From: an uncultured Chthonomonadaceae bacterium
GTDB lineage: Bacteria > Armatimonadota > Chthonomonadetes > Chthonomonadales > Chthonomonadaceae
Assembly: GCA_963835065.1 (NCBI GenBank)
Contig: CAWIEK010000041.1
Coordinates: 64,001 to 128,000 of the forward strand
Direction of reading: 5' to 3'
Length of the DNA stretch: 64,000 bases
A program made the translations under genes and the position numbers. Numbering within the stretch: the stretch's first letter is position 1; every line of letters begins with the position of its first letter. Shown in pieces: positions 1 to 64,000 of this stretch. The notes beneath the pieces are model-generated. The model was not told the origin of the DNA. It ran no database searches and was given only the letters and a program-made list of their open reading frames with translations.

Positions 1-114
1 ATTGAAGTTTTCCCGGAGAAGGGAAGGAAGATTGTTCTTGTCTACGAACCCCAAGAGCAACGCAAAGTGTTACAGGAAGTCCTTCCCTTGCTGGAGCAGC
101 ATAGAATATGCTAA
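1..114 (+). CDS. 3' end of an unknown CDS running in from the left edge
   Basis: Frame 1 is open from base 1 (IEVFPEKGRKIVLVYEPQEQRKVLQEVLPLLEQHRIC*) to TAA at 112-114; no family recognised. Confidence 0.4.
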   Translation: MEVFPEKGRKIVLVYEPQEQRKVLQEVLPLLEQHRIC

Positions 115-183
115 CCTGAGCTACGATGTAGGGAACCGCATCACGTCCATTGTCTCAGGTAAACTGCTGAAAAGGAGCAAACA

Positions 184-939
184 ATGCAGATACGCAGAGG
201 ATTGAGGAAAGCGCTGGCGGTTGTTGGAATCGGCGTAGCGGTAGGCTGTCAGATGGGGCGACAGGCAACGGCGGGGGAACCGAGATACAAGGGGCAGAAA
301 GCGGATGCCGCGAAAACGGTGATGCTGAAAACGGCGGATGGCTGGAACCTTGTGGGCGACCTGTATACGCCTGCGGGCAAATCGCAGGGAAGCGTGATTT
401 TGCTGCATCAGCGAAGTGGGCAGAGCCGCGATTGGGCGGCGCTGTGCCGCGCCCTGCAAGCCGCGCATATCACCGCGCTTGCCATTGACCAGCGGGGCGC
501 GGGACGCTCCACGCAGGGGCCGGGCGGAACGGGCAATGATGCGCCCTGGCCCACCGGCGGCGATGTTGCCGCCGCCGTTCTGTTCCTGAAAGGCAAAGAA
601 CCCATCGGACTGGCAGGGGCGTCGTATGGCGCGAACAACGCCCTGATTTACGCTTCCGCGCACCCCGCGCAGATCAAGAGCGTGGCGCTGTTTTCACCGG
701 GCGCGAACTACAACGGTTTGGACGCCCTTGCCCCGGCGCGGCAGTACAAGGGCGCAGTCCTTATCTATCACGACAAAAACGACGCCATTGCCGGAAGCGG
801 CCCGAAACAGATCAATCAAGCCCTGCCGGGACACGACCACGCGCTGCGCCTGTCCAACGGTTCCCGACACGGAACCGCCTTGCTCACCCCCGCTAACATC
901 CGCGACGCGGTTGCTTTTTTCCAGAAAACGCTCCAATAG
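184..939 (+). CDS. Exported alpha/beta-fold hydrolase
   Basis: AAGGAG RBS, N-terminal signal-like segment, GASYG nucleophile elbow, AIDQRGAGRS motif, C-terminal D and HG residues. Confidence 0.85.
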   Translation: MQIRRGLRKALAVVGIGVAVGCQMGRQATAGEPRYKGQKADAAKTVMLKTADGWNLVGDLYTPAGKSQGSVILLHQRSGQSRDWAALCRALQAAHITALAIDQRGAGRSTQGPGGTGNDAPWPTGGDVAAAVLFLKGKEPIGLAGASYGANNALIYASAHPAQIKSVALFSPGANYNGLDALAPARQYKGAVLIYHDKNDAIAGSGPKQINQALPGHDHALRLSNGSRHGTALLTPANIRDAVAFFQKTLQ

Positions 940-991
940 GAAGGGATAACAGGGTTTAGCCTGTATTTTGGGTGGTATTCCAGCCGGGAGT

Positions 992-1207
992 TCAGGGAGT
1001 TCCCGCAGATGTGCCGCTCGCAGGCGTGTTTGCCGATGTGGAAGCGGCGGCGCTGTGAAGCTGCGCCGGCACTTTGAAAACATGCACTTTGTCCCCGGCG
1101 GCAACGGCAATCAGTGTGCCATCCGGCGAAAAAGTCAGGGCGGACACGGTTTCCGGGACAAACAGGGTTGCCAGGCGTACAAAGTCGTCTGAGGTCAAGG
1201 TTGGCAT
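992..1207 (-). CDS. 71-aa protein with a single WD40-like blade
   Basis: GGAG RBS; VSALTFSPDGTLIAVAAGDKVHVF resembles a WD40 repeat; low-complexity tail. Confidence 0.65.
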   Translation of the reverse strand: MPTLTSDDFVRLATLFVPETVSALTFSPDGTLIAVAAGDKVHVFKVPAQLHSAAASTSANTPASGTSAGTP

Positions 1208-1223
1208 TGGTATCTCCAGTTCA

Positions 1224-1344
1224 AGTGGTCAGTGGGCAGTGGTCAGTGAAATGCCATCTGACTGCAAGATAGACTTGTGTGTAAGCGACAGCAAGCAGTG
1301 TCGGCGGTCTTGTCCTAACCACTGACCACTGACCACTGACCACT
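1224..1344. repeat. Inverted heptamer-array hairpin (CAGTGGT)n ... (ACCACTG)n
   Basis: agtggtcagtgggcagtggtcagtg at 1224-1248 and ccactgaccactgaccactgaccact at 1319-1344, two bases from the stop at 1347. Confidence 0.9.
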
Positions 1345-1346
1345 AC

Positions 1347-3075
1347 TCACTGACTCTTGCCTCCCGGCGCAAGCGGGTTCGCGCTGTCGTTGGGCGGCGT
1401 TGGCGTTGGTGTAGTGGTTCCTTTTTCCGGGTCGGGCGTGGGTGTCGGCGTGGGAAGCGGTTCGGGCGGCGGAAGGGGCTTGGGCTGCGGCTCCACCGTG
1501 ATCTGCTTGACAACGGTTTTGCCCAGATTGTCCGCTGCCGTCAGCGTAAACATGGTTCGCTCGTTGAGGGTGACTTCGCGGATGCCGGACGGGTCGCCGT
1601 TCGTGACAATCACGTTGCCCTTGTCGTCTTCGATGTGAACACTGGCCGTCCGCTTGGCGGACCAGCGCAGGCGAACCGGGACGCCGATATACACGGTTTT
1701 GGGCGCGGCGAAATCAGTAATGGCGGCAACCGACGTTTCTCTGGAAACGACGCTGATTTTGACGGTCTTCGTGACGGACTGAACGCGCTTGTCGGCGCTG
1801 ATGGCCCGCAGGAAGTACGTGATGTTGTCGCCGATGCTGTTCATCACGACGGGCGTGGAGCGCTGCAGGCTGCTGAAGGTAGTGCCGCCCGGATCAAGGA
1901 TGTATGAGTCGGCGTTTTTGCCAAGCCAGGAAAATATCACCTGTTCGCCGACATGCACTTTGGCGGTATCGGCGGTGAACGACACGATGGTAGGCGTCGG
2001 GGGCAGGGGCGCGGCCATGACATTGACGGTAACGGACTCCGTCTTCCACTTGCCCTCATTGCCCGGTCCCGTCACGTGCAGCGTGTACGTGGTTTGCGGG
2101 CCGGCTGGGAACAAACTGCTGATTGCCCGAACTCTTGCCCAGTTCGCCGTCCGAGACTTCCGTGCCTTTTTCCCCCGTGCTGTGCGTCAATTTTATCGTG
2201 GGCTTGTCGCCGGATACGTCCCATGTAAGCGTAATAGGCTTATTTTCCTGAACAGCAGTCGGCGTGGCGGCGAAATTGTTCAGTTTCACGGGTATGGGCG
2301 GCTCCGGCTTGAACGCGGCGTATCCCCCCGCGCCCAATCCCGCCAGCAGTAAGAAAAGCCCAACAAACGGCGAAACGAGGGCGCGACGCTCGATTTGTCC
2401 CTGCGTTTTAGCCGACACGTAGCTGTCTTCACTGGAACGCGCCGACACGGTAAAGCTGTACAAGCGCGGGCTGCCGACCCACGCGGACGTTTTGGGGCGC
2501 GCGGCCATCAAAATCGTTTGGGTTTGGCCGGGTTTCAGAACGATGTGATCCACGTCAAACTCATACGCGCAGTCGTCTTCCGGGTCACTGGCGTACAATT
2601 GCAGCACTTCTTCGGCGTTGCCCTCGTTGGCGACGGTCACTTCAAAGTCATTCAATGGCCGGAAAAACGAGGACGTGGCGCGGCGCGGGGCCATTTCCAC
2701 CTGCAGGCTGTCAAAGGATTTCACGATCAGCATAGCCTGCGCAATGCCCACTTCGCCGGTTTCCATCGCCACCACGCGCACCAGAAACGGGTACGAACCC
2801 GCCCGGTTTTCGCTGCTGCGATTCATCTTGAAGTTGATGCGCTCGCTGACCGTCGCTCCGGGCGCGACATTGACGGCGGGAACCGGGATGTTGTACCACT
2901 CGATGTCAATGCCTTCCACTTCCAGAAGGAGGCGGTCGGGCGTCGCCTGATGATTGCTCATCGTGACGACGAGGCGCGTGGCGCTGCCCGGTTCAATCGC
3001 CAAATCCGGCTGATCCAGCGTGACGACGATTTTCTGGACATCCATAAATTGCGTATCCGAAATCGCTGAGGACAT
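1347..3075 (-). CDS. Membrane-anchored protein: N-terminal Ig-like domains, TM helix, Ig/PKD-like repeats, Pro/Thr tail (one frameshift near 2110)
   Basis: ORFs 2056..3141 and 1347..2114 join as QFVP-AGPQTTYTL if one C is removed from a CCC run; ATG at 3075 after AAAGG; TM FVGLFLLLAGLGAGGYAAF. Confidence 0.7.
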
Positions 3076-3345
3076 AAAATAAACCTTTATCGGGAGCGCC
3101 TGAAAAACATCTAATGTGCAGATAAGTGTCATCAGGCGCAATCAAGGCGGGGGTAAAGCGAACTACACTTTTCTATCGCTGCGTCATTATAGTCAACGCT
3201 GCAAAATTTGTCAATCATTTCGCAGTGGCGAGAGTTTTCCGGGGATTTTCAATGCCCCGGAAGCAATTGCATTGGAAGCGCCCTCTGTGCCTGCGTCCGA
3301 AAAGCAAAAGAATTACGATTTGATTCTTGATTCGGTTCCACGCGC

Positions 3346-3374
3346 TTGCTAAATTACATCCGAATCGGTATAAT
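3346..3374 (+). promoter_or_regulatory. Sigma70-type promoter TTGCTA-17-TATAAT
   Basis: TTGCTA 3346-3351, 17-nt spacer, TATAAT 3369-3374, upstream of ATG 3443. Confidence 0.65.
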
Positions 3375-3442
3375 TGACGCAAGGAACACTTCTGCACGAC
3401 CTAATTTCCCTGCCTTGCCCCCACAACACACAGGAAACACTT

Positions 3443-4969
3443 ATGTTTTGTACTTCATGCGGCACGAAAAACGCGGCGGACAACAATTTTTGCAAGCAAT
3501 GCGGCAGCAAACTGGATCGCGCCGCCGCCGCCAAAATCAACCAGGATGACTTCGAGCGCGCCCTGCCCGAAGATGAGCAGATGAGTACGCTGCTGGAACG
3601 CGCGTATCGCCTGCGCAAAGAATTCGATGTCGAAGGCGCGATTGGCTTATGCGAGGAAGCGCTGCGCCTGCGCGCCGACAGCACCTCCGCCCATTCCCTG
3701 CTCGGCCAATTGTACGAGGAAAAAGGCGACCAGGAAGCGGCTATCCGCGAGTACGAGCGCGTCCTGCACCTGAACCCTGGCAGCATCGCGGATCGCGTGA
3801 AACTGGACGAACTGCGGTCAAAGGGCGAGGAAGGCAGCGAACGCAAGCCGCATACCCGCGTGGTCATGGCCGATCCGCACGTAATGCCGGGATTGGGCTA
3901 CGCCCGCTTTACCAGCGTCGGCGTCGGCCTTGCGCTGCTGGTACTCGGCGGACTCGTCGCGCTGCAATTCCGGCCCCGGTCTGTGGTTCCTACTACGCTT
4001 TCAACAGATACCTCTATCAGCCGCGCCCCGGTCAATGGATCACCGGCCAACGGAGCAAACGCAGCCGGAACAACAATGGCGACAACAACCGGCACAGGCG
4101 TTTCCCCAAGTCTGCCGGGAACAACCCCGGACAAAATCGGAACTGGAACTGCAACCGCGTCCAATTCCGCCACGCCGAACGCCGCTCCCGTTCCCAATTC
4201 GGCGGTAACGCCTCCTGTTACCAATCCAATCGCTGCCAATGGAAACCCGTCCCCTGCAAGCCCCCCGGCTTCTGCGGCTCCAACCGTGATTTACCGGCCC
4301 GGCCCCATTCAGTATGTGCGTGTGCCCACCGCCGCCGCTCCTGATGTTGCGGCGGGGGCGCGACTGCCGGGCATCAAGCGGCCAAAAAACAATGCGGGTA
4401 ACAATACTTCGGGCGGGCTTTCCCCCAATGGAACCTACGACGGAACCGCCAGTGGAAACGGCAGCGGGCGCATCATTTTGAACGGCGACCCGGACGTGAC
4501 CGAAAGCAACGGCAAAACCATCGTCAAAGTAAACCCCGCCGACGTTTCGGGCAAAACCGATGCTTCGGGCAGAAAGGGAGACAGCGACGGCAATGGCGGC
4601 AACGGTTTCAGCCGCATCGTCGTGGATAAAACCCCCTCCGGCGCGACCCGCATGGCTTCCCCGTCCGCCCCCGCGTCTTCTACCGAGTCGCGCTCGTTCC
4701 TCGCAGTGGGCGACGACAAGAAACGCCAGCACGATTACAAGGGCGCGATTGACGCTTTTACCAAATCGCTTGCCAGCGCGGGCGACCAGATGGGCTACGT
4801 CCTGCAGCAGCGCGCCCTGTGCTATCAGCAACTCAATGAACTGTCCTCGGCCAAAGCCGATTACGAGCGCGCCATCAACGAATATCGCAAGCTGGAAGCC
4901 CGCGATCCCGAAACCGCGCGCAACGGCGTTCGCGCCTGCGAAAAGGGGATCAAAACATGCGGCAATTAA
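3443..4969 (+). CDS. Zinc-ribbon + TPR + TM + low-complexity linker + TPR protein
   Basis: CxxCG...NFCxxCG ribbon at the N-terminus, TPR helices (AHSLLGQLYEEKGD), TM segment, C-terminal TPR. Confidence 0.8.
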   Translation: MFCTSCGTKNAADNNFCKQCGSKLDRAAAAKINQDDFERALPEDEQMSTLLERAYRLRKEFDVEGAIGLCEEALRLRADSTSAHSLLGQLYEEKGDQEAAIREYERVLHLNPGSIADRVKLDELRSKGEEGSERKPHTRVVMADPHVMPGLGYARFTSVGVGLALLVLGGLVALQFRPRSVVPTTLSTDTSISRAPVNGSPANGANAAGTTMATTTGTGVSPSLPGTTPDKIGTGTATASNSATPNAAPVPNSAVTPPVTNPIAANGNPSPASPPASAAPTVIYRPGPIQYVRVPTAAAPDVAAGARLPGIKRPKNNAGNNTSGGLSPNGTYDGTASGNGSGRIILNGDPDVTESNGKTIVKVNPADVSGKTDASGRKGDSDGNGGNGFSRIVVDKTPSGATRMASPSAPASSTESRSFLAVGDDKKRQHDYKGAIDAFTKSLASAGDQMGYVLQQRALCYQQLNELSSAKADYERAINEYRKLEARDPETARNGVRACEKGIKTCGN

Positions 4970-7380
4970 CTCCACCTTTCTCCTTAGTTCAATCAAAACA
5001 CTCACGAACCTTCCTGCTTCTGCTCAGTGGCTGCTGCCTGTCCCTGTCGCTTCTAACCTCCCCCGTATCTGCTCAAAACGCGCAGCAGGGAAGTCAGGGA
5101 ACAGGAAACAGGGAACAGGGAACAGTCCAATCCACAATCGAAAATCGAAAATCGAAAATCGAAAATTCCCCAACACCCTCCCAGGAATTGCCCCTCCTCC
5201 TCCTCGTGGTGCAGCGTCCGCAGGGAACGCCCGCTAAAAAAGACGACATGAACACCGCCCTGTCGCTGATGCTGCGGGCGTCCGTGCGCGAGTCGCGCAA
5301 GTACCAGGTGATCTTGTACAGCGCGGAACACCCCAGTATCCGCCGCGTCCTGCTGGAACACGCCATTGCCGCCTCGGAGTTGGCGGAGCCGATTGCGCCC
5401 GAAGCTCTGCAAAAACTGGCGAAGTTGATCGGCGCGCATGACATTTTGATGGTCAGCAGCGCGCTGGAAAAATCCGGTCTGCGTACCGATGTGCGCCTGA
5501 TGACGGACGCGGGCGCGGATACATGGATCACGCCCCTCGCGCAGCCGTTCATCGTGGACGCGCAATTGGGCAAACTGCGCCTGAAAAACGAGCAGATGCT
5601 GGCGCTGACCGTAGACGACATTGACAAGTATCTCGGCGTTCCCTCCCACCTTGCCAGCAACCTGACCAAAACCATCATCATCGGCAAGACAGACCCGAAG
5701 AAGAACAAGAACGCCAAGAACAGCAAGAACGCCAACAATCCGAAAACGAAGAGCGGCGACAACAGCGAAGACGATGCGCGAACTGCCAAAAATGGAAGCG
5801 CTTCCGAGGATGGCGGCGACAGCGCCAACGGCGGGAAGCCCACGGACCCTGCCACCGGCAACACGAACGGCGTGAACGGAACCTCCGGGCGCATAACTCG
5901 CGCGGCGGACAAGACGCAGGCAGCAGAAAAAACGCAGGCGGAAAGAGCGAACGGGAACAGCGCCGGGAACAATTCTGCCGGAAACACCAGCGGAAACAAC
6001 ACCGGCAACGCCCCCGCAAACCGTTCTGCTGACAACAATAATACCGGGAACGACACGAGCGCGGACACGGACGCGCAAACCGCAAAAACATCGGCGACAG
6101 GCAAAAGCACGCCCCGAAAAACCAACAAGCCGTCCGTGAAAATCGCGCGCAACACGCAAAAGTCGCGCGGCAACTCCGACACCACAGCCACTCCGAACAC
6201 GGCGGGCGAGGTCGGCAATGCCGGCGCAGCCAACGGTTCGGGCAATGGCGCGGGTACGCAGGGCGCGGCATCGGAGGCTAACCCGGCGGCTTTGCAGCGC
6301 GTGACCAGCGACAATCTCAAAAACAAGCCGGAAGACCGCAAAAACCAGCCGGCCATTCTGGACACGGACGCGGGCGCAAGCCTGCTTGCCGAGCCGAACA
6401 TCATTCCCCCGGTTCCGCCAACCGACAAAATTGATTACGAGGCGGCGGCGGATCGCTACCGGAAGACGGGCGACCTGTCCAACGCCATCAACTCGCTGCG
6501 GCAGGCCATCAACGAAAACCCCCGCGCCCTGAACCTGCGCAAAAAACTCATTATCGCCTATCAGGATCGGCTGCTGCCCGACCTTGCGGCTTCGGAGATT
6601 GAGCGGGCATTGGTACTGGCTCCGGGCGACGCCGACCTGACCAAGCTGCGTGCCAGTACCCTGTTCGGCAAGGGCGATACCACGAACGCCATTAAAATGC
6701 TGCGCGACGTGGTTGCCGCGCATCCCGGCGACACGTCGGGGCAGGTGGCATTGGGCGACGCGCTGCTGGCCGACGGCCAATTCGCCGACGCCCTGAGCGC
6801 GTTTGAAACGGCGGCGAAAAACGATCCCAAAAGCCCGCTTCCGCACCGCCGATTAGCGCGGGTACTGGCGGCGCGGGCAGGCAGTGACATTACGCAGTAC
6901 GCCGCGTGTCTGGGGCAGATCGAGCAGGCGCGTAAACTGACGCCGACAACCGACACCCAAACCTATCAGGGCGATTACTTTGAATTGATGCTCCTTCTGG
7001 AAACGCGCTTGAAGGACATGCTGGATCAGGTAAATGAAACATCTATGGGCGTGGGCAAACGCGCCAACGCCGACCTGATGCAGCATGCCACCGACCTGAA
7101 AGAGCGCGCCGAAGCCGCGTCTGATTTTCTGGACAAGCTGCCGCCCGCAGCGGGACAGGACGTGACCCATGCCCATTACGGACAGGGCGCGGCCTTATTG
7201 GTGCAGTCCATCGGCTACCTGCGCAAATTCATCCCCTCCAACGAAGCGCAGATCGGCAACTCCCTGCGCGCCACCCGCATTGACGCCCTGACCGAACTGA
7301 CCAACGCCCACGACCGGCTCATCGCCTCCCGCGAAGTGCTGGAAAAAGGCCGCGCCGCAACCGGCGTGTCCGGCAACTGA
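4957..7380 (+). CDS. Exported TPR-repeat protein with long Asn/Gly/Thr-rich linker
   Basis: Signal peptide ending VSA-Q; TPRs (GQVALGDALLADGQFADALSAFETA); overlaps the upstream stop. Confidence 0.8.
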   Translation: MRQLTPPFSLVQSKHSRTFLLLLSGCCLSLSLLTSPVSAQNAQQGSQGTGNREQGTVQSTIENRKSKIENSPTPSQELPLLLLVVQRPQGTPAKKDDMNTALSLMLRASVRESRKYQVILYSAEHPSIRRVLLEHAIAASELAEPIAPEALQKLAKLIGAHDILMVSSALEKSGLRTDVRLMTDAGADTWITPLAQPFIVDAQLGKLRLKNEQMLALTVDDIDKYLGVPSHLASNLTKTIIIGKTDPKKNKNAKNSKNANNPKTKSGDNSEDDARTAKNGSASEDGGDSANGGKPTDPATGNTNGVNGTSGRITRAADKTQAAEKTQAERANGNSAGNNSAGNTSGNNTGNAPANRSADNNNTGNDTSADTDAQTAKTSATGKSTPRKTNKPSVKIARNTQKSRGNSDTTATPNTAGEVGNAGAANGSGNGAGTQGAASEANPAALQRVTSDNLKNKPEDRKNQPAILDTDAGASLLAEPNIIPPVPPTDKIDYEAAADRYRKTGDLSNAINSLRQAINENPRALNLRKKLIIAYQDRLLPDLAASEIERALVLAPGDADLTKLRASTLFGKGDTTNAIKMLRDVVAAHPGDTSGQVALGDALLADGQFADALSAFETAAKNDPKSPLPHRRLARVLAARAGSDITQYAACLGQIEQARKLTPTTDTQTYQGDYFELMLLLETRLKDMLDQVNETSMGVGKRANADLMQHATDLKERAEAASDFLDKLPPAAGQDVTHAHYGQGAALLVQSIGYLRKFIPSNEAQIGNSLRATRIDALTELTNAHDRLIASREVLEKGRAATGVSGN
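5095..5166 (+). repeat. Two heptamer arrays (CAGGGAA)x4 and (AATCGAA)x5 in frame inside the CDS
   Basis: cagggaacaggaaacagggaacagggaacag and aatccacaatcgaaaatcgaaaatcgaaaatcgaaaat, translated QGTGNREQGT / IENRKSKIEN just after the signal peptide. Confidence 0.9.
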
Positions 7381-7382
7381 AC
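7291..7382 (+). repeat. 92-bp direct repeat, copy 1 (3' end of the TPR gene)
   Basis: Matches 8810-8901 with 4 mismatches. Confidence 0.95.
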
Positions 7383-7696
7383 ACAACACGCCCGCGAAGC
7401 CCTATGCCACGTCTTCAGTAGCCGGTTTATCGGCGCGGTCATTTCACGCTTGATCACAAAGGCATTTGCATACTTGACAGCCTGAAAACCTTCCGGGTTG
7501 ACTGAGTGTAGCGGGGAAGCGGCCCGCCGTACCTGCCTGCTTCCCGTCCACAGCGCTACGTTTTAGAAATGAAGGAGGAAAAGACGGCCTGCGCAACGTA
7601 ATAGAGAACAGATATGAACTACAATCTGTTTCAGGAAACTGCCTGAAGGTTATAAACGCAGAACCATTGGAGCAGGCTGTACAAGGAGAAAAGCAG

Positions 7697-8263
7697 ATGG
7701 CAACTTCACCGGAAGAAGGCATGGCGAGCTTGTTTCGCAACCTGGAGACCAGCACCGGAAAATCCCTTGCAACATGGATTTCAGACGCGCGAAGCGCCGG
7801 GATTGGTAAACACAAACCCCTTGTTGAACATCTTAAGCAGGAGCACGGACTTCCGCATGGTTATGCCAACCAGATCGCTCTACGCGCGCTTGCCCCGGAC
7901 GATGCTCCTTCCGCCGGAAGTGAGGCATTGATTGAGGCACAGTACACCGGTGCAAAGGCGGCGCTCAAGCCCATCTATGAAGCGATAGCCGCCGCTGTCG
8001 CCGCCTTCGGGCCAGATGTGGAGTTGTCTGCAAAGAAGGGGTATGTCAGCCTGCGCCGCTCCAAACAGTTCGCGCTCCTTCAACCCTCCACCGCGCAACG
8101 CCTGGACGTTGGACTGATTTTCAAAGAAAGAGCGGTGGAGGGGCGTTTGGAGGCGGCGGGCAGCTTCAATGCCATGATGACACATCGGGTAAGGGTGAGC
8201 AGTATCGCAGAGGTTGACGCCGACTTGATCGACTGGCTGCATTGCGCTTACGAAAACGCTTGA
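7697..8263 (+). CDS. DUF4287/DUF5655-like protein
   Basis: AAGGAG RBS; NLETSTGKSLATW...EHGLPHGYAN N-terminal part and KKGYVSLRRSKQFA...THRVRV C-terminal part. Confidence 0.75.
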   Translation: MATSPEEGMASLFRNLETSTGKSLATWISDARSAGIGKHKPLVEHLKQEHGLPHGYANQIALRALAPDDAPSAGSEALIEAQYTGAKAALKPIYEAIAAAVAAFGPDVELSAKKGYVSLRRSKQFALLQPSTAQRLDVGLIFKERAVEGRLEAAGSFNAMMTHRVRVSSIAEVDADLIDWLHCAYENA

Positions 8264-8408
8264 GCATAGTGCGGGCAGTCTAAGGCGACCCTTCTCGTAT
8301 GAGGCAAAAATATCTTTCACGCTGTTCTACCCTTGTACAAGAGCCTCCGTTCTTCGCTGACGGCGACATGGAAGAACATAACGCCTATGCTTACCAGAGG
8401 AGATAGTG

Positions 8409-8798
8409 ATGAATTCCACTGTGCTGAAACCGAAGGTCACATCGTTTGCTCCGCAATTTCTTGTGGATGATTTACAACAGTCGGTCGCCTATTACCGCCG
8501 GCTTGGTTTTAAGTTCGGCGAAATATGGGACGGGTTCTATGTCATCGGGCGGCTTGACGGACTGGAGTTGCACTTGAAGGAAGCCCCCAAGGATGAGGCG
8601 GAGCGCAAGCGCCGGAGAGACGCTGAACACCTCGACGCTGCGGCAGGCGTGGAAATGATTGATGTGTTCTACGAGCAGTGCGTAGCGAACGGTATGATGA
8701 TCGTAAAGCCCCTTGCCTCCACAGAATGGGGTACGAAGGATTTCTACATCGAAGACCCCGACGGCTACCTCATCTGCTTCGGCGGGCAGGTGGAATAG
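8409..8798 (+). CDS. VOC/glyoxalase/bleomycin-resistance family protein
   Basis: GAGGAG RBS; VDDLQQSVAYY..LGF and WGTKDFYIEDPDGYLICF motifs. Confidence 0.85.
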   Translation: MNSTVLKPKVTSFAPQFLVDDLQQSVAYYRRLGFKFGEIWDGFYVIGRLDGLELHLKEAPKDEAERKRRRDAEHLDAAAGVEMIDVFYEQCVANGMMIVKPLASTEWGTKDFYIEDPDGYLICFGGQVE

Positions 8799-8809
8799 TC
8801 AAGAAACAC

Positions 8810-8901
8810 ACCGAACTGACCAACGCCCACGACCGGCTCATCGCCTCCCGTGAGGTTCTGGAAAAAGGCCGCGCCGCAACCGGCGTTTCCGGCAACTGAA
8901 C
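8810..8901 (+). repeat. 92-bp direct repeat, copy 2 (orphan gene 3' end)
   Basis: Encodes TELTNAHDRLIASREVLEKGRAATGVSGN*, identical to the end of 4957..7380. Confidence 0.95.
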
Positions 8902-8950
8902 CGCATCGAAATTGCGCTGTCGGCTGCCGGGGCTGGAACGAAGTGAAGGT

Positions 8951-9784
8951 TTATTTTCGCGGATCGCCTTGCGCGGCGTTCGAGACGGCCTCCCACTCCT
9001 CCCAGATGGCGAGGCGGTCGGCATAGGCGGCGCGCACCATAGGCAAGCCGGTGCTGCCGAGGATAAATCGCAGCGGTGGGTTCTCCGCGTCCACGATCTT
9101 GAGGACGGCTTCGGCGGTCGCTTGCGGATCGCCGCGTACCGCGCCCGATAAACGCCCGAAAGCCTGCTGCCGCAACTCGGCGTAGGTGTCCATGCCCGGC
9201 GCGATCTTCAGCGACGCGGGGCTGCCAAACTCGGTGGCATAAGCGCCGGGTTCGATCAGCGTCACCGCAATGCCAAACCCTTTGACCTCTTGCGCCAGGC
9301 TTTCGTGGAGCGCTTCAAAGGCCCACTTGGAGGCGCAGTAAAAGCCGATAAGCGGCATCGCCACATGGCCCAGGGTACTCGATACGCCTACGATGTGTCC
9401 GCTGCCCTGTTGCCGCAGCAAAGGCAGCGCGGCTTGAATGACGCGAAGCGTACCAAAGTAGTTCGTATCAAACTCAGCGCGAACGTCCGCTTCGCTCGCT
9501 TCCTCAACCGTGCCGACCAGAGAATAGCCCGCGTTGTTGAGTACCACGTCCAGCCTGCCGAAGCGCGCGTGAGCCTGCTGAACGGCAGTCTGCACCTGCT
9601 CGGCATCCGTGACGTCGAGCGCCAGAGGAAGCGCGGCGTCGCCGAAACGCTCCTTTAGATCGGTCACGTCTTCCACTTTGCGGGCGGTCGCCACAACCCT
9701 GTCGCCTCGCGTGAGCGCGGCTTCGGCCCAGATACGCCCGAAGCCGCGCGACGCGCCGGTGATAAACCAGACTTTGCTATTCAT
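8951..9784 (-). CDS. Short-chain dehydrogenase/reductase
   Basis: TGASRGFG, NNAG and YCASK motifs; AAGGAG RBS. Confidence 0.92.
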   Translation of the reverse strand: MNSKVWFITGASRGFGRIWAEAALTRGDRVVATARKVEDVTDLKERFGDAALPLALDVTDAEQVQTAVQQAHARFGRLDVVLNNAGYSLVGTVEEASEADVRAEFDTNYFGTLRVIQAALPLLRQQGSGHIVGVSSTLGHVAMPLIGFYCASKWAFEALHESLAQEVKGFGIAVTLIEPGAYATEFGSPASLKIAPGMDTYAELRQQAFGRLSGAVRGDPQATAEAVLKIVDAENPPLRFILGSTGLPMVRAAYADRLAIWEEWEAVSNAAQGDPRK

Positions 9785-9851
9785 GTGATTCTCCTTTGAG
9801 CGTGTGATAATGTGGTACTATCAAGTTCACTCAGGCCAAGTATACCCGCGT

Positions 9852-9891
9852 ATCTGAACAGTGTCAAGATAAATTTGAACGGTGTCAAGAT
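9852..9891. promoter_or_regulatory. Two imperfect 19-bp palindromes, probable TetR operators
   Basis: atctgaacagtgtcaagat (9852-9870) and atttgaacggtgtcaagat (9873-9891), 21 bp apart, between the divergent SDR and tetR genes. Confidence 0.7.
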
Positions 9892-9902
9892 TAAAGATAA
9901 AA

Positions 9903-10535
9903 ATGCCTCAAAAAAGATCAACCTACCATCACGGCGACCTGCGCGCGGCCCTGATTCAAGCGGCGGATGCCATCATCGCCGAAGAGGGCATTGAAGCCTT
10001 TTCGCTTCGCGCCGCCGCGCAGCGCGCGGGCGTGTCTCCGGGCGCTCCGGCGCATCACTTCGGGAGCGCGAAAGGACTCCTCACCGAAGTGGCTCTTTTA
10101 GCGTTTGAACGGGTTGGTCAGTACATCGAGGAAGCGGGACATTCGGACGATGTCGTTGCGGACGCGCGCGCCCTGAGTCTCGCGTTTGTTACCTTTGCTG
10201 TTGACCACCCCGGTCACTTTCGTCTGATGTTTCGCAATGATCTCGTGAACCGAAATGATCCCCGCTATCCCGAAGTCAGCATCAAGCCCGGAATGCGGCT
10301 CAGTCTTGCGATTGCCGCCTATCACGGCAAATCCACTGTAGACCTGAATCGGTTCGAGGATGCTGCCGACACCTTCTGCGCTTTGTCTACGCTGCATGGC
10401 CTCGCGCATCTGGTTCTCGCGGAAAAGACGGCTCCTTTCTTTGAGAACGTTACTTCCCGTGACTTCGTGAATAAGGACCTGCCCAAAGTGCTTGAGCGGA
10501 TGTACCCGTACAAAGATCGGATGCCTGCAGCCTAG
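9903..10535 (+). CDS. TetR/AcrR family regulator (WHG-like C-terminus)
   Basis: YHHGDLRAALI...FSLRAAAQRAGVSPGAPAHHF HTH; STLHGLA. Confidence 0.9.
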   Translation: MPQKRSTYHHGDLRAALIQAADAIIAEEGIEAFSLRAAAQRAGVSPGAPAHHFGSAKGLLTEVALLAFERVGQYIEEAGHSDDVVADARALSLAFVTFAVDHPGHFRLMFRNDLVNRNDPRYPEVSIKPGMRLSLAIAAYHGKSTVDLNRFEDAADTFCALSTLHGLAHLVLAEKTAPFFENVTSRDFVNKDLPKVLERMYPYKDRMPAA

Positions 10536-10657
10536 GCGCGCTGGCATGTATTGCCAGCGAAAAGAGGCGGTGAGCGGAAGCGCGCCACATGAAGTTCATT
10601 TTTTCTGTATAATTTAGGGGAGGCTCCACACAGCGCTTCTTTATAAGGACAAACCGA

Positions 10658-11047
10658 ATGACGACTGACCAGGAACTGTTGACAACCGCTTACCGCGCGT
10701 TCAACGCCCGCGACCTCGAAACTGCCTTAGCAACCATGCACCCCCAAGTCGAATGGCCCAACACGATGGAAGGCGGATACGTTCAAGGGCATAGCGGGGT
10801 ACGCGCCTACTGGACTAAGCAGTGGAACCTGGTGGATCCCCATGTCGAACCTCTTCGGTTTGCAATGGACGCGAACGGGCGCATTGTGATTGACGTGCAT
10901 CAAGTGGTGCATGACCTACAAGGTCATCCGCTTGAAGACCTGATGGTTCAGCACATCTATCGAATAGAAGAGGGTTTGATCCGCCGCATGGAAATGGGAG
11001 AAGACAGACGCATGGCAATCGGTGGCGACGGAGTGAAGTCTGAATGA
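10658..11047 (+). CDS. SnoaL/NTF2-like protein
   Basis: AYRAFNARD...VEWPN...GVRAYW...IRRM pattern; AAGGA RBS. Confidence 0.85.
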   Translation: MTTDQELLTTAYRAFNARDLETALATMHPQVEWPNTMEGGYVQGHSGVRAYWTKQWNLVDPHVEPLRFAMDANGRIVIDVHQVVHDLQGHPLEDLMVQHIYRIEEGLIRRMEMGEDRRMAIGGDGVKSE

Positions 11048-11065
11048 GTGAAAAGAGCAACGCTA

Positions 11066-11097
11066 CGCCCCGGATCAGCAGCGATTCGGGGCGCTTT
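11066..11097. terminator. Stem-loop between convergent genes
   Basis: cgccccggatc / gattcggggcg stem followed by ctttc. Confidence 0.5.
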
Positions 11098-11141
11098 CGC
11101 GTTAAGAAAGTCGTTCGTAACTCCAGGGTAACTTTAGGTTC

Positions 11142-14123
11142 TCAGCGCCAGTCTCCCATGAGCGTGAAGGGCGCCCAGTAGTAGGGGTGTCCATGCTTTG
11201 TGTCATGGAGCAGGGAAAGTTCCGCTGCGCGCAGGGCGGCGGCTTTGCCCTGCGCAAGGCTGGCGTAGAACGCGCCCATCAGCGTTGCCGTTGATTCGTC
11301 ATCTACCGACCACTGGCTGAGAACCTGTGTCGGCGCTCCGGCCACAAACAGCGCCCATGTCAGCCCGATAATGCCCTCCCCGCTCCGCTTATCGCCCCGC
11401 GCCGTATTGCAGGCCGACAACACCACCATGTCCGCTTGCAGGTTCATGTCGAACAACTCGCGCGCCGTCAAATAGCCGTCTTCTTTGCTGTCGGGCGCGG
11501 GCTTGGCAAGCACCACGCTCGACAGCAGGGGCGAAGCGTCGTTGAAAAACGCATGGGAAGCGAGATGCAGGTAGCGATACTGTCCCGCTTTCTGCTTAAC
11601 AATGGATTCCTGCGCGTCCGCGCCCGTGTAAATCGCCGCGTCCGGTATCTCTTTGCGCAGCATATCCATTTCGCGCTGCGTTCCCGGCAGGGTTGTGATA
11701 TGCCCGCCGCGTGGCAGCAGCAGGACGCGCGAGGGGGCATCAAGCGGGCGTGAAGGCGCATCCAATGGCCGCGAGGGCGCGTCAAGAGGACGAGTAGGCT
11801 CTTTGACAGGACGCGAGGGCGCATCTAAGGGACGCTGGCCGGGGATGTCCTTGTTGTCGCCGAACCGCTCCGCGCCGCCGAAATCGGGATTTCCCAATGC
11901 CAGCAGCGTGTTGGGCGCTTTCCTGCCCTGCCGATCCTGAAGCGCGGCCTGTACGCCCGTCGCGCTGTAGGCGTAAGCGATTTCATACCGTTCCAGCAGG
12001 AATTGCTTGCCGTCGTGCAGGGCGGCAAAGGGCAGGCTCCACAACGGTCCGTCCGGGCAGACGACCAGACGCTTGATGCCCCCTAGCGCGGGCGCGGCGG
12101 GGCGCAGCAGCAGGTCATAAAGTTTTTGCGCGTTCCCCTGATACGCTTTGCGCGGGTCGGCGCATAAATCGCGGAACGCTTCCACCTGCGCAGACAACGC
12201 GGCGCGGGTCACATCAACCGGGAAAACGCTCAGTTTGGCCGCGCCATTTTGCTTTGTCACCACGAACAGCAGCGTGTGGTCGGCCCCGCTCATGTCGGGG
12301 TACTCTTTGGCGTACAGGGTGGCGAACTCCAGCAGAGCCGTATCGTCAGGAAGAAAGCGCGCGACCTCCTGCAGCGTCACGGTCGTTGCGGCGCGTTTGG
12401 CGGCAAGTTCGGGGTGCTGCGCGTACAGGCTGTCCTCGTAGGCTTGCAGATCGTGTTCCGTTCGCGTGAGTTGCTCCTTCAGCGCGGCGAACCGCTTTTT
12501 CGCCCCGACCTCGTTGTTGACGCCTTCGCGCACCATGTCCGCGTTCAGCTTGTCCGCCGATTGGCGCAGTTCCTGTTCGCGTTGCGCCTGCTCTGCCGTC
12601 AGGCTCTGGCGGATGTCAACTTTGCCCCCGGCCATCAAGTCCAATAGCGCCCGCGCCTTGATTTTCTGCACTGTATCAAACGCCTGCTCCGGCTGCTTCG
12701 ACTTTATCAGCAGCGCGATGCTGCGATGCAGGCCATACAAAATCCGTTCGACAAAACTGACCTTCAAATCGCTGAAACCGCCCACGGACGCGCGTACCCG
12801 GTCGGCTTTCAGCACGGCCTGATCCAGATGGGTTCGCGCCTGCGCCAGTTGGCCGTTTTCTTCTTCGGCAACCGCGATATTATACAGCGTGCCCGCTTCT
12901 TCAAGGGCGTTGCCGGCAACGCCGGGGCTTGTCAGGGCGCGATTCAAAACCGTCAGCGCCTGCTGAAAGTATTGCCGGGCGCGGGTTTTTTGCCCGAGCG
13001 CCAGATACACTTCCGCCTGATAATTCAGGGTGGCTCCTTCCCATTCCCAATTGTCAAGCGAATGATACAGGCGCGCGGCCTCCTCATAGCGCGGCAGGGA
13101 TTTGGCCGGCTGATTCAGCGAGCGATACGCGCCACCAATGGTTACGAGGCAGGCAGCCAATCCGCTGGTGTTGGCGCTTTGGCGCAGGAGCGGCAGCGCC
13201 TGGTTAAGGTATGTCAGGGCTGTCTGCGACTGCCCCTGTTCCTGGTAGATCACTCCCAGCACCATCTGCATGGTGAGCATGAGGTCGCGGCGCCCCAACG
13301 CGCGCCACACGTCTGTGGCTTGTTTGGCAAAATCACGGCTTTGCGCGTATTGGCCCATGTTCGCGTACACGCAAGTGAGCGCCGTGAGCGCCAGGCCTTC
13401 CCCATTGCGGTCTGTCACGCCAGCGCGCGCCTGCAAGGTCCTCTGGCTGTACTGCATGGACTTCAAGTAATCGCCTGCTTCCAGGCAGGCGTACGCAAGC
13501 GTTCCCACCATAAGGGAGCGTTGATCTTTGCTGCCGCCCTGCTCCATATAGGGTAAGGCAAGTTCAAAAGATTCTACAGCCTTCGCCCATTGTTCGCGCC
13601 CCATGTAGATACCGCCTGCCATAAACAGCGCTTCCATCTTGAGCGTGGCGAAGGCAGGATCGTCACCCACCGCAACGGCCTGCTGCACATAATTCAGCGC
13701 TTTATCCTGCTGGTTCAATGCCTTGCAGTCTTCCGCCAAAATCGTCAGTATGGCGACCTGCATTTTTGTGATATGGCGCTGCTGGAAAAACGGCAAAGCT
13801 CTTTGCAGTTGACGTATGCCGGTGTCAAATTGAAGCCCTGCAGAATTTTGTACTCCCAGATATAAAAGCGCGTAAGCGGTTCCGGCGGTATCGTTTTGCG
13901 CCTGCGCTTTTTGCAGCGCGGATTCCAAAAGCCGAAGTTTCTCGACGAAATTATTTGCCTTGCCCGCCTGCTGCGCTTTGGTAATCAGGGTGGCGACTTC
14001 CGCCGTCGGCTCCGACGAGTCCGTTTGCGCGCGAACTCTGCCCGGAACAAGGCTGACCATCAACAGCAGAAGCAACAGCAAAGCCATCAGGCGGCGGGAA
14101 CAGCAAATTAGCGAACGGAACAT
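11142..14123 (-). CDS. Exported TPR + CHAT (caspase-like) protease
   Basis: Signal peptide, about 9 TPRs, CHAT motifs PDGPLWSLPFAAL, HLASHA (His), VLSACNT (Cys), HPYYWAPF. Confidence 0.92.
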   Translation of the reverse strand: MFRSLICCSRRLMALLLLLLLMVSLVPGRVRAQTDSSEPTAEVATLITKAQQAGKANNFVEKLRLLESALQKAQAQNDTAGTAYALLYLGVQNSAGLQFDTGIRQLQRALPFFQQRHITKMQVAILTILAEDCKALNQQDKALNYVQQAVAVGDDPAFATLKMEALFMAGGIYMGREQWAKAVESFELALPYMEQGGSKDQRSLMVGTLAYACLEAGDYLKSMQYSQRTLQARAGVTDRNGEGLALTALTCVYANMGQYAQSRDFAKQATDVWRALGRRDLMLTMQMVLGVIYQEQGQSQTALTYLNQALPLLRQSANTSGLAACLVTIGGAYRSLNQPAKSLPRYEEAARLYHSLDNWEWEGATLNYQAEVYLALGQKTRARQYFQQALTVLNRALTSPGVAGNALEEAGTLYNIAVAEEENGQLAQARTHLDQAVLKADRVRASVGGFSDLKVSFVERILYGLHRSIALLIKSKQPEQAFDTVQKIKARALLDLMAGGKVDIRQSLTAEQAQREQELRQSADKLNADMVREGVNNEVGAKKRFAALKEQLTRTEHDLQAYEDSLYAQHPELAAKRAATTVTLQEVARFLPDDTALLEFATLYAKEYPDMSGADHTLLFVVTKQNGAAKLSVFPVDVTRAALSAQVEAFRDLCADPRKAYQGNAQKLYDLLLRPAAPALGGIKRLVVCPDGPLWSLPFAALHDGKQFLLERYEIAYAYSATGVQAALQDRQGRKAPNTLLALGNPDFGGAERFGDNKDIPGQRPLDAPSRPVKEPTRPLDAPSRPLDAPSRPLDAPSRVLLLPRGGHITTLPGTQREMDMLRKEIPDAAIYTGADAQESIVKQKAGQYRYLHLASHAFFNDASPLLSSVVLAKPAPDSKEDGYLTARELFDMNLQADMVVLSACNTARGDKRSGEGIIGLTWALFVAGAPTQVLSQWSVDDESTATLMGAFYASLAQGKAAALRAAELSLLHDTKHGHPYYWAPFTLMGDWR
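11727..11834 (-). repeat. Peptide heptad repeat RPLDAPS x4 + RPVKEPT inside the CHAT domain
   Basis: Identical peptide units encoded by different synonymous codons. Confidence 0.9.
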
Positions 14124-14347
14124 GAGATGTTCTCCCTGACAAATTTAAGAGGGATGTGCCGGCAGGCGCGCTGTGTCAGGCTTCCTGTTGCGCCGTCCGG
14201 GTCTCCTGCTGTATGAAACGAAGATTGAACGCGGAAAGTTCGGCGGAGTACCTCGCCGGCACTGACGGTCTTTCGCTCCTTCCGTTTGAAGAAAGCGCGA
14301 TAGGGTACAATACAGCAAGCACTATTCAGCATGAGGAGCGGCGGCGC

Positions 14348-17038
14348 GTGGAACTTCCGACGGGCATTCTGACCCTGGTTTTTACCGACATACAGGACTC
14401 TTCCGAGTATTCGGAACGGTATCGCGCCGCCTTTGAGCCGCTGCGCGCCGCTCACTTCCGCCTGCTGCGCGAAACCCTGCCCCACTGGAACGGGCAGGAA
14501 GTCAGCACGGCGGGCGACGCGCTGTTTCTGGTTTTCGTCAACGCGGCGGAAGCTGTGCAGTGGGCTGTGGAAGCGCAGCGCCGGCTTGCGGCCTACGATT
14601 GGCCGGTTCTGTCCGCCCCGGAAGGCGCAGGCGATCCGCCCGCGAAAGTGGAAGTGCGCGTTCGTATCGGTATGCATACGGGCGAACCGTTTCTCAGCCT
14701 GGACGCGGCCCGTCCCGATTATTTCGGCCCCGCCGTCAACCGGGCTGCCCGCGTTTCTTCCGCTGCGCACGGCGGACAGATACTGCTGTCCAGCGCCACG
14801 TATGCGCTTGTGCAGTTTGACCTTCCCGCCGAAATCGCCTTTCACGACTGCGGCCTGCACCGCTTGAAAGGCGTCGGCGAAGACCAGTTGTGGCAGCTTC
14901 AGGCCCCGGATTTGCTGCAAGAATTTCCGCCGCTGAAAACCCTCGACCCCGAACGCCATAACCTGCCCGTTCCGCCAACGCCCTATCTTGGCCGCGAACA
15001 CGACATTCGCGCCTGGCTGGAAAAACTGCGGCAGCCCGCCACGCGCCTGCTTACCTTAACCGGTTTCGGCGGATTGGGCAAAACGCGCTCGGCGCTGTAT
15101 CTGGCGGAACTCAGTTTGGAAGACTACAAGGACGGGGTGTGGTGGGTCGAAGCCGAAGAAGCGCGAACCGGGGACGAGATGCTGCAGCGGATCGCGGGCG
15201 CGCTGCATCTGCCGCCCCAATCGCAAATGCCTGCCCGCGAACAGGTAAGCCGCTTTTTGCGCGAGCGCAATCTGCTGCTCGTCCTTGACAATACCGAGCA
15301 GGTGGCGGACGCGGGGCGCTTTGTCAAGGAACTGCTGACGCAGGCTCCCAAAGTAAAGTTCATGGTCACGTCGCGGTGCGCCCTTGAAATTCAGGCCGAG
15401 CGCGTGGTCGAAGTGTGTCCTTTGCCCCTTGCCGAAGCCATTCCGCTGTTCGTGAACCGTATCCGCGACCGGCAGCCCGCGTTTGAATTGTCCGAGGAAA
15501 ACCGCGACGACGTGGCGGAACTGTGCCGCCGGCTGGACGGCGTTCCGCTCGCGCTGGAACTCGCGGCTTCCCGTATTGCGATGATGTCCCCGCGCCAGAT
15601 GCTCGCGCGCCTGAACGAGCGGTTCAAGCTGCTGCAAACCCGCGCCCCCGACCTGCCGGAGCGCCAGCGCGCCCTGCGCGCCACCATTGACTGGTCTTAT
15701 GATCTGCTGACCGACGAGGACAAACAGCTTTTCGCCCAAACTTCCGTGTTTGCGGGCGGCTTCGCGCTGGAAGACGCGGAAGCCGTGTGCGAAGCGTTCG
15801 ACGTTTTGGAAGGCATTGCGGAACTGCGGCATCATTCGCTGCTGCAAAGCGAAACCGAAACGGGGGCGCAGCAAACGCGCTTTGTGATGCTGAACTTGCT
15901 GCGGGAATACGCGCAGGAAAGACTGGCAATGACCGGGGAAGGCGGCGCGATTCGCCTGCGCCACGCCCGCTACTTTCTGGAATATGCCCGTCAGCGCCTG
16001 GCGCAGATGCGTACCCCGACTGAAGCGAACGCGCTGCGCGAATTGAAAATCAACGCCGACAACCTGCGCGCCGCGATGGAAGGGGCGCAAACCGAAAACG
16101 ACCTGGAACTGTTCGCGGAGTTGGCGTTGATGCGCGGCAGGGCTTTGTGGCGGCGCGGCTTTTCCAATGACGCCATTCAGCCCATTGAAGCGGCAATCGA
16201 GGCGCTGCAAACAGGCAGCCTGCCAACTGCCACCCTCCTGCCGCAACTGTTGTGGGAGCGCGCCGGGTTGTACCTGGACCATCTGGAAACCACGCCGGCA
16301 AAAACGCTGGCAAAACAAGCGCTGGAGGCTTTTGTCCGCGCCAATGACCGCGTGGGCGCTGCGCGCGCAAAGGCTCTGCTTGGCAGCATCGCGCGCGAAT
16401 CGCGGGAGTATGCTGAAGCGCGAGCGTATTTCGCATCCGCTCTGGACTTGCTTCATTCCCCGCAGGAAGACACGGAAATCGGCAACATTTACAATACTTT
16501 CGGCGTGTTGGAGCGCCGGGACCCACAGGGCAATGGGGAGGAAGCGCAGAAACATCTTCAGGCAGCCATGCAAATCCGGCGTCGGCAGGGGGATCGGCGC
16601 GGCCTGGCGGAAACTCTGAATAACCTGGGCGTTCTCGCGTATGAACAGCAAAACTGGCCGCAAGCCTGGGACAATTACGCGGAAGCGCTGAAGCACGAGC
16701 AGGAGATTGGAAACATGCAGGGCATCGCGCGCACCCTGTTCAATCTGGCGGAAGTGGCGGAGGAGCGCGCGGAGACGGAACGCGCGCTGCGCCTTGCGGC
16801 GGGAGCGGAAACGCTGATGGAGCGGGTCAAGTCGCCCATAGCCCGCGTGGCGACGGAAAAGTTCAACGCCATTGCCGCTTCGATAGACGCTTCCATTACG
16901 CCTTCCCTGAGCAAAGTGGAAGACTTGAACGCGTTGCGGCGGGCCGCTTCCGACCACACGCTTGAAACCCTGATTCCCTGGGCGATGATGGAGCCAAGCC
17001 TCAAAAGCGCAGCCCGAAGCGGCCATGAAGCAGATTGA
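14348..17038 (+). CDS. Class III adenylate/guanylate cyclase-like + STAND (NB-ARC-like) ATPase + TPR protein
   Basis: FTDIQDSS, GDA, RIGMHTGE, YFGPAVNRAARV; Walker A GFGGLGKT, Walker B LLVLDN, LDGVPLALELAA; C-terminal TPRs; GTG start after GAGGAG. Confidence 0.9.
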   Translation: MELPTGILTLVFTDIQDSSEYSERYRAAFEPLRAAHFRLLRETLPHWNGQEVSTAGDALFLVFVNAAEAVQWAVEAQRRLAAYDWPVLSAPEGAGDPPAKVEVRVRIGMHTGEPFLSLDAARPDYFGPAVNRAARVSSAAHGGQILLSSATYALVQFDLPAEIAFHDCGLHRLKGVGEDQLWQLQAPDLLQEFPPLKTLDPERHNLPVPPTPYLGREHDIRAWLEKLRQPATRLLTLTGFGGLGKTRSALYLAELSLEDYKDGVWWVEAEEARTGDEMLQRIAGALHLPPQSQMPAREQVSRFLRERNLLLVLDNTEQVADAGRFVKELLTQAPKVKFMVTSRCALEIQAERVVEVCPLPLAEAIPLFVNRIRDRQPAFELSEENRDDVAELCRRLDGVPLALELAASRIAMMSPRQMLARLNERFKLLQTRAPDLPERQRALRATIDWSYDLLTDEDKQLFAQTSVFAGGFALEDAEAVCEAFDVLEGIAELRHHSLLQSETETGAQQTRFVMLNLLREYAQERLAMTGEGGAIRLRHARYFLEYARQRLAQMRTPTEANALRELKINADNLRAAMEGAQTENDLELFAELALMRGRALWRRGFSNDAIQPIEAAIEALQTGSLPTATLLPQLLWERAGLYLDHLETTPAKTLAKQALEAFVRANDRVGAARAKALLGSIARESREYAEARAYFASALDLLHSPQEDTEIGNIYNTFGVLERRDPQGNGEEAQKHLQAAMQIRRRQGDRRGLAETLNNLGVLAYEQQNWPQAWDNYAEALKHEQEIGNMQGIARTLFNLAEVAEERAETERALRLAAGAETLMERVKSPIARVATEKFNAIAASIDASITPSLSKVEDLNALRRAASDHTLETLIPWAMMEPSLKSAARSGHEAD

Positions 17039-17259
17039 CGGCAGTACATCACTCAATCAGGAGCCGCCCTGATTGTGGAAACATCGTGGAGGAAAGTTCA
17101 CCGGCAGGCCCTCGTGTTTCTTTATTGATGTCGTGTTCCTTTTCAATCAAAGGTAATCGCGTCAAAAATAACGCGGCGAATGGTTTTGTCGGGCAGGCAG
17201 GAATCGGGCGCGCGCATGGCGAATGTTGAATTACGAATTCATACAGGAGCGAGCCGGCA

Positions 17260-18354
17260 ATGCGCTATGTTCTGGGAATCGAAGGGGGGCAGGCAACGAC
17301 AACAGCCGTTATCACAGACGAAACGGGCTGTGTCCTCGGCATCGGTCAGGGAAGTTCGATGCGCCCCGGACTGGAAACAGGGGATGGCGCGCGGGCGCAG
17401 AAAGCCCTGGGTGACGCGGTTCAGGCCGCAATTCGCATGGCCGATCTGGAAAACGCGCGCATTGCCGCCGCCTGCATCCACGCTGCCGCCCCTGCTTTTG
17501 CTTACAATCCTGTTCCAAACAGCTTCGGGCGTCCAAACGCGGCAGATACCGACTCAGCGCCAAACCAACTGCGGCAAAATAACGCGCGGCGCGTCAAGGT
17601 GCTGGAACCCGATTTATTGCAAGCGGCCTGCGAAAACGTTCTGCCCGACTCGCGCCTGCTTTTTGAAACCGGGCCGCGCGTTGCCCTGTATGCCGTGACG
17701 TTTGGGCGTCCGGGTGTGGTGGTCTGCGCGGGCATCGGGGCAGTCGCGTATGGACGGAACGAACGCGGCGAACAGGCGCAAAGCGGCGGATGGGGGCGCG
17801 TGTTGGGCGATGAGGGGAGCGGCTACTGGATTGGCCGGGGGGCGCTTGCGGCCTGCTGCCGCGCTCAGGACGGCATCGAAGCGCCGACGCAGTTGGAACC
17901 CTTGCTGTTAAAGCATCTGGAAATGCCCGATTTGAACTGCGCGCGGGAAGCGATTGCCTGTAATGCCTTAACGCCCGCCGACATTGCCGCGCTGTCGGAA
18001 ATCGTCAGCCGCGCCGCCGCGCAGGGTGACAAGGCCGCGCGCCGCATTTTGCGCGAAGCGGGAAAAGAACTGGCATTGAGCGCGCAGGCCACCTTGCGCC
18101 GCCTGAACATGGAGCAGGAACCTGTTGTCGTGGGAACGATGGGCGGCGTGTTTCGGGCGGGGCGGGCGGTGCTGCGCGCGTTCCGCGAAACAGTCAAACA
18201 GGCCGCGCCCAACGCGACGATTGTGCCTGCCCGCGTCCCGCCCTGTGTGGGAGCCGCCCTGATCGCGCTGGAAGCCATTGACGTTCCCCTGCGCGAAGAA
18301 TTGTTTGCGAACCTGGAAACCCACCTGCCCCGTCTCGCCGCAGTAAAGGCTTGA
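17260..18354 (+). CDS. BadF/BadG/BcrA/BcrD family sugar kinase (GlcNAc-kinase-like)
   Basis: LGIEGGQATT and GGWGRVLGDEGSGYWIG motifs. Confidence 0.85.
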   Translation: MRYVLGIEGGQATTTAVITDETGCVLGIGQGSSMRPGLETGDGARAQKALGDAVQAAIRMADLENARIAAACIHAAAPAFAYNPVPNSFGRPNAADTDSAPNQLRQNNARRVKVLEPDLLQAACENVLPDSRLLFETGPRVALYAVTFGRPGVVVCAGIGAVAYGRNERGEQAQSGGWGRVLGDEGSGYWIGRGALAACCRAQDGIEAPTQLEPLLLKHLEMPDLNCAREAIACNALTPADIAALSEIVSRAAAQGDKAARRILREAGKELALSAQATLRRLNMEQEPVVVGTMGGVFRAGRAVLRAFRETVKQAAPNATIVPARVPPCVGAALIALEAIDVPLREELFANLETHLPRLAAVKA

Positions 18355-18808
18355 ACGCTGATAGATCTTAGAGCGCAAGGGTATTTTAGGTTCGTAAATC
18401 TATCCTTCCCGAATCGGTGGAAGCGTTGGACAAGCGGCAGGTAGAAAAAAGGTATGTAGAGTCATCGTCGAAATCTTGGCAATACAGCGCTTCCAGCCCG
18501 ATGTCTCATTGTGTCTGGTTGTAGGAGAGAGGCGTCGTGACCTCGCAAGCGTCAGGGCGAACGGGAGGGGTGAAACATGGCTCTGCACCTCCCTTCCTAT
18601 GGATAACGCCTTGTAGTAGACGTATGTACTGTATAGACGGCTGTGTGGTACCAAAGGTTCACTCTTTTCGCGTTGTTTGGCTCTTTTTTCTGTTTCTTTG
18701 TTTACGGGCTGATTGCTGTTGGCGTCGTGCAAGGCAGGCGAGAATCTAATCGGTTTTTCGGTGCGCTACAGCCCAAACTTTTTCGCGCCAACAATGAATT
18801 TCTTTGCT

Positions 18809-18833
18809 GTAGGGGCGCTTGCTTGCTGCGCCC
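18809..18833 (+). repeat. GTAG-type REP, single copy
   Basis: gtaggggcgcttgcttgctgcgccc matches the REP pair at 26021-26100. Confidence 0.75.
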
Positions 18834-18979
18834 GATTCGCCTGCGCGGGTACGAGTTGTCCGACAATGCTTGACGCGAAAACAGGTTGTCAGGCGTATAA
18901 TAGATTGTGCGCGAAATCACAAATTTTTAGATTTTCAGCTTTCAAGTTTCAAAAAGTAAGGGGCATGCCGGTTTAGCCT

Positions 18980-20626
18980 ATGGAAACGCACTGGGCCATT
19001 GATATGGGGACGACCAACACGCTGATCGCCAAGTGGGTTGGAACACACGCTGTTACCGTCGCATTAGAGGAACTTGCAGAATACGAACCGGCCTGGCGAA
19101 CGCCGCTGATTCCTTCCGCTATCTACTTTCAGGACGAAAAACGCGCGATTATCGGCAGGCCCGCGCTTGCCGCCCGCGAATTTATGCACGGCGCGGACAT
19201 GCAGATGATGGGGCCGCTCGCCCGCTCCTTCAAGAAAACATTGGCTCGCGCCAGTCAGCAATCTGTCGCGCAGGTCGGGTCGCAGTCCATATCGGCGCGG
19301 CAATGCGCAACGGTTTTCCTGAAAGAGCTGCTGGAAGCCAGTGGAGAGTATGAGCGGCAGCGCGCCGACCCGCACCAGACCAATGTGCAGAAAATCCTCC
19401 GCGCCCTGCGCTGGTGGCGCAAGGAGGGGCAGGTCACGGATTTGACCATGACCGTTCCTGTAGAAAGTTACGAGCCGTACCGGGCGGAACTGTCGCAAAT
19501 CGCGGGCAAACTGGGAATTTCGCGCAGCCGCTTCCGTACTCTGGATGAACCCGTTGCCGCCGCATTGGGCTACGGCGTGGATTTGACGGACGAAAAGCAC
19601 ATCATGGTGGTGGACTTCGGCGGCGGCACGCTCGATCTCGCCATTGTCCGCACCCATCCGCCCACGTCGAGCGGCGGCAAGGACGCGGTAGGCCAGCACC
19701 GCGCCACGCTGCTGGCGGCGCGCGGAGCCAACTACGGCGGCGAAACCATTGACGGCTGGATCGCCGATCTGGGCTGTTCGCGGCTGATGGCGCATCAGGA
19801 TACCCTGCGCCCCATGCTGCTCAGTCAGGCCGAAGCAATCAAAAAAGACCTGAGCAACAAAGCGGCGGTATCGGACAGCAGTTATTTTTTGCTGCAGGGC
19901 GGCGGGCGCATCGAAGTCAACCGGCAGGACTTCCTCGACATGCTGGAAGAGCGCGGCCTGTACAAAACGCTGGAGATTTTGTCCGACGCCACGCTCGACG
20001 ACTGCAAGCACGAGATCAGCGAAGCGCAATTGGACGCCATTCTGCTTGTCGGCGGTTCTACGCTGCTGCCGGGCGTCCGCGAACTGTTTGAGCGCCTGTT
20101 CGGTCCGCAGCGCGTCCACTACTGGGAACCGTTTGAAGCCGTTGTCAAGGGCGCGGCGGTGTTCGGCGCGGGCTTCAGCGTGGACCAGATCGTACACCAC
20201 GATTACGCCATTCGCGTTTATAATGACAGCCAGCAGCGTCCCGAATACGAGCGATTGGTCAAGCGCGGCACCGGCTACCCGACGCCCAACCCGTTTGAAA
20301 CGCGCTATTACGCCGTGACGGAAGGCCAGCAGTTGTTCCGGCTTCCCATTTGCGAGGTCGGGTACGGCGGGCGGGTCAGCCTGCCCTGGAGCAAGCGCAT
20401 CAACGGCAACGAATACTGGCTGCCGACGGGACAGGAGGAGGGCGAGTGCGTGATTACGCTCAACGAAGGCGACGCCCTGCGCCTGGCTCCCCCCGGTTCG
20501 GGAACGCAGGCGCGGCTGCGGATTGACTTCACCATTGACGCCAACCGCTACCTGTGCGCCACTATCCACGACTTGCAGCGGCAGCGCGACCTGCGCACCG
20601 AAGAGCGCGTCGTAAAACTGCGCTGA
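18980..20626 (+). CDS. Atypical Hsp70-family protein
   Basis: IDMGTTNT, LDEPVAAALGY, VDFGGGTLD, LVGGSTLLP; short C-terminal beta-domain with no DnaK lid. Confidence 0.88.
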   Translation: METHWAIDMGTTNTLIAKWVGTHAVTVALEELAEYEPAWRTPLIPSAIYFQDEKRAIIGRPALAAREFMHGADMQMMGPLARSFKKTLARASQQSVAQVGSQSISARQCATVFLKELLEASGEYERQRADPHQTNVQKILRALRWWRKEGQVTDLTMTVPVESYEPYRAELSQIAGKLGISRSRFRTLDEPVAAALGYGVDLTDEKHIMVVDFGGGTLDLAIVRTHPPTSSGGKDAVGQHRATLLAARGANYGGETIDGWIADLGCSRLMAHQDTLRPMLLSQAEAIKKDLSNKAAVSDSSYFLLQGGGRIEVNRQDFLDMLEERGLYKTLEILSDATLDDCKHEISEAQLDAILLVGGSTLLPGVRELFERLFGPQRVHYWEPFEAVVKGAAVFGAGFSVDQIVHHDYAIRVYNDSQQRPEYERLVKRGTGYPTPNPFETRYYAVTEGQQLFRLPICEVGYGGRVSLPWSKRINGNEYWLPTGQEEGECVITLNEGDALRLAPPGSGTQARLRIDFTIDANRYLCATIHDLQRQRDLRTEERVVKLR

Positions 20627-20644
20627 CTTTATCTTTATCTGTTC

Positions 20645-20787
20645 GTAACTCTTCACCACCAAGGCGCAAAGAACACCAAGAAGAGCAAGAAGAAATTGCA
20701 GGAGAGATCGAGACTGACTTCGACTGTATGCCTTTTAATTGCCTGTTTTATCTTGGTGTTCTTAGTGTCTTGGTGGTGAAGAGTTAC
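20645..20787. repeat. Inverted-repeat hairpin element with arms of about 37 bp (9-mer-like units)
   Basis: gtaactcttcaccaccaaggcgcaaagaacaccaaga ... tcttggtgttcttagtgtcttggtggtgaagagttac. Confidence 0.9.
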
Positions 20788-20836
20788 CTTTGTTCATTGA
20801 TCGTCAGGTGTTCATCGTTAGGAAAGAGGTTTTATT

Positions 20837-22512
20837 ATGGCAAACGAACGTGAAGAAGGATTGGCGGCGCTGCAAAACGGCGATTTTGCGACTGCGCAGG
20901 CCAGATTGGAAGCCGCCATTGCGCAGAATCCCGGCGACGCGCAGGCGCATTTGTACCTGGGCGGCGTGTACCACCAGATGAAGCGCAATGAGGATGCCGT
21001 TCGCGTCCTGTCGCGGGCAACCGAACTGCAGCCCATGAGCGCGCAGGCGCAGTACAATTTAGGCATTGCGCTGGAAGCGCTCGGCTCACATCAGCAGGCG
21101 TTCGAGGTTTACCGCAAAGCCGTCGCCTTGCAGGACAACTACCCGCTGGCGCAGCAGGGCATCGAGCGCATGCAAAAGGCCATGCAAAGCGCGCCGCAAA
21201 CAGGAATGTACGGCGCGGCCCCGGCTCCTACAGGCGTTTATGGCGCGTCACCCACTCCGACAGCCTACGGCGCTCCCCCTGCCCCGACAGGAATGTACGG
21301 GACGTCCCCGGCCCAACCCGGCTACGAAGTGACCACTGCCGCGCCCGCATACTTGCCGCCGCCCGCGCCCGGTTATGGAGCCGCGCCGATTCGCAGCCTT
21401 ATGCGCAGGATCAAACGCAGCCCGTTCAGCCGGGGTACGCGCCGCCCGCCCAACCGGGATATGCCCAACCCGCGCAGCCCGGTTATGCGCCGCCTGCCCA
21501 ACCCGGCTATGTTCCCCCCAATGTGCAGCCCGGTTACGCGCAGCCGACGGCTTACGGCCAGCCGCAGCAGTACGATCTTGCGGGCAATCCCGTCGCCACG
21601 CCGCAGCCCGCTTACGGACAAGCTCCGGGCGGCGCGTATGCGCCTCCCCCCGGCCCCAACGGGTATCAGGGGCAGCAGTGGTCGCCCTATCCCATGCAGG
21701 GACAGATGGTGAAGGAAGACAACTTCGATCTCCTACAGGCGTTCAAGGATTGGGGGCAGATTCTGGTTTCGCCCTTGCATTTCTTTGATGGCGAAAGAGG
21801 CGCGGCGGGCTTTTCGGCTCCGATGGCGCAAACCCTGGCGTATATTCTGGTCAGCGGTCTCGTGGGAATGATTATGAATGTGGTCACGGGACATACCGGG
21901 ATGATCATGTGGGCTATCGTCGGCATCCCGCTCAGTTTCCTGGTCTTTCTGCTCACCTGGATGATCTGGGGCGGCGTCAATCACGGTATCAGCCGCATGT
22001 TCGGCGGCAGCGGCGAGTTTTCCGGCAGTTTCCGCGCCGGCGTTTATGCCGCCGCGCCGTTTATGACCATGCTTATTGCAATTTCCCTTCTCAGCCCGAT
22101 GCTCACTCCCAAGTCGGCGGGAGTGGTAATGGCCGATCCGCAGGTTCACGTGGTTCGCGCGCAGTATGGCAACCAACCTTACGCCGGTTCCCGTTTTGGA
22201 CAGCCAACCGGCAGAACGTCGTCATTCGGCACGTCTTCTTACGGAACATCATCCCCCTACGCCAACGCTTATACACAGGGCAACCCCCTGATTGGCTTGC
22301 TGGCGCTTATCAGCATGGTGTGGTCTATGGTGCTGATGGTTTTCGGCATACGCGCGACACAGAACGTGGAAACGGGCGCAGCGGTGGGCACGGTAATTCT
22401 CAGCGTGATTGTCACGGGCATCATCCTCTTCGGGATTTGTCTCGTGCTGGGCGTACTGTTTGCCGGTGTAATCACTTCGGCAATGCCGCACTCCGGGGGT
22501 ATAAATATGTGA
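20837..22512 (+). CDS. TPR + Pro/Gly/Tyr-rich linker + Yip1-like multi-TM protein (frameshift near 21388)
   Basis: ORFs 20837..21712 and 21523..22512 join with one extra base (AP-DSQPYAQ); N-terminal TPRs; about 5 TM helices with the GGSGEFSGSFRA Yip1-like motif. Confidence 0.75.
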
Positions 22513-22514
22513 CG

Positions 22515-22592
22515 GCTCCCCACCTCTAAAGGCGAGAACTGCTCCGGACGGGCCGTTACATTTTTACAACCCCTAAGTTGAGGGGTGAGAGC
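22515..22592. repeat. Imperfect hairpin directly after a stop codon
   Basis: gctccccacctct ... tgaggggtgagagc. Confidence 0.45.
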
Positions 22593-22599
22593 AAACAAC

Positions 22600-22673
<74 letters not shown>

Positions 22674-22686
22674 TGAGGAGAAACTT

Positions 22687-23958
22687 ATGGCGAATGAACG
22701 CGCGGACGGCGTGACCGCTTTACAGCGGGGCGACCTTCCGACCGCCGCCATTTTGCTGGAACAGGTGGTTCGGCAAAACAAGGAAGATTTCGAGGCGCAT
22801 TTGTATCTGGGCGGCGTGTACCACCAGATGAAGCGGCACGGCGACGCGGCGCGCGTCCTGACTCGCGCCGTAGAAATACAGCCGGGCAGCGCGCAGGCGC
22901 GGTTCAACCTGGGCGTGGCGCAGGAGCAGGGCGGCGATTTGGAAGGGGCGCAAGCCTCGTTCGAGCGCGCTATTGTGCTGCAAGCCGAGTATCCGGCAGC
23001 GCATGAGGGACTGGAACGGGTTCAGGCGCGCTTGAACGGGCTGACGGCAATGGCTGCGCGCGAAACCGCCGCCTCCGAACCGCAAGTCCCGCCCACCGCA
23101 GACAGGCCCGCGTTTGCCAGACCGGTCAATTCTTCCTTCGGCAACGCTTCGCCTGCGTTCGCGCCATCCGATTCCGCGCCGTCCGAGTTGCCTGCATCGC
23201 CTGCGTCATCCACGCCATCTTCTTCCGCGCCGCCTGCCGGTTATATGCCCGCGTCTTCGGCAACCCCTTTCTCTCCACCCGGCTATGGCGCTCAGGACGC
23301 CAATATCCCGCCGCCTGCCCCCGGCTATGGCGCGTCTGAATATGGCGGGGTGAACTACAATACGCCGTCCGTTCCGTCTGCGCCCGGCTATTCCGCCGCG
23401 CCTGCGCCTGGTCTCCCTCCCGTTCCGCCGCAAGCCGCCAACCCTTACGCGCCGGGTTATGGTTCCAATCCTTATGCTCCGCCGCCTCCCGGTTACGCGC
23501 CGCCCTATCCGCAGTCGCCGGGATATGGACAAGCGCCGGTTCCGGGACAGCCTGCGCCTTACGCGCAGCCGCCTGGCTATAATCCGCCCCCGCCGTATGC
23601 GCCCCCCGCTCCGTATGGTCAGCCACCGTATGGGGCGGGGTATGCGCCGCCGGGGGGATACGGCTACGGGGGCGCGCAGCAGTATGTTGTGGCGCAGCAG
23701 CCGGTTCCGCAGGAAGCGACCATAGCCCTGATCTTAGGCATTATCGGCCTGCCTCTCGCTTTCACCGGCCTGGGGATTGTGTTTTCTCCGATTTCGCTGT
23801 ATCTTGCCCTGAAAGCGCGGCGCATGATGCAGGCCAACCCCGGCCTGGGCGGGCAGGGAACCGTGACCGCCGCTCTGTGGCTGTCCAGTATCGGCCTGAT
23901 TTTGAGCCTGTTTTTCTGCCTTATAATCCTGATTGCCATATTTGCCGGCGTTAGTTAA
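22687..23958 (+). CDS. TPR + Pro-rich linker + DUF4190-like 2-TM protein
   Basis: N-terminus paralogous to 20837 (MANER...AHLYLGGVYHQMKR); ATIALILGII...GGQGTVTAALWLSSIG. Confidence 0.8.
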   Translation: MANERADGVTALQRGDLPTAAILLEQVVRQNKEDFEAHLYLGGVYHQMKRHGDAARVLTRAVEIQPGSAQARFNLGVAQEQGGDLEGAQASFERAIVLQAEYPAAHEGLERVQARLNGLTAMAARETAASEPQVPPTADRPAFARPVNSSFGNASPAFAPSDSAPSELPASPASSTPSSSAPPAGYMPASSATPFSPPGYGAQDANIPPPAPGYGASEYGGVNYNTPSVPSAPGYSAAPAPGLPPVPPQAANPYAPGYGSNPYAPPPPGYAPPYPQSPGYGQAPVPGQPAPYAQPPGYNPPPPYAPPAPYGQPPYGAGYAPPGGYGYGGAQQYVVAQQPVPQEATIALILGIIGLPLAFTGLGIVFSPISLYLALKARRMMQANPGLGGQGTVTAALWLSSIGLILSLFFCLIILIAIFAGVS

Positions 23959-24063
23959 GGCATCAGGCATATAGGCATTAGATATTAGGCAATAGGCATT
24001 AGGAGTACAGCGAGGACCAAAGCAGGTATGAACCTGATGCCTGATGCCTGATGCCTAATGCCT
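23958..24063. repeat. Inverted heptamer-array hairpin (AGGCATT)n ... (AATGCCT/GATGCCT)n
   Basis: Begins within the TAA stop; right arm cctgatgcctgatgcctgatgcctaatgcct. Confidence 0.92.
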
Positions 24064-24087
24064 CCCACGCACTGAAAGGAAAATTTC

Positions 24088-24870
24088 ATGTTTCGTTTAT
24101 GTTCTTCGCCTTTGATGCTGACCGCGCTGACGCTGTTCAGCGCGGCGGTAGTATTGCCTTCGGCGGATGCCAAACCGCGCGCTCCCAAAGCGGCGTTTCG
24201 GGGCGAAGCGGCAGCCCTGTCTACCGGGTTTCTGACCAAGACCATCAAGCAGGGTGGGGAGGAGTACAAGTACGTGGTGTACGTGCCCGCCGATTATGAC
24301 GGCAGCAAACCCTACCCGACTATCGTTTTTCTCAATGGCGCGGGCGAGTGCGGACGCGACGGTCTGAAGCATGTGGCGACGGGGCTTGGCCCGGCCATTA
24401 TGAAGGACGCGAGCAAGTGGCCGTTCCTCGTGCTGTTCCCGCAGAAGCCGACCGTCAGATCAAATTGGGAAGACCATGATGCGCTTGTCATGGCAATGCT
24501 GGACAAAACCAAAGCCGAGTACAAAGTAGATACAAGCCGCCTGTACCTCACGGGATTGTCGCAGGGCGGGCATGGAACCTGGACGATTGGCGCGAAGCAC
24601 CCGGATATGTTCGCCGCGCTTGCGCCCGTCTGCGGCTGGAGCGATACATCCACCGCTTCCACTCTCAAACCCCTTCCCATCTGGTGCTTCCACGGCGAGG
24701 CCGACCCGACCGTGAAAGTGGAAAAATCGCATGAAATGGTGGATGCCGTGAAAGCCGCCGGCGGCGACGTGAAACTGACAACCTACCCCGGCGTCGGCCA
24801 CAACTCCTGGGACAACGCCTACGGCAAGGAAGATTTGGGCGCGTGGTTTTTGCAGCATACGAAGAAGTGA
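24088..24870 (+). CDS. Exported carboxylesterase/peptidase-like alpha/beta hydrolase
   Basis: Signal peptide; RLYLTGLSQGG, FHGEAD, YPGVGHNSW. Confidence 0.88.
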   Translation: MFRLCSSPLMLTALTLFSAAVVLPSADAKPRAPKAAFRGEAAALSTGFLTKTIKQGGEEYKYVVYVPADYDGSKPYPTIVFLNGAGECGRDGLKHVATGLGPAIMKDASKWPFLVLFPQKPTVRSNWEDHDALVMAMLDKTKAEYKVDTSRLYLTGLSQGGHGTWTIGAKHPDMFAALAPVCGWSDTSTASTLKPLPIWCFHGEADPTVKVEKSHEMVDAVKAAGGDVKLTTYPGVGHNSWDNAYGKEDLGAWFLQHTKK

Positions 24871-25032
24871 GCGTGGAGAGTGAAGAGCGGAGAGTTGTTG
24901 ATGCTTGCAGGCCGGGCGTATGGAAGGTACGTCCGGCTTTGTTTGTCTGTGAACAGGCAGCGAATTCGAGGACAGTTACGTATCATTGGATAATAATGTA
25001 ATGGGGTATGGGTGAGAGGGAAGGCGGCAGGC

Positions 25033-25995
25033 ATGAAAATTGTGGTCACGGGCGCGACGGGGTTTGTCGGCCCCCCCTTGTGCGCCGAACTGGTTGGGGG
25101 TGGGCATCAGGTCACAGTGGTATCGCGGGACAAGATGAAGGCGCAGGCGACATTGGGAACGCAGGTACGCAGCCTGGGATGGGAGGAGGCAAAGGGAACG
25201 GCAACTCCTGCGGGTTCTGCAAGTGATTGGAAGCAGGCGGTTGCCGACGCGGACGCGGTTATCAATCTGGCGGGCGCGTCCGTCGGGGATCAGCGCTGGA
25301 CGCCCGCGTACAAGGAGCAGATTCGCGCTTCCCGCGTGGATACGACGCGCAAATTGGTAGAGGCCATGCGGCAGTCCGAACGCCGTCCGTCCGTGTTTCT
25401 CAGCGCTTCGGGCATCGGCTATTATGGCGACCGCAAGGACGAAACGCTGACGGAAGCATCCGCGCCGGGGGCGGGGTTTCTGGCGGACGTGTGCAAAGCG
25501 TGGGAAAGCGAAGCCGAAAAAGCGGAAGCATTGGGCGTTCGGGTTGTTCGCCTGCGCCTCGGTGTTGTCTTGGGGCATGGCGGCGCATTGGAAAAGATGC
25601 TGCATCCCTTACCCCTGCCTATTAATCCCTACAAGTTGGGCGCGGGCGGGCCGATGGGAAGCGGCAAGCAGTGGCTGTCGTGGATACATCTGGACGATGT
25701 GTTGGGGCTGATAACGTGGGCGTTGACGAACGCGCAGGCGCAGGGAGCCGTCAACCTGACCGCGCCCAATCCCTGCGCCAACGGCGAATTCGCCCGCGCG
25801 CTCGCCGCCGTTTATCACCGTCCCGCCGTCCTGCCCGTACCCGCTTTCGCCCTGCGCGCCATGCTCGGCGAGTTTGCCGAAACCCTGCTCACAGGCATGA
25901 AAGTCCTCCCCACAGTGGCGGAACAGCAGGGTTACCGGTTTCGCTTTCCTACTTTGGAACCTGCACTGAAGTCGTTGCTGGTGGCTAATATGTAG
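25033..25995 (+). CDS. NAD-dependent epimerase family protein (TIGR01777/YfcH-like)
   Basis: VTGATGFVG, INLAGA, SRVDTT, GSGKQWLSWIHLDD. Confidence 0.9.
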   Translation: MKIVVTGATGFVGPPLCAELVGGGHQVTVVSRDKMKAQATLGTQVRSLGWEEAKGTATPAGSASDWKQAVADADAVINLAGASVGDQRWTPAYKEQIRASRVDTTRKLVEAMRQSERRPSVFLSASGIGYYGDRKDETLTEASAPGAGFLADVCKAWESEAEKAEALGVRVVRLRLGVVLGHGGALEKMLHPLPLPINPYKLGAGGPMGSGKQWLSWIHLDDVLGLITWALTNAQAQGAVNLTAPNPCANGEFARALAAVYHRPAVLPVPAFALRAMLGEFAETLLTGMKVLPTVAEQQGYRFRFPTLEPALKSLLVANM

Positions 25996-26020
25996 CCAAG
26001 GTAATACAGCAAGGTATGTT

Positions 26021-26100
26021 GTAGGGGTTCTGCTTGCTGAACCCTGCACAAACGCAAACGCAGGCGCAGCAAACGCGGGCGCAGCAAGCAGCGCCCCTAC
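26021..26100. repeat. Inverted GTAG-type REP doublet (REPIN-like)
   Basis: gtaggggttctgcttgctgaaccc ... gggcgcagcaagcagcgcccctac; the recJ TAG lies in the terminal GTAG. Confidence 0.85.
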
Positions 26101-27941
26101 CTAAATGTAATGATGGCTACTTCATGCTCATGGGAGAAACGAATCTCCTGCGCGTGAATTTGGGCGCTGAGAAGGCCATCGCGGGTATCGCAGGCAAGGC
26201 GGGCGGCAATGTCCAGGCGCGAGGCTGTGGGATATTTGCCTGCATCCGCGCCCCGGCCCCATGCCATTGCCGTAAGCGTGTTGGAATCATCGTCGCGCAG
26301 GGTCAGTTTGAGATGTTCGCCCTTTTTGACGGATTGCGCCCGAACCACGCGCAGATTGCGCAGCAGTAACAGGGGTTCGGTACGATCTTCGCGCAGGGGA
26401 GCCATGTGCGCCAGTACGCGCAGGGTTTCCAATGAAACGTCACCGGCTGCAAACTCCCCGTCGAAATCCAGAACAGGCGGCGCAATCGCTGCGCCTTCCT
26501 GCCGCGCCTGAATTGCCTGTTCCCGCCGATACGCCGTAACCCACGCATCCAGCCGTTCCGCCAGCAGGGGCAGGTTTTCCGCAGGCAGGGCAAATCCGGC
26601 GGCAAACGCATGGCCGCCGCAGCGCGTCAGCAAGGCTTTACATTCGGGCGATTTCAGCGCGTGGAGAATGGGCGTATCGCGGGGTGAGCGGCACGATCCC
26701 ATGAGGGTTCCGTCTGCGCCAATCCGGGCGGCAAGCGCGGGGCGGTTGAATTGTCCCGCCAGTTCGGACGCGAGCGGGCCGAGCAAGCCGGGCTGCCATT
26801 CCGCGCAGGCCACAACAACAATCCCGTCATGCAAGATTCCCATTCCCGGCTGCGCGGCATCGCCGGACAGCAGGGCAAGCGCTTCAGTTTGAACCTGCGC
26901 CTGCATGATTTTGCGCTGCCGATTGAAGCCTTCCAGACGCATGGCTCCCTGCCGCGCATCCGTTTCTTCCTGCGCTAGCAGCACATCAAGGGCGTAATGC
27001 GGATCATCCACGCGCCCCGGAGCGTTCAAGCGCGGCCCGATTTGGTAGGCGATACTCGCGCTCGACAGCAGGGATGTGTCCACTACGCCGGACGTTTGCA
27101 GCAGGGCGCGGAGGCCGAGTTTTGCGGTCTTGCGCAACTGCTCCAATCCCAACTGCACCAGAACGCGGTTTTCGTCCACAAGCGGGGCCATATCCACAAC
27201 CGTGCCCAACGCGACAAATTCCAGCAGGCGATTGCGCGCGTTGGTCAGGGACAGCCCGCGCCGTTCGCACAACGCCAGCATGGTTTTGAACGCCACGCCC
27301 ACGCCGGACAGGGCGCGAAACGGGTACACGGAATCGGCGCGGTTTGGATTGACAATCGCCACGCAGGGAGGAAGCAGCGCGTCCGGTTCCGGCTCGTGAT
27401 GGTCGGTGACAATAAGGTCTATGCCCATTTCGCGGGCAGCGTTTGCGGCCTCGTGCGCGTCCGTGCCGCAGTCTACGGACAGCAATAGGGTCGCGCCATT
27501 CTGCTTTGCCCGTTCTAAAGCCTCGACATGCAGGCCATAGCCGTCGTTCAGGCGGTGCGGTATGTGGCACGTGACGTTTGCGCCCAATCTTCGCAGCGCG
27601 TACACCACAAGCGCGGTTGCCGTAATGCCGTCCGCGTCGTAATCGCCGTGTACGTGAATGGTTTCCCCATTTTCAAGAGCGCGGTGCAAGCGTTCCGCAG
27701 CCGCTTTCATATCGGGAAGCAGCCAGTGGCTATGCAGCGCGTCGGCATCCGGGCAATTGAACGCCTGCACCTTGTCCGCCGTGTCCAGTCCAAGCCGCAG
27801 GTACAGTCCCGCAACGCTCGCTGATACGTTCAGCGCGTTCGCCAGAGTATCTGCTTGTGCGGCATCAACAGGCGTAATCCGCCATTGAACTTCGGTTTGT
27901 CTGTTATCCGTTGGCAGCAAAGAAAGGTTGTTTGTGTCCAT
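26097..27941 (-). CDS. recJ: ssDNA-specific exonuclease RecJ
   Basis: GDYDADG, VDCG, TDHH, GPRLNA and GGHAFAAG DHH/DHHA1 motifs. Confidence 0.93.
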   Translation of the reverse strand: MDTNNLSLLPTDNRQTEVQWRITPVDAAQADTLANALNVSASVAGLYLRLGLDTADKVQAFNCPDADALHSHWLLPDMKAAAERLHRALENGETIHVHGDYDADGITATALVVYALRRLGANVTCHIPHRLNDGYGLHVEALERAKQNGATLLLSVDCGTDAHEAANAAREMGIDLIVTDHHEPEPDALLPPCVAIVNPNRADSVYPFRALSGVGVAFKTMLALCERRGLSLTNARNRLLEFVALGTVVDMAPLVDENRVLVQLGLEQLRKTAKLGLRALLQTSGVVDTSLLSSASIAYQIGPRLNAPGRVDDPHYALDVLLAQEETDARQGAMRLEGFNRQRKIMQAQVQTEALALLSGDAAQPGMGILHDGIVVVACAEWQPGLLGPLASELAGQFNRPALAARIGADGTLMGSCRSPRDTPILHALKSPECKALLTRCGGHAFAAGFALPAENLPLLAERLDAWVTAYRREQAIQARQEGAAIAPPVLDFDGEFAAGDVSLETLRVLAHMAPLREDRTEPLLLLRNLRVVRAQSVKKGEHLKLTLRDDDSNTLTAMAWGRGADAGKYPTASRLDIAARLACDTRDGLLSAQIHAQEIRFSHEHEVAIITFR

Positions 27942-28237
27942 GCGTCGGCTCCGCAAAAAAGAAGGAGTAGTTGTCTTTATGTCTACTACATTCTTACGCG
28001 GGAAAGCGGAACCGTTGTGCCGACATTTATCCACTTTATGCAAAACGAAAAAAGCTCCTCTCCCGGCGGGAACGAGCGGCCAGGAAAGGGTGTCTATAAA
28101 TGGACGCCCAGGGTGAGGTACTTCCACAACCAAACTGAAAACGGGGTAGAATGAATGTATCGCGCAGCGCAGCCGATAATCGCTTATTGATACTTCTACT
28201 TTGCGGCCCCTTGCGGCTGCCGGAATGGATATGCAAC

Positions 28238-28885
28238 GTGAGCGAGAGTGTGATTGAACCTGCTTCCAGCAATGTGAGCAACCCTGTTTTGAGCAAGGAC
28301 GCGCCCGCCGCTCCTAAAGGCCGCTTGTTCGTGATTTCCGGGCCGTCCGGCGTGGGCAAGGACGCCCTGCTCGGACGCCTGTATCAGTGCCTGCCTAATA
28401 TCAAGCAAAGCGTGAGCGCGACAACCCGCGCGCCCCGCCCCGGCGAAACGGACGGCACAGACTACCATTTTTTCAGCCACGCGCAATTCGAGAGCGACAT
28501 TAGAAATGGCTATTTTTTGGAACACGCTCGCTATGGAACCGATTACTACGGGACGCCGCGCGGCAAAGTGGACGACCTGCGGCGGCTTGGCATAGATGTG
28601 GTGCTGAAAATCGAAGTGCAAGGCGCGGCGCAAATCAAGGAACTGGTTCCCGACGCCGTTCTGGTTTTCATCAAGCCGCCCAGTTTGGCCGAGTTGGAGC
28701 GCCGTCTGCGGTCGCGCGGCACAGACACGGAACAAAAAATCATGGACCGTCTCGCCATCGCGCAGTACGAACTCGCGCAATTGTTTCTCTACGATTACAT
28801 GGTGACGAACGATAATTTTGAGACGGCGTTAAAAGTGCTGTGCGGCATCGTGGCGGCGGAACGGGAAAGAGGAGCGCATGTATGA
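28238..28885 (+). CDS. gmk: Guanylate kinase (start codon uncertain)
   Basis: SGPSGVGK, TTRAPRPGE..G.DYHF, YYGTP, IEVQGA. Confidence 0.95.
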   Translation: MSESVIEPASSNVSNPVLSKDAPAAPKGRLFVISGPSGVGKDALLGRLYQCLPNIKQSVSATTRAPRPGETDGTDYHFFSHAQFESDIRNGYFLEHARYGTDYYGTPRGKVDDLRRLGIDVVLKIEVQGAAQIKELVPDAVLVFIKPPSLAELERRLRSRGTDTEQKIMDRLAIAQYELAQLFLYDYMVTNDNFETALKVLCGIVAAERERGAHV

Positions 28886-30278
28886 ATACGAGGAGACAAC
28901 TGAAGAACACAGCGCCCTGACTTCCACGCCGCAAACGTTGCTCGGCAAAGAGATACTGCTCGGCGTTACCGGCAGCATTGCCGCGTACAAAGCCGCCGAT
29001 TTGTGCAGCCGCTTGGGGAAATTGGGCACGAATATCCATGTCGCGCTGACGCCTGCCGCCGCGCAATTTGTCGGCGCGGCTACGTTTCGCGCGCTGACGC
29101 GCAATCCCGTTGTCATGGATGTATTCGATGAGCCTGCCGACAAGCGCATCGCCCATATTGATCTGGCGCAGTCCGCCGATTTAGTGTTGGTTGCGCCTGC
29201 AAGCGCGGACATTCTCGCCCGGATGGCGCATGGGCTGGCCGATGACATGCTTTCCACCTGTCTGCTTGCCACGCCGCCCACAACGCCCCTGCTGGTCGCC
29301 CCGGCCATGAATACCGTAATGTGGGAACATCCGGCTACGGTTGCCAACGTACAGACATTGAGGGCGCGGGGAGTTCAGTTTATCGCGCCCGGTTACGGCT
29401 TGCTGGCGTGTCAGGATATGGGCACAGGTAAACTGGCGGATGTGGAAGACATCGTTGCCGCTGTATGCAAGCAACTGGAACCTCAGCCGGATATTGGGCA
29501 GGCAGGCAATGACAACGCCGAAACAGCAAGCCAACATCCAACAACATCGGAAACCGAATCATCCGGGAAATCGTGGCAGGGGAAGCGCGTCCTGATTACC
29601 GCCGGGGCAACCCGCGAACCGCTCGATCCCGTCCGCTTTTTGTCCAATCGTTCCAGTGGCAAAATGGGGTACGCGATTGCCGGGGAAGCCGCCGCGCAGG
29701 GCGCAGTCGTCACACTGGTCAGCGGATTTGCCACCGCCACGCTGCCGCCCGGCGTGTGCGTGGTTTCGGCGCATACGGCGCAGGAGATGCTTGCCGCCTG
29801 CCAATCCCATTTTGCCGACTGCGACGTGTTTATCGCCGCCGCCGCCGTTGCCGACTACGCGCCCGAAACCGTACAAACGCAAAAAATTAAGAAGCCGGAA
29901 TCACCAACAGACAGCAAGCACACAGCGGAAGCAAACGATCCGCAAACGGAAATAGTGACGCTCCGCCTGAAGCGCACACCTGATATTGTGGCAACATTGG
30001 CGCGTTCCAAGCAACCGGGGCAAATCGTCGTCGGCTTCGCGGCGGAAACCGAGCATCTCTTAGCCCATGCCCGCGCCAAACTTGAATCCAAGCGCCTCGA
30101 TCTCATCGTCGCCAACGACATAACGGCGCAAGGCGCAGGTTTCGACACGGACACCAACATCGTCACGCTGCTCTGGCCCAATGGACAAACGCAGGTTCTG
30201 CCCCAAATGTCCAAAAGCGAAGTCGGACGCGAACTCCTTCACGCGCTGTTGCCTTTGTTGCAGGCGCGTGAAATCTAA
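28878..30278 (+). CDS. coaBC: Bifunctional PPC decarboxylase / PPC synthetase
   Basis: GVTGSIAAYK, APAMN, TREPLDPVRFLSNRSSGKMG, GFAAET. Confidence 0.96.
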   Translation: MYEYEETTEEHSALTSTPQTLLGKEILLGVTGSIAAYKAADLCSRLGKLGTNIHVALTPAAAQFVGAATFRALTRNPVVMDVFDEPADKRIAHIDLAQSADLVLVAPASADILARMAHGLADDMLSTCLLATPPTTPLLVAPAMNTVMWEHPATVANVQTLRARGVQFIAPGYGLLACQDMGTGKLADVEDIVAAVCKQLEPQPDIGQAGNDNAETASQHPTTSETESSGKSWQGKRVLITAGATREPLDPVRFLSNRSSGKMGYAIAGEAAAQGAVVTLVSGFATATLPPGVCVVSAHTAQEMLAACQSHFADCDVFIAAAAVADYAPETVQTQKIKKPESPTDSKHTAEANDPQTEIVTLRLKRTPDIVATLARSKQPGQIVVGFAAETEHLLAHARAKLESKRLDLIVANDITAQGAGFDTDTNIVTLLWPNGQTQVLPQMSKSEVGRELLHALLPLLQAREI

Positions 30279-30363
30279 TCTTTATTGTTCTTTTTTCGTT
30301 TTGGTTCGCGTTTTTCGCGGTTCTTCCGTATTCTGTCTTGTCTTTCTTTGGCTGTAATTTTTC

Positions 30364-31480
30364 ATGCTCAACACGCCGCTTCGCAAAAACATGGACTGGC
30401 TCCTGCTGCTGCTGGTATATCTGCTGGCCGTGATTGGCGTTCTGATGATTTTCAGCGCCACGCATGGCGACGCCGCCGCATTCCACAAAAAGCAGATGAT
30501 TTGGATTGTACTTGGCACAGGTGGACTCGCGCTGACCGCCACACTGGATTACCATCTATATACGCGCTTTGCCAAACACCTGTACTGGTTCAATTTGGGC
30601 TTGCTGCTGCTGGTGAAAGTGAAAGGCTCGACAACGAACGGCGCAGCGCGGTGGATAAAAATCGGCGCGTTTCAATTGCAGCCCTCCGAATTTGCCAAAC
30701 TGTTCGTGATACTCACGCTGGGAGTCTGGCTGGCGCGGCGGCAGGAGGAAATCAAGGACTTCAAAACGCTCGGCCTGTCCTTGCTGTACATCAGCGTACC
30801 GACGTATTTGATTTTGAAACAGCCGGATTTGGGAACCGCGCTGGTGATTCTTGCCATCTGGTTCGGCATGACTTATATGGCGGGCGCAAAGTTAAAGCAT
30901 CTGGCCGCGTTTGGACTGGCGGGCGTGGGATTGTTCAGCCTGATGCTGTGGACGGGCAAAATCAACAAGTATCAGGGGGATCGGCTGGCAACGTTCTGGT
31001 CGCAGTTCACGGGCAAGGAAGACGCGGGCGCGAAAAAGGAAGGCTACCACGTCGTGCAGGCGCGTATCGCCATCGGGTCGGGCGGATTATGGGGCAAGGG
31101 GTATCTGCACAGTACGCAGGTGCGCGGCGGCTACGTGCCGGAAAAACAAACCGATTTTATTTTTACCACAGTCGGCGAGGAATGGGGGTTTGTGGGCGCA
31201 TTGGCGCTGACGGCGATTGTACGGCCTGCTGCTGTGGCGCGGGACGCAAATCATTGTCGCCGCCGATGAAGATGTATTGGGCAAATTAATCGCGACGGGC
31301 ATCGTCACCATGCTGACGTTCCATATCGTTGTCAACATCGGCATGAACATCGGCATCGTGCCGGTTGCGGGCGTTCCCCTGCCTCTTGTCTCGTCGGGCG
31401 GCAGCAACATGCTGCTCACGCTGGCGGCTATCGGCCTGCTGCAAAGCATCCTGCGCCACCGCCACCAGTTGCTGTTCTGA
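30364..31480 (+). CDS. rodA: Rod-shape-determining SEDS protein RodA (frameshift near 31215)
   Basis: GAARWI, QPSEFAK, QPDLGT, IAIGSGG, TDFIF..GEEWG; second frame supplies GVPLPLVSSGGS. Confidence 0.88.
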
Positions 31481-31542
31481 GGTTAGGGTTTTAAGGTTTT
31501 AGGGGTTGGGTATTGGGTTTGTACCTTACACAAGGCGCGCTT

Positions 31543-32796
31543 ATGGCAATCAACGGCGACAAATTGGCGGTGGAGGGTGGGAGGCCGGTTCGGGACGTTG
31601 CGCGGCGTCCCTGGCCGGCATGGCCGGTTTATGACGCGGCGGAAGAACGCGCTTTGCTGGACACGCTGCATAGCGGGCATTGGTGGCGCGGAGAAGGCGA
31701 GCAGGGACGATTGTTTGAGCAGGAATTTGCCGCGTACCATTCAGCCAAACATGGCGCGGGCTGCGCTAATGGAACCGCCGCTCTGGAGATTGCGCTGCGG
31801 GCGCTCAATATCGGATATGGCGACGAAGTGATTCTGCCCGCGTATACCTTTATCGCAACGGCAAGCGCTATTCTTGCGGTGGGCGCAGCCCCGGTTTTCG
31901 CGGATATTGACCCCCATACGCTGACCCTTGATGCCGCTTCCGCCGCGTCCCTCATCACGCCCCGAACGCGCGCCCTGCTTCCCGTTCACGTTGCGGGACG
32001 CCCCGCCGACCTTGATGCGCTGCTTGCCCTTGCCCAACTACACAATTTACCGTTAATCGAAGATGCGGCGCAGGCGCATGGAGCCGCGTGGCGCAATACG
32101 CCCGTCGGGGCCATCGGCAGCATAGGAATATTCAGTTTTCAGGCCAGCAAAAACCTTAACGGCGGCGAAGGCGGCATGGTTGTGACCAATGACGACGCGC
32201 TTGCCGAGCGCGTTGAATCCATAATCAACGTGGGCTGGAGCGGGCAGGGCAGCCGCCGCTACGCGCAGCCGGTACATCCCGGCAATTACCGTCCGGGCGA
32301 ATTCCAATCCGCTATTCTGCGCGTTCAATTGACGCGCCTGCCCCAACAAACCGCGCAGCGGCAGGCCAATGCGAATTATCTTCGCTCCCTGCTGGCCTCC
32401 CTTGACGGCATTTTACTGCCCTTCGATGACCCACGCATCACAAGCCATGCGTACCACTTATTCACGTTCCGCTTTGTTTCCGAACGGTTCGGCGGGCATA
32501 GTGCCGGGGAACTCGCTCACGCCCTGCGCGCGGAAGGCATTCCTTGTTCAGCCGGGTACGCGCCTCTGTACCGCGAAACGCCATTTGCGCAATATGCCCC
32601 GCAACTGGTAAACTCATGCAGGGCAAACGCCACGCAGAACGATTTCGTGAACTACGCGGACGTTGTTCTTCCGCATTGCGAGCAGGTCTGCCGCGATACC
32701 CTGTGGCTGCCGCAAACACTGTTGCTTGCCGCGCCCGACGACATGGACGATGTTGCCGCCGCCCTGATAAAAATCCGGCAAGCATGGCAAAATTGA
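31543..32796 (+). CDS. DegT/DnrJ/EryC1/StrS aminotransferase
   Basis: NGTAALE, IEDAAQAHGA, FSFQASKNLNGGEGG. Confidence 0.92.
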   Translation: MAINGDKLAVEGGRPVRDVARRPWPAWPVYDAAEERALLDTLHSGHWWRGEGEQGRLFEQEFAAYHSAKHGAGCANGTAALEIALRALNIGYGDEVILPAYTFIATASAILAVGAAPVFADIDPHTLTLDAASAASLITPRTRALLPVHVAGRPADLDALLALAQLHNLPLIEDAAQAHGAAWRNTPVGAIGSIGIFSFQASKNLNGGEGGMVVTNDDALAERVESIINVGWSGQGSRRYAQPVHPGNYRPGEFQSAILRVQLTRLPQQTAQRQANANYLRSLLASLDGILLPFDDPRITSHAYHLFTFRFVSERFGGHSAGELAHALRAEGIPCSAGYAPLYRETPFAQYAPQLVNSCRANATQNDFVNYADVVLPHCEQVCRDTLWLPQTLLLAAPDDMDDVAAALIKIRQAWQN

Positions 32797-32948
32797 TAGA
32801 CTGCCGATAGTTGCAAAAAAAGCGTTGTCGGTGCTATCATTAGGCGGCTTTAACGCCTGAACGATACCGTTCAAGGCCGCCCCTGTTTGGAGAAAGGAAT
32901 GTGCCCTCGCGCCCGCTATAGAAGACGGCGTGTTGAGCCGCAGACGGC

Positions 32949-34250
32949 ATGAATATCCTGCAAATCGTTTCGGCCTCGCGCACCGGCGGCGTGGAGCGCC
33001 ATGTGGTTGTACTCAGTGAAATTTTGCGACGGCGCGGCCACAACGTTACCGCCATTTGCCCGCCCGGCGAGTGGCTGCCCGATCAATTACGGCATGTGGG
33101 CGTCCCGGTGGAAGAAATCATTATGCGCGGCATGGAGTCGTGCAAAATTGCCCGGCTGCTGCCCCAATTCGTCCGCGCCCATAAGATAGACCTCATCCAT
33201 TCCCACCTGACTCGCGCCACCTACTTTGCCTGCTACACAGGCCGCATGGCGCGTCTGCCGGTGGTTTCCTCCGTTCATGTGATGACGCGCGATATTGCCT
33301 ATCGGCGCTTGTTTCGCAGGCCCGGAAATCAAATCGTCACTGTTTCCGAATATCTGCGGCAGGCGCTGCTGCATCAGGGTATCCCCGGCGAACACGTCCG
33401 CACCATCCACAACGGAACCGATTTCTGCGCTTCGGAATTGCCGACGGTTGACGAACTGCCCATTGTCGGCGAATGGCCTACTACAGAAACGGAAAATTTG
33501 CGCGAATTGGAACTGTGCGCGACAGGCGCGAGGCGCTTTCCGCCCCTGCCGGAAGCCGCCGATGTCGAAACCGCTTTACGCGCGCTGTCAGGCGCAAGAG
33601 GGATGGAAACCATCGGCGGTGGCCGCGATATGAGCGCGCAATCCCGGCCCCGGCAGGATGTTCTCACCGTTCATTCCGAGTGGAGCATACCGCAGGATGC
33701 GGAACTCATCGGGCTATTTGCCCGCATGGAAGAATTCAAAGGCCCGTTTGTGCTGACGCAGGCCGCGCGCCAAATTGTCGCTTCCCGCCCCCGCGCTTAT
33801 ATCTTCTTCGTTGGCCCTATCGAGCCGAACGTACAGCAGGAATTGTCGGAAATCGCCGACGCGAACGGCGTTGTTGATCGCCTGCGCTTCACGGGCCAGC
33901 GCAACGATGTGCGCCGCCTGATGAGCGCTATGGACGTGGTCACACTGCCGTCGCGTTATGAAGCGTGCAGCATGGCGATACTGGAAGCGATGGCGCTGGG
34001 CAAGCCTGTGGTCGCAACCCGCGCCGGAGGTAATCCCGAACTGATCCGCGACGGCGAAACCGGGCTGCTCATCGAGCGCACCCCCGAAGCGCTTGCGCAG
34101 GCCATTATCCGCCTGCTTTCCAATCCATCTCAACGGGCGCAAATGGGCGCAGCCGCGCATGATCGCGCCCAGACCTCGTTTTCCGCCGGCGTTATGGTCA
34201 GCCAGATCGAATCGCTGTACCACGAAATGCTGACACAAAATGCTAGATAA
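32949..34250 (+). CDS. Glycosyltransferase family 4 with an insertion of about 80 aa
   Basis: GGVERHV, IHNG.D, PSRYEACSMAILEAMALGKPVVATRAGG. Confidence 0.9.
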   Translation: MNILQIVSASRTGGVERHVVVLSEILRRRGHNVTAICPPGEWLPDQLRHVGVPVEEIIMRGMESCKIARLLPQFVRAHKIDLIHSHLTRATYFACYTGRMARLPVVSSVHVMTRDIAYRRLFRRPGNQIVTVSEYLRQALLHQGIPGEHVRTIHNGTDFCASELPTVDELPIVGEWPTTETENLRELELCATGARRFPPLPEAADVETALRALSGARGMETIGGGRDMSAQSRPRQDVLTVHSEWSIPQDAELIGLFARMEEFKGPFVLTQAARQIVASRPRAYIFFVGPIEPNVQQELSEIADANGVVDRLRFTGQRNDVRRLMSAMDVVTLPSRYEACSMAILEAMALGKPVVATRAGGNPELIRDGETGLLIERTPEALAQAIIRLLSNPSQRAQMGAAAHDRAQTSFSAGVMVSQIESLYHEMLTQNAR

Positions 34251-34553
34251 ACCTCCTGCGTTCCCCACATTCTCATGCCTGAAAAACTCAGTTCAAAAGA
34301 ACAACCTCGTACAAAATACGGGAACATGCTGACAGAAAGTGGCGTCTTTACCGCCGTACAGCGTTTGATGCAGCCGGATCATGATGTTCGCTGCTCTACA
34401 CGAGCGCTGTTCTGCTCAACATGTTCGCCCCCGCGCCTGAAATCAGGGATAATGTTGTAGATAGTCTCCGTTTCCGCTGTGGCTTTGGGACATAACACAA
34501 TCAGGTTGCGCGTTCATTGGCGGTTTCATCAAGTTTTGAAAGGAACACCCGCG

Positions 34554-35868
34554 ATGGTCGCACGTTCGTTTGTCTGGGCGCTCATGGTGAGCGCCTTTGT
34601 TTCGTCCTGGGGGCTTTGCGCGCCTGTTCGCGCCCAAATCGGAACTCTTGCCGGTTCCGTCGTAGATCAGCAAACCGGTTCCGGGATCGCCGGAGCCATC
34701 GTTACTTCAGGGGGGCGGCAGGCCACTACCGACGCGCAGGGACACTACACGCTCACTCAGGTGTCCTACTCCGCCACCAGCATTGCCGCTTCGGCAGCCC
34801 GGTATCTGTCCGGTTCCGTTACGATCAACATCACCAATTGGGCCACCGGCTCTGCGCCCACTATTTCTCTCAAACCGGCTCCAACGAATACTATCGCGTG
34901 GAACGGCGGGAATTGGTACCTGGCAGGCAACAACTACGCCTGGTGGAACTACGGCACGGACTTCGGCACAGGCGGCTTCGGCAAGTACACCAACTTCACT
35001 CAGATCAACTCCGACTTCGCCACCATGCACAGCCAGCATGTGACGACAAGCCGCTGGTTCGTCTTTGCCGATGGGCGCTACTCCCCGGAGTTCGACGGCA
35101 GCGGCAACGTGACCGGCTTGGACAGCCAGTTCTTCTCGGACATAGACACCGCCTTGCAGATCGCCCACAACAACAATGTCTACCTCATCCTCAACCTCGC
35201 CGACTTCCTGATGTGGACAGGGCCGCGCACAAGCGGCACAGTCAGCGGCGGCGGACACGCTTCGATGGTGACAAACGCGGCGGTGCAGCAAAGTTACCTG
35301 GAGAATGCTGTCAAGCCCCTGCTCTTGCACATCGCTGCCAGTCCCTACAAGAACAACGTTCTGGCGTATGACATCATCAACGAACCCGAATACACCATTA
35401 GTGAGATCACCGGCGGCGGCTTACCCTTAGCGCAGGTGCAAACCTTTGTGAAGAACTGCGCCACTTACATCCATCAGTACAGTGGCGGCGCGTATGCCAC
35501 ACTTGGCTCAGGAACGCCTCAGTGGGTGGGCTACTGGAAAGGGTTGGGGCTGGACTTCTACCAACTGCACTACTACCCCAACTTCGACGGCAACGGACCG
35601 GGCAGTGGCTTGCCGCCCTATGCGAGTTTAGGATCTGGACAAGCCCTGCATTGTGGGCGAGTTCGCCACCAACGACAACTCCTACACGGTGGGTGACACC
35701 ACGCCTCTCAGCGCGCAGTGGCACTTGGACACCATCTTCAAGTACGGCTACGCGGGCGCGTTAGGCTGGAGCTACGAACCCATTGACAACGAAGGCAACT
35801 GGAATGCCTTCGCGCCCGTGTTCACCAACTGGGTCAACGGTCACACCGCGGTTGCCGGACCGCAATAA
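34554..35868 (+). CDS. Exported GH5-like (clan GH-A) glycoside hydrolase with N-terminal carboxypeptidase-regulatory-like domain (frameshift near 35630)
   Basis: Signal peptide; GSVVD..TG..IAGA domain; YDIINEPE acid/base, QLHYY, and VGEF nucleophile in the second frame. Confidence 0.8.
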
Positions 35869-35890
35869 AAGCGGAGAGGAGAAGAGGAGA

Positions 35891-36075
35891 GGGGAGAATA
35901 TAGAAACCGCGAAACACACGAACTAAACGAAAAAAGACAAAAGAACAGAGAGAAGCATCGAAAGAACCTTATGGATGGGCTTCTTAGCTTTGCCTCCTTT
36001 TGCCTCTTTGCGGTTCTTTTCGCCTTTCCTGTTTTCGTCTTGGTTCGTGTGTTTCGCGGTTTCTATATTCTCCCC
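35891..36075. repeat. Hairpin element with perfect 33-bp inverted arms
   Basis: ggggagaatatagaaaccgcgaaacacacgaac / gttcgtgtgtttcgcggtttctatattctcccc; right arm overlaps the stop of 36063..36281. Confidence 0.92.
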
Positions 36076-36281
36076 CTTTCGTCCTCCTCTTCATGGAGTT
36101 CGGCAAACGCCATATAGGGAGGAAGGGAGCGCCCCTGTTCTTCCAACTCCTTTTGTTCCGCTTTGAACTGCGCGATGCGGCGGTCCAGGCGTCGGGCGTT
36201 GCGAAACGCTTGTCCCGCCGTGAACGCCAGCAGAAACACTCCCAGACACAAAAACATCACCTTGAACAGTACGCCAAACAT
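36063..36281 (-). CDS. Small single-TM protein
   Basis: AAGGAAG RBS; hydrophobic N-terminus followed by a charged helix. Confidence 0.65.
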   Translation of the reverse strand: MFGVLFKVMFLCLGVFLLAFTAGQAFRNARRLDRRIAQFKAEQKELEEQGRSLPPYMAFAELHEEEDERGRI

Positions 36282-36449
36282 GCGCCGTAACTTCCTTCCG
36301 TGCCGAATACAACCGTCAATCTTATACGTTCAGTATACGCTATCCGGCTTTTCACCGCAAATCCGGCAGGAAGAAGCCACGTATTTGACGAACAAACACC
36401 AGGCATTGCATCTTCTGTCTTCTGTCTTCTTCTCAGGGAGTTCAAGCGC

Positions 36450-37580
36450 GTGAGAGTGGTTTTGCTTATTGTTGGTTTGTGGGTGGTTGTTGGCGCGGGG
36501 CGATGGCTGTGGCTGCGCCTGCCTGCCGGCAGGCGCAAACCGGTACGTGACATAGCAGGCTACGCGGTTCTGGTTGCGTTTTCGTTTCTGTTTGTCGGGC
36601 CGTTTGTGTGGATGCTGTCCACGTCCCTGAAATCCGATACGCAGGTGTTGAGCGCGGAAACGCATTGGCTGCCGACCGTACCGACCGTCAGGGTTCATAA
36701 GCAGGACGAAAACGGATTGTGGCAGGACGTGTACCAGCCGATTCAAACCCTCGCGGAACCGACGGGCGGCGAACCGGCGTATGTGGCCGTCACGCAGGAA
36801 CACGACGACGGCACAAGCGAAATACGCGGCGTGGCGAACGGCAAATTGACGGAGCCGGGCAAAACTGTTTCCGATTCGCGCCTGCGCCCCGCGCATTGGC
36901 TGGCCCCGCAATGGCACAATTACCCCGACGCGCTGACTTCGTTTCCCTTTGTCCGCTACACGCTCAATACGCTTGTGATCTGCCTGCTGACCATGATCGG
37001 AACCGTGCTTTCCGCCGCTCTGCCCGCGTATGGCTTTGCGCGGCTGCGCTGGAAGGGGCGCGAAGCCCTGTTTTTCCTGCTGATCGCCACCATCATGCTG
37101 CCGCCGCAGGTGACGATGCTGCCCGTATTTTTGATTTTCCGCGCGCTGCACTGGACGGGAACCCTGCTGCCGCTTGTCGTGCCCTCATTTTTCGGTTCGG
37201 CGTTTTATATCTTTTTGCTCCGGCAGTTCTTTATGACAATTCCGCAGGAGCTTTCCGACGCCGCGCGCATTGACGGCTGCTCGGAACTAGGTATCCTGTG
37301 GCGGATACTCGCGCCGATTGCCCGTCCCGCCCTGGCAACCGTCGCGCTTTTGTCCTTCACATCCGCATGGATGGACTTTGCCGGGCCGCTGATTTATCTG
37401 CACGACGAGCGCACCTATACATTGGCGATTGGCTTGATGGCGTTTTTAGGACGGCACGGCGGCGACTGGAGCCTGCTCATGGCGGCCAGCATGGTGATGA
37501 CCCTGCCCATGCTGGTGTTATTCTTCTTCGCCCAGCGCACCTACATACAGGGCATTGCCTTAACCGGCTTAAAAGGATGA
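36450..37580 (+). CDS. Carbohydrate ABC transporter permease (MalG-like)
   Basis: PFVWMLSTSLK, QELSDAARIDG EAA loop, QRTYIQGI; GTG start after AGGGAG. Confidence 0.9.
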   Translation: MRVVLLIVGLWVVVGAGRWLWLRLPAGRRKPVRDIAGYAVLVAFSFLFVGPFVWMLSTSLKSDTQVLSAETHWLPTVPTVRVHKQDENGLWQDVYQPIQTLAEPTGGEPAYVAVTQEHDDGTSEIRGVANGKLTEPGKTVSDSRLRPAHWLAPQWHNYPDALTSFPFVRYTLNTLVICLLTMIGTVLSAALPAYGFARLRWKGREALFFLLIATIMLPPQVTMLPVFLIFRALHWTGTLLPLVVPSFFGSAFYIFLLRQFFMTIPQELSDAARIDGCSELGILWRILAPIARPALATVALLSFTSAWMDFAGPLIYLHDERTYTLAIGLMAFLGRHGGDWSLLMAASMVMTLPMLVLFFFAQRTYIQGIALTGLKG

Positions 37581-37687
37581 GCAAACCGCGAAAGACACGA
37601 AATAAACGAAAAGAGACAAAAACAGACAGAATTAAAAGAGTTTTCAGGTTCATGCCGGGAATGGATCAGGCATGGTGTGGTTCTCCT

Positions 37688-38038
37688 TCAATCCCACCAA
37701 AGGACGAGAACGCGCCCTCCATTGCGCGTTCCCATGCGGGAGTCCGCCTCTTTCGCGGAAAGCCAGTGAACCTCTGCCGTCCAACTATTCGCCAGTTCTT
37801 CCAACTGGGCATCATTCGCGCCGGAAGAGAGAATGTAAAGCGTGTCGGCGTTCCAGTGGTTATCTTCCAGATCGCGCAGGCAGATTAAGTCGGAAGGATG
37901 ATCCCGCGTCAGCAGGCAGGCTCGCCACCAGTCTTGATGCTTTCGCAAATCGGCAGCGACTCTTTCTCCCTCCATCGCGTTGTAGTTCGTACTTTCAATG
38001 AGCCGCAGCTGCAGTTCCTGAATTTTGCTGATAGTCAC
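37688..38038 (-). CDS. Hypothetical protein ending in LWWD
   Basis: 116-aa ORF starting 3 nt after the DUF433 stop; protein-like composition. Confidence 0.7.
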   Translation of the reverse strand: MTISKIQELQLRLIESTNYNAMEGERVAADLRKHQDWWRACLLTRDHPSDLICLRDLEDNHWNADTLYILSSGANDAQLEELANSWTAEVHWLSAKEADSRMGTRNGGRVLVLWWD

Positions 38039-38041
38039 GAA

Positions 38042-38374
38042 TCACGCCTCCTCGTTTGCTCGTATCTGCTGTTCAACTTCCGCATGATGAGCCCGTACAT
38101 ACGCCCATGCATGCGCCAGATCATCGGCATGAAGTGTTGGGTATGAGCGAAGCAGGTCAGCCTCGTTGATCCCAAGCTGCCGCGCCTGCTCCAATGCCCA
38201 AACAGGTATGCGAGTGCCGATAATGCAGGGGTCTCCTCCACAGACGCTGGGAATGCTTTCCACGCCAGGAAACGTCTCACCTAAATCGTTGGCAACCCAT
38301 TGCAGCAACTGCGCTTTTTCCGCCCGCGTCATGCCGAACAACAACTTTTCCGCCTGTTGTAATGCCTGTGTCAT
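38042..38374 (-). CDS. DUF433 family putative antitoxin
   Basis: PSVCGGDPCIIGTRIPV...LLRSYPTL..DD motif. Confidence 0.9.
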   Translation of the reverse strand: MTQALQQAEKLLFGMTRAEKAQLLQWVANDLGETFPGVESIPSVCGGDPCIIGTRIPVWALEQARQLGINEADLLRSYPTLHADDLAHAWAYVRAHHAEVEQQIRANEEA

Positions 38375-38403
38375 AGCTGTTTCCTAAAAGATATAGACCT
38401 GCC

Positions 38404-38925
38404 TCAGCCAAATAGACGCACTCGTCCCTTTGCAGGAGTATTTTCGGTAACACCATGCCGCAGTTTACCTTTGTGCTTTTTCGAATTAGCGGTAGTCTTT
38501 TGCCGCTCTTCCTGCACCCATTTATTCGCCGCCTTCATGTACTGGTTTTCACATTTAGCGCAGACATTTTCACCGTCACATTTCTGTGCAGCTTGTATTA
38601 AGGCCAGACCACACAGGTAAATGGTGTCTGTGGTACTTTGTTGCCAATGGCTTACTCCACTGGCTGTACGCATCCATCGTCCACCTGACAGCCTTTGCTT
38701 CTCATGGTCTAACGCAGCCTTCTCCTGTCTACGTTGCGCTTTATCAGACGCGGCAAGTTTGCGGCTGCATTGATGTTGCGGCCAACTGCCGCCAAGTTCC
38801 TCAAAGAAAACTTTGCTGCCGCAGTCGCACCAGAAATAGAATACGTTTACTCCGCAAGCGCTGCAGCGAGACGGCCGCGTTCTCGCATTGCACCAATCCC
38901 CATGAGAAATGCCGTTGTAGTCCAT
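38404..38925 (-). CDS. Cys-rich hypothetical protein (putative Zn-binding)
   Basis: CxxCG..VFY..CDCGSKVFF..LG..WPxHxC; GGAG RBS. Confidence 0.65.
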   Translation of the reverse strand: MDYNGISHGDWCNARTRPSRCSACGVNVFYFWCDCGSKVFFEELGGSWPQHQCSRKLAASDKAQRRQEKAALDHEKQRLSGGRWMRTASGVSHWQQSTTDTIYLCGLALIQAAQKCDGENVCAKCENQYMKAANKWVQEERQKTTANSKKHKGKLRHGVTENTPAKGRVRLFG

Positions 38926-38984
38926 TTACTACTCTCCGATTTGCGGAAAACTCAAAAGCAGGTCAATGATAAGTCTACTGCTTC

Positions 38985-39434
38985 TTACCAACACATCACG
39001 GCGTCAACAATTGCATTTACTGCCTCGTTAGTTAGCGGAGCCAGCATTGTGTCGTAGTTTGTTCGCAGATGCTTGCCCAATTCGTCACAAATGGGTTCCA
39101 GCAGCCAGCGCCAGGAACCTTTGTCATCTATCATGTCGAACACAAACAAGCAGACAGGCAAGGAAATGTTCTTTAATTCGGATTCTTGTTGCTGTGTCGC
39201 ATAAAGACGTTCTGGAGAGTTATGGCGTCCTCCCTTTCTCCCGGAAACGAACCCCTTTGTAACGACGGCAAAGGTTCGGTTTTCCTCGTTTTTCCGCCCC
39301 GGCAGTTTTACAAGTAAGTCAAGGGCAACGTCCTGCGAACAGGCAGTAACAGTAATGTCTTCGCGGCGCGTCAGCAAAACAATGGCAAGCTGCGTTGCGC
39401 GATACGCGACCAAGTCTTTTTCAATCGTTGCCAT
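38985..39434 (-). CDS. DUF4365-like protein (degenerate PD-(D/E)xK fold)
   Basis: DVALDLLV...FAVVTKG...PVCLFVFDM; coupled to the upstream gene. Confidence 0.6.
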   Translation of the reverse strand: MATIEKDLVAYRATQLAIVLLTRREDITVTACSQDVALDLLVKLPGRKNEENRTFAVVTKGFVSGRKGGRHNSPERLYATQQQESELKNISLPVCLFVFDMIDDKGSWRWLLEPICDELGKHLRTNYDTMLAPLTNEAVNAIVDAVMCW

Positions 39435-39437
39435 GCG

Positions 39438-39932
39438 TTACCTCCAATTCACATCATGAAAGGATGACGCCAGTTTGGGCAGGGGCGACGCTGTCCAATA
39501 CGCTTTCACTTCGTTCCAGAGTTGCTGACGGTTCGGAGCGTTAATGGGAAACGCCGTGCTGAGACTGGAAAGGCTTGTCAAGTTTTCGCCATTGACGGAA
39601 ACCAGATAGCCTTTCTCATCAACATCGTCAATCCCAACAAGGTAAGTCGGAGCCGGGTACGACACCAATCCTCGAATACGCGCCTGACTAACTTGCACTT
39701 TAAGGCGATTTTCCCGGCGCGTGTAGCCGAGCCGCGTTGCTTTCACCTGCACAAAGAAGAACGGCGTTGACGACCCGGCGTTGCACAGTTCCACAATGAA
39801 ATCCGCCATAGGCCATTTATCACCAAGAGAGGCGAGCGAGAAGAAAGAGCCGGATACCTGCGGCTGATATTTGGTCATCAGCGTATAGAATAGGGCTTCG
39901 CCCCGCGCCCCCATAGCGTCTTTTGCGTTCAT
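39438..39932 (-). CDS. DUF4365 family PD-(D/E)xK nuclease-like protein
   Basis: G.RGE helix, ADFIVE, FVQVKAT. Confidence 0.75.
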   Translation of the reverse strand: MNAKDAMGARGEALFYTLMTKYQPQVSGSFFSLASLGDKWPMADFIVELCNAGSSTPFFFVQVKATRLGYTRRENRLKVQVSQARIRGLVSYPAPTYLVGIDDVDEKGYLVSVNGENLTSLSSLSTAFPINAPNRQQLWNEVKAYWTASPLPKLASSFHDVNWR

Positions 39933-39940
39933 GGTTTACG

Positions 39941-41397
39941 TTACGCGGTGATGGCTTCGCTGCCGCGCTTGCGAACTTCGATTTTGCGGTCCTTGACGTA
40001 CCCGGCGAACTCGATACCGCCTCGCGGATACGGCGCGCGAACATCTGCCGCTCCGTCAGCATTTCGGCAATCATGCGGGCGTACACTTTCGGGCGGAAGT
40101 AGAACCGCTTGTACATGCGCTCTACCGCGTCCTCGATTTCCGCCGTTGACATATCCGGGTATTGCAGCGTACTGGTCTGGATACCCGTACCCGAAATCAG
40201 GCCGTCGCGGGCGAACCAGTTGTTTGCCAATGCCTGATCGTAGAGTTCCGTGCCGGGATAGGGGGCGGCGATGGAGACTTGAATGGTGTGCGGGTCCAAT
40301 TCCTGCGCGAAGCGAATGGTTTCTTCAACCGTTTCTTTGGTTTCCACAGGCAGGCCGATAATGAACGTGCCATGCACCTTGATGCCCAGTTTCTTGCAGT
40401 TCGCCATGAACTCCCGCGCCATGTCCAGCTTGATGCCCTTTTTAATTCGGTTCAGGATTTCCTGATTGCCCAATTCGAAGCCGACAAGGAGGAGGCGCAG
40501 GCCGTTGTCGCGCAATTGTTTCAGCGTGTCATAATCTACGTGGGCGCGGGCGTTGCACGACCACGTGAAGTTGTTGCGCTTCATGTGCTTGCTGATTTCG
40601 ATAGCGCGGGCTTTGTTGATGGTGAACGTGTCGTCGTCGAACATATACTCGCGCACCTTGTCGCCCCAGATGGCTTTGGCTTCGTCCAGTTCGCGCCCGA
40701 CACATTCGGGGCTTTTGGTGCGGTATTGATGCCCGCCGATGGTTTGGGGCCACAGGCAGAAGGTGCATTTGGCCGGACAGCCCCTGCCCGTGTACCACGA
40801 CACGTACGGGTGCAGCAGATACCCGATAAAGTATTTGGTAATGTCCAGATTGGCGGCATACGTGGGCAGCACGGACGGCATCAAGTCCCAATCGGGAACC
40901 AGTTCGCGGTCTTCGTTGCGCTGGATAATGCCGTTTTTGTCCCGGTAGGAAAGGCCGGTAATGGCGCTCCAATCGTGGTCTTCGGCCAGTTCCTTGCAGG
41001 TATAATCGAACTCATGGCGGCACACGAAGTCAATGATCTTGTTTTCGCGCAGGGTTTGTTCGGGCAGAACGGCGACGTGCGCGCCGATGAAGCCGACTTT
41101 GACGTTCGGGTTCTGCGCTTTGAGTTGGCGGGCGCACTCGACATCGTTGGCAAGGCTGGGCGTACTCGTGTGCATTACGACGAGTTCGTAATCTTTGGCG
41201 ATTTTGAGAATGTCGTCCTGCGTCTGATGGTGCGGCGGCGCGTCAATGAGTTTGCTGCCGGGCACGAGCGCGGCGGGCTGCGCCAGCCAGGTGGGATACC
41301 AGTAGGACGTGATTTCGCGCTTGGCCTGGTAGCGTGAGCCGGCGCCGCCGTCAAAGCCATCGAATGAGGGCGGGCTGAGGAAAAGGGTTTTCAACAC
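39941..41397 (-). CDS. hpnJ: Hopanoid-associated radical SAM protein HpnJ (frameshift near 40018)
   Basis: KTLFLSPPSFDGFDGGAGSRYQA..EI.SYWYPTWLAQ N-terminus; GRGCPAKCTFC; AAGGAG RBS before GTG. Confidence 0.9.
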
Positions 41398-41658
41398 TGC
41401 GGGGATTCTCCTTACTGAACAAATACGGAACAAACGAAATAGGTGAATAGCCGCGAATGAACGCGAACGAACGCGGATAAGCGAGCGGCTCTCGTGCCAT
41501 CGGAATTTTTCAAGCGGATAATTGCTGATGTGCCAACAGTATACCAACAAACCGACGCTTCTGCCTACCTTTCCGCGCGTTTCTGACGCCCTGCGTTGCG
41601 GTATTTCTTGTCAATTACGGGAAAAATGGGGTACATTTAGGAGGGGGTAAACGCAATC

Positions 41659-42744
41659 ATGAAACTGTTCGGAATCTCGCTGGGCAAGGAAAAAGCGGTT
41701 ACATTCAACGAGTTTCGGGATATGGTGCGCCTGGCTGTGCGGCGAACGCATCCCGGCGCGCGAATCGAAGCACGCGACGACGGTTTTATCCTCTACCGCG
41801 AGGGTGAAGCGCCAGTTGTCGGCAACATCAAGCAGCTGTACCACAATTACTATAAAAATCCCGGAGACAAGGACGCGCTTATCGGGGCGTGGATCGGTTC
41901 GCTGACGTTCGAGACGCCGCAGCATACCTGGATGGAAGCCGCCAACACGCTGCGCCCGACCCTGAAAAACACGTCTTTTGTGGAAGCCGCCAACAAATCC
42001 CTGGGCAAGCAGGAGGACTCGCTGCCCTCGCAGCCGTTTTTGGGCGATCTGCATGTGATCGTGATGCGCGACTTGCCCGGCACAGCGGTTGCCGTGACGC
42101 AGAAGATGATGGATGATTGGGGCGTCACGCTTCAGCAGTGCGTCACGGAAGCGATGGGCAATCTGGGCATTCAGAGCTTCCCCGACGTATCCAATGCCAT
42201 GACAACGGGCGGCGGCAAAAAGGGCATAATGGGCGAGGAAGTGGGCCTGGATTTCAAGGGCGACCATCTCACGGCGACGTGGCTGATTTCGGAGCGGTTT
42301 CGGGATTTTGTCGGACAGCGCTTGCAGGGAGATTATATCGTATCGGTTCCCAATCGGGGCCGATTGACCGCCGTGCGCGCCGATGAGCCGGGGTTGATCG
42401 CGTCCGTGCAGCAGACCGCCCGCAACTATGGCAACCAGCCCTATCCACTTACGGGCATGCTGTTTCATGTCAGCGCGGCCACGACGGGCGGGCAAGTGAC
42501 CGTGTTTCAGCCCGGCGCGGCGGGTGCGCCGACAACCCTGGACGCGAACAGCCAATTTGCCGCCAGCAGGCAGCCTGCCGCGCCGCCAAGCGTGGGCAAC
42601 ATGGCGTCGGGACTGGCTCCCCTGCCCACGCCCGCGCAGCCCAAAGGTCTCAACGAGTGGTACGGCCTGAGCGAGTCCACCTCGGACGAGCCGGAACCGC
42701 CCCCCAACGCGCCGCCGACGGTGAAGACGGCGAGGAAGAAATAA
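41659..42744 (+). CDS. DUF1444/YtpQ-like protein with Pro-rich tail
   Basis: LRPTLK...DL.V....D.P...WGVT....A..NL...VSVPNR pattern; GGAGG RBS. Confidence 0.6.
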   Translation: MKLFGISLGKEKAVTFNEFRDMVRLAVRRTHPGARIEARDDGFILYREGEAPVVGNIKQLYHNYYKNPGDKDALIGAWIGSLTFETPQHTWMEAANTLRPTLKNTSFVEAANKSLGKQEDSLPSQPFLGDLHVIVMRDLPGTAVAVTQKMMDDWGVTLQQCVTEAMGNLGIQSFPDVSNAMTTGGGKKGIMGEEVGLDFKGDHLTATWLISERFRDFVGQRLQGDYIVSVPNRGRLTAVRADEPGLIASVQQTARNYGNQPYPLTGMLFHVSAATTGGQVTVFQPGAAGAPTTLDANSQFAASRQPAAPPSVGNMASGLAPLPTPAQPKGLNEWYGLSESTSDEPEPPPNAPPTVKTARKK

Positions 42745-42846
42745 GGCATTAGGCATTAGGCATTAGAAGAACTCTTACAACGCCTTATTGGACACAAACT
42801 TTGTAGTTATCTCTTCTGATGCCTAATGCCTAATGCCTAATGCCTA
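42744..42846. repeat. Inverted heptamer-array hairpin (AGGCATT)n ... (AATGCCT)n
   Basis: Starts in the TAA stop and ends 3 nt before the trpD ATG. Confidence 0.92.
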
Positions 42847-42849
42847 CTC

Positions 42850-43887
42850 ATGCTGCACGACATTCTGCACAAACTGGTAGACAGACAGGACTTGACGCGC
42901 GCTGAAGCGACAGACGTGATGAACGCGCTGATGACGGGGCAGGCTACGCCGGGACAGATCGGGGCGCTGCTGGTCGCGCTGCGGATGAAGGGCGAAACGG
43001 TTGCGGAAGTGACGGGCTTTGTGCAGGCGATGCGGGCGCACCTGGTTCCGGTTCCGACGCGGCGTACTGGTTTATTGGATACGTGCGGCACGGGCGGCAG
43101 CCGTTGCCGCGTGTTCAATGTTTCCACGGCAAGCGCGTTTGTCCTCGCGTCATTAGGTATTCCCGTCGCCAAGCACGGCAACCGGGCGATGTCGGGCGTG
43201 TGCGGCAGCGCGGATGTTTTGGAAGCGTCGGGAGTGCGCGTCCATCTGTCGCCGGAGCAATCGGCGCGGTGCATAGAGGAGGTTGGCATCGGCTTTTTGT
43301 TCGCGCCGAGTTATCATCCCGCCTTGAAGCACGTCGGCCCGATTCGGCGCGAAATCGGCGTTCGCAGCGTTTTCAACCTGCTCGGCCCCCTGTGCAATCC
43401 CGCGGGAGCCACGCGGCAAACGATGGGGGTGTATGACCGCCGCCTATGCCCGCTTGCGATTGGAGCCTTGCGCGACCTGGGCAGCGAACGCGCCCTTGCC
43501 ATGCACGGCGAAGTGGGACTGGACGAAATCGCAACCATCGGCGTCACTACGATCAGCGAACTGCGCGACGGCGAAATTACGCATTACACGCTGACGCGAA
43601 ACCTGTTAGGCTTACACGGCCCGGAACCCTGCCCCGAAGATTTAGCGCCTCGCGCCACGCCCGAAGAAAACGCGCGATTGCTGCGCGACGTTCTGGCAGG
43701 CAAGGATGGTACACAGGCCGAACGCGCCCGTCAGGAACTTGCGGCGGTCAATATAGCGGCTTCCCTGCGCGTGTGTGGACTGGCCGAAACATGGCCGGAC
43801 GCGGTAGAAATGGCCCGCGAAGCGCTTCATTCCGGCGAGGCGTTAGCGAAACTGGACGAACTTAGCGCGTTTACACGGGGGCTTTGA
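42850..43887 (+). CDS. trpD: Anthranilate phosphoribosyltransferase
   Basis: DTCGTGG, FNVST, KHGNR, GSADVLE, FNLLGPL.NP. Confidence 0.96.
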   Translation: MLHDILHKLVDRQDLTRAEATDVMNALMTGQATPGQIGALLVALRMKGETVAEVTGFVQAMRAHLVPVPTRRTGLLDTCGTGGSRCRVFNVSTASAFVLASLGIPVAKHGNRAMSGVCGSADVLEASGVRVHLSPEQSARCIEEVGIGFLFAPSYHPALKHVGPIRREIGVRSVFNLLGPLCNPAGATRQTMGVYDRRLCPLAIGALRDLGSERALAMHGEVGLDEIATIGVTTISELRDGEITHYTLTRNLLGLHGPEPCPEDLAPRATPEENARLLRDVLAGKDGTQAERARQELAAVNIAASLRVCGLAETWPDAVEMAREALHSGEALAKLDELSAFTRGL

Positions 43888-43936
43888 CCTCACCCCCGGC
43901 CCCTCTCCTTGCCGCGCAACGCGCTAGGAGAGGGGA
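43888..43936. repeat. CCTCACCCCCGGCCCCTCTCC...GGAGAGGGG hairpin repeat
   Basis: cccctctcct / aggagagggg stem directly after the trpD stop. Confidence 0.65.
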
Positions 43937-43980
43937 GGCGCGTTCACGCAGGATCTCAGTGAAGAGAAAGAAAATACGAC

Positions 43981-44778
43981 ATGAGCGTTTTATCGGAGAT
44001 ACTGGCAACGAAGCGGACGGAAGTCGCATGGCAGCGGCAGCGAACGCCCCTCAGCATGATGCAGGAACAGGTGATTGACGCGCCGCCCGCGCGGGATTTT
44101 CGCGCCGCTATTCAGACGGCAAGAGAAACGAAGGGCGTGGCGCTGATTGCCGAAGTGAAGAAAGCGTCGCCGTCCAAGGGCGTGATTTGCGCCAACTTCG
44201 ATGCGCTCGTGATTGCGCGAACGTATGCCGACGCGGGCGCGACGTGCCTGTCCGTGCTGACCGATGAGCCGTACTTTCAGGGCAAATTGGAGTACCTGTC
44301 CGAGATACGCAAGATCGTGGATGTGCCTCTATTGCGCAAGGATTTTATCATTGATCCGTGGCAGGTGGTGGAAAGCCGGTTGGCGGGCGCGGACGCGATT
44401 TTGCTGATTGTCGCCGCCCTGCCCTGTCAGGATTTACGCGCCTGCCTTGCCCTGACGCGGGAATACGGCATGACGGCCCTGGTGGAAGTACACGACGGAG
44501 ACGAGTTGCAGGAAGCGCTGGACGCGGGCGCGGATTTCATCGGCATCAACAACCGCGATCTGCACACCTTCCGAACTAATATCGCCGTCACGCTCGACCT
44601 GCTGAAGCAAACGCCGCGAACAGACAACAGCACACTCTTTGTCAGCGAAAGCGGCATTGTCACCCGCGCCGACGTGGAAACGCTGGCAAACGCGGGCGTG
44701 GACGCGGTTCTCGTCGGCGAAGCCCTGATGCGCGAGTCCGACATCGCCGCGAAAGTACATGAACTGTTGGGAAGTTGA
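43981..44778 (+). CDS. trpC: Indole-3-glycerol phosphate synthase
   Basis: IAEVKKASPSKG, LRKDFI, GINNRDL, SESGI. Confidence 0.97.
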   Translation: MSVLSEILATKRTEVAWQRQRTPLSMMQEQVIDAPPARDFRAAIQTARETKGVALIAEVKKASPSKGVICANFDALVIARTYADAGATCLSVLTDEPYFQGKLEYLSEIRKIVDVPLLRKDFIIDPWQVVESRLAGADAILLIVAALPCQDLRACLALTREYGMTALVEVHDGDELQEALDAGADFIGINNRDLHTFRTNIAVTLDLLKQTPRTDNSTLFVSESGIVTRADVETLANAGVDAVLVGEALMRESDIAAKVHELLGS

Positions 44779-44781
44779 TAG

Positions 44782-45021
44782 ATGAGCAACATAGACCGCT
44801 ATCAAGTGTGCATCTGGTGGAGTGACGAAGATGGCGCATTTGTAGCGTCCATGCCTGAACTTCCCGGCTGCATGGCCGATGGACAGACGCAGGGCGAAGC
44901 GCTTGCCGCCCTGCGCGAAGTAGCCGGATTGTGGATTGAGACCGCGCAGCAGTTAGGCCGGGCCGTTCCGCAGCCGTCAACGTTTCCCATAGACCTGCAC
45001 CGCTCCAAAGCGTCTGTGTAA
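44782..45021 (+). CDS. hicB: HicB-family antitoxin, no hicA partner
   Basis: WSDEDGAFVA..PELPGC.A.G.T..EA......W......G..VP.P. Confidence 0.85.
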   Translation: MSNIDRYQVCIWWSDEDGAFVASMPELPGCMADGQTQGEALAALREVAGLWIETAQQLGRAVPQPSTFPIDLHRSKASV

Positions 45022-45034
45022 CAGGAACTCTCGT

Positions 45035-45682
45035 ATGTCAAATAGAACCCGTATCAAAATCTGCGGCATCACCAATCTGGAAGACGCGCAGGCTGCCGTT
45101 GCGTATGGAGCCGACGCGCTTGGTTTCATTGCGGTCGCGGATTCGCCGCGCTATGTGAAACCGGAGTATGTTGCTTCGCATATTTTGCCTTTCCTGCCTC
45201 CATTTATCACGCCGGTGCTGGTTGTTAAAGAATGTGAAGAAGAGAGTTTCCCACCTGCCTTACAGAACTTTGGGGCCGTGCAGTTTTATTCCGGTGATTG
45301 CTCCACTACGGTAACGGGAACTACGCGCTGCCTGCGGGCGTTTCGTATTCGGGACGAGGCCAGCCTGCAAGAAATCACGTCGGCGCTAAAGGGGCCATGT
45401 CCCGATGCAATTCTGCTTGATACCTACCACAAAGACAAACTCGGTGGCAGTGGCGAAACATTTAATTGGGAACTGGCGATTGAGGCGAAACAGCGGTTCG
45501 GATTGCCCATCATCCTTGCGGGCGGGTTGACGGCGGAGAATGTCGGGGAAGCGGTACGAACGGTACGCCCGTATGCGGTAGATGTGTCCAGCGGCGTGGA
45601 AGCCAGTCCCGGACGCAAAGACCATGCGAAGATACGGGCGTTTATTGAAGCGGTAAGGGCTGAAGAAAAGGATGAAGGATGA
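45035..45682 (+). CDS. trpF: Phosphoribosylanthranilate isomerase
   Basis: IKICGIT, SPR, GGSGETFNW, LAGGL, DVSSGVE. Confidence 0.96.
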   Translation: MSNRTRIKICGITNLEDAQAAVAYGADALGFIAVADSPRYVKPEYVASHILPFLPPFITPVLVVKECEEESFPPALQNFGAVQFYSGDCSTTVTGTTRCLRAFRIRDEASLQEITSALKGPCPDAILLDTYHKDKLGGSGETFNWELAIEAKQRFGLPIILAGGLTAENVGEAVRTVRPYAVDVSSGVEASPGRKDHAKIRAFIEAVRAEEKDEG

Positions 45683-45698
45683 ATAATGCCATTGTTTC

Positions 45699-45779
45699 CT
45701 AACCTTTGCTGTTACGACATACACTTGTTACAGCAGGCATTGTTTTATGCCATCCTTCCAGTTTCTCAAAGTTGAACAT
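45699..45779 (-). pseudogene. Remnant 5' end of a four-helix-bundle (IVS-like) protein gene
   Basis: AAGGAG RBS then MFNFEKLEGWHKTMPAVTSVCRNSKG*, resembling the family's FEKLEVWQKA...VY..TKxFP start; stops after 26 codons. Confidence 0.65.
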
Positions 45780-45790
45780 GGATGCTCCTT

Positions 45791-45878
45791 TAGTTGATAT
45801 TTGATAGTTGATAGTTGATAGGCAGACTCGCGCATGTGGAGCAGCCTATAGTACAGGAACTATCAACTATCAACTATC
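45791..45878. repeat. Inverted heptamer-array hairpin (TAGTTGA)n ... (TCAACTA)n
   Basis: Right arm supplies the last codons GAT AGT TGA of 45870..46616. Confidence 0.9.
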
Positions 45879-46616
45879 TGCGTCCAACTCTACCATATTA
45901 AACAAGCGGTAAGCGTTGTCGTACAGGATGCGGCGGCGTTCGGCTTCGCTGGCAGTTCCGTCCTTGATCATGCCGATGGCGGCGGCGGGGTCGAGGTGGG
46001 GCAGGCGGCTGCCGAACAGCAGGCGGTGCGCGCCCACGTCCCGGATGGCGGCGGGGATTTTGGCGCGGTCTAACGCGCCGGACGTTTCGAGGAAAATGTT
46101 GGCGGAAGCATGCGCGGCGGCAATGGCTGTGCGCCAGTCGGCTCCGCCCATGCCCAAAAATATGAATTTGTGCATGTTGTACGTTTTGGCGACGTGCAGG
46201 GCGACTTCCACGCAGGCCGCATTGGGCGTGTGCAGGAAAATGGGCTTGTGGTAGCGGCGGCACACGTTGAGCAGTTCCTCGGCCAGAATGGGATGCAGCG
46301 GCTCGTCAGGGTCGGAACCAATCAGCAGCACGCCCAAAAAGCGCCGGTTGCCCAACAGATCGCGCACGATCTGAATACTGGCGTCCACGCGATTCAGGTG
46401 CGCGATCAGGCAGCCGAACAAATTTTCGCTTTGATCCAGCGTGGCTTTCAGGATGCGGTTGCCGGTCACGGGGTCCACCTGCGCGGCCCGCGACGAGAAC
46501 AGCACGGCGCGGTCAATGCCCCGGCTTTGCAGCAGGGGAGTCAACTGCCCGGCGTCTTGATTGATGCCCGGCAGCACGTTGCCTTCCAGATATACTTGAC
46601 AGTCTATGATGGGCAT
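45870..46616 (-). CDS. Amidohydrolase-fold protein B (metal ligands degenerate), intact copy
   Basis: IIDCQVY, GIDRAVL, NIFLETSG, RLLFGSRLP, RILYDNA.RLF. Confidence 0.8.
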   Translation of the reverse strand: MPIIDCQVYLEGNVLPGINQDAGQLTPLLQSRGIDRAVLFSSRAAQVDPVTGNRILKATLDQSENLFGCLIAHLNRVDASIQIVRDLLGNRRFLGVLLIGSDPDEPLHPILAEELLNVCRRYHKPIFLHTPNAACVEVALHVAKTYNMHKFIFLGMGGADWRTAIAAAHASANIFLETSGALDRAKIPAAIRDVGAHRLLFGSRLPHLDPAAAIGMIKDGTASEAERRRILYDNAYRLFNMVELDADS

Positions 46617-46626
46617 GGAACGCTCC

Positions 46627-46732
46627 AGGCATCAGGCATTAGGCATTAGGCATTAGGAGACACTCTCTAAATGAGCATAATCTGCCGCATAGAAGCATCT
46701 TCCTAATGCCTAATGCCTAATGCCTGATGCCT
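46627..46732. repeat. Inverted heptamer-array hairpin (AGGCATT)n ... (AATGCCT)n (second copy 50062-50167)
   Basis: Four units per arm; overlaps the TAG stop of 46731..47453. Confidence 0.92.
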
Positions 46733-47453
46733 ACATGCTAAGGATGCGACGCGCATTGCCGGACAGCACTTGCTGTTTGTCGGCGTCGGACAGGCCGGCG
46801 AATTGCAGCGTGTCCAGAGCGGAAATGATGGGATGCGAGGGCGCGTTGGAGCCGAACAGCAAGCGCGTTGGGCCAACCGCGTCCACGACGGCTTTGAGAC
46901 AGCCCGGCGCAAGCAGGTTCGACAGTTCCAGATGCCAGTTGTCGTGTTCGCGCAGTCCGAGCAAGCTCTCGGCCAGCAGGGCGGGCGGCACATCCGCGAG
47001 AATCACAGGTGGCGCGTACTCGTTCAGAACGCGCGCCAGTTGGGTGATGTCGCCGGGTTTGGACACGCCGACAACGATGGGCAGCCCGGTTTTGCGCAAG
47101 TCTTCCAGCAGGCAGCCGAAGGGAGAGAAATCTATCGGCCAATTCTGCGCGGCGGGGAAAAAGCGGACCATGCGAAAACCATCGGCTTTGGCCTGCATCA
47201 AGGGTGCAGGGTCGCTGTAGTACATCGTCGGGTTGAACGTTGCGACGGGCAGCAGGGAGGGGTTCTGCGCGCAGATGTTTTTCGTCACCGCGTTGCCGAC
47301 TGCGGGGTCGAGCAGCCAGCCCAGCGTAGACAGCGCGCAGGCTGTGCCGACTCCGTTCTGCTGCATCAATTCCAGCAGCGAGTCCACCGTCAGGTCGGTA
47401 CTGGCAAGCGGCAGCGGCCCAAACAGCGTATTCACGTCCACAATTTCATCCAT
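46731..47453 (-). CDS. Amidohydrolase-fold protein A, copy 1
   Basis: IVDVNTLFG, LLPVATFNP, RLLFGSNAP, VLSGNARRIL. Confidence 0.8.
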   Translation of the reverse strand: MDEIVDVNTLFGPLPLASTDLTVDSLLELMQQNGVGTACALSTLGWLLDPAVGNAVTKNICAQNPSLLPVATFNPTMYYSDPAPLMQAKADGFRMVRFFPAAQNWPIDFSPFGCLLEDLRKTGLPIVVGVSKPGDITQLARVLNEYAPPVILADVPPALLAESLLGLREHDNWHLELSNLLAPGCLKAVVDAVGPTRLLFGSNAPSHPIISALDTLQFAGLSDADKQQVLSGNARRILSM

Positions 47454-47472
47454 ACGACACTCCGAAAACAAA

Positions 47473-47715
47473 TTTGAACCACAGAGACACAGAGACACAG
47501 AGGGTTCACAGAGAAAGCCACGAGAGGGTTAAGAGAAGTTTACACATTTCACAGGGAAATACCTGCCTGAGACAGCGCAACGCGCAAATATCTTTCAAAT
47601 TTTTCTATCTTCGTCAGTTTCGCATATTTCGCGGTTCCCATCTCCTTTTCTTCTCTTCTTCTTTTCTTCTTTTCTTCCCCTCTGTGACCCCTCTGTGTCT
47701 CTGTGTCTCTGTGGT

Positions 47716-47720
<5 letters not shown>
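47473..47720. repeat. Hairpin element with 41-bp inverted arms of (ACAGAGAC)n octamers (second copy 50908-51155)
   Basis: tttgaaccacagagacacagagacacagaggg[t/g]tcacagag on both strands, one mismatch; arm contains the gltX TGA. Confidence 0.95.
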
Positions 47721-49289
<1,569 letters not shown>

Positions 49290-49315
49290 CTATTATGGCA
49301 TAGACAGCGCGGAAG

Positions 49316-50051
49316 GTCCAACTCTACCATATTAAACAAGCGGTAGGCGTTATCGTACAGGATGCGGCGGCGTTCGGCTTCGCTGGCTCGTTCCGTCCTT
49401 GATCATGCCGATGGCGGCGGCGGGGTCAAATGGGGCAGGCGGCTGCCGAACAGCAGGCGGTGCGCGCCCTACGTCCCGGATGGCGGCGGGGATTTTGGCG
49501 CGGTCTAGCGCGCCGGACGTTTCGAGGAAAATGTTGGCGGAACATGCGCGGCGGCAATGGCCGTGCGCCAGTCGGCTCCGCCCATGCCTAAAAATATGAA
49601 TTTGTGCATGTTGTACGTTTTGGCGACGTGCAGGGCCACTTCCACGCAGGCCGCATTAGGCGTGTGCAGGAAAATGGGCTTGTGGTAGCGGCGGCACACA
49701 TTGAGCAGTTCCTCGGCCAAAATGGGATGCAGCGGCTCGTCAGGGATCGGAACCAATCAGCAGCACACCCAAAAAGCGCCGGTTGCCCAACAAATCGCGC
49801 ACGATCTGAATACTGGCGTCCACGCGATTCAGGTGCGCGATCAGGCAGCCGAACAAATTCTCGCTTTGATCCAGCGTGGCTTTCAGGATGCGGTTGCCGG
49901 TCACGGGGTCCACCTGCGCGGCCCGCGACGAGAACAGCACGGCGCGGTCAATGCCCCGGCTTTGCAGCAGGGGAGTCAACTGCCCGGCGTCTTGATTGAT
50001 TCCCGGCAGCACGTTGCCTTCGAGATATACTTGACAGTCTATGATGGGCAT
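49316..50051 (-). pseudogene. Amidohydrolase-fold protein B, copy 2 (several indels, native stop lost at the junction)
   Basis: Indels near 49388, 49428, 49470, 49543 and 49746 relative to copy 1. Confidence 0.8.
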
Positions 50052-50165
50052 GGAACGCTCCAGGCATCAGGCATTAGGCATTAGGCATTAGGAGACACTC
50101 TCTAAATGAGCATAATCTGCCGCATAGAAGCATCTTCCTAATGCCTAATGCCTGATGCCTGATGC

Positions 50166-50888
50166 TTACATGCTAAGGATGCGACGCGCATTGCCGGACA
50201 GCACTTGCTGTTTGTCGGCGTCGGACAGGCCGGCGAATTGCAGCGTGTCCAGAGCGGAAATGATGGGATGCGAGGGCGCGTTGGAGCCGAACAGCAAGCG
50301 CGTTGGGCCAACCGCGTCCACGACGGCTTTGAGACAGCCCGGCGCAAGCAGGTTCGACAGTTCCAGATGCCAGTTGTCGTGTTCGCGCAGTCCGAGCAAG
50401 CTCTCGGCCAGCAGGGCGGGCGGCACATCCGCGAGAATCACAGGTGGCGCGTACTCGTTCAGAACGCGCGCCAGTTGGGTGATGTCGCCGGGTTTGGACA
50501 CGCCGACAACGATGGGCAGCCCGGTTTTGCGCAAGTCTTCCAGCAGGCAGCCGAAGGGAGAGAAATCTATCGGCCAATTCTGCGCGGCGGGGAAAAAGCG
50601 GACCATGCGAAAACCATCGGCTTTGGCCTGCATCAAGGGTGCAGGGTCGCTGTAGTACATCGTCGGGTTGAACGTTGCGACGGGCAGCAGGGAGGGGTTC
50701 TGCGCGCAGATGTTTTTCGTCACCGCGTTGCCGACTGCGGGGTCGAGCAGCCAGCCCAGCGTAGACAGCGCGCAGGCTGTGCCGACTCCGTTCTGCTGCA
50801 TCAATTCCAGCAGCGAGTCCACCGTCAGGTCGGTACTGGCAAGCGGCAGCGGCCCAAACAGCGTATTCACGTCCACAATTTCATCCAT
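50166..50888 (-). CDS. Amidohydrolase-fold protein A, copy 2
   Basis: Translation identical to 46731..47453. Confidence 0.8.
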   Translation of the reverse strand: MDEIVDVNTLFGPLPLASTDLTVDSLLELMQQNGVGTACALSTLGWLLDPAVGNAVTKNICAQNPSLLPVATFNPTMYYSDPAPLMQAKADGFRMVRFFPAAQNWPIDFSPFGCLLEDLRKTGLPIVVGVSKPGDITQLARVLNEYAPPVILADVPPALLAESLLGLREHDNWHLELSNLLAPGCLKAVVDAVGPTRLLFGSNAPSHPIISALDTLQFAGLSDADKQQVLSGNARRILSM

Positions 50889-51150
50889 ACGACACTCCGA
50901 AAACAAATTTGAACCACAGAGACACAGAGACACAGAGGGTTCACAGAGAAAGCCACGAGAGGGTTAAGAGAAGTTTACACATTTCACAGGGAAATACCTG
51001 CCTGAGACAGCGCAACGCGCAAATATCTTTCAAATTTTTCTATCTTCGTCAGTTTCGCATATTTCGCGGTTCCCATCTCCTTTTCTTCTCTTCTTCTTTT
51101 CTTCTTTTCTTCCCCTCTGTGACCCCTCTGTGTCTCTGTGTCTCTGTGGT

Positions 51151-52692
51151 TCAAACTTTTTCATAAACGGCGCGGAGGCGTTGCAGTACCCGGTCCCGGC
51201 CCATCGCTTCCAGAGTTTCGTACAGTCCCGGCCCACTGGTGCGGCCTGTTGTCGCTACCCGCGTGGGATGAACAACGTCGGCGTGTTTCAAGCCCAATGC
51301 TTCCACGATTTGATGCGTGGCGCTTGAAAGGTTTTCGGTTGTCCATTCGGGCAGCGCCTCGAACGCGCTTATTTCCTGTTCCAGCATGGATTTCAGGTAG
51401 GGAACGCCAAACCATTTGGCCGTCGCTTTCGGATCGTAGCCAGTCGGATAATCCAACTCCTCAAAAAAGAAGCCGACCAGATCAACCACTTCCGACAGCA
51501 TCTTCATGCGCTCCAGTTCGAGGGGAATCACCCGGCGCACATAATCCAGCACTTCGATGCGGTATTTTTCCTTACGCGCTTCCCACTGCTTGTCGGTTTC
51601 CAGTTCCTCCTGGCGCGGTTCGGGCGGGACAAGGCCGGCCTGGCGCAGATACGGCAGGCACAGGCCGATGATGCGCCCCGGTTCCGACTGCCGAATATAA
51701 TGCCCGTTCATCCACCTCAGTTTCTCGTAATCGAACACGGCGGGGCTGTCCGCAATGCCGGACAGGGAAAACCTCTCGATGAGTTCCGGGATGGAAAACA
51801 GTTCACGGTTTTCGTCGCCCGCCGACCAGCCGAGCAGGACGATAAAGTTAATCAGCGCTTCCGGCAGATAACCGGCTTCCATGAACGCCTTTACCTGCGT
51901 GGAGCCGTGCCGCTTGGCGAGTTTCTTTTTGTCTGTGCCGACAATCACGGGCAGGTGCGCAAACTTGGGCTTGTCCCACCCGAACACTTCGTACAGGTAC
52001 AGCATTTTGGGCGCTGAAGGCAGCCACTCCTCGCCGCGCAGGATGTGGGTGATACGCATCAAATGATCGTCAACCGTGCAGGCTAGAAAGTACGTGGGAA
52101 AGCCGTCGGATTTGAGCAGAACCTGATCGTCCTGCAATTTGTACTCAAAATGGATTTCGCCGCGTATTTCGTCATGCAGAAGGCAGATTCCGTCAAGCGG
52201 CATGGCAAGGCGCACCACGCTGGACGGTTCCGCGCCTTCCTTTTCCAATCGTTCCAGGCGCATGCGCTCACGGGCTTCCGCATTGCGGCAATGGCGGTCA
52301 TAGCCCGTCGGCAGGTTACGCGCCTGCTGTTGGGTTCGCAGCAAGTCCAGGCGCTCTTTGGTGCAGTAGCAGCGGTACGCATGGCCCTCGGCAATCAGTT
52401 TTTCGGCATGTTCCAGATAGATAGGAAGGCGCTGCGACTGCACATACGGCCCCGACGCGCCGCCGATAAACCAGCCTTCATCCGGCATGGTTCCCGCGTA
52501 ATGAAAACTCTCTTCCAACTCATACGCGCTTTCCGGCACATAGCGGCCCGGCGTCCGGTCGGTATCTTCCAGGCGCACCAAGAACTGGCCGCCTTCCCGC
52601 CGCGCCAGCAGCCAGTTATAAACCGCCGTGCGCAGCCCGCCAACGTGCGGCGAACCGGTCGGCGACGGCGCATAACGAACACGAACAGGCAT
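51151..52692 (-). CDS. gltX: Glutamate-tRNA ligase, intact copy
   Basis: [13 protein letters not shown] (HIGH), RLEDTD, YRCYC, RGEEW, KKLAKR (KMSKS-like). Confidence 0.96.
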   Translation of the reverse strand: MPVRVRYAPSPTGSPHVGGLRTAVYNWLLARREGGQFLVRLEDTDRTPGRYVPESAYELEESFHYAGTMPDEGWFIGGASGPYVQSQRLPIYLEHAEKLIAEGHAYRCYCTKERLDLLRTQQQARNLPTGYDRHCRNAEARERMRLERLEKEGAEPSSVVRLAMPLDGICLLHDEIRGEIHFEYKLQDDQVLLKSDGFPTYFLACTVDDHLMRITHILRGEEWLPSAPKMLYLYEVFGWDKPKFAHLPVIVGTDKKKLAKRHGSTQVKAFMEAGYLPEALINFIVLLGWSAGDENRELFSIPELIERFSLSGIADSPAVFDYEKLRWMNGHYIRQSEPGRIIGLCLPYLRQAGLVPPEPRQEELETDKQWEARKEKYRIEVLDYVRRVIPLELERMKMLSEVVDLVGFFFEELDYPTGYDPKATAKWFGVPYLKSMLEQEISAFEALPEWTTENLSSATHQIVEALGLKHADVVHPTRVATTGRTSGPGLYETLEAMGRDRVLQRLRAVYEKV

Positions 52693-52769
52693 AACACCCT
52701 CCAACCCTTCAAAAACAGAATAATCTATTATGGCATAGACAGCGCCGAAGTGGGAAACGTTGGCAATTC

Positions 52770-53450
52770 TCAATCTATGGAGGAGTCATACGCGCGGCAT
52801 TGCTCCGCGCCTCTTCGGGGCATATACACATCTATCAAATTCTCAACCGGCGCATAATCACTGTCTGTAGTCAAAATAGCATCCGCGCCTATTGTGAGCG
52901 CGAAATTGGCAATCATTGTGTCTGTGGGAGCCATTCCTGTATTTTGCATCAGCAGCCCAACCGCGCTCCAATCAATGACGTTCGCAGAAGGTATCGTGGC
53001 ATAGTTGATGCTCGCTTGGTATTCGAGCAGTTGAACTTCCTGCCAAACATCTTTGGTCATTGCATCCAGAAGCACACTCGTGTCGCCATGCCGCGAATGG
53101 TCTTTATAAATGCGCTCGTAGGTACTGTTTAGATTTTGAAGCGTCAGCGGTTGTGTGCGGATGTTGGTTGCTAATCGGAAGCGGGCTTCCAGGGTAAATC
53201 GCTGCTGAGGTCAAGGATTGCATCAATTAACAGGCTTTTTCGAACCAGTTTGAGAAACTCTTGGCGCGCGACTGCGTTCAGCCGAAACCGGGTATTGTTG
53301 GCAATCGCCTGCTGATGAAAGGCAAAAACAGTCAGAAAGTTTTCTTCATTGGAATCCGACAAGTCTTGCAGATAGGAGGTATCCACCACAGCAAGTTTAT
53401 TTGCCAGGCGGGTCGGTGAGTTGAGAACTCTCGTAGGTGTAGATTGGCAT
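52770..53450 (-). CDS. PIN-domain protein (two frameshifts, near 53425 and 53190)
   Basis: AVVDTSYL, RQEF and DTMIANFA...AILTTDSDY acidic PIN motifs across three frames. Confidence 0.7.
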
Positions 53451-53482
53451 GAAAAGGAGAAAGAACAAAGACGACAAGCAAC

Positions 53483-53698
53483 CTACTCGTCGTCTTTGGA
53501 AAGCAGGTGCAGTTTGGAAAAAACAGGATGATCGGTTATATACTCCCGATAAGCCTGAGCGTCAAAATGATTGGGCGCGTCATTGACAGATTGCCGCGCC
53601 TCTTCTGCGGCTTGTGGATTATACAGCCTCTGCTTCATCTGGCGCAGCGCTTCTGCACGTTGTTGTTCCCTGATAGAGGGGGGTAAAATTGTTGCCAT
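53483..53698 (-). CDS. 71-aa protein upstream of the PIN gene, putative antitoxin
   Basis: GAGGA RBS; small helical protein directly upstream of the PIN gene. Confidence 0.6.
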   Translation of the reverse strand: MATILPPSIREQQRAEALRQMKQRLYNPQAAEEARQSVNDAPNHFDAQAYREYITDHPVFSKLHLLSKDDE

Positions 53699-53807
53699 CG
53701 GTAGTCCTCATTCTTATATACAAACAGTTTTGGAAATATTTCGTTCCGCTAAACCCATATCAAATGGAGGTTGTTTTAAACTGTGATGCCCACAAACTGT
53801 GTAGATT

Positions 53808-53836
53808 ATTATATCGGTATAGCCGTCCTTTGTCAA
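53808..53836 (-). promoter_or_regulatory. Perfect consensus sigma70 promoter TTGACA-17-TATAAT
   Basis: Minus strand reads ttgaca aaggacggctataccga tataat. Confidence 0.85.
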
Positions 53837-54192
53837 GAACAGTAGCTCTCTAGCCTCAGCCTAACACTGTGGGAATTAGAAGGCGGCATTCCCGTAAGTT
53901 GCGGTTCCCAACGTAGATACATCAAACTTCATTTGAAGCAAAGCGCCTTTATAATTTGGAAGGAATTCGAGTGTCTCGGAATGAATACTACACCAGACAA
54001 ACAAGCTGCCAAATACCTTGCACATGATGAAGGCAAAGCATATCTTTTAGAAGATATGACTACTCCCCTTGACGTAACTCCAAATACGGCTTCCGCGTAA
54101 CCGTTTTCGCGCAGAGCCTCTTGTGCTTCACCTATGTATTAGGCGTGTCCTTTCTTCTAAATGAGACGGCTCAATTGCGAAAGGATATTGTA

Positions 54193-55263
54193 ATGGAACC
54201 TGCGGAAAGTCCTGGCATGCCTGCATCAAGCGCGGATGAAGAACTGGCAAGTCAATCGAATGAACAGTTGCTGCAAAGACTTACGCAGTCGGTAGAAATG
54301 CGTCGCCGCCACCGCAACAAGCAAAAAGTGGTTTACGGGGGGTATTTTCTCGTTTGCGGTGTGGTCGGGATTCTACTGGCTTTCGCGCCCCTCTTTGATG
54401 TCGCGCGTCCCTTCCCACTTGCCATGCATCTTTCTTTCCTCGTTTTTGCAGTTGCGTTCATGGGGTTTGTCAACTGGTATAATCGGTCGTTTTACCGGCG
54501 AACAGCGCAGCAGCGCGATACCGTCGTTCAGGAATTGGCGCGGCGCGGTGAAGAGCGCGCGCTTGGCCCTCTGCTGGAACTGATGGACATGCGGATGAGC
54601 GTCAGCAGCAAGAATTGGGGACCAAGCCGCGCCGTCTTTATCGAATCGCTTGAGCGGCTATTGAATAATTTAGCGCCCGCCGCCTTTTCCGATCTGTCCG
54701 ACGCGCAAATTCATCAACTGACGCCCTTGCTGCTGCTGCCGGAGCCGGAACTGCGACACATAATCGGCGGTATGCTGTGCCGAAGCGGAGATACGCGGGC
54801 ATTGCGCGCCCTGCGTAAATACGAGAACATGTACCGGGTACAGCGCTTGCAGAAGTTTAACCCGGCGATGCCCGTAATGCTGGCGTGGCTGCGCCGGCGC
54901 AAAATGCCTACGCTGGACAAAGAAGCGATTGCGGAAGTGAAGCGCTGCTGCGGGGAAATAGAACCCCGCGTGGAAGCGGAAAAGCGCATGGCGCAACTGC
55001 TGCGCGCATCAGAAAGCGGAACCGAACAACCTGCCAACCAATTGCTGCGCGGCGCAATGCTCGGTGCGGTGTCTGTGCCTGCCGAGCAACTGCTGCGACC
55101 TGATACAACCCCCGCAATGGATAACAAACACAACGAGGAACCAGCCCGCAACGCCGCTGAAATCGAAATAGCCAGCGCTGTCAATGGCAGTACGCTTCCC
55201 GAAACGACCTATGCACAGCCACAACCTACAGAGGATCAAGAGGTGAAACTAATCGGAAATTGA
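54193..55263 (+). CDS. 2-TM + HEAT-like helical protein with C-terminal LLR repeats
   Basis: Two TM helices; RALGPLLE, GDTRALRAL, QLLRAS..QLLRG..EQLLRP. Confidence 0.75.
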   Translation: MEPAESPGMPASSADEELASQSNEQLLQRLTQSVEMRRRHRNKQKVVYGGYFLVCGVVGILLAFAPLFDVARPFPLAMHLSFLVFAVAFMGFVNWYNRSFYRRTAQQRDTVVQELARRGEERALGPLLELMDMRMSVSSKNWGPSRAVFIESLERLLNNLAPAAFSDLSDAQIHQLTPLLLLPEPELRHIIGGMLCRSGDTRALRALRKYENMYRVQRLQKFNPAMPVMLAWLRRRKMPTLDKEAIAEVKRCCGEIEPRVEAEKRMAQLLRASESGTEQPANQLLRGAMLGAVSVPAEQLLRPDTTPAMDNKHNEEPARNAAEIEIASAVNGSTLPETTYAQPQPTEDQEVKLIGN

Positions 55264-55288
55264 TAGTGCCATGCCACGCAGTCAAACT

Positions 55289-55447
55289 TTTGTCGCGTTA
55301 CGCCGGAATGAATTCCTGCGCTGGAAAGTACGAGTGTCCTGCGGACACGATACTCTTTACACAAGTAGAGGCTCTGCACAACAGGTTATGTCCGCAGGAC
55401 ATTCGTTTTGTTTAGCGCAGGAATTCATTCCTGCGCAACGCGACAAA
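55289..55447. repeat. Long palindromic REP/MITE-like hairpin between convergent paralogs
   Basis: tttgtcgcgttacgccggaatgaattcctgcgct...tgtcctgcggaca / tgtccgcaggaca...agcgcaggaattcattcctgcgcaacgcgacaaa. Confidence 0.9.
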
Positions 55448-55449
55448 GA

Positions 55450-56298
55450 TTATACCGAGGTGTATTGATCTGCATTGGTGACGGCGCGCAGAAGCTGTTC
55501 CGGCGGTGGTTCCGAAACGATACCGGCGGGGTGGAGCAGTTGTTCCGGGGCAGGCGCGGGGGCTGTCGCGCCGCGCAGGAGGGTTTGACTTTTGGCTGTT
55601 GCCGCTTGCTGCGCGTGTAACATAGCCTGACAGCGCAGGGCGGTTGTTTGCAGGCGCGGCGAACGGGTTTGATCCTCCACTATGGCGCGGACGGCGGGCA
55701 GGGCGCGAACGTCACCGAACGTTTCCACAAAATCAAGAATAGCCAGTTGCAGGTCAATCTCGTCGCGCTTTTTCAGCGCGAGAATACGATGCAAACAACG
55801 CCGCTGCCGTTCCGTGAAAGCCGCCGAAACCTGCATTTGCGTTTGTACGCGCAGCAGGCGGGTCAGCGCGCCGGAAACGCTGTCCGGTATATCCCGCAGC
55901 CAGTAAATTTCCGCAAGCGGCCCGATAGCGCGCAAATCATAAGTTCCCGTCAAAAACTCCAATGCGCCCAGATAACACTGTCCCAGACTGAACCTCGCTC
56001 CATGGAATGATATAAGCACCGCCTCTCGAAAAAGCAACAGCACACCACCGAAAGCAGCTATCAAACAGCAAACCAGAAACAACCTGCTATAAAAGCCTTT
56101 AGGTATATGCTCACAAAAATGCATAAAAATAAATTGTAATATAATGCTAGCAATAAGTAGAATAGTACCTTTAATATTATCTTCTAATGAACGTTGAGCA
56201 GGCTTGTTGTTACAGCGGACACGATTATGTCCGCGTAGTATGTCGCGCCGCGCCTGCTGTATCCGCGCTTCCATTGTTTGGGGAGCAAACGATTTCAT
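55450..56298 (-). CDS. 2-TM + HEAT-like protein, same family as 54193..55263
   Basis: RAIGPLAE, ALTRLL, GDVRALPAV, TLLRG..EQLLH..EQLLRA. Confidence 0.72.
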   Translation of the reverse strand: MKSFAPQTMEARIQQARRDILRGHNRVRCNNKPAQRSLEDNIKGTILLIASIILQFIFMHFCEHIPKGFYSRLFLVCCLIAAFGGVLLLFREAVLISFHGARFSLGQCYLGALEFLTGTYDLRAIGPLAEIYWLRDIPDSVSGALTRLLRVQTQMQVSAAFTERQRRCLHRILALKKRDEIDLQLAILDFVETFGDVRALPAVRAIVEDQTRSPRLQTTALRCQAMLHAQQAATAKSQTLLRGATAPAPAPEQLLHPAGIVSEPPPEQLLRAVTNADQYTSV

Positions 56299-56310
56299 TT
56301 TTGTTTATAC

Positions 56311-56888
56311 GTGACAAGTTTGACGGAACCGTAGAAGTTGACGAAACATTCGTTGGCGGATTGGAGAAAAACAAACACAAAGAAAAGAAGTTAAAGGCAG
56401 GACGTGGTTCTGTCGGCAAAACAATTGTTATGGGCGTTTTGGAACGCGCAAAGACAGAGAAGGATATTAGCAAAATTCGGGTTGCTATTATTCCGAATAC
56501 CACACAGGGAACCTTGCACGGCGTTATCAAGCATAACGTTACGCTTGGAGCGGAAGTATTCACGGACGCGGCTAGAGGTTACAACGGCCTAAGCGAGATG
56601 TTCAAACATGACTTTGTAGACCATGCGATTGAATACGTAAAGGGGCGCGTACATACTAATAGCGTAGAGAACTTTTGGAATTTGCTAGATAGAGGGATTA
56701 GGGGAACTTATATCCGCCCGTCTGCCCAACATCTTTTACGCTATGTAGACGAACAGGCATTTCGATTTAATCATCGAAGCGGCACTGATTTAACTCGCTT
56801 TCTGCAAACAATTCGGCAGATAAGCGGCAAACGCTTGACGTATGAGGAACTGACGCAAGCGCATTTACAGAATATGGTTCCGAAATAA
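56311..56888 (+). mobile_element. 5'-truncated IS1595-family (ISXO2-like) DDE transposase
   Basis: GTVEVDETFVGG, VFTD...Y, VHTNSVENFW, HL.RY.DE..FRFN; no start codon or Zn ribbon, no terminal repeats seen. Confidence 0.88.
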
Positions 56889-56901
56889 AGGATAATATAA
56901 A

Positions 56902-57135
56902 ATGGATAACATTACACAATCTGAAAATTTGACACAAGAACAATTGAGGGATTATTTCATGGCATATAATACTCTTACTGACATTAGAGCGGCATTAGAA
57001 CGGGCTATCACCTTTGATGAACTAACAGGTGTTTTAGGGGAAAGCCGTAAAACTGCCAATTCCTTGCAAATTCAAGTTTATGAACTAATTGCGAAAGTTC
57101 AAATGCCAATTTGTAAGTTTGCATTACGCCCCTAA
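56902..57135 (+). CDS. Small hypothetical protein, probable IS passenger
   Basis: AAGGA RBS, AT-rich, follows the transposase stop. Confidence 0.5.
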   Translation: MDNITQSENLTQEQLRDYFMAYNTLTDIRAALERAITFDELTGVLGESRKTANSLQIQVYELIAKVQMPICKFALRP

Positions 57136-57529
57136 TGCAGTTCTCGTTCTTCTGCTTGTACAGATTTTTCACGCTTATCATTTCGCTCTTTATACCAAAG
57201 GTATCTTGTATACTTTTGATTGGTTAATGCTATTTCATTCTGGATAGTCGCATAGTATTGGAATATATACGTTGGTATAAACTGTATAGTTATAGCAGTT
57301 TCAGAAAAAGTAATTGGTCCAAATTTACGCGCTCGTGCCATTGCCGTGTTCTATTTTCCTGTTCGCCTGTTGTCTTGCCAGTGCAAACCTGCTCCAGTGC
57401 CGGGGATTGAAAATCCCCGGTATGCCCAATGATGTGAGCGCCCTCTCTTTTTTGCGCAGGAACACGAAATTATGCTGTAGAATAGTGTCGAGCATCCCTA
57501 ATACTGAGTAATAATGAGGAGATACGGTT

Positions 57530-59752
57530 TTGAGTAAACACAATCCTGCCGCGCGCAACAAATTCATTCTTGGCGCGCTTTCCGCCGCCTTTGTATCCGG
57601 CGGCTTTGCCGTCACGCTGAACGCGCCTTCCCATGCGCAAAACACCGCCAAAAGCCGGAACAGCAACAGCCAGAACAATCAGAACACGCCGTCCGGCTGC
57701 TGTGGAACTGCGCGGTTCGTGATTCCTGCTCCGCCCGATGCCAACGTATTCGCAACCTCGCGCGCTTCCGTTACCACTGTTGAGTTTGTGCAGCCGGGGC
57801 AGATTGATGAAGATACGATGGTCGGCGACGCGCTGCCCGCGAACTCGATGTGGCTCGAAGATTTGGATATTCGGCAGATGGAGCAGGGGTATGGCATGCC
57901 CATGCGCCGCCGCTCCGTAGACCGCAGCCCGATTCGGCTGCACAATCGCGCTTACGCGCACGGCGTGGGAACCCATGCCGTCAGTACGCTGCTGATTGAT
58001 CTCAAAGGCGCGGCCGCGCGATTTGAGTCTATGGTGGGCGTGGACGATGAAAAGACCGGCGCGGGTTCGGTCACGTTTGAAGTGTGGCTGGACGGCAAAA
58101 AAGTGGCCGATACGGGCGTGATGAAGGGCGGCGACCCGGCCAAACTGATTACCGTGGATTTAACGGGCGCGAAGAGAATGCTTCTGCGCGTCACCGATGC
58201 GGGCGACGGCATGGATAGCGATCACGCGGATTGGGCGGGCGCGCGGATTAAATTGGTGGAAGGCGCGACCCAAAAACCAGCCGTGATGACCGTTCCTGTG
58301 GACCCGCCGCGCATGGAAACGGAACTGGCGGATCCCAAACCGGCTATTCACGGCCCCCGCATCACGGGAGCCACACCCGGACACCCGTTCCTGTTCCTGA
58401 TTGCGGCAACGGGTGACGGCCCGCTCACCTATACAGCCAAAAACCTTCCTGCCGGGCTGAAACTGGACGCGCAAACCGGCATTATATCGGGCGCGTTGAA
58501 ACAGGACGGCATGACGGACGTGACTCTGACCGTTTCCGGCGCGATGGGCAAAGCGACTCGCAAACTGACCATTGTGGGCGGCAAAGATAAACTCGCGCTC
58601 ACGCCGCCAATGGGCTGGAACAGTTGGAACTGCTGGGCGGGCGCGGTGGACAGCGACAAAGTGAAAGCCGCCGCCGATGCCATGCTCCACAGCGGACTGG
58701 CGGGGCATGGCTTCCAGTACGTCAACATTGACGATACATGGGAAGCGGGCCGGAATGCAAGCGGCGAAATTGAAACCAACAAAAAATTCCCCGACATGAA
58801 AGCCCTGGCGGATTACGTTCACAGCAAGGGTTTGAAACTGGGCATTTACTCTTCCCCCGGCCCGCAAACCTGCGCGGGCTTCGAGGCCAGCTACAAGCAC
58901 GAGCAGCAGGACGCCAATACGTATGCGAAATGGGGCGTGGATTATCTCAAGTACGACTGGTGTTCTTATGGCGGCGTTGCGGACAAGCAAACCCTGCCCG
59001 AACTGGAAAAGCAGAAACTGCCTTATCGCGTCATGGGCGAGGCGTTGAGCAAGGTGGATCGGGATATTGTGTACAGCCTGTGCCAGTACGGCATGGCGGA
59101 CGTGTGGAAGTGGGGCGGCAGCGACGAGATCAAAGGCAACTGCTGGCGCACGACGGGCGACATCAACGACAGTTGGGGCAGCCTGCACGGGATTTATTCC
59201 AGCCAGAACGGGCACGAAAAGTTCGTCGGGCCGGGACATTGGAACGACCCGGATATGCTTGTCGTCGGCAAAGTGGGCTGGGGGCCGAGTCTGCACGAGT
59301 CGCGCCTGACGCCCAACGAGCAGATTCTGCACATTTCCATGTGGTGTATGCTGTCCTCGCCCCTGCTCATCGGCTGTGATATGTCGCAAATGTCGAAGTT
59401 TACGGTTGCCCTGCTGTCCAATGATGAGGTATTGGATATCAATCAAGACCCGTTGGGCAAACCGGCGGGGCGCGTCCTGCTCGACAGCGGCAAAGAAGTG
59501 TGGGCGCGTCCCCTTGCGGATGGCACAATGGCCGTCGGGCTGCTTAACAGCGGCGTGGAAGCGACGGAAGTAACGGCGAATTGGGCGGATTTGGGACTAA
59601 AGGGCAAGCAGCCCGTGCGCGACCTGTGGCTGCACAAAAACGCGGGGATGTACGAAGGCAAGTACGCCGTATCGGTTCCCGCGCACGGCTGCGTCCTGCT
59701 CAAAATCGGCAAGCCCGGCGCGATTAAGATGGAGAACCTGGCGCGGAAGTAG
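57530..59752 (+). CDS. Exported alpha-galactosidase GH27 with NPCBM and Ig-like domains
   Basis: HGVGTHA..S / DHADWA NPCBM; TPPMGWNSW, NIDDTW, DYLKYDWC, WRTTGDI, WNDPDML. Confidence 0.93.
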   Translation: MSKHNPAARNKFILGALSAAFVSGGFAVTLNAPSHAQNTAKSRNSNSQNNQNTPSGCCGTARFVIPAPPDANVFATSRASVTTVEFVQPGQIDEDTMVGDALPANSMWLEDLDIRQMEQGYGMPMRRRSVDRSPIRLHNRAYAHGVGTHAVSTLLIDLKGAAARFESMVGVDDEKTGAGSVTFEVWLDGKKVADTGVMKGGDPAKLITVDLTGAKRMLLRVTDAGDGMDSDHADWAGARIKLVEGATQKPAVMTVPVDPPRMETELADPKPAIHGPRITGATPGHPFLFLIAATGDGPLTYTAKNLPAGLKLDAQTGIISGALKQDGMTDVTLTVSGAMGKATRKLTIVGGKDKLALTPPMGWNSWNCWAGAVDSDKVKAAADAMLHSGLAGHGFQYVNIDDTWEAGRNASGEIETNKKFPDMKALADYVHSKGLKLGIYSSPGPQTCAGFEASYKHEQQDANTYAKWGVDYLKYDWCSYGGVADKQTLPELEKQKLPYRVMGEALSKVDRDIVYSLCQYGMADVWKWGGSDEIKGNCWRTTGDINDSWGSLHGIYSSQNGHEKFVGPGHWNDPDMLVVGKVGWGPSLHESRLTPNEQILHISMWCMLSSPLLIGCDMSQMSKFTVALLSNDEVLDINQDPLGKPAGRVLLDSGKEVWARPLADGTMAVGLLNSGVEATEVTANWADLGLKGKQPVRDLWLHKNAGMYEGKYAVSVPAHGCVLLKIGKPGAIKMENLARK

Positions 59753-59806
59753 GCTGCAGGAATACGCGCGTTTGAAAAAGCAGACAAGGAAGGGAACCTG
59801 GAAGGG

Positions 59807-59849
59807 ACCTGCCGCAAAATCCACTATTTTGCGGCAGGTTCTTTTGTTT
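59807..59849 (+). terminator. Rho-independent terminator
   Basis: 14-bp stem acctgccgcaaaat/attttgcggcaggt followed by tcttttgttt. Confidence 0.8.
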
Positions 59850-60078
59850 GACACGTCAAGAGTTGTTGTAAACCCGTGGAACTTCTATTATCGGGAACAA
59901 TTCATGTTGCTTTTGCGGTTATGGGGCGGTTTGAGGAAATCGAGGTGTAAACATAACAAGAAAAATGCGCAAAAACACGTATACCATACATAAAAATGGG
60001 TAAACTAATTGATATTCTATCCTCACAAGAACATGGTTTTTTGGAAACAACATTGATTCTAAATCTTTAAGGATTTTC

Positions 60079-62544
60079 ATGGAAGTCTTGAAATTTCGCG
60101 TTGTCCCGGACGCCTCCGGCCTGGCATTTCAGCTTGTTTCTGAAACCGGGGAAATTCTGCTGACAGGCGGCGGCTTTTCCGAACGAGAGGCGTGTATCGC
60201 CGGGATTCAAGCGGTCATTGACGTCCTGAGCGACGAGGACCGCTATGACATTCGAGCGGAAGCGGCGGGCGTTGTTCTGGCGCTGACCGCAGCCGACAAC
60301 CGCCTGCTGGCGCAAAGCGCGGTACTGCGCGACGATGGGGCGACGGCGCTGCGGGAGAGTCTGGTCGAGTTGGCGTCCGAGCAGGAAGCCTATGATATTG
60401 CCCTGCCGGGAACCGGTACCGCGCGTTCCGTGACCCCGCTGACGTTTTCCGATTTCGCCGCCGTCAATCCCGCCGATTTGTACGATTTTGACCGCGCCTC
60501 CCTTACGGGACTGGCCGGTTTCGAGCTGTTTCAGGTGACCGGGGAAGAGCGTTACTACTTCCATGTCAACGATGCGACGGGAACCGCGCTGCTGTACAGC
60601 CGGGAGTTCCGTACCGCTTCCCAGCGCAATCAGCGGATGCGGATGGTGGCGAAATGCGCGGTTCTGAAGCAGCGCTATGAACGCCGGGAAGAGAACGGGC
60701 GGCATTTCTTTATTCTGAAGGCGCGTAACGGCCAGGAAATCGCGCGCAGCCGCGCTTTTGTTTCGTTCGCGGAAATGGAATCCGCGCTCGGCTGGCTGCT
60801 GACGGAAATGCCCCGCTTTGCAGAGGGGTTTACCAAACGCGCTTCGGGGCGTTCGCGCGGTAAGGATGGCTTCAATCTCGCGCTGGTATCGCTGTCGGCA
60901 GTGGCCGGATTCGAACTGCTGCGCGATGCCGCAGACAAGCTGTATTACTTCCTCTTCCATTCCGACGACGGCAACGCGCTTCTGTTCAGTCGGGGTTATA
61001 CGACGCGCGCGGGCCGGGATCAAGCGATACAAACGCTGATTCGCCTGAGCGCGAACCCGGCCCGCTTCGAATCTACCCAAACGGAGGAGCAGTATGGGTT
61101 TGCCATCCGCACAGGCAACGGACAGATAATCGCCCGCAGCCGCCAATTCGACTCTGCTGAAGCCGCGTCTGCCGCAATGACACTGGCGCGGACTCGCATC
61201 GTAGCGCAGGCCGCCCTGTTCGGCGTGGCAGTGGCGGAACTGGAAACGACGCGGGCAGAGCAGCTTACCCTGCGCGTGGATCGGGAACGGCCTGTCGCGC
61301 CCCTTGTCGAAACGCAGGCTGAAGCAGTTGCGCCATCTGCTATTGTCGTGCCTGAACAGGCTGAAATGGCCGCGCCGACAATCGCTGCCGTGCCTGAAGC
61401 CGTGCCTGAACAGGTCGTGTCTGCCGCGTCCCTTGCAAGCCCCGCGCTCCGGGAAACCGCGCCTGTCACACTCGAGCAAACCATACTCCCGGCTATCCCT
61501 CTGGAAAGCGCCATCGAAGCTGCGCCGGAAATAGAAAGCGTTGTGGTGACTGCGCCGACAAGCCCGGACATAACCGTGCCGAAAACAGAGTCGGCAAGCG
61601 CGGTTGTAACGACAGCGGCAAGCGCTGCTGTAACGCCGCCGGTTGTTCCTGCCGGCGGCAAACCTGCCCCCGAAGACCGTTCGCGCCGCAAAACCGGTGG
61701 CTTTGGTTGGCTGGCCTATGCGATTCCCCTGCTTCTGCTTTTGGTCGCCGCGCCATTCCTGCTGTCTCGCGGGTGCAAGACCAATGCAACGGGATTGGCG
61801 GGAACATCCGCGCCGGGAAGGGGGCAGAGCAGTACCCAATCCGCGTTTTCCGCAGCGCCGCCCCCACCCGGCAGAAATGGGACGCCTCCTCCTGTAACTG
61901 CCGGTGGAGAAACCGCGCGCGCCACCAATGCCGCCACGCCTGCCCGGTCCGGCAGCGGCGCGTCTTCCTCGGCGGACACGGCAACAGTCGCTGCCGCCCC
62001 TCCTGCGCATCGTAATGCGGCAAGGATGGAAACCGCCCTTGCCGCGTATCTCAGCGGCCCGCAAAGCGCCGAACCCCGCGCGTTTACGATGGATCGCCTT
62101 GCCTACCCGCCCAACTCGCATGAGGTAAACCCGGCAGGCAAGGCGGAGATACGCGATCTGGCGCATCTGCTGGTTCGATTCCCGACCGCGAAAATCACGC
62201 TGCATGGACACATAGACGGGCGGGAACAGGAAGCCTATTCGGGGCCGAACCCGCGCCTGGGCTTTCCGCTTTCCAAGCTGCGCGCGGACTGCGTTTGCCG
62301 CCGCCTGCACTTTTTGGGGGTGGACTACAGCCGGATGCAGTTCACGGGCGATGGCAACGCTCACCCGGTAGCGGATGACAGCACCGCAGACGGCAGGCAG
62401 CAAAATCGCCGCATGAACATCATGGTTAACCCAAATTGGCCACGGAAACCCGCTCTACGAACTCGGTCGGCAGGAACGCGCGCTGCGGCGTTGTTGCCGC
62501 GCCGCGTATTTGCGCTACCAGAATCTCTACGACGCGCATACTGA
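60079..62544 (+). CDS. Multi-YegP(DUF1508)-repeat + TM + OmpA-like peptidoglycan-binding protein
   Basis: About six FxLxAxNGxxIAxS-type units; TM WLAYAIPLLLLLVAAPFLL; GHID...LSKLRA..V...G.G..HPVADDST.DGRQQNRR. Confidence 0.8.
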   Translation: MEVLKFRVVPDASGLAFQLVSETGEILLTGGGFSEREACIAGIQAVIDVLSDEDRYDIRAEAAGVVLALTAADNRLLAQSAVLRDDGATALRESLVELASEQEAYDIALPGTGTARSVTPLTFSDFAAVNPADLYDFDRASLTGLAGFELFQVTGEERYYFHVNDATGTALLYSREFRTASQRNQRMRMVAKCAVLKQRYERREENGRHFFILKARNGQEIARSRAFVSFAEMESALGWLLTEMPRFAEGFTKRASGRSRGKDGFNLALVSLSAVAGFELLRDAADKLYYFLFHSDDGNALLFSRGYTTRAGRDQAIQTLIRLSANPARFESTQTEEQYGFAIRTGNGQIIARSRQFDSAEAASAAMTLARTRIVAQAALFGVAVAELETTRAEQLTLRVDRERPVAPLVETQAEAVAPSAIVVPEQAEMAAPTIAAVPEAVPEQVVSAASLASPALRETAPVTLEQTILPAIPLESAIEAAPEIESVVVTAPTSPDITVPKTESASAVVTTAASAAVTPPVVPAGGKPAPEDRSRRKTGGFGWLAYAIPLLLLLVAAPFLLSRGCKTNATGLAGTSAPGRGQSSTQSAFSAAPPPPGRNGTPPPVTAGGETARATNAATPARSGSGASSSADTATVAAAPPAHRNAARMETALAAYLSGPQSAEPRAFTMDRLAYPPNSHEVNPAGKAEIRDLAHLLVRFPTAKITLHGHIDGREQEAYSGPNPRLGFPLSKLRADCVCRRLHFLGVDYSRMQFTGDGNAHPVADDSTADGRQQNRRMNIMVNPNWPRKPALRTRSAGTRAAALLPRRVFALPESLRRAY

Positions 62545-63455
62545 TAGCCTCGTAAGGCTGGCGCAGCGTGGTTAAGGGTGGGTTCGAGGCCGCAGCCATT
62601 ACGTCGTCGTCAATGCCGAGGATGGAGACGTCGTCCGGTACGCGCAGGCCAAGCCCCTGCATGGCAAGAACAGCCTGCGATGCAACCCGGTCATTCCACG
62701 CGAAAATAGCCGTAGGCCGCTCCGCGCCCGCGCTTCGCATTTTCTCCACAACCTCCCGCATCACCTCCGCTTCCCGGTAATTGCCCATAAAAACAAAGGC
62801 CGGGTCTGCCGCCAGAGCATGCGCCGCCATTGCGCGGCAAAAGCCCTCATAGCGCTGCCCGACGCTGCGCACGAATTTGTCCGGCCCGCCTATAAAAGCA
62901 ATGCGGCGATGCCCCTTTGCAATCAGATACTCCGTCAAGCCGACTGCCTGCGCCGATGTTGTCAATGTCCACATACGAAATGGCTTCCGAGTCGCCCGTA
63001 TCGCCGATCAGCACAAACGGCGTACCCCGCTCGTGCAGGGCGGCTACCAGATTGCTGTTGGCGTGCGGCGTCAGCACCATCAGGCCGTCGCAGCGCCCGT
63101 CGCAATACACGCGCAGGCTTTGCTGCGGTTCGGCGGGAAAGATGCTGTGCGTAAACAGCGTCACGTTGTGCTGCAACTGGTCGGCGGCGCGTAAAATTCC
63201 GTTGACGATATAAGAATAGTACCCCGGCTGCATCAGCGACCTTCCATCCACGCCCGCCACCAGCCCAAGCGTCAGTATCTGCCGCTCTTTTGCCCGGTGC
63301 TTTACCGCAGCCGGACGATAATCCAGATCGCGCACCGCTTTCAAGACGCGCTCACGGGTATCTTCACTGACCTGCCCCGGCTTGTTATTGAGGACAAACG
63401 AAACCGTCATGGGGGATACGCCGCACGCTCTGGCAACATCTCGAATCGTCGTCAT
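62426..63455 (-). CDS. LacI-family regulator (frameshift near 62945)
   Basis: TIRDVARACGVSPMTVS.VLN HTH; GHRRIAFI, PTAIFAWND, VPDDVSILGIDD, PLTTLRQ. Confidence 0.9.
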
Positions 63456-63607
63456 CTTACGCTCACGCTCCTCAAAGTCACAGAAAAACAGAATGCCCTA
63501 CAGGATGCCACATTGTAGCGTTTCCCCTCTTTATCGTCAAGTGGCCTGCCGCACGAAAATAAATTCCAGACAAAAGTAAAAATTTTCAAAATAAGGGTTC
63601 AAGGCTA

Positions 63608-63636
63608 TTGACAAAGCTGCGGAAAGCAACTACAAT
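63608..63636 (+). promoter_or_regulatory. Sigma70-type promoter TTGACA-17-TACAAT
   Basis: ttgaca aagctgcggaaagcaac tacaat, upstream of the prepilin-type gene. Confidence 0.8.
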
Positions 63637-63792
63637 ACTAGCATGGCTTTACACGTATAGTACGGCCTGCGGCTGGTTGAAAATTGCAGTCTAAACATCT
63701 AAGTTATGGATTATTTGTGCGCCTGCAAGCAAGAGCCGCGCCATTTTCTGTTTTCGTTCCCCGCTTCTCCACCAAAGAAGGGAAGGAGTCCC

Positions 63793-64000
63793 ATGAACCG
63801 TATCCTGCCATTGGCACAGCCCCACGCTCGCCGCGCCGCCTTTTCGCGCCGCGCTTTTACGCTCATCGAACTGCTCGTGGTCATTGCTATCATCGCCATT
63901 CTTGCCGCCATTCTGTTCCCCGTTTTCGCGCAGGCGCGCGAAAAAGCCCGTCAAACATCCTGCCTGTCCAACAACAAACAGATGGGCACGGCGCTGATCA
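63793..64000 (+). CDS. Prepilin-type N-terminal cleavage/methylation (DUF1559-like) protein, truncated by the window edge
   Basis: [54 protein letters not shown]. Confidence 0.93.

Follow-up and report, generated by a model that had tools for sequence, protein, structure and literature searches.

This locus raises the question of what a set of inverted-array hairpins is, and how they came to lie where genes end. The window, meaning the whole stretch of 64,000 nucleotides that was analysed, contains all nine of the hairpins described in an earlier sequence-only reading, and their predicted RNA folding energies run from -33 to -106 kcal/mol. Two more hairpins are part of a segmental duplication (offset 3435 nt, 1159 identical nt) and are not independent. 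No strand is assigned to any of them.

1224..1344, no strand: hairpin of the CAGTGGT heptamer, arms 1224-1248 and 1320-1344, 71-nt spacer
20645..20787, no strand: hairpin with imperfect 9-mer arms of 37 nt, 92% complementary
22600..22673, no strand: AATGATG hairpin with a loop of 8-12 nt
23958..24063, no strand: heptamer hairpin overlapping the TAA of gene 22687-23958
35891..36075, no strand: composite hairpin, outer arms of 36 nt, 97% complementary
42744..42846, no strand: heptamer hairpin overlapping the TAA of gene 41659-42744
45791..45878, no strand: TAGTTGA hairpin that overlaps the stop of the 45870-46616 gene on the minus strand
46627..46732, no strand: heptamer hairpin whose 32-nt arms match perfectly; it overlaps the stop of the 46731-47453 gene on the minus strand
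47473..47720, no strand: composite hairpin of the ACAGAGAC octamer, overlapping the stop of a minus-strand glutamyl-tRNA-synthetase-like gene
50061..50165, no strand: copy of the 46627 hairpin in the segmental duplication, with which it shares spacer and flanks
50908..51155, no strand: copy of the 47473 hairpin in the segmental duplication

Most of the nine have the clean 7-9-nt tandem arms that had been described, but those at 20645 and 35891 have imperfect 9-mer-like arrays. Overlap with a stop codon had been claimed at six loci. It is found at five (23958, 42744, 45791, 46627 and 47473) and is possible at 1224, where the array continues to 1354 and crosses the stop codon of a candidate ORF on the minus strand (1347-2114, not called by the codon-model gene caller). 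At 35891 it is unsupported, because the TAG there terminates no ORF of at least 90 aa. The 20645 hairpin begins 18 nt past the stop of an Hsp70-like gene, the 22600 hairpin lies 87 nt past one stop and 13 nt ahead of the next start, and the 42744 hairpin stops 3 nt short of the start of a trpD-like gene, a gap into which a ribosome-binding site (RBS) cannot fit. The genes flanking the 45791 hairpin are convergent, not co-directional. Genes were called with a codon model built for this analysis, in which small genes and start positions are uncertain; Rfam gave 0 matches within the window, and a tRNA search found none.

Genome-wide, the hairpin architecture is far above chance, with 589 inverted pairs of like arrays at most 300 nt apart and only 31 direct pairs. 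The genome (G000) holds at least 568 hairpins, 539 of the 568 intergenic, and its commonest units, counted in pairs, are AGGCATT (88), AGTTGAT (42), AGGTTTC (34) and AATGATG (31). The enrichment at stop codons that had been proposed is strong: 411 of 568 hairpins lie at a stop against 38 expected from random non-coding placement, a null whose maximum over 300 draws was 59. Under a stricter null that protects the RBS, roomy junctions keep an excess of stop-adjacent hairpins (25/39 and 39/76, with 11 and 6 expected), while tight junctions show none (155/176 vs 168). The distance distribution peaks sharply at the stop, with 52 of 111 hairpins within -9..+5. Hairpins are biased toward strongly expressed genes with ribosomal-protein-like codon use (14/59/74/132/173 by codon-bias quintile). 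Stop codons are not the sole target, as 24 hairpins lie in frame inside genes (LeuRS, MetRS and others). These in-frame copies account for unusual repeated peptides seen in annotated proteins. At 25 of 192 tight junctions the next start lies within 7 nt of the arm. A Shine-Dalgarno sequence looped across the stem was considered for these junctions and is unsupported, since the site precedes the left arm in 10/25 of them and in 60/167 of the rest.

The spacers had been called unique, and this was mistaken: homology joins spacers of one unit family and also those of different unit families, and the spacers fall into diverged sequence families. Copying between sites is seen in 49 of 323 spacers, each with a close match elsewhere between unrelated flanks; for 10 the match lies within 10 kb, where 0.19 would be expected. 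Rare unit variants are mirrored in both arms (18/78 vs 0.8). Very recent copies are scarce (one pair at 0.96 similarity with unrelated flanks). Sibling copies flank one gene on both sides and occur in either orientation, and spacer orientation relative to transcription is random (26:31). Mixed-arm hybrids are common and ordered, with 132 mixed pairs running left-type then right-type and 3 the opposite way. When outer and inner arm sets of nested elements were compared for which is younger, the count was 17 vs 11 clusters. The idea that the AGTAGTC spacer is an internal-deletion remnant of a four-helix cassette was rejected, as no likeness between the two was found by eye.

Among relatives, orthologous sites are both empty and filled, as the mobile reading had predicted. 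Of 138 junctions compared, 7 are filled in G000 and short in the relative G002, and 2 are the reverse; the 23958 hairpin is absent at the orthologous junction of G002. In 15 of 29 genomes the LeuRS loop has 15 aa; in 4 it holds an in-frame hairpin of 36-39 aa. In 13 of 20 relatives with the same ribosomal-protein operons none of the junctions is filled, and a Nostoc plasmid operon has two 3-nt junctions, each empty or cassette-filled. No target-site duplication was seen by eye in the empty/filled pairs, which come from genomes about 81% protein-identical with diverged junctions. G000 and G002 share 28 filled junctions where 10.6 would be expected; 26 of the 28 carry different units, and the spacers of 13 orthologous pairs are slightly more alike (-4.1 vs -8.1). 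This shared occupancy is also compatible with inheritance plus change in place.

Copies that contain an ORF do exist beside the non-autonomous ones. All genes of the four-helix-bundle family (PF05635, 3/3) and of the GxxExxY family (PF13366, 3/3) in G000 lie between inverted arms; the three PF05635/TIGR02436 genes score above cut-off, and none is inside the window. Relatives of cassette genes in several phyla are armed at 52/77, 22/29 (a set that includes the query's own locus) and 19/29 loci, against 0/142 and 0/32 controls, and 37 of 44 cassettes lie downstream of a sense stop. All ten Nostocales plasmid loci examined carry heptamer arrays next to the four-helix gene, on one flank or both. 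The arm unit follows the protein: in one protein clade that spans phyla, AGnAGTY is the unit in 36 of 56 arms, against 0 of 34 in the other clades. It also follows the genome, since 4 of 5 units tested, each taken from beside the four-helix gene of some genome, are abundant in hardly any other genome; the exception, AAGGATG, flanks a gene in G039 yet is commoner in G000 and G002. The element therefore cannot be defined by shape alone, as had been suggested, because the spacers form families and the arm unit tracks clade and genome. Three window hairpins resemble GxxExxY cassettes: the right arm at 20645 is similar by eye to the right arm of the cassette on contig C19, the inner array at 35891 is similar by eye to the arms of the cassette on contig C3, and the 47473 hairpin shares one repeat unit, ACAGAGAC, with the left arm of the C19 cassette. 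For the commonest units of G000, including those of all six window heptamer loci, no gene-bearing partner was found in this 92% complete genome. A nucleotidyltransferase-like gene within 10-mer arms was considered as a third cargo family and rejected, being armed at 1 of 18 loci and at 0 of 17 in relatives; judged from these loci it is a captured passenger or a chance enclosure. Because such an unrelated gene is enclosed, enclosure by arms is by itself no proof of partnership.

The closest solved structure to the four-helix protein is 2GSC, with five chains (E 9e-19). The GxxExxY protein matches PF13366 above cut-off, and its predicted model (pLDDT 93.6) has invariant residues E46, D76, E86 and K88 in an E...D...ExK pattern. 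Its best structural matches are PD-(D/E)XK nucleases (Z 7.2, rmsd 3.3, 96 aligned), with the Cas4-family structure 4ic1 at the top at a middling Z of 7.2. Foldseek gave no match at E <= 0.001, and a single-sequence fold prediction was too low in confidence to use (pLDDT 36.5). From fold and residues, GxxExxY is a predicted PD-(D/E)XK nuclease.

Altogether this suggests that the hairpins are probably gene-less copies of a selfish cassette which carries a four-helix-bundle (PF05635/TIGR02436) or GxxExxY gene. The earlier proposal of non-autonomous copies of a mobile unit is thus borne out by the ORF-bearing forms, the stop enrichment and the empty and filled sites, and loses its definition by structure only. 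The gene-less hairpins and both kinds of cassette likely form one selfish family. The cassette protein would recognise the unit of its own arms, with some 4-5 heptamers in each arm, perhaps by means of the five-subunit ring known for the PF05635 family. It would promote the copying of any sequence that lies between such arms; the copy would be inserted, in either orientation, where strongly transcribed genes end, and often at a gene end close by. A hairpin already in place may itself be a preferred landing site, which would account for the turnover at junctions and for nested or mixed-arm hybrids, and slippage and fold-back copying would keep the arms matched. In the 8-10-mer class the cutting would fall to GxxExxY; no catalytic site is known in the four-helix protein, which would depend on a host enzyme. 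The host may tolerate the insert because the long stem would fold it out of the mRNA and let transcription continue, and RNase III could cut the stem, as in 23S intervening sequences.

The best-surviving alternative, which we consider unlikely, is that the host makes these structures: slippage or fold-back would form them in place, gene conversion would spread them, they would be retained for mRNA protection or translation coupling, and the proteins would be repeat-binding regulators or passengers. It would account for the shared junction occupancy, for the mirrored unit variants, for starts crowded against arms and for the bias toward strongly expressed genes, and a translational-regulator role is proposed for the Beggiatoaceae heptamers (PMC4679880). 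The link between gene and hairpin is also weak, as four-helix gene presence showed no relation to filled ribosomal-protein junctions among 20 relatives (3/6 vs 4/14). Host manufacture does not sit well with the copies that lie in frame within LeuRS, MetRS and other genes, the random spacer orientation, the relatives that keep the same operons with all junctions empty, the gain and loss of entire gene-bearing cassettes, or a unit that follows a protein clade across phyla.

Spread through RNA seems improbable; here a stem cut from mRNA would be turned back into DNA by a reverse transcriptase of the host, for which the Avd-like four-helix ring would serve as adaptor. This route would account for insertion where translated genes end and for hops within an operon, and is consistent with the sharp stop peak and with siblings on both sides of one gene. 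The four-helix proteins weakly resemble Avd, by model NF033474 (E 6e-8; 32.9 and 30 bits against a cut-off of 80) and by PF22296. G000 has two reverse transcriptase genes, on contigs other than those of its three four-helix genes. But random spacer orientation, with siblings both ways round, and the position of cassettes among ordinary genes speak against it, and the GxxExxY class is left unexplained.

That the hairpins are REPINs moved by the genome's own RAYT (Y1 HUH) transposases is very improbable. The layout of inverted doublets, extragenic and in high copy, with a nearly fixed spacer (65 of 70 AGTAGTC spacers measure 50-59 nt) is REPIN-like, and the genome has four PF01797 matches; their genes are flanked by other repeats and not by these arms, which rules out RAYT as the partner, and the arms are non-palindromic tandem arrays in place of GTAG/CGTC-tagged palindromic units. 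Plain slippage-derived bidirectional terminators are hardly credible, because although stems are strong (median -61 kcal/mol) and 77 of 568 hairpins lie between convergent genes, a U-rich tail follows the stem in only 20 of 430, 10 of 16 internal junctions of the spc/alpha ribosomal-protein cluster are filled, and the in-frame copies lie within genes.

Returning to the selfish cassette, a broader reading is possible and tentative: a class of mobile elements without a classical transposase, in which ring-forming four-helix proteins and, in parallel, GxxExxY nucleases read their own repeats, left and right arms would be interchangeable modules, and insertion would fall at translated gene ends and older hairpins. 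Such a class would be the source of heptamer repeats (STRR, Xanthomonas and Beggiatoaceae sharing one origin), of those 23S intervening sequences that carry an ORF, and of many peptides inserted in frame into housekeeping enzymes. The cassette reading links the origins of the repeats and of these rRNA inserts with the roles of the S23p/four-helix-bundle and GxxExxY proteins, and if true gives two large protein families and heptamer repeats a testable common cause. For each protein a substrate (the unit of its arms) and a target (the junction behind a stop) are now predicted, which opens binding, cutting and mobility to direct assay. Should targeting prove active, a protein with about 120 residues that delivers cargo behind stops with operons intact would be a new insertion tool.

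No description of such a system was found in the open-access literature searched. Rickettsia palindromic elements and bacterial MITEs are palindromic inserts that land in frame in conserved proteins. The hairpins share with MITEs the terminal inverted repeats, the absence of an ORF and the high copy number, and differ in having no single conserved element; a screen for enclosing stems, which covered 5363 genes of 150-1300 nt, revealed no cognate IS transposase, and none with the same ends was seen among the long-pair matches listed. REPINs, too, are doublets in inverted orientation, and their spacers are about as long as those here. As with the cassettes, REP/REPIN-RAYT systems and TIRtrons have a gene bordered by repeats, and the repeats exist in many gene-less copies as well, intragenic ones included (PMC3733652). 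The partner here differs in not being an HUH tyrosine transposase, and mixed-arm hybrids occur here.

Cyanobacterial STRR are heptamer arrays of classic units in Nostocales. In the accessible parts of the published accounts, Xanthomonas GGGAATC and Nostoc heptamer arrays lie between co-directional genes, with 70-75 inverted pairs in Xanthomonas (PMC4692102), Beggiatoaceae have TAACTGA repeats (PMC4679880), and on the sense strand the purine-rich form is found close to the stop (PMC4692102, PMC4679880). Those parts treat one unit at a time and name no gene-bearing form or partner protein, and the accessible text of PMC4679880 has no mention of 'four helix', 'S23' or 'intervening'. PF05635 is homologous to the DGR accessory protein Avd (PMC10053308) and shares its four-helix-bundle fold; the proteins here differ in scoring far below the Avd cut-off and in being flanked by arms and ordinary genes. 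The 23S intervening sequence of Coxiella burnetii (PMC4990558) also has a PF05635 (S23p) ORF within terminal inverted repeats, with a 28-bp stem cut by RNase III and tandem heptamers just upstream of the gene. The elements here differ in lying at mRNA junctions and inside genes, with protein-coding flanks instead of a 23S rRNA gene, in hundreds of gene-less copies, in their many units and in a second cargo family, GxxExxY. The cassette family is most likely akin to the 23S rRNA intervening sequences and would act like REPIN-RAYT.

The repeat arrays form a genome-wide family. The Chthonomonadaceae genome that contains the window (G000; 8.0 Mb, 71 contigs, 92% complete) carries 3210 tandem arrays of period 6-10, with period 7 predominating. 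Array pairs at most 300 nt apart are inverted in 589 cases and direct in 31, with a distance peak at 50-80 nt, and merging them gives 568 elements, each an array, a spacer and the inverted array. This is an undercount, because the strict rule misses four of the nine hairpins described in a sequence-only reading of the window; a tolerant count gives 853 out of 1963 array clusters. Purines dominate the 5' arm in 91% of elements, and heptamer arms hold two full copies in 88 cases, three in 263, four in 514, five in 45 and six in 4.

All nine hairpins were found in the window as described, with the array architecture present at each and imperfect arms in two. The same reading placed six arms over stop codons: five overlaps agree with gene calls and one is possible, and the hairpin at 35891 ends no ORF of at least 90 aa. 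The copies near 50-51 kb are part of a segmental duplication. No Rfam match and no tRNA was found in the window. Other repeats in the window are:

46566-49400 / 50001-52800: the segmental duplication (offset 3435, 1159 nt identical), a true duplication or an assembly artefact, carrying two glutamyl-tRNA-synthetase-like ORFs of 475 and 540 aa
55289-55447: long inverted repeat (59-nt arms, 86%) with no tandem units, between convergent genes; a separate repeat family, partly similar to flanks at G000:C53:165048
26021-26100: inverted pair at 26021, GTAG-tagged and REP-like
11726-12090: array of 21-nt period with inverted ends
5095-5166: tandem heptamer arrays of two units (CAGGGAA, AATCGAA) with no matching partner, likely a mixed-arm hybrid

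Positions relative to genes were counted on calls from our own codon model. The 568 elements lie in 430 co-directional, 77 convergent and 32 divergent settings, with 24 intragenic and the last 5 at the edge of a contig. For comparison, neighbouring gene pairs in G000 as a whole divide 4193/775/774 among the first three settings. An element starts within -25 to +12 of a stop codon in 411 of 568 cases, vs 38 expected from random non-coding placement. At tight junctions, stop adjacency is not above a null that protects the RBS (155/176 vs 168; 14/30 vs 16); at roomy junctions it is 25/39 vs 11 and 39/76 vs 6, and elements peak sharply at the stop (52/111). Filled junctions number 14, 59, 74, 132 and 173 by rising quintile of ribosomal-protein-like codon bias (about 1158 genes each, the lowest possibly including false gene calls). 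Ordinary terminators were rejected as an explanation, since only 20 of 430 elements carry a U-rich tail and 10 of 16 junctions in the spc/alpha cluster are filled.

The 24 intragenic elements are in-frame, including those in LeuRS and MetRS. Across 29 genomes, the LeuRS loop is 15 aa long in 15 and carries a hairpin insert of 36-39 aa in 4, with three different units among those four. Three paralogous proteins (G000:C2:19551, C53:285971 and C22:98013) each have a different hairpin in frame at roughly equivalent positions. Genome-wide, some 411 further typed arrays lie within called ORFs, of which many could be either in-frame insertions or the product of false gene calls.

Long inverted pairs also surround four-helix-bundle (PF05635) and GxxExxY (PF13366) genes. 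In G000, all three PF05635 and all three PF13366 genes lie between arms, one with paired ends but mixed arrays. PF05635 is also present in Bacteroides thetaiotaomicron. Among relatives of the C8 protein, a four-helix protein of G000, 52 of 77 loci carry long stems on their flanks (2 of 79 at contig ends left out; control 0/142), in Acidobacteriota, Bacteroidota, Ignavibacteria, Planctomycetota, Verrucomicrobiota and Armatimonadota. Such stems occur at 22 of 29 loci for relatives of the C33 protein, also four-helix, and at 19 of 29 for GxxExxY relatives, some near-duplicates (control 0/32). Cassettes stand behind a sense stop in 37 of 44 cases. Among the 10 plasmid matches examined out of 39, one Nostoc operon has two 3-nt junctions that are bare in one record and cassette-filled in another. 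A four-helix cassette at AP025023.1:8404-9545 (L241) is opposed to its neighbours' direction, so both orientations occur. Near the four-helix cassette of genome G005, TGAGGAC arrays stand in series at about 41 nt spacing (L253, G005:C1:940773-941170). By eye, window loci 20645, 35891 and 47473 have arrays in common with GxxExxY cassettes; for the six heptamer window loci no gene-bearing partner was found in G000. At G000:C49:487331-487735, a small gene that we take to be DUF559-like is enclosed by long inverted repeats specific to it, which makes a gene-and-repeat system distinct from the cassettes.

The unit AGnAGTY is present in 36 of 56 arms in the C8 clade vs 0 of 34 in others. Five units, each flanking a four-helix gene in one genome, were counted over six genomes. 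AGTAGTC occurs 144 times in its carrier and 0-4 times in others; GGTAGATG 25 and 0-2, with an uninformative reversed-pattern control; AGAAAAC 205 and 0; TGAGGAC 9 and 0. AAGGATG occurs 21 times in its carrier, yet 116 and 206 times in two non-carriers. The arm unit follows the protein, which suggests but does not prove that the protein recognises the unit, because the kin are non-independent and arms travel with the gene.

Spacers record copying between sites. Those of the AGTAGTC family are homologous to one another (+4.8 vs -9.2 shuffled), and several heptamer families share spacer homology across families, more weakly than within AGTAGTC. A close partner at unrelated flanks was found for 49 of 323 spacers; 10 such partners are within 10 kb, vs 0.19 expected, and they often flank opposite sides of one gene, in either orientation. 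Orientation relative to transcription is 26:31. Rare unit variants are mirrored across both arms in 18 of 78 cases, vs 0.8 expected. Neighbouring arrays of different families are ordered left-then-right in 132 cases, left-left in 54, right-right in 56 and right-then-left in 3. Arms act as modules of fixed polarity, and this order indicates that a new element comes to sit inside an older one or to recombine with it, instead of lying next to it; either layer of a nest may be the younger.

Junctions also turn over between relatives. Ribosomal-protein junctions filled in G000 are empty or hold other units in 20 relatives, 13 of which have none filled. In the part of the related genome G002 that was compared (about 0.82 of 7.5 Mb), 28 of 138 orthologous junctions are filled in both genomes (10.6 expected), 7 only in G000 with a short G002 junction, and 2 in the opposite case. 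Of the 28, 26 hold different units at nearly equal offsets from the stop, and across 13 pairs orthologous spacers resemble each other only a little more than unrelated spacers do. This shared occupancy means that hairpins changing in place at inherited junctions would also fit. At rplF-rplR (L037-L056), a small conserved hairpin motif, possibly a regulatory RNA, lies directly upstream of rplR in most relatives; it is retained beside the element in G000 and missing in G002.

The reading we favor, with some reserve, is a selfish cassette family. The cassette protein would recognise its own arm unit and promote copying, as DNA, to the ends of genes and into hairpins already there; the arms would stay matched through slippage and fold-back copying, and in the mRNA the stem would loop the insert out. 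Targeting as an active process, binding, cutting and RNA processing are each proposals. The GxxExxY model is confident and predicts a PD-(D/E)XK fold, with middling structural matches. The structure closest to the four-helix protein, which is weakly similar to Avd, is 2GSC, with five chains; we infer that five subunits may correspond to the 4-5 repeats per arm. Counting against the cassette reading, no partner gene was found in G000 for its commonest units, and arms can surround an unrelated gene. At G000:C70:4941-5528 (L309), 10-mer arms behind a stop codon enclose a nucleotidyltransferase-like gene, possibly cargo capture because its relatives have no arms. Among relatives, whether a genome has a four-helix gene is no guide to its junctions being filled (3/6 vs 4/14).

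Searches of open-access main texts found no paper that connects such repeats to four-helix or GxxExxY proteins. Earlier reports describe inverted heptamer pairs near stop codons in Xanthomonas (PMC4692102), Beggiatoaceae heptamer arrays that lack an obvious mechanism (PMC4679880), and a Coxiella 23S rRNA intervening sequence (IVS) that is cut by RNase III and shares the build of the gene-bearing cassettes (PMC4990558). REP-RAYT and TIRtrons (PMC3733652) serve as a working analogy for hairpins plus cassettes. RAYT was rejected as the partner of these arms, since RAYT genes in G000 have other flanks. The element works like REPIN-RAYT and is built like an IVS, and by feature tests it belongs to neither; to these systems G000 adds scale, numbers for the bias toward stop codons and for the expression bias, exchange of units at junctions that stay put, arms of mixed type, short-range hops, and copies in frame within genes.
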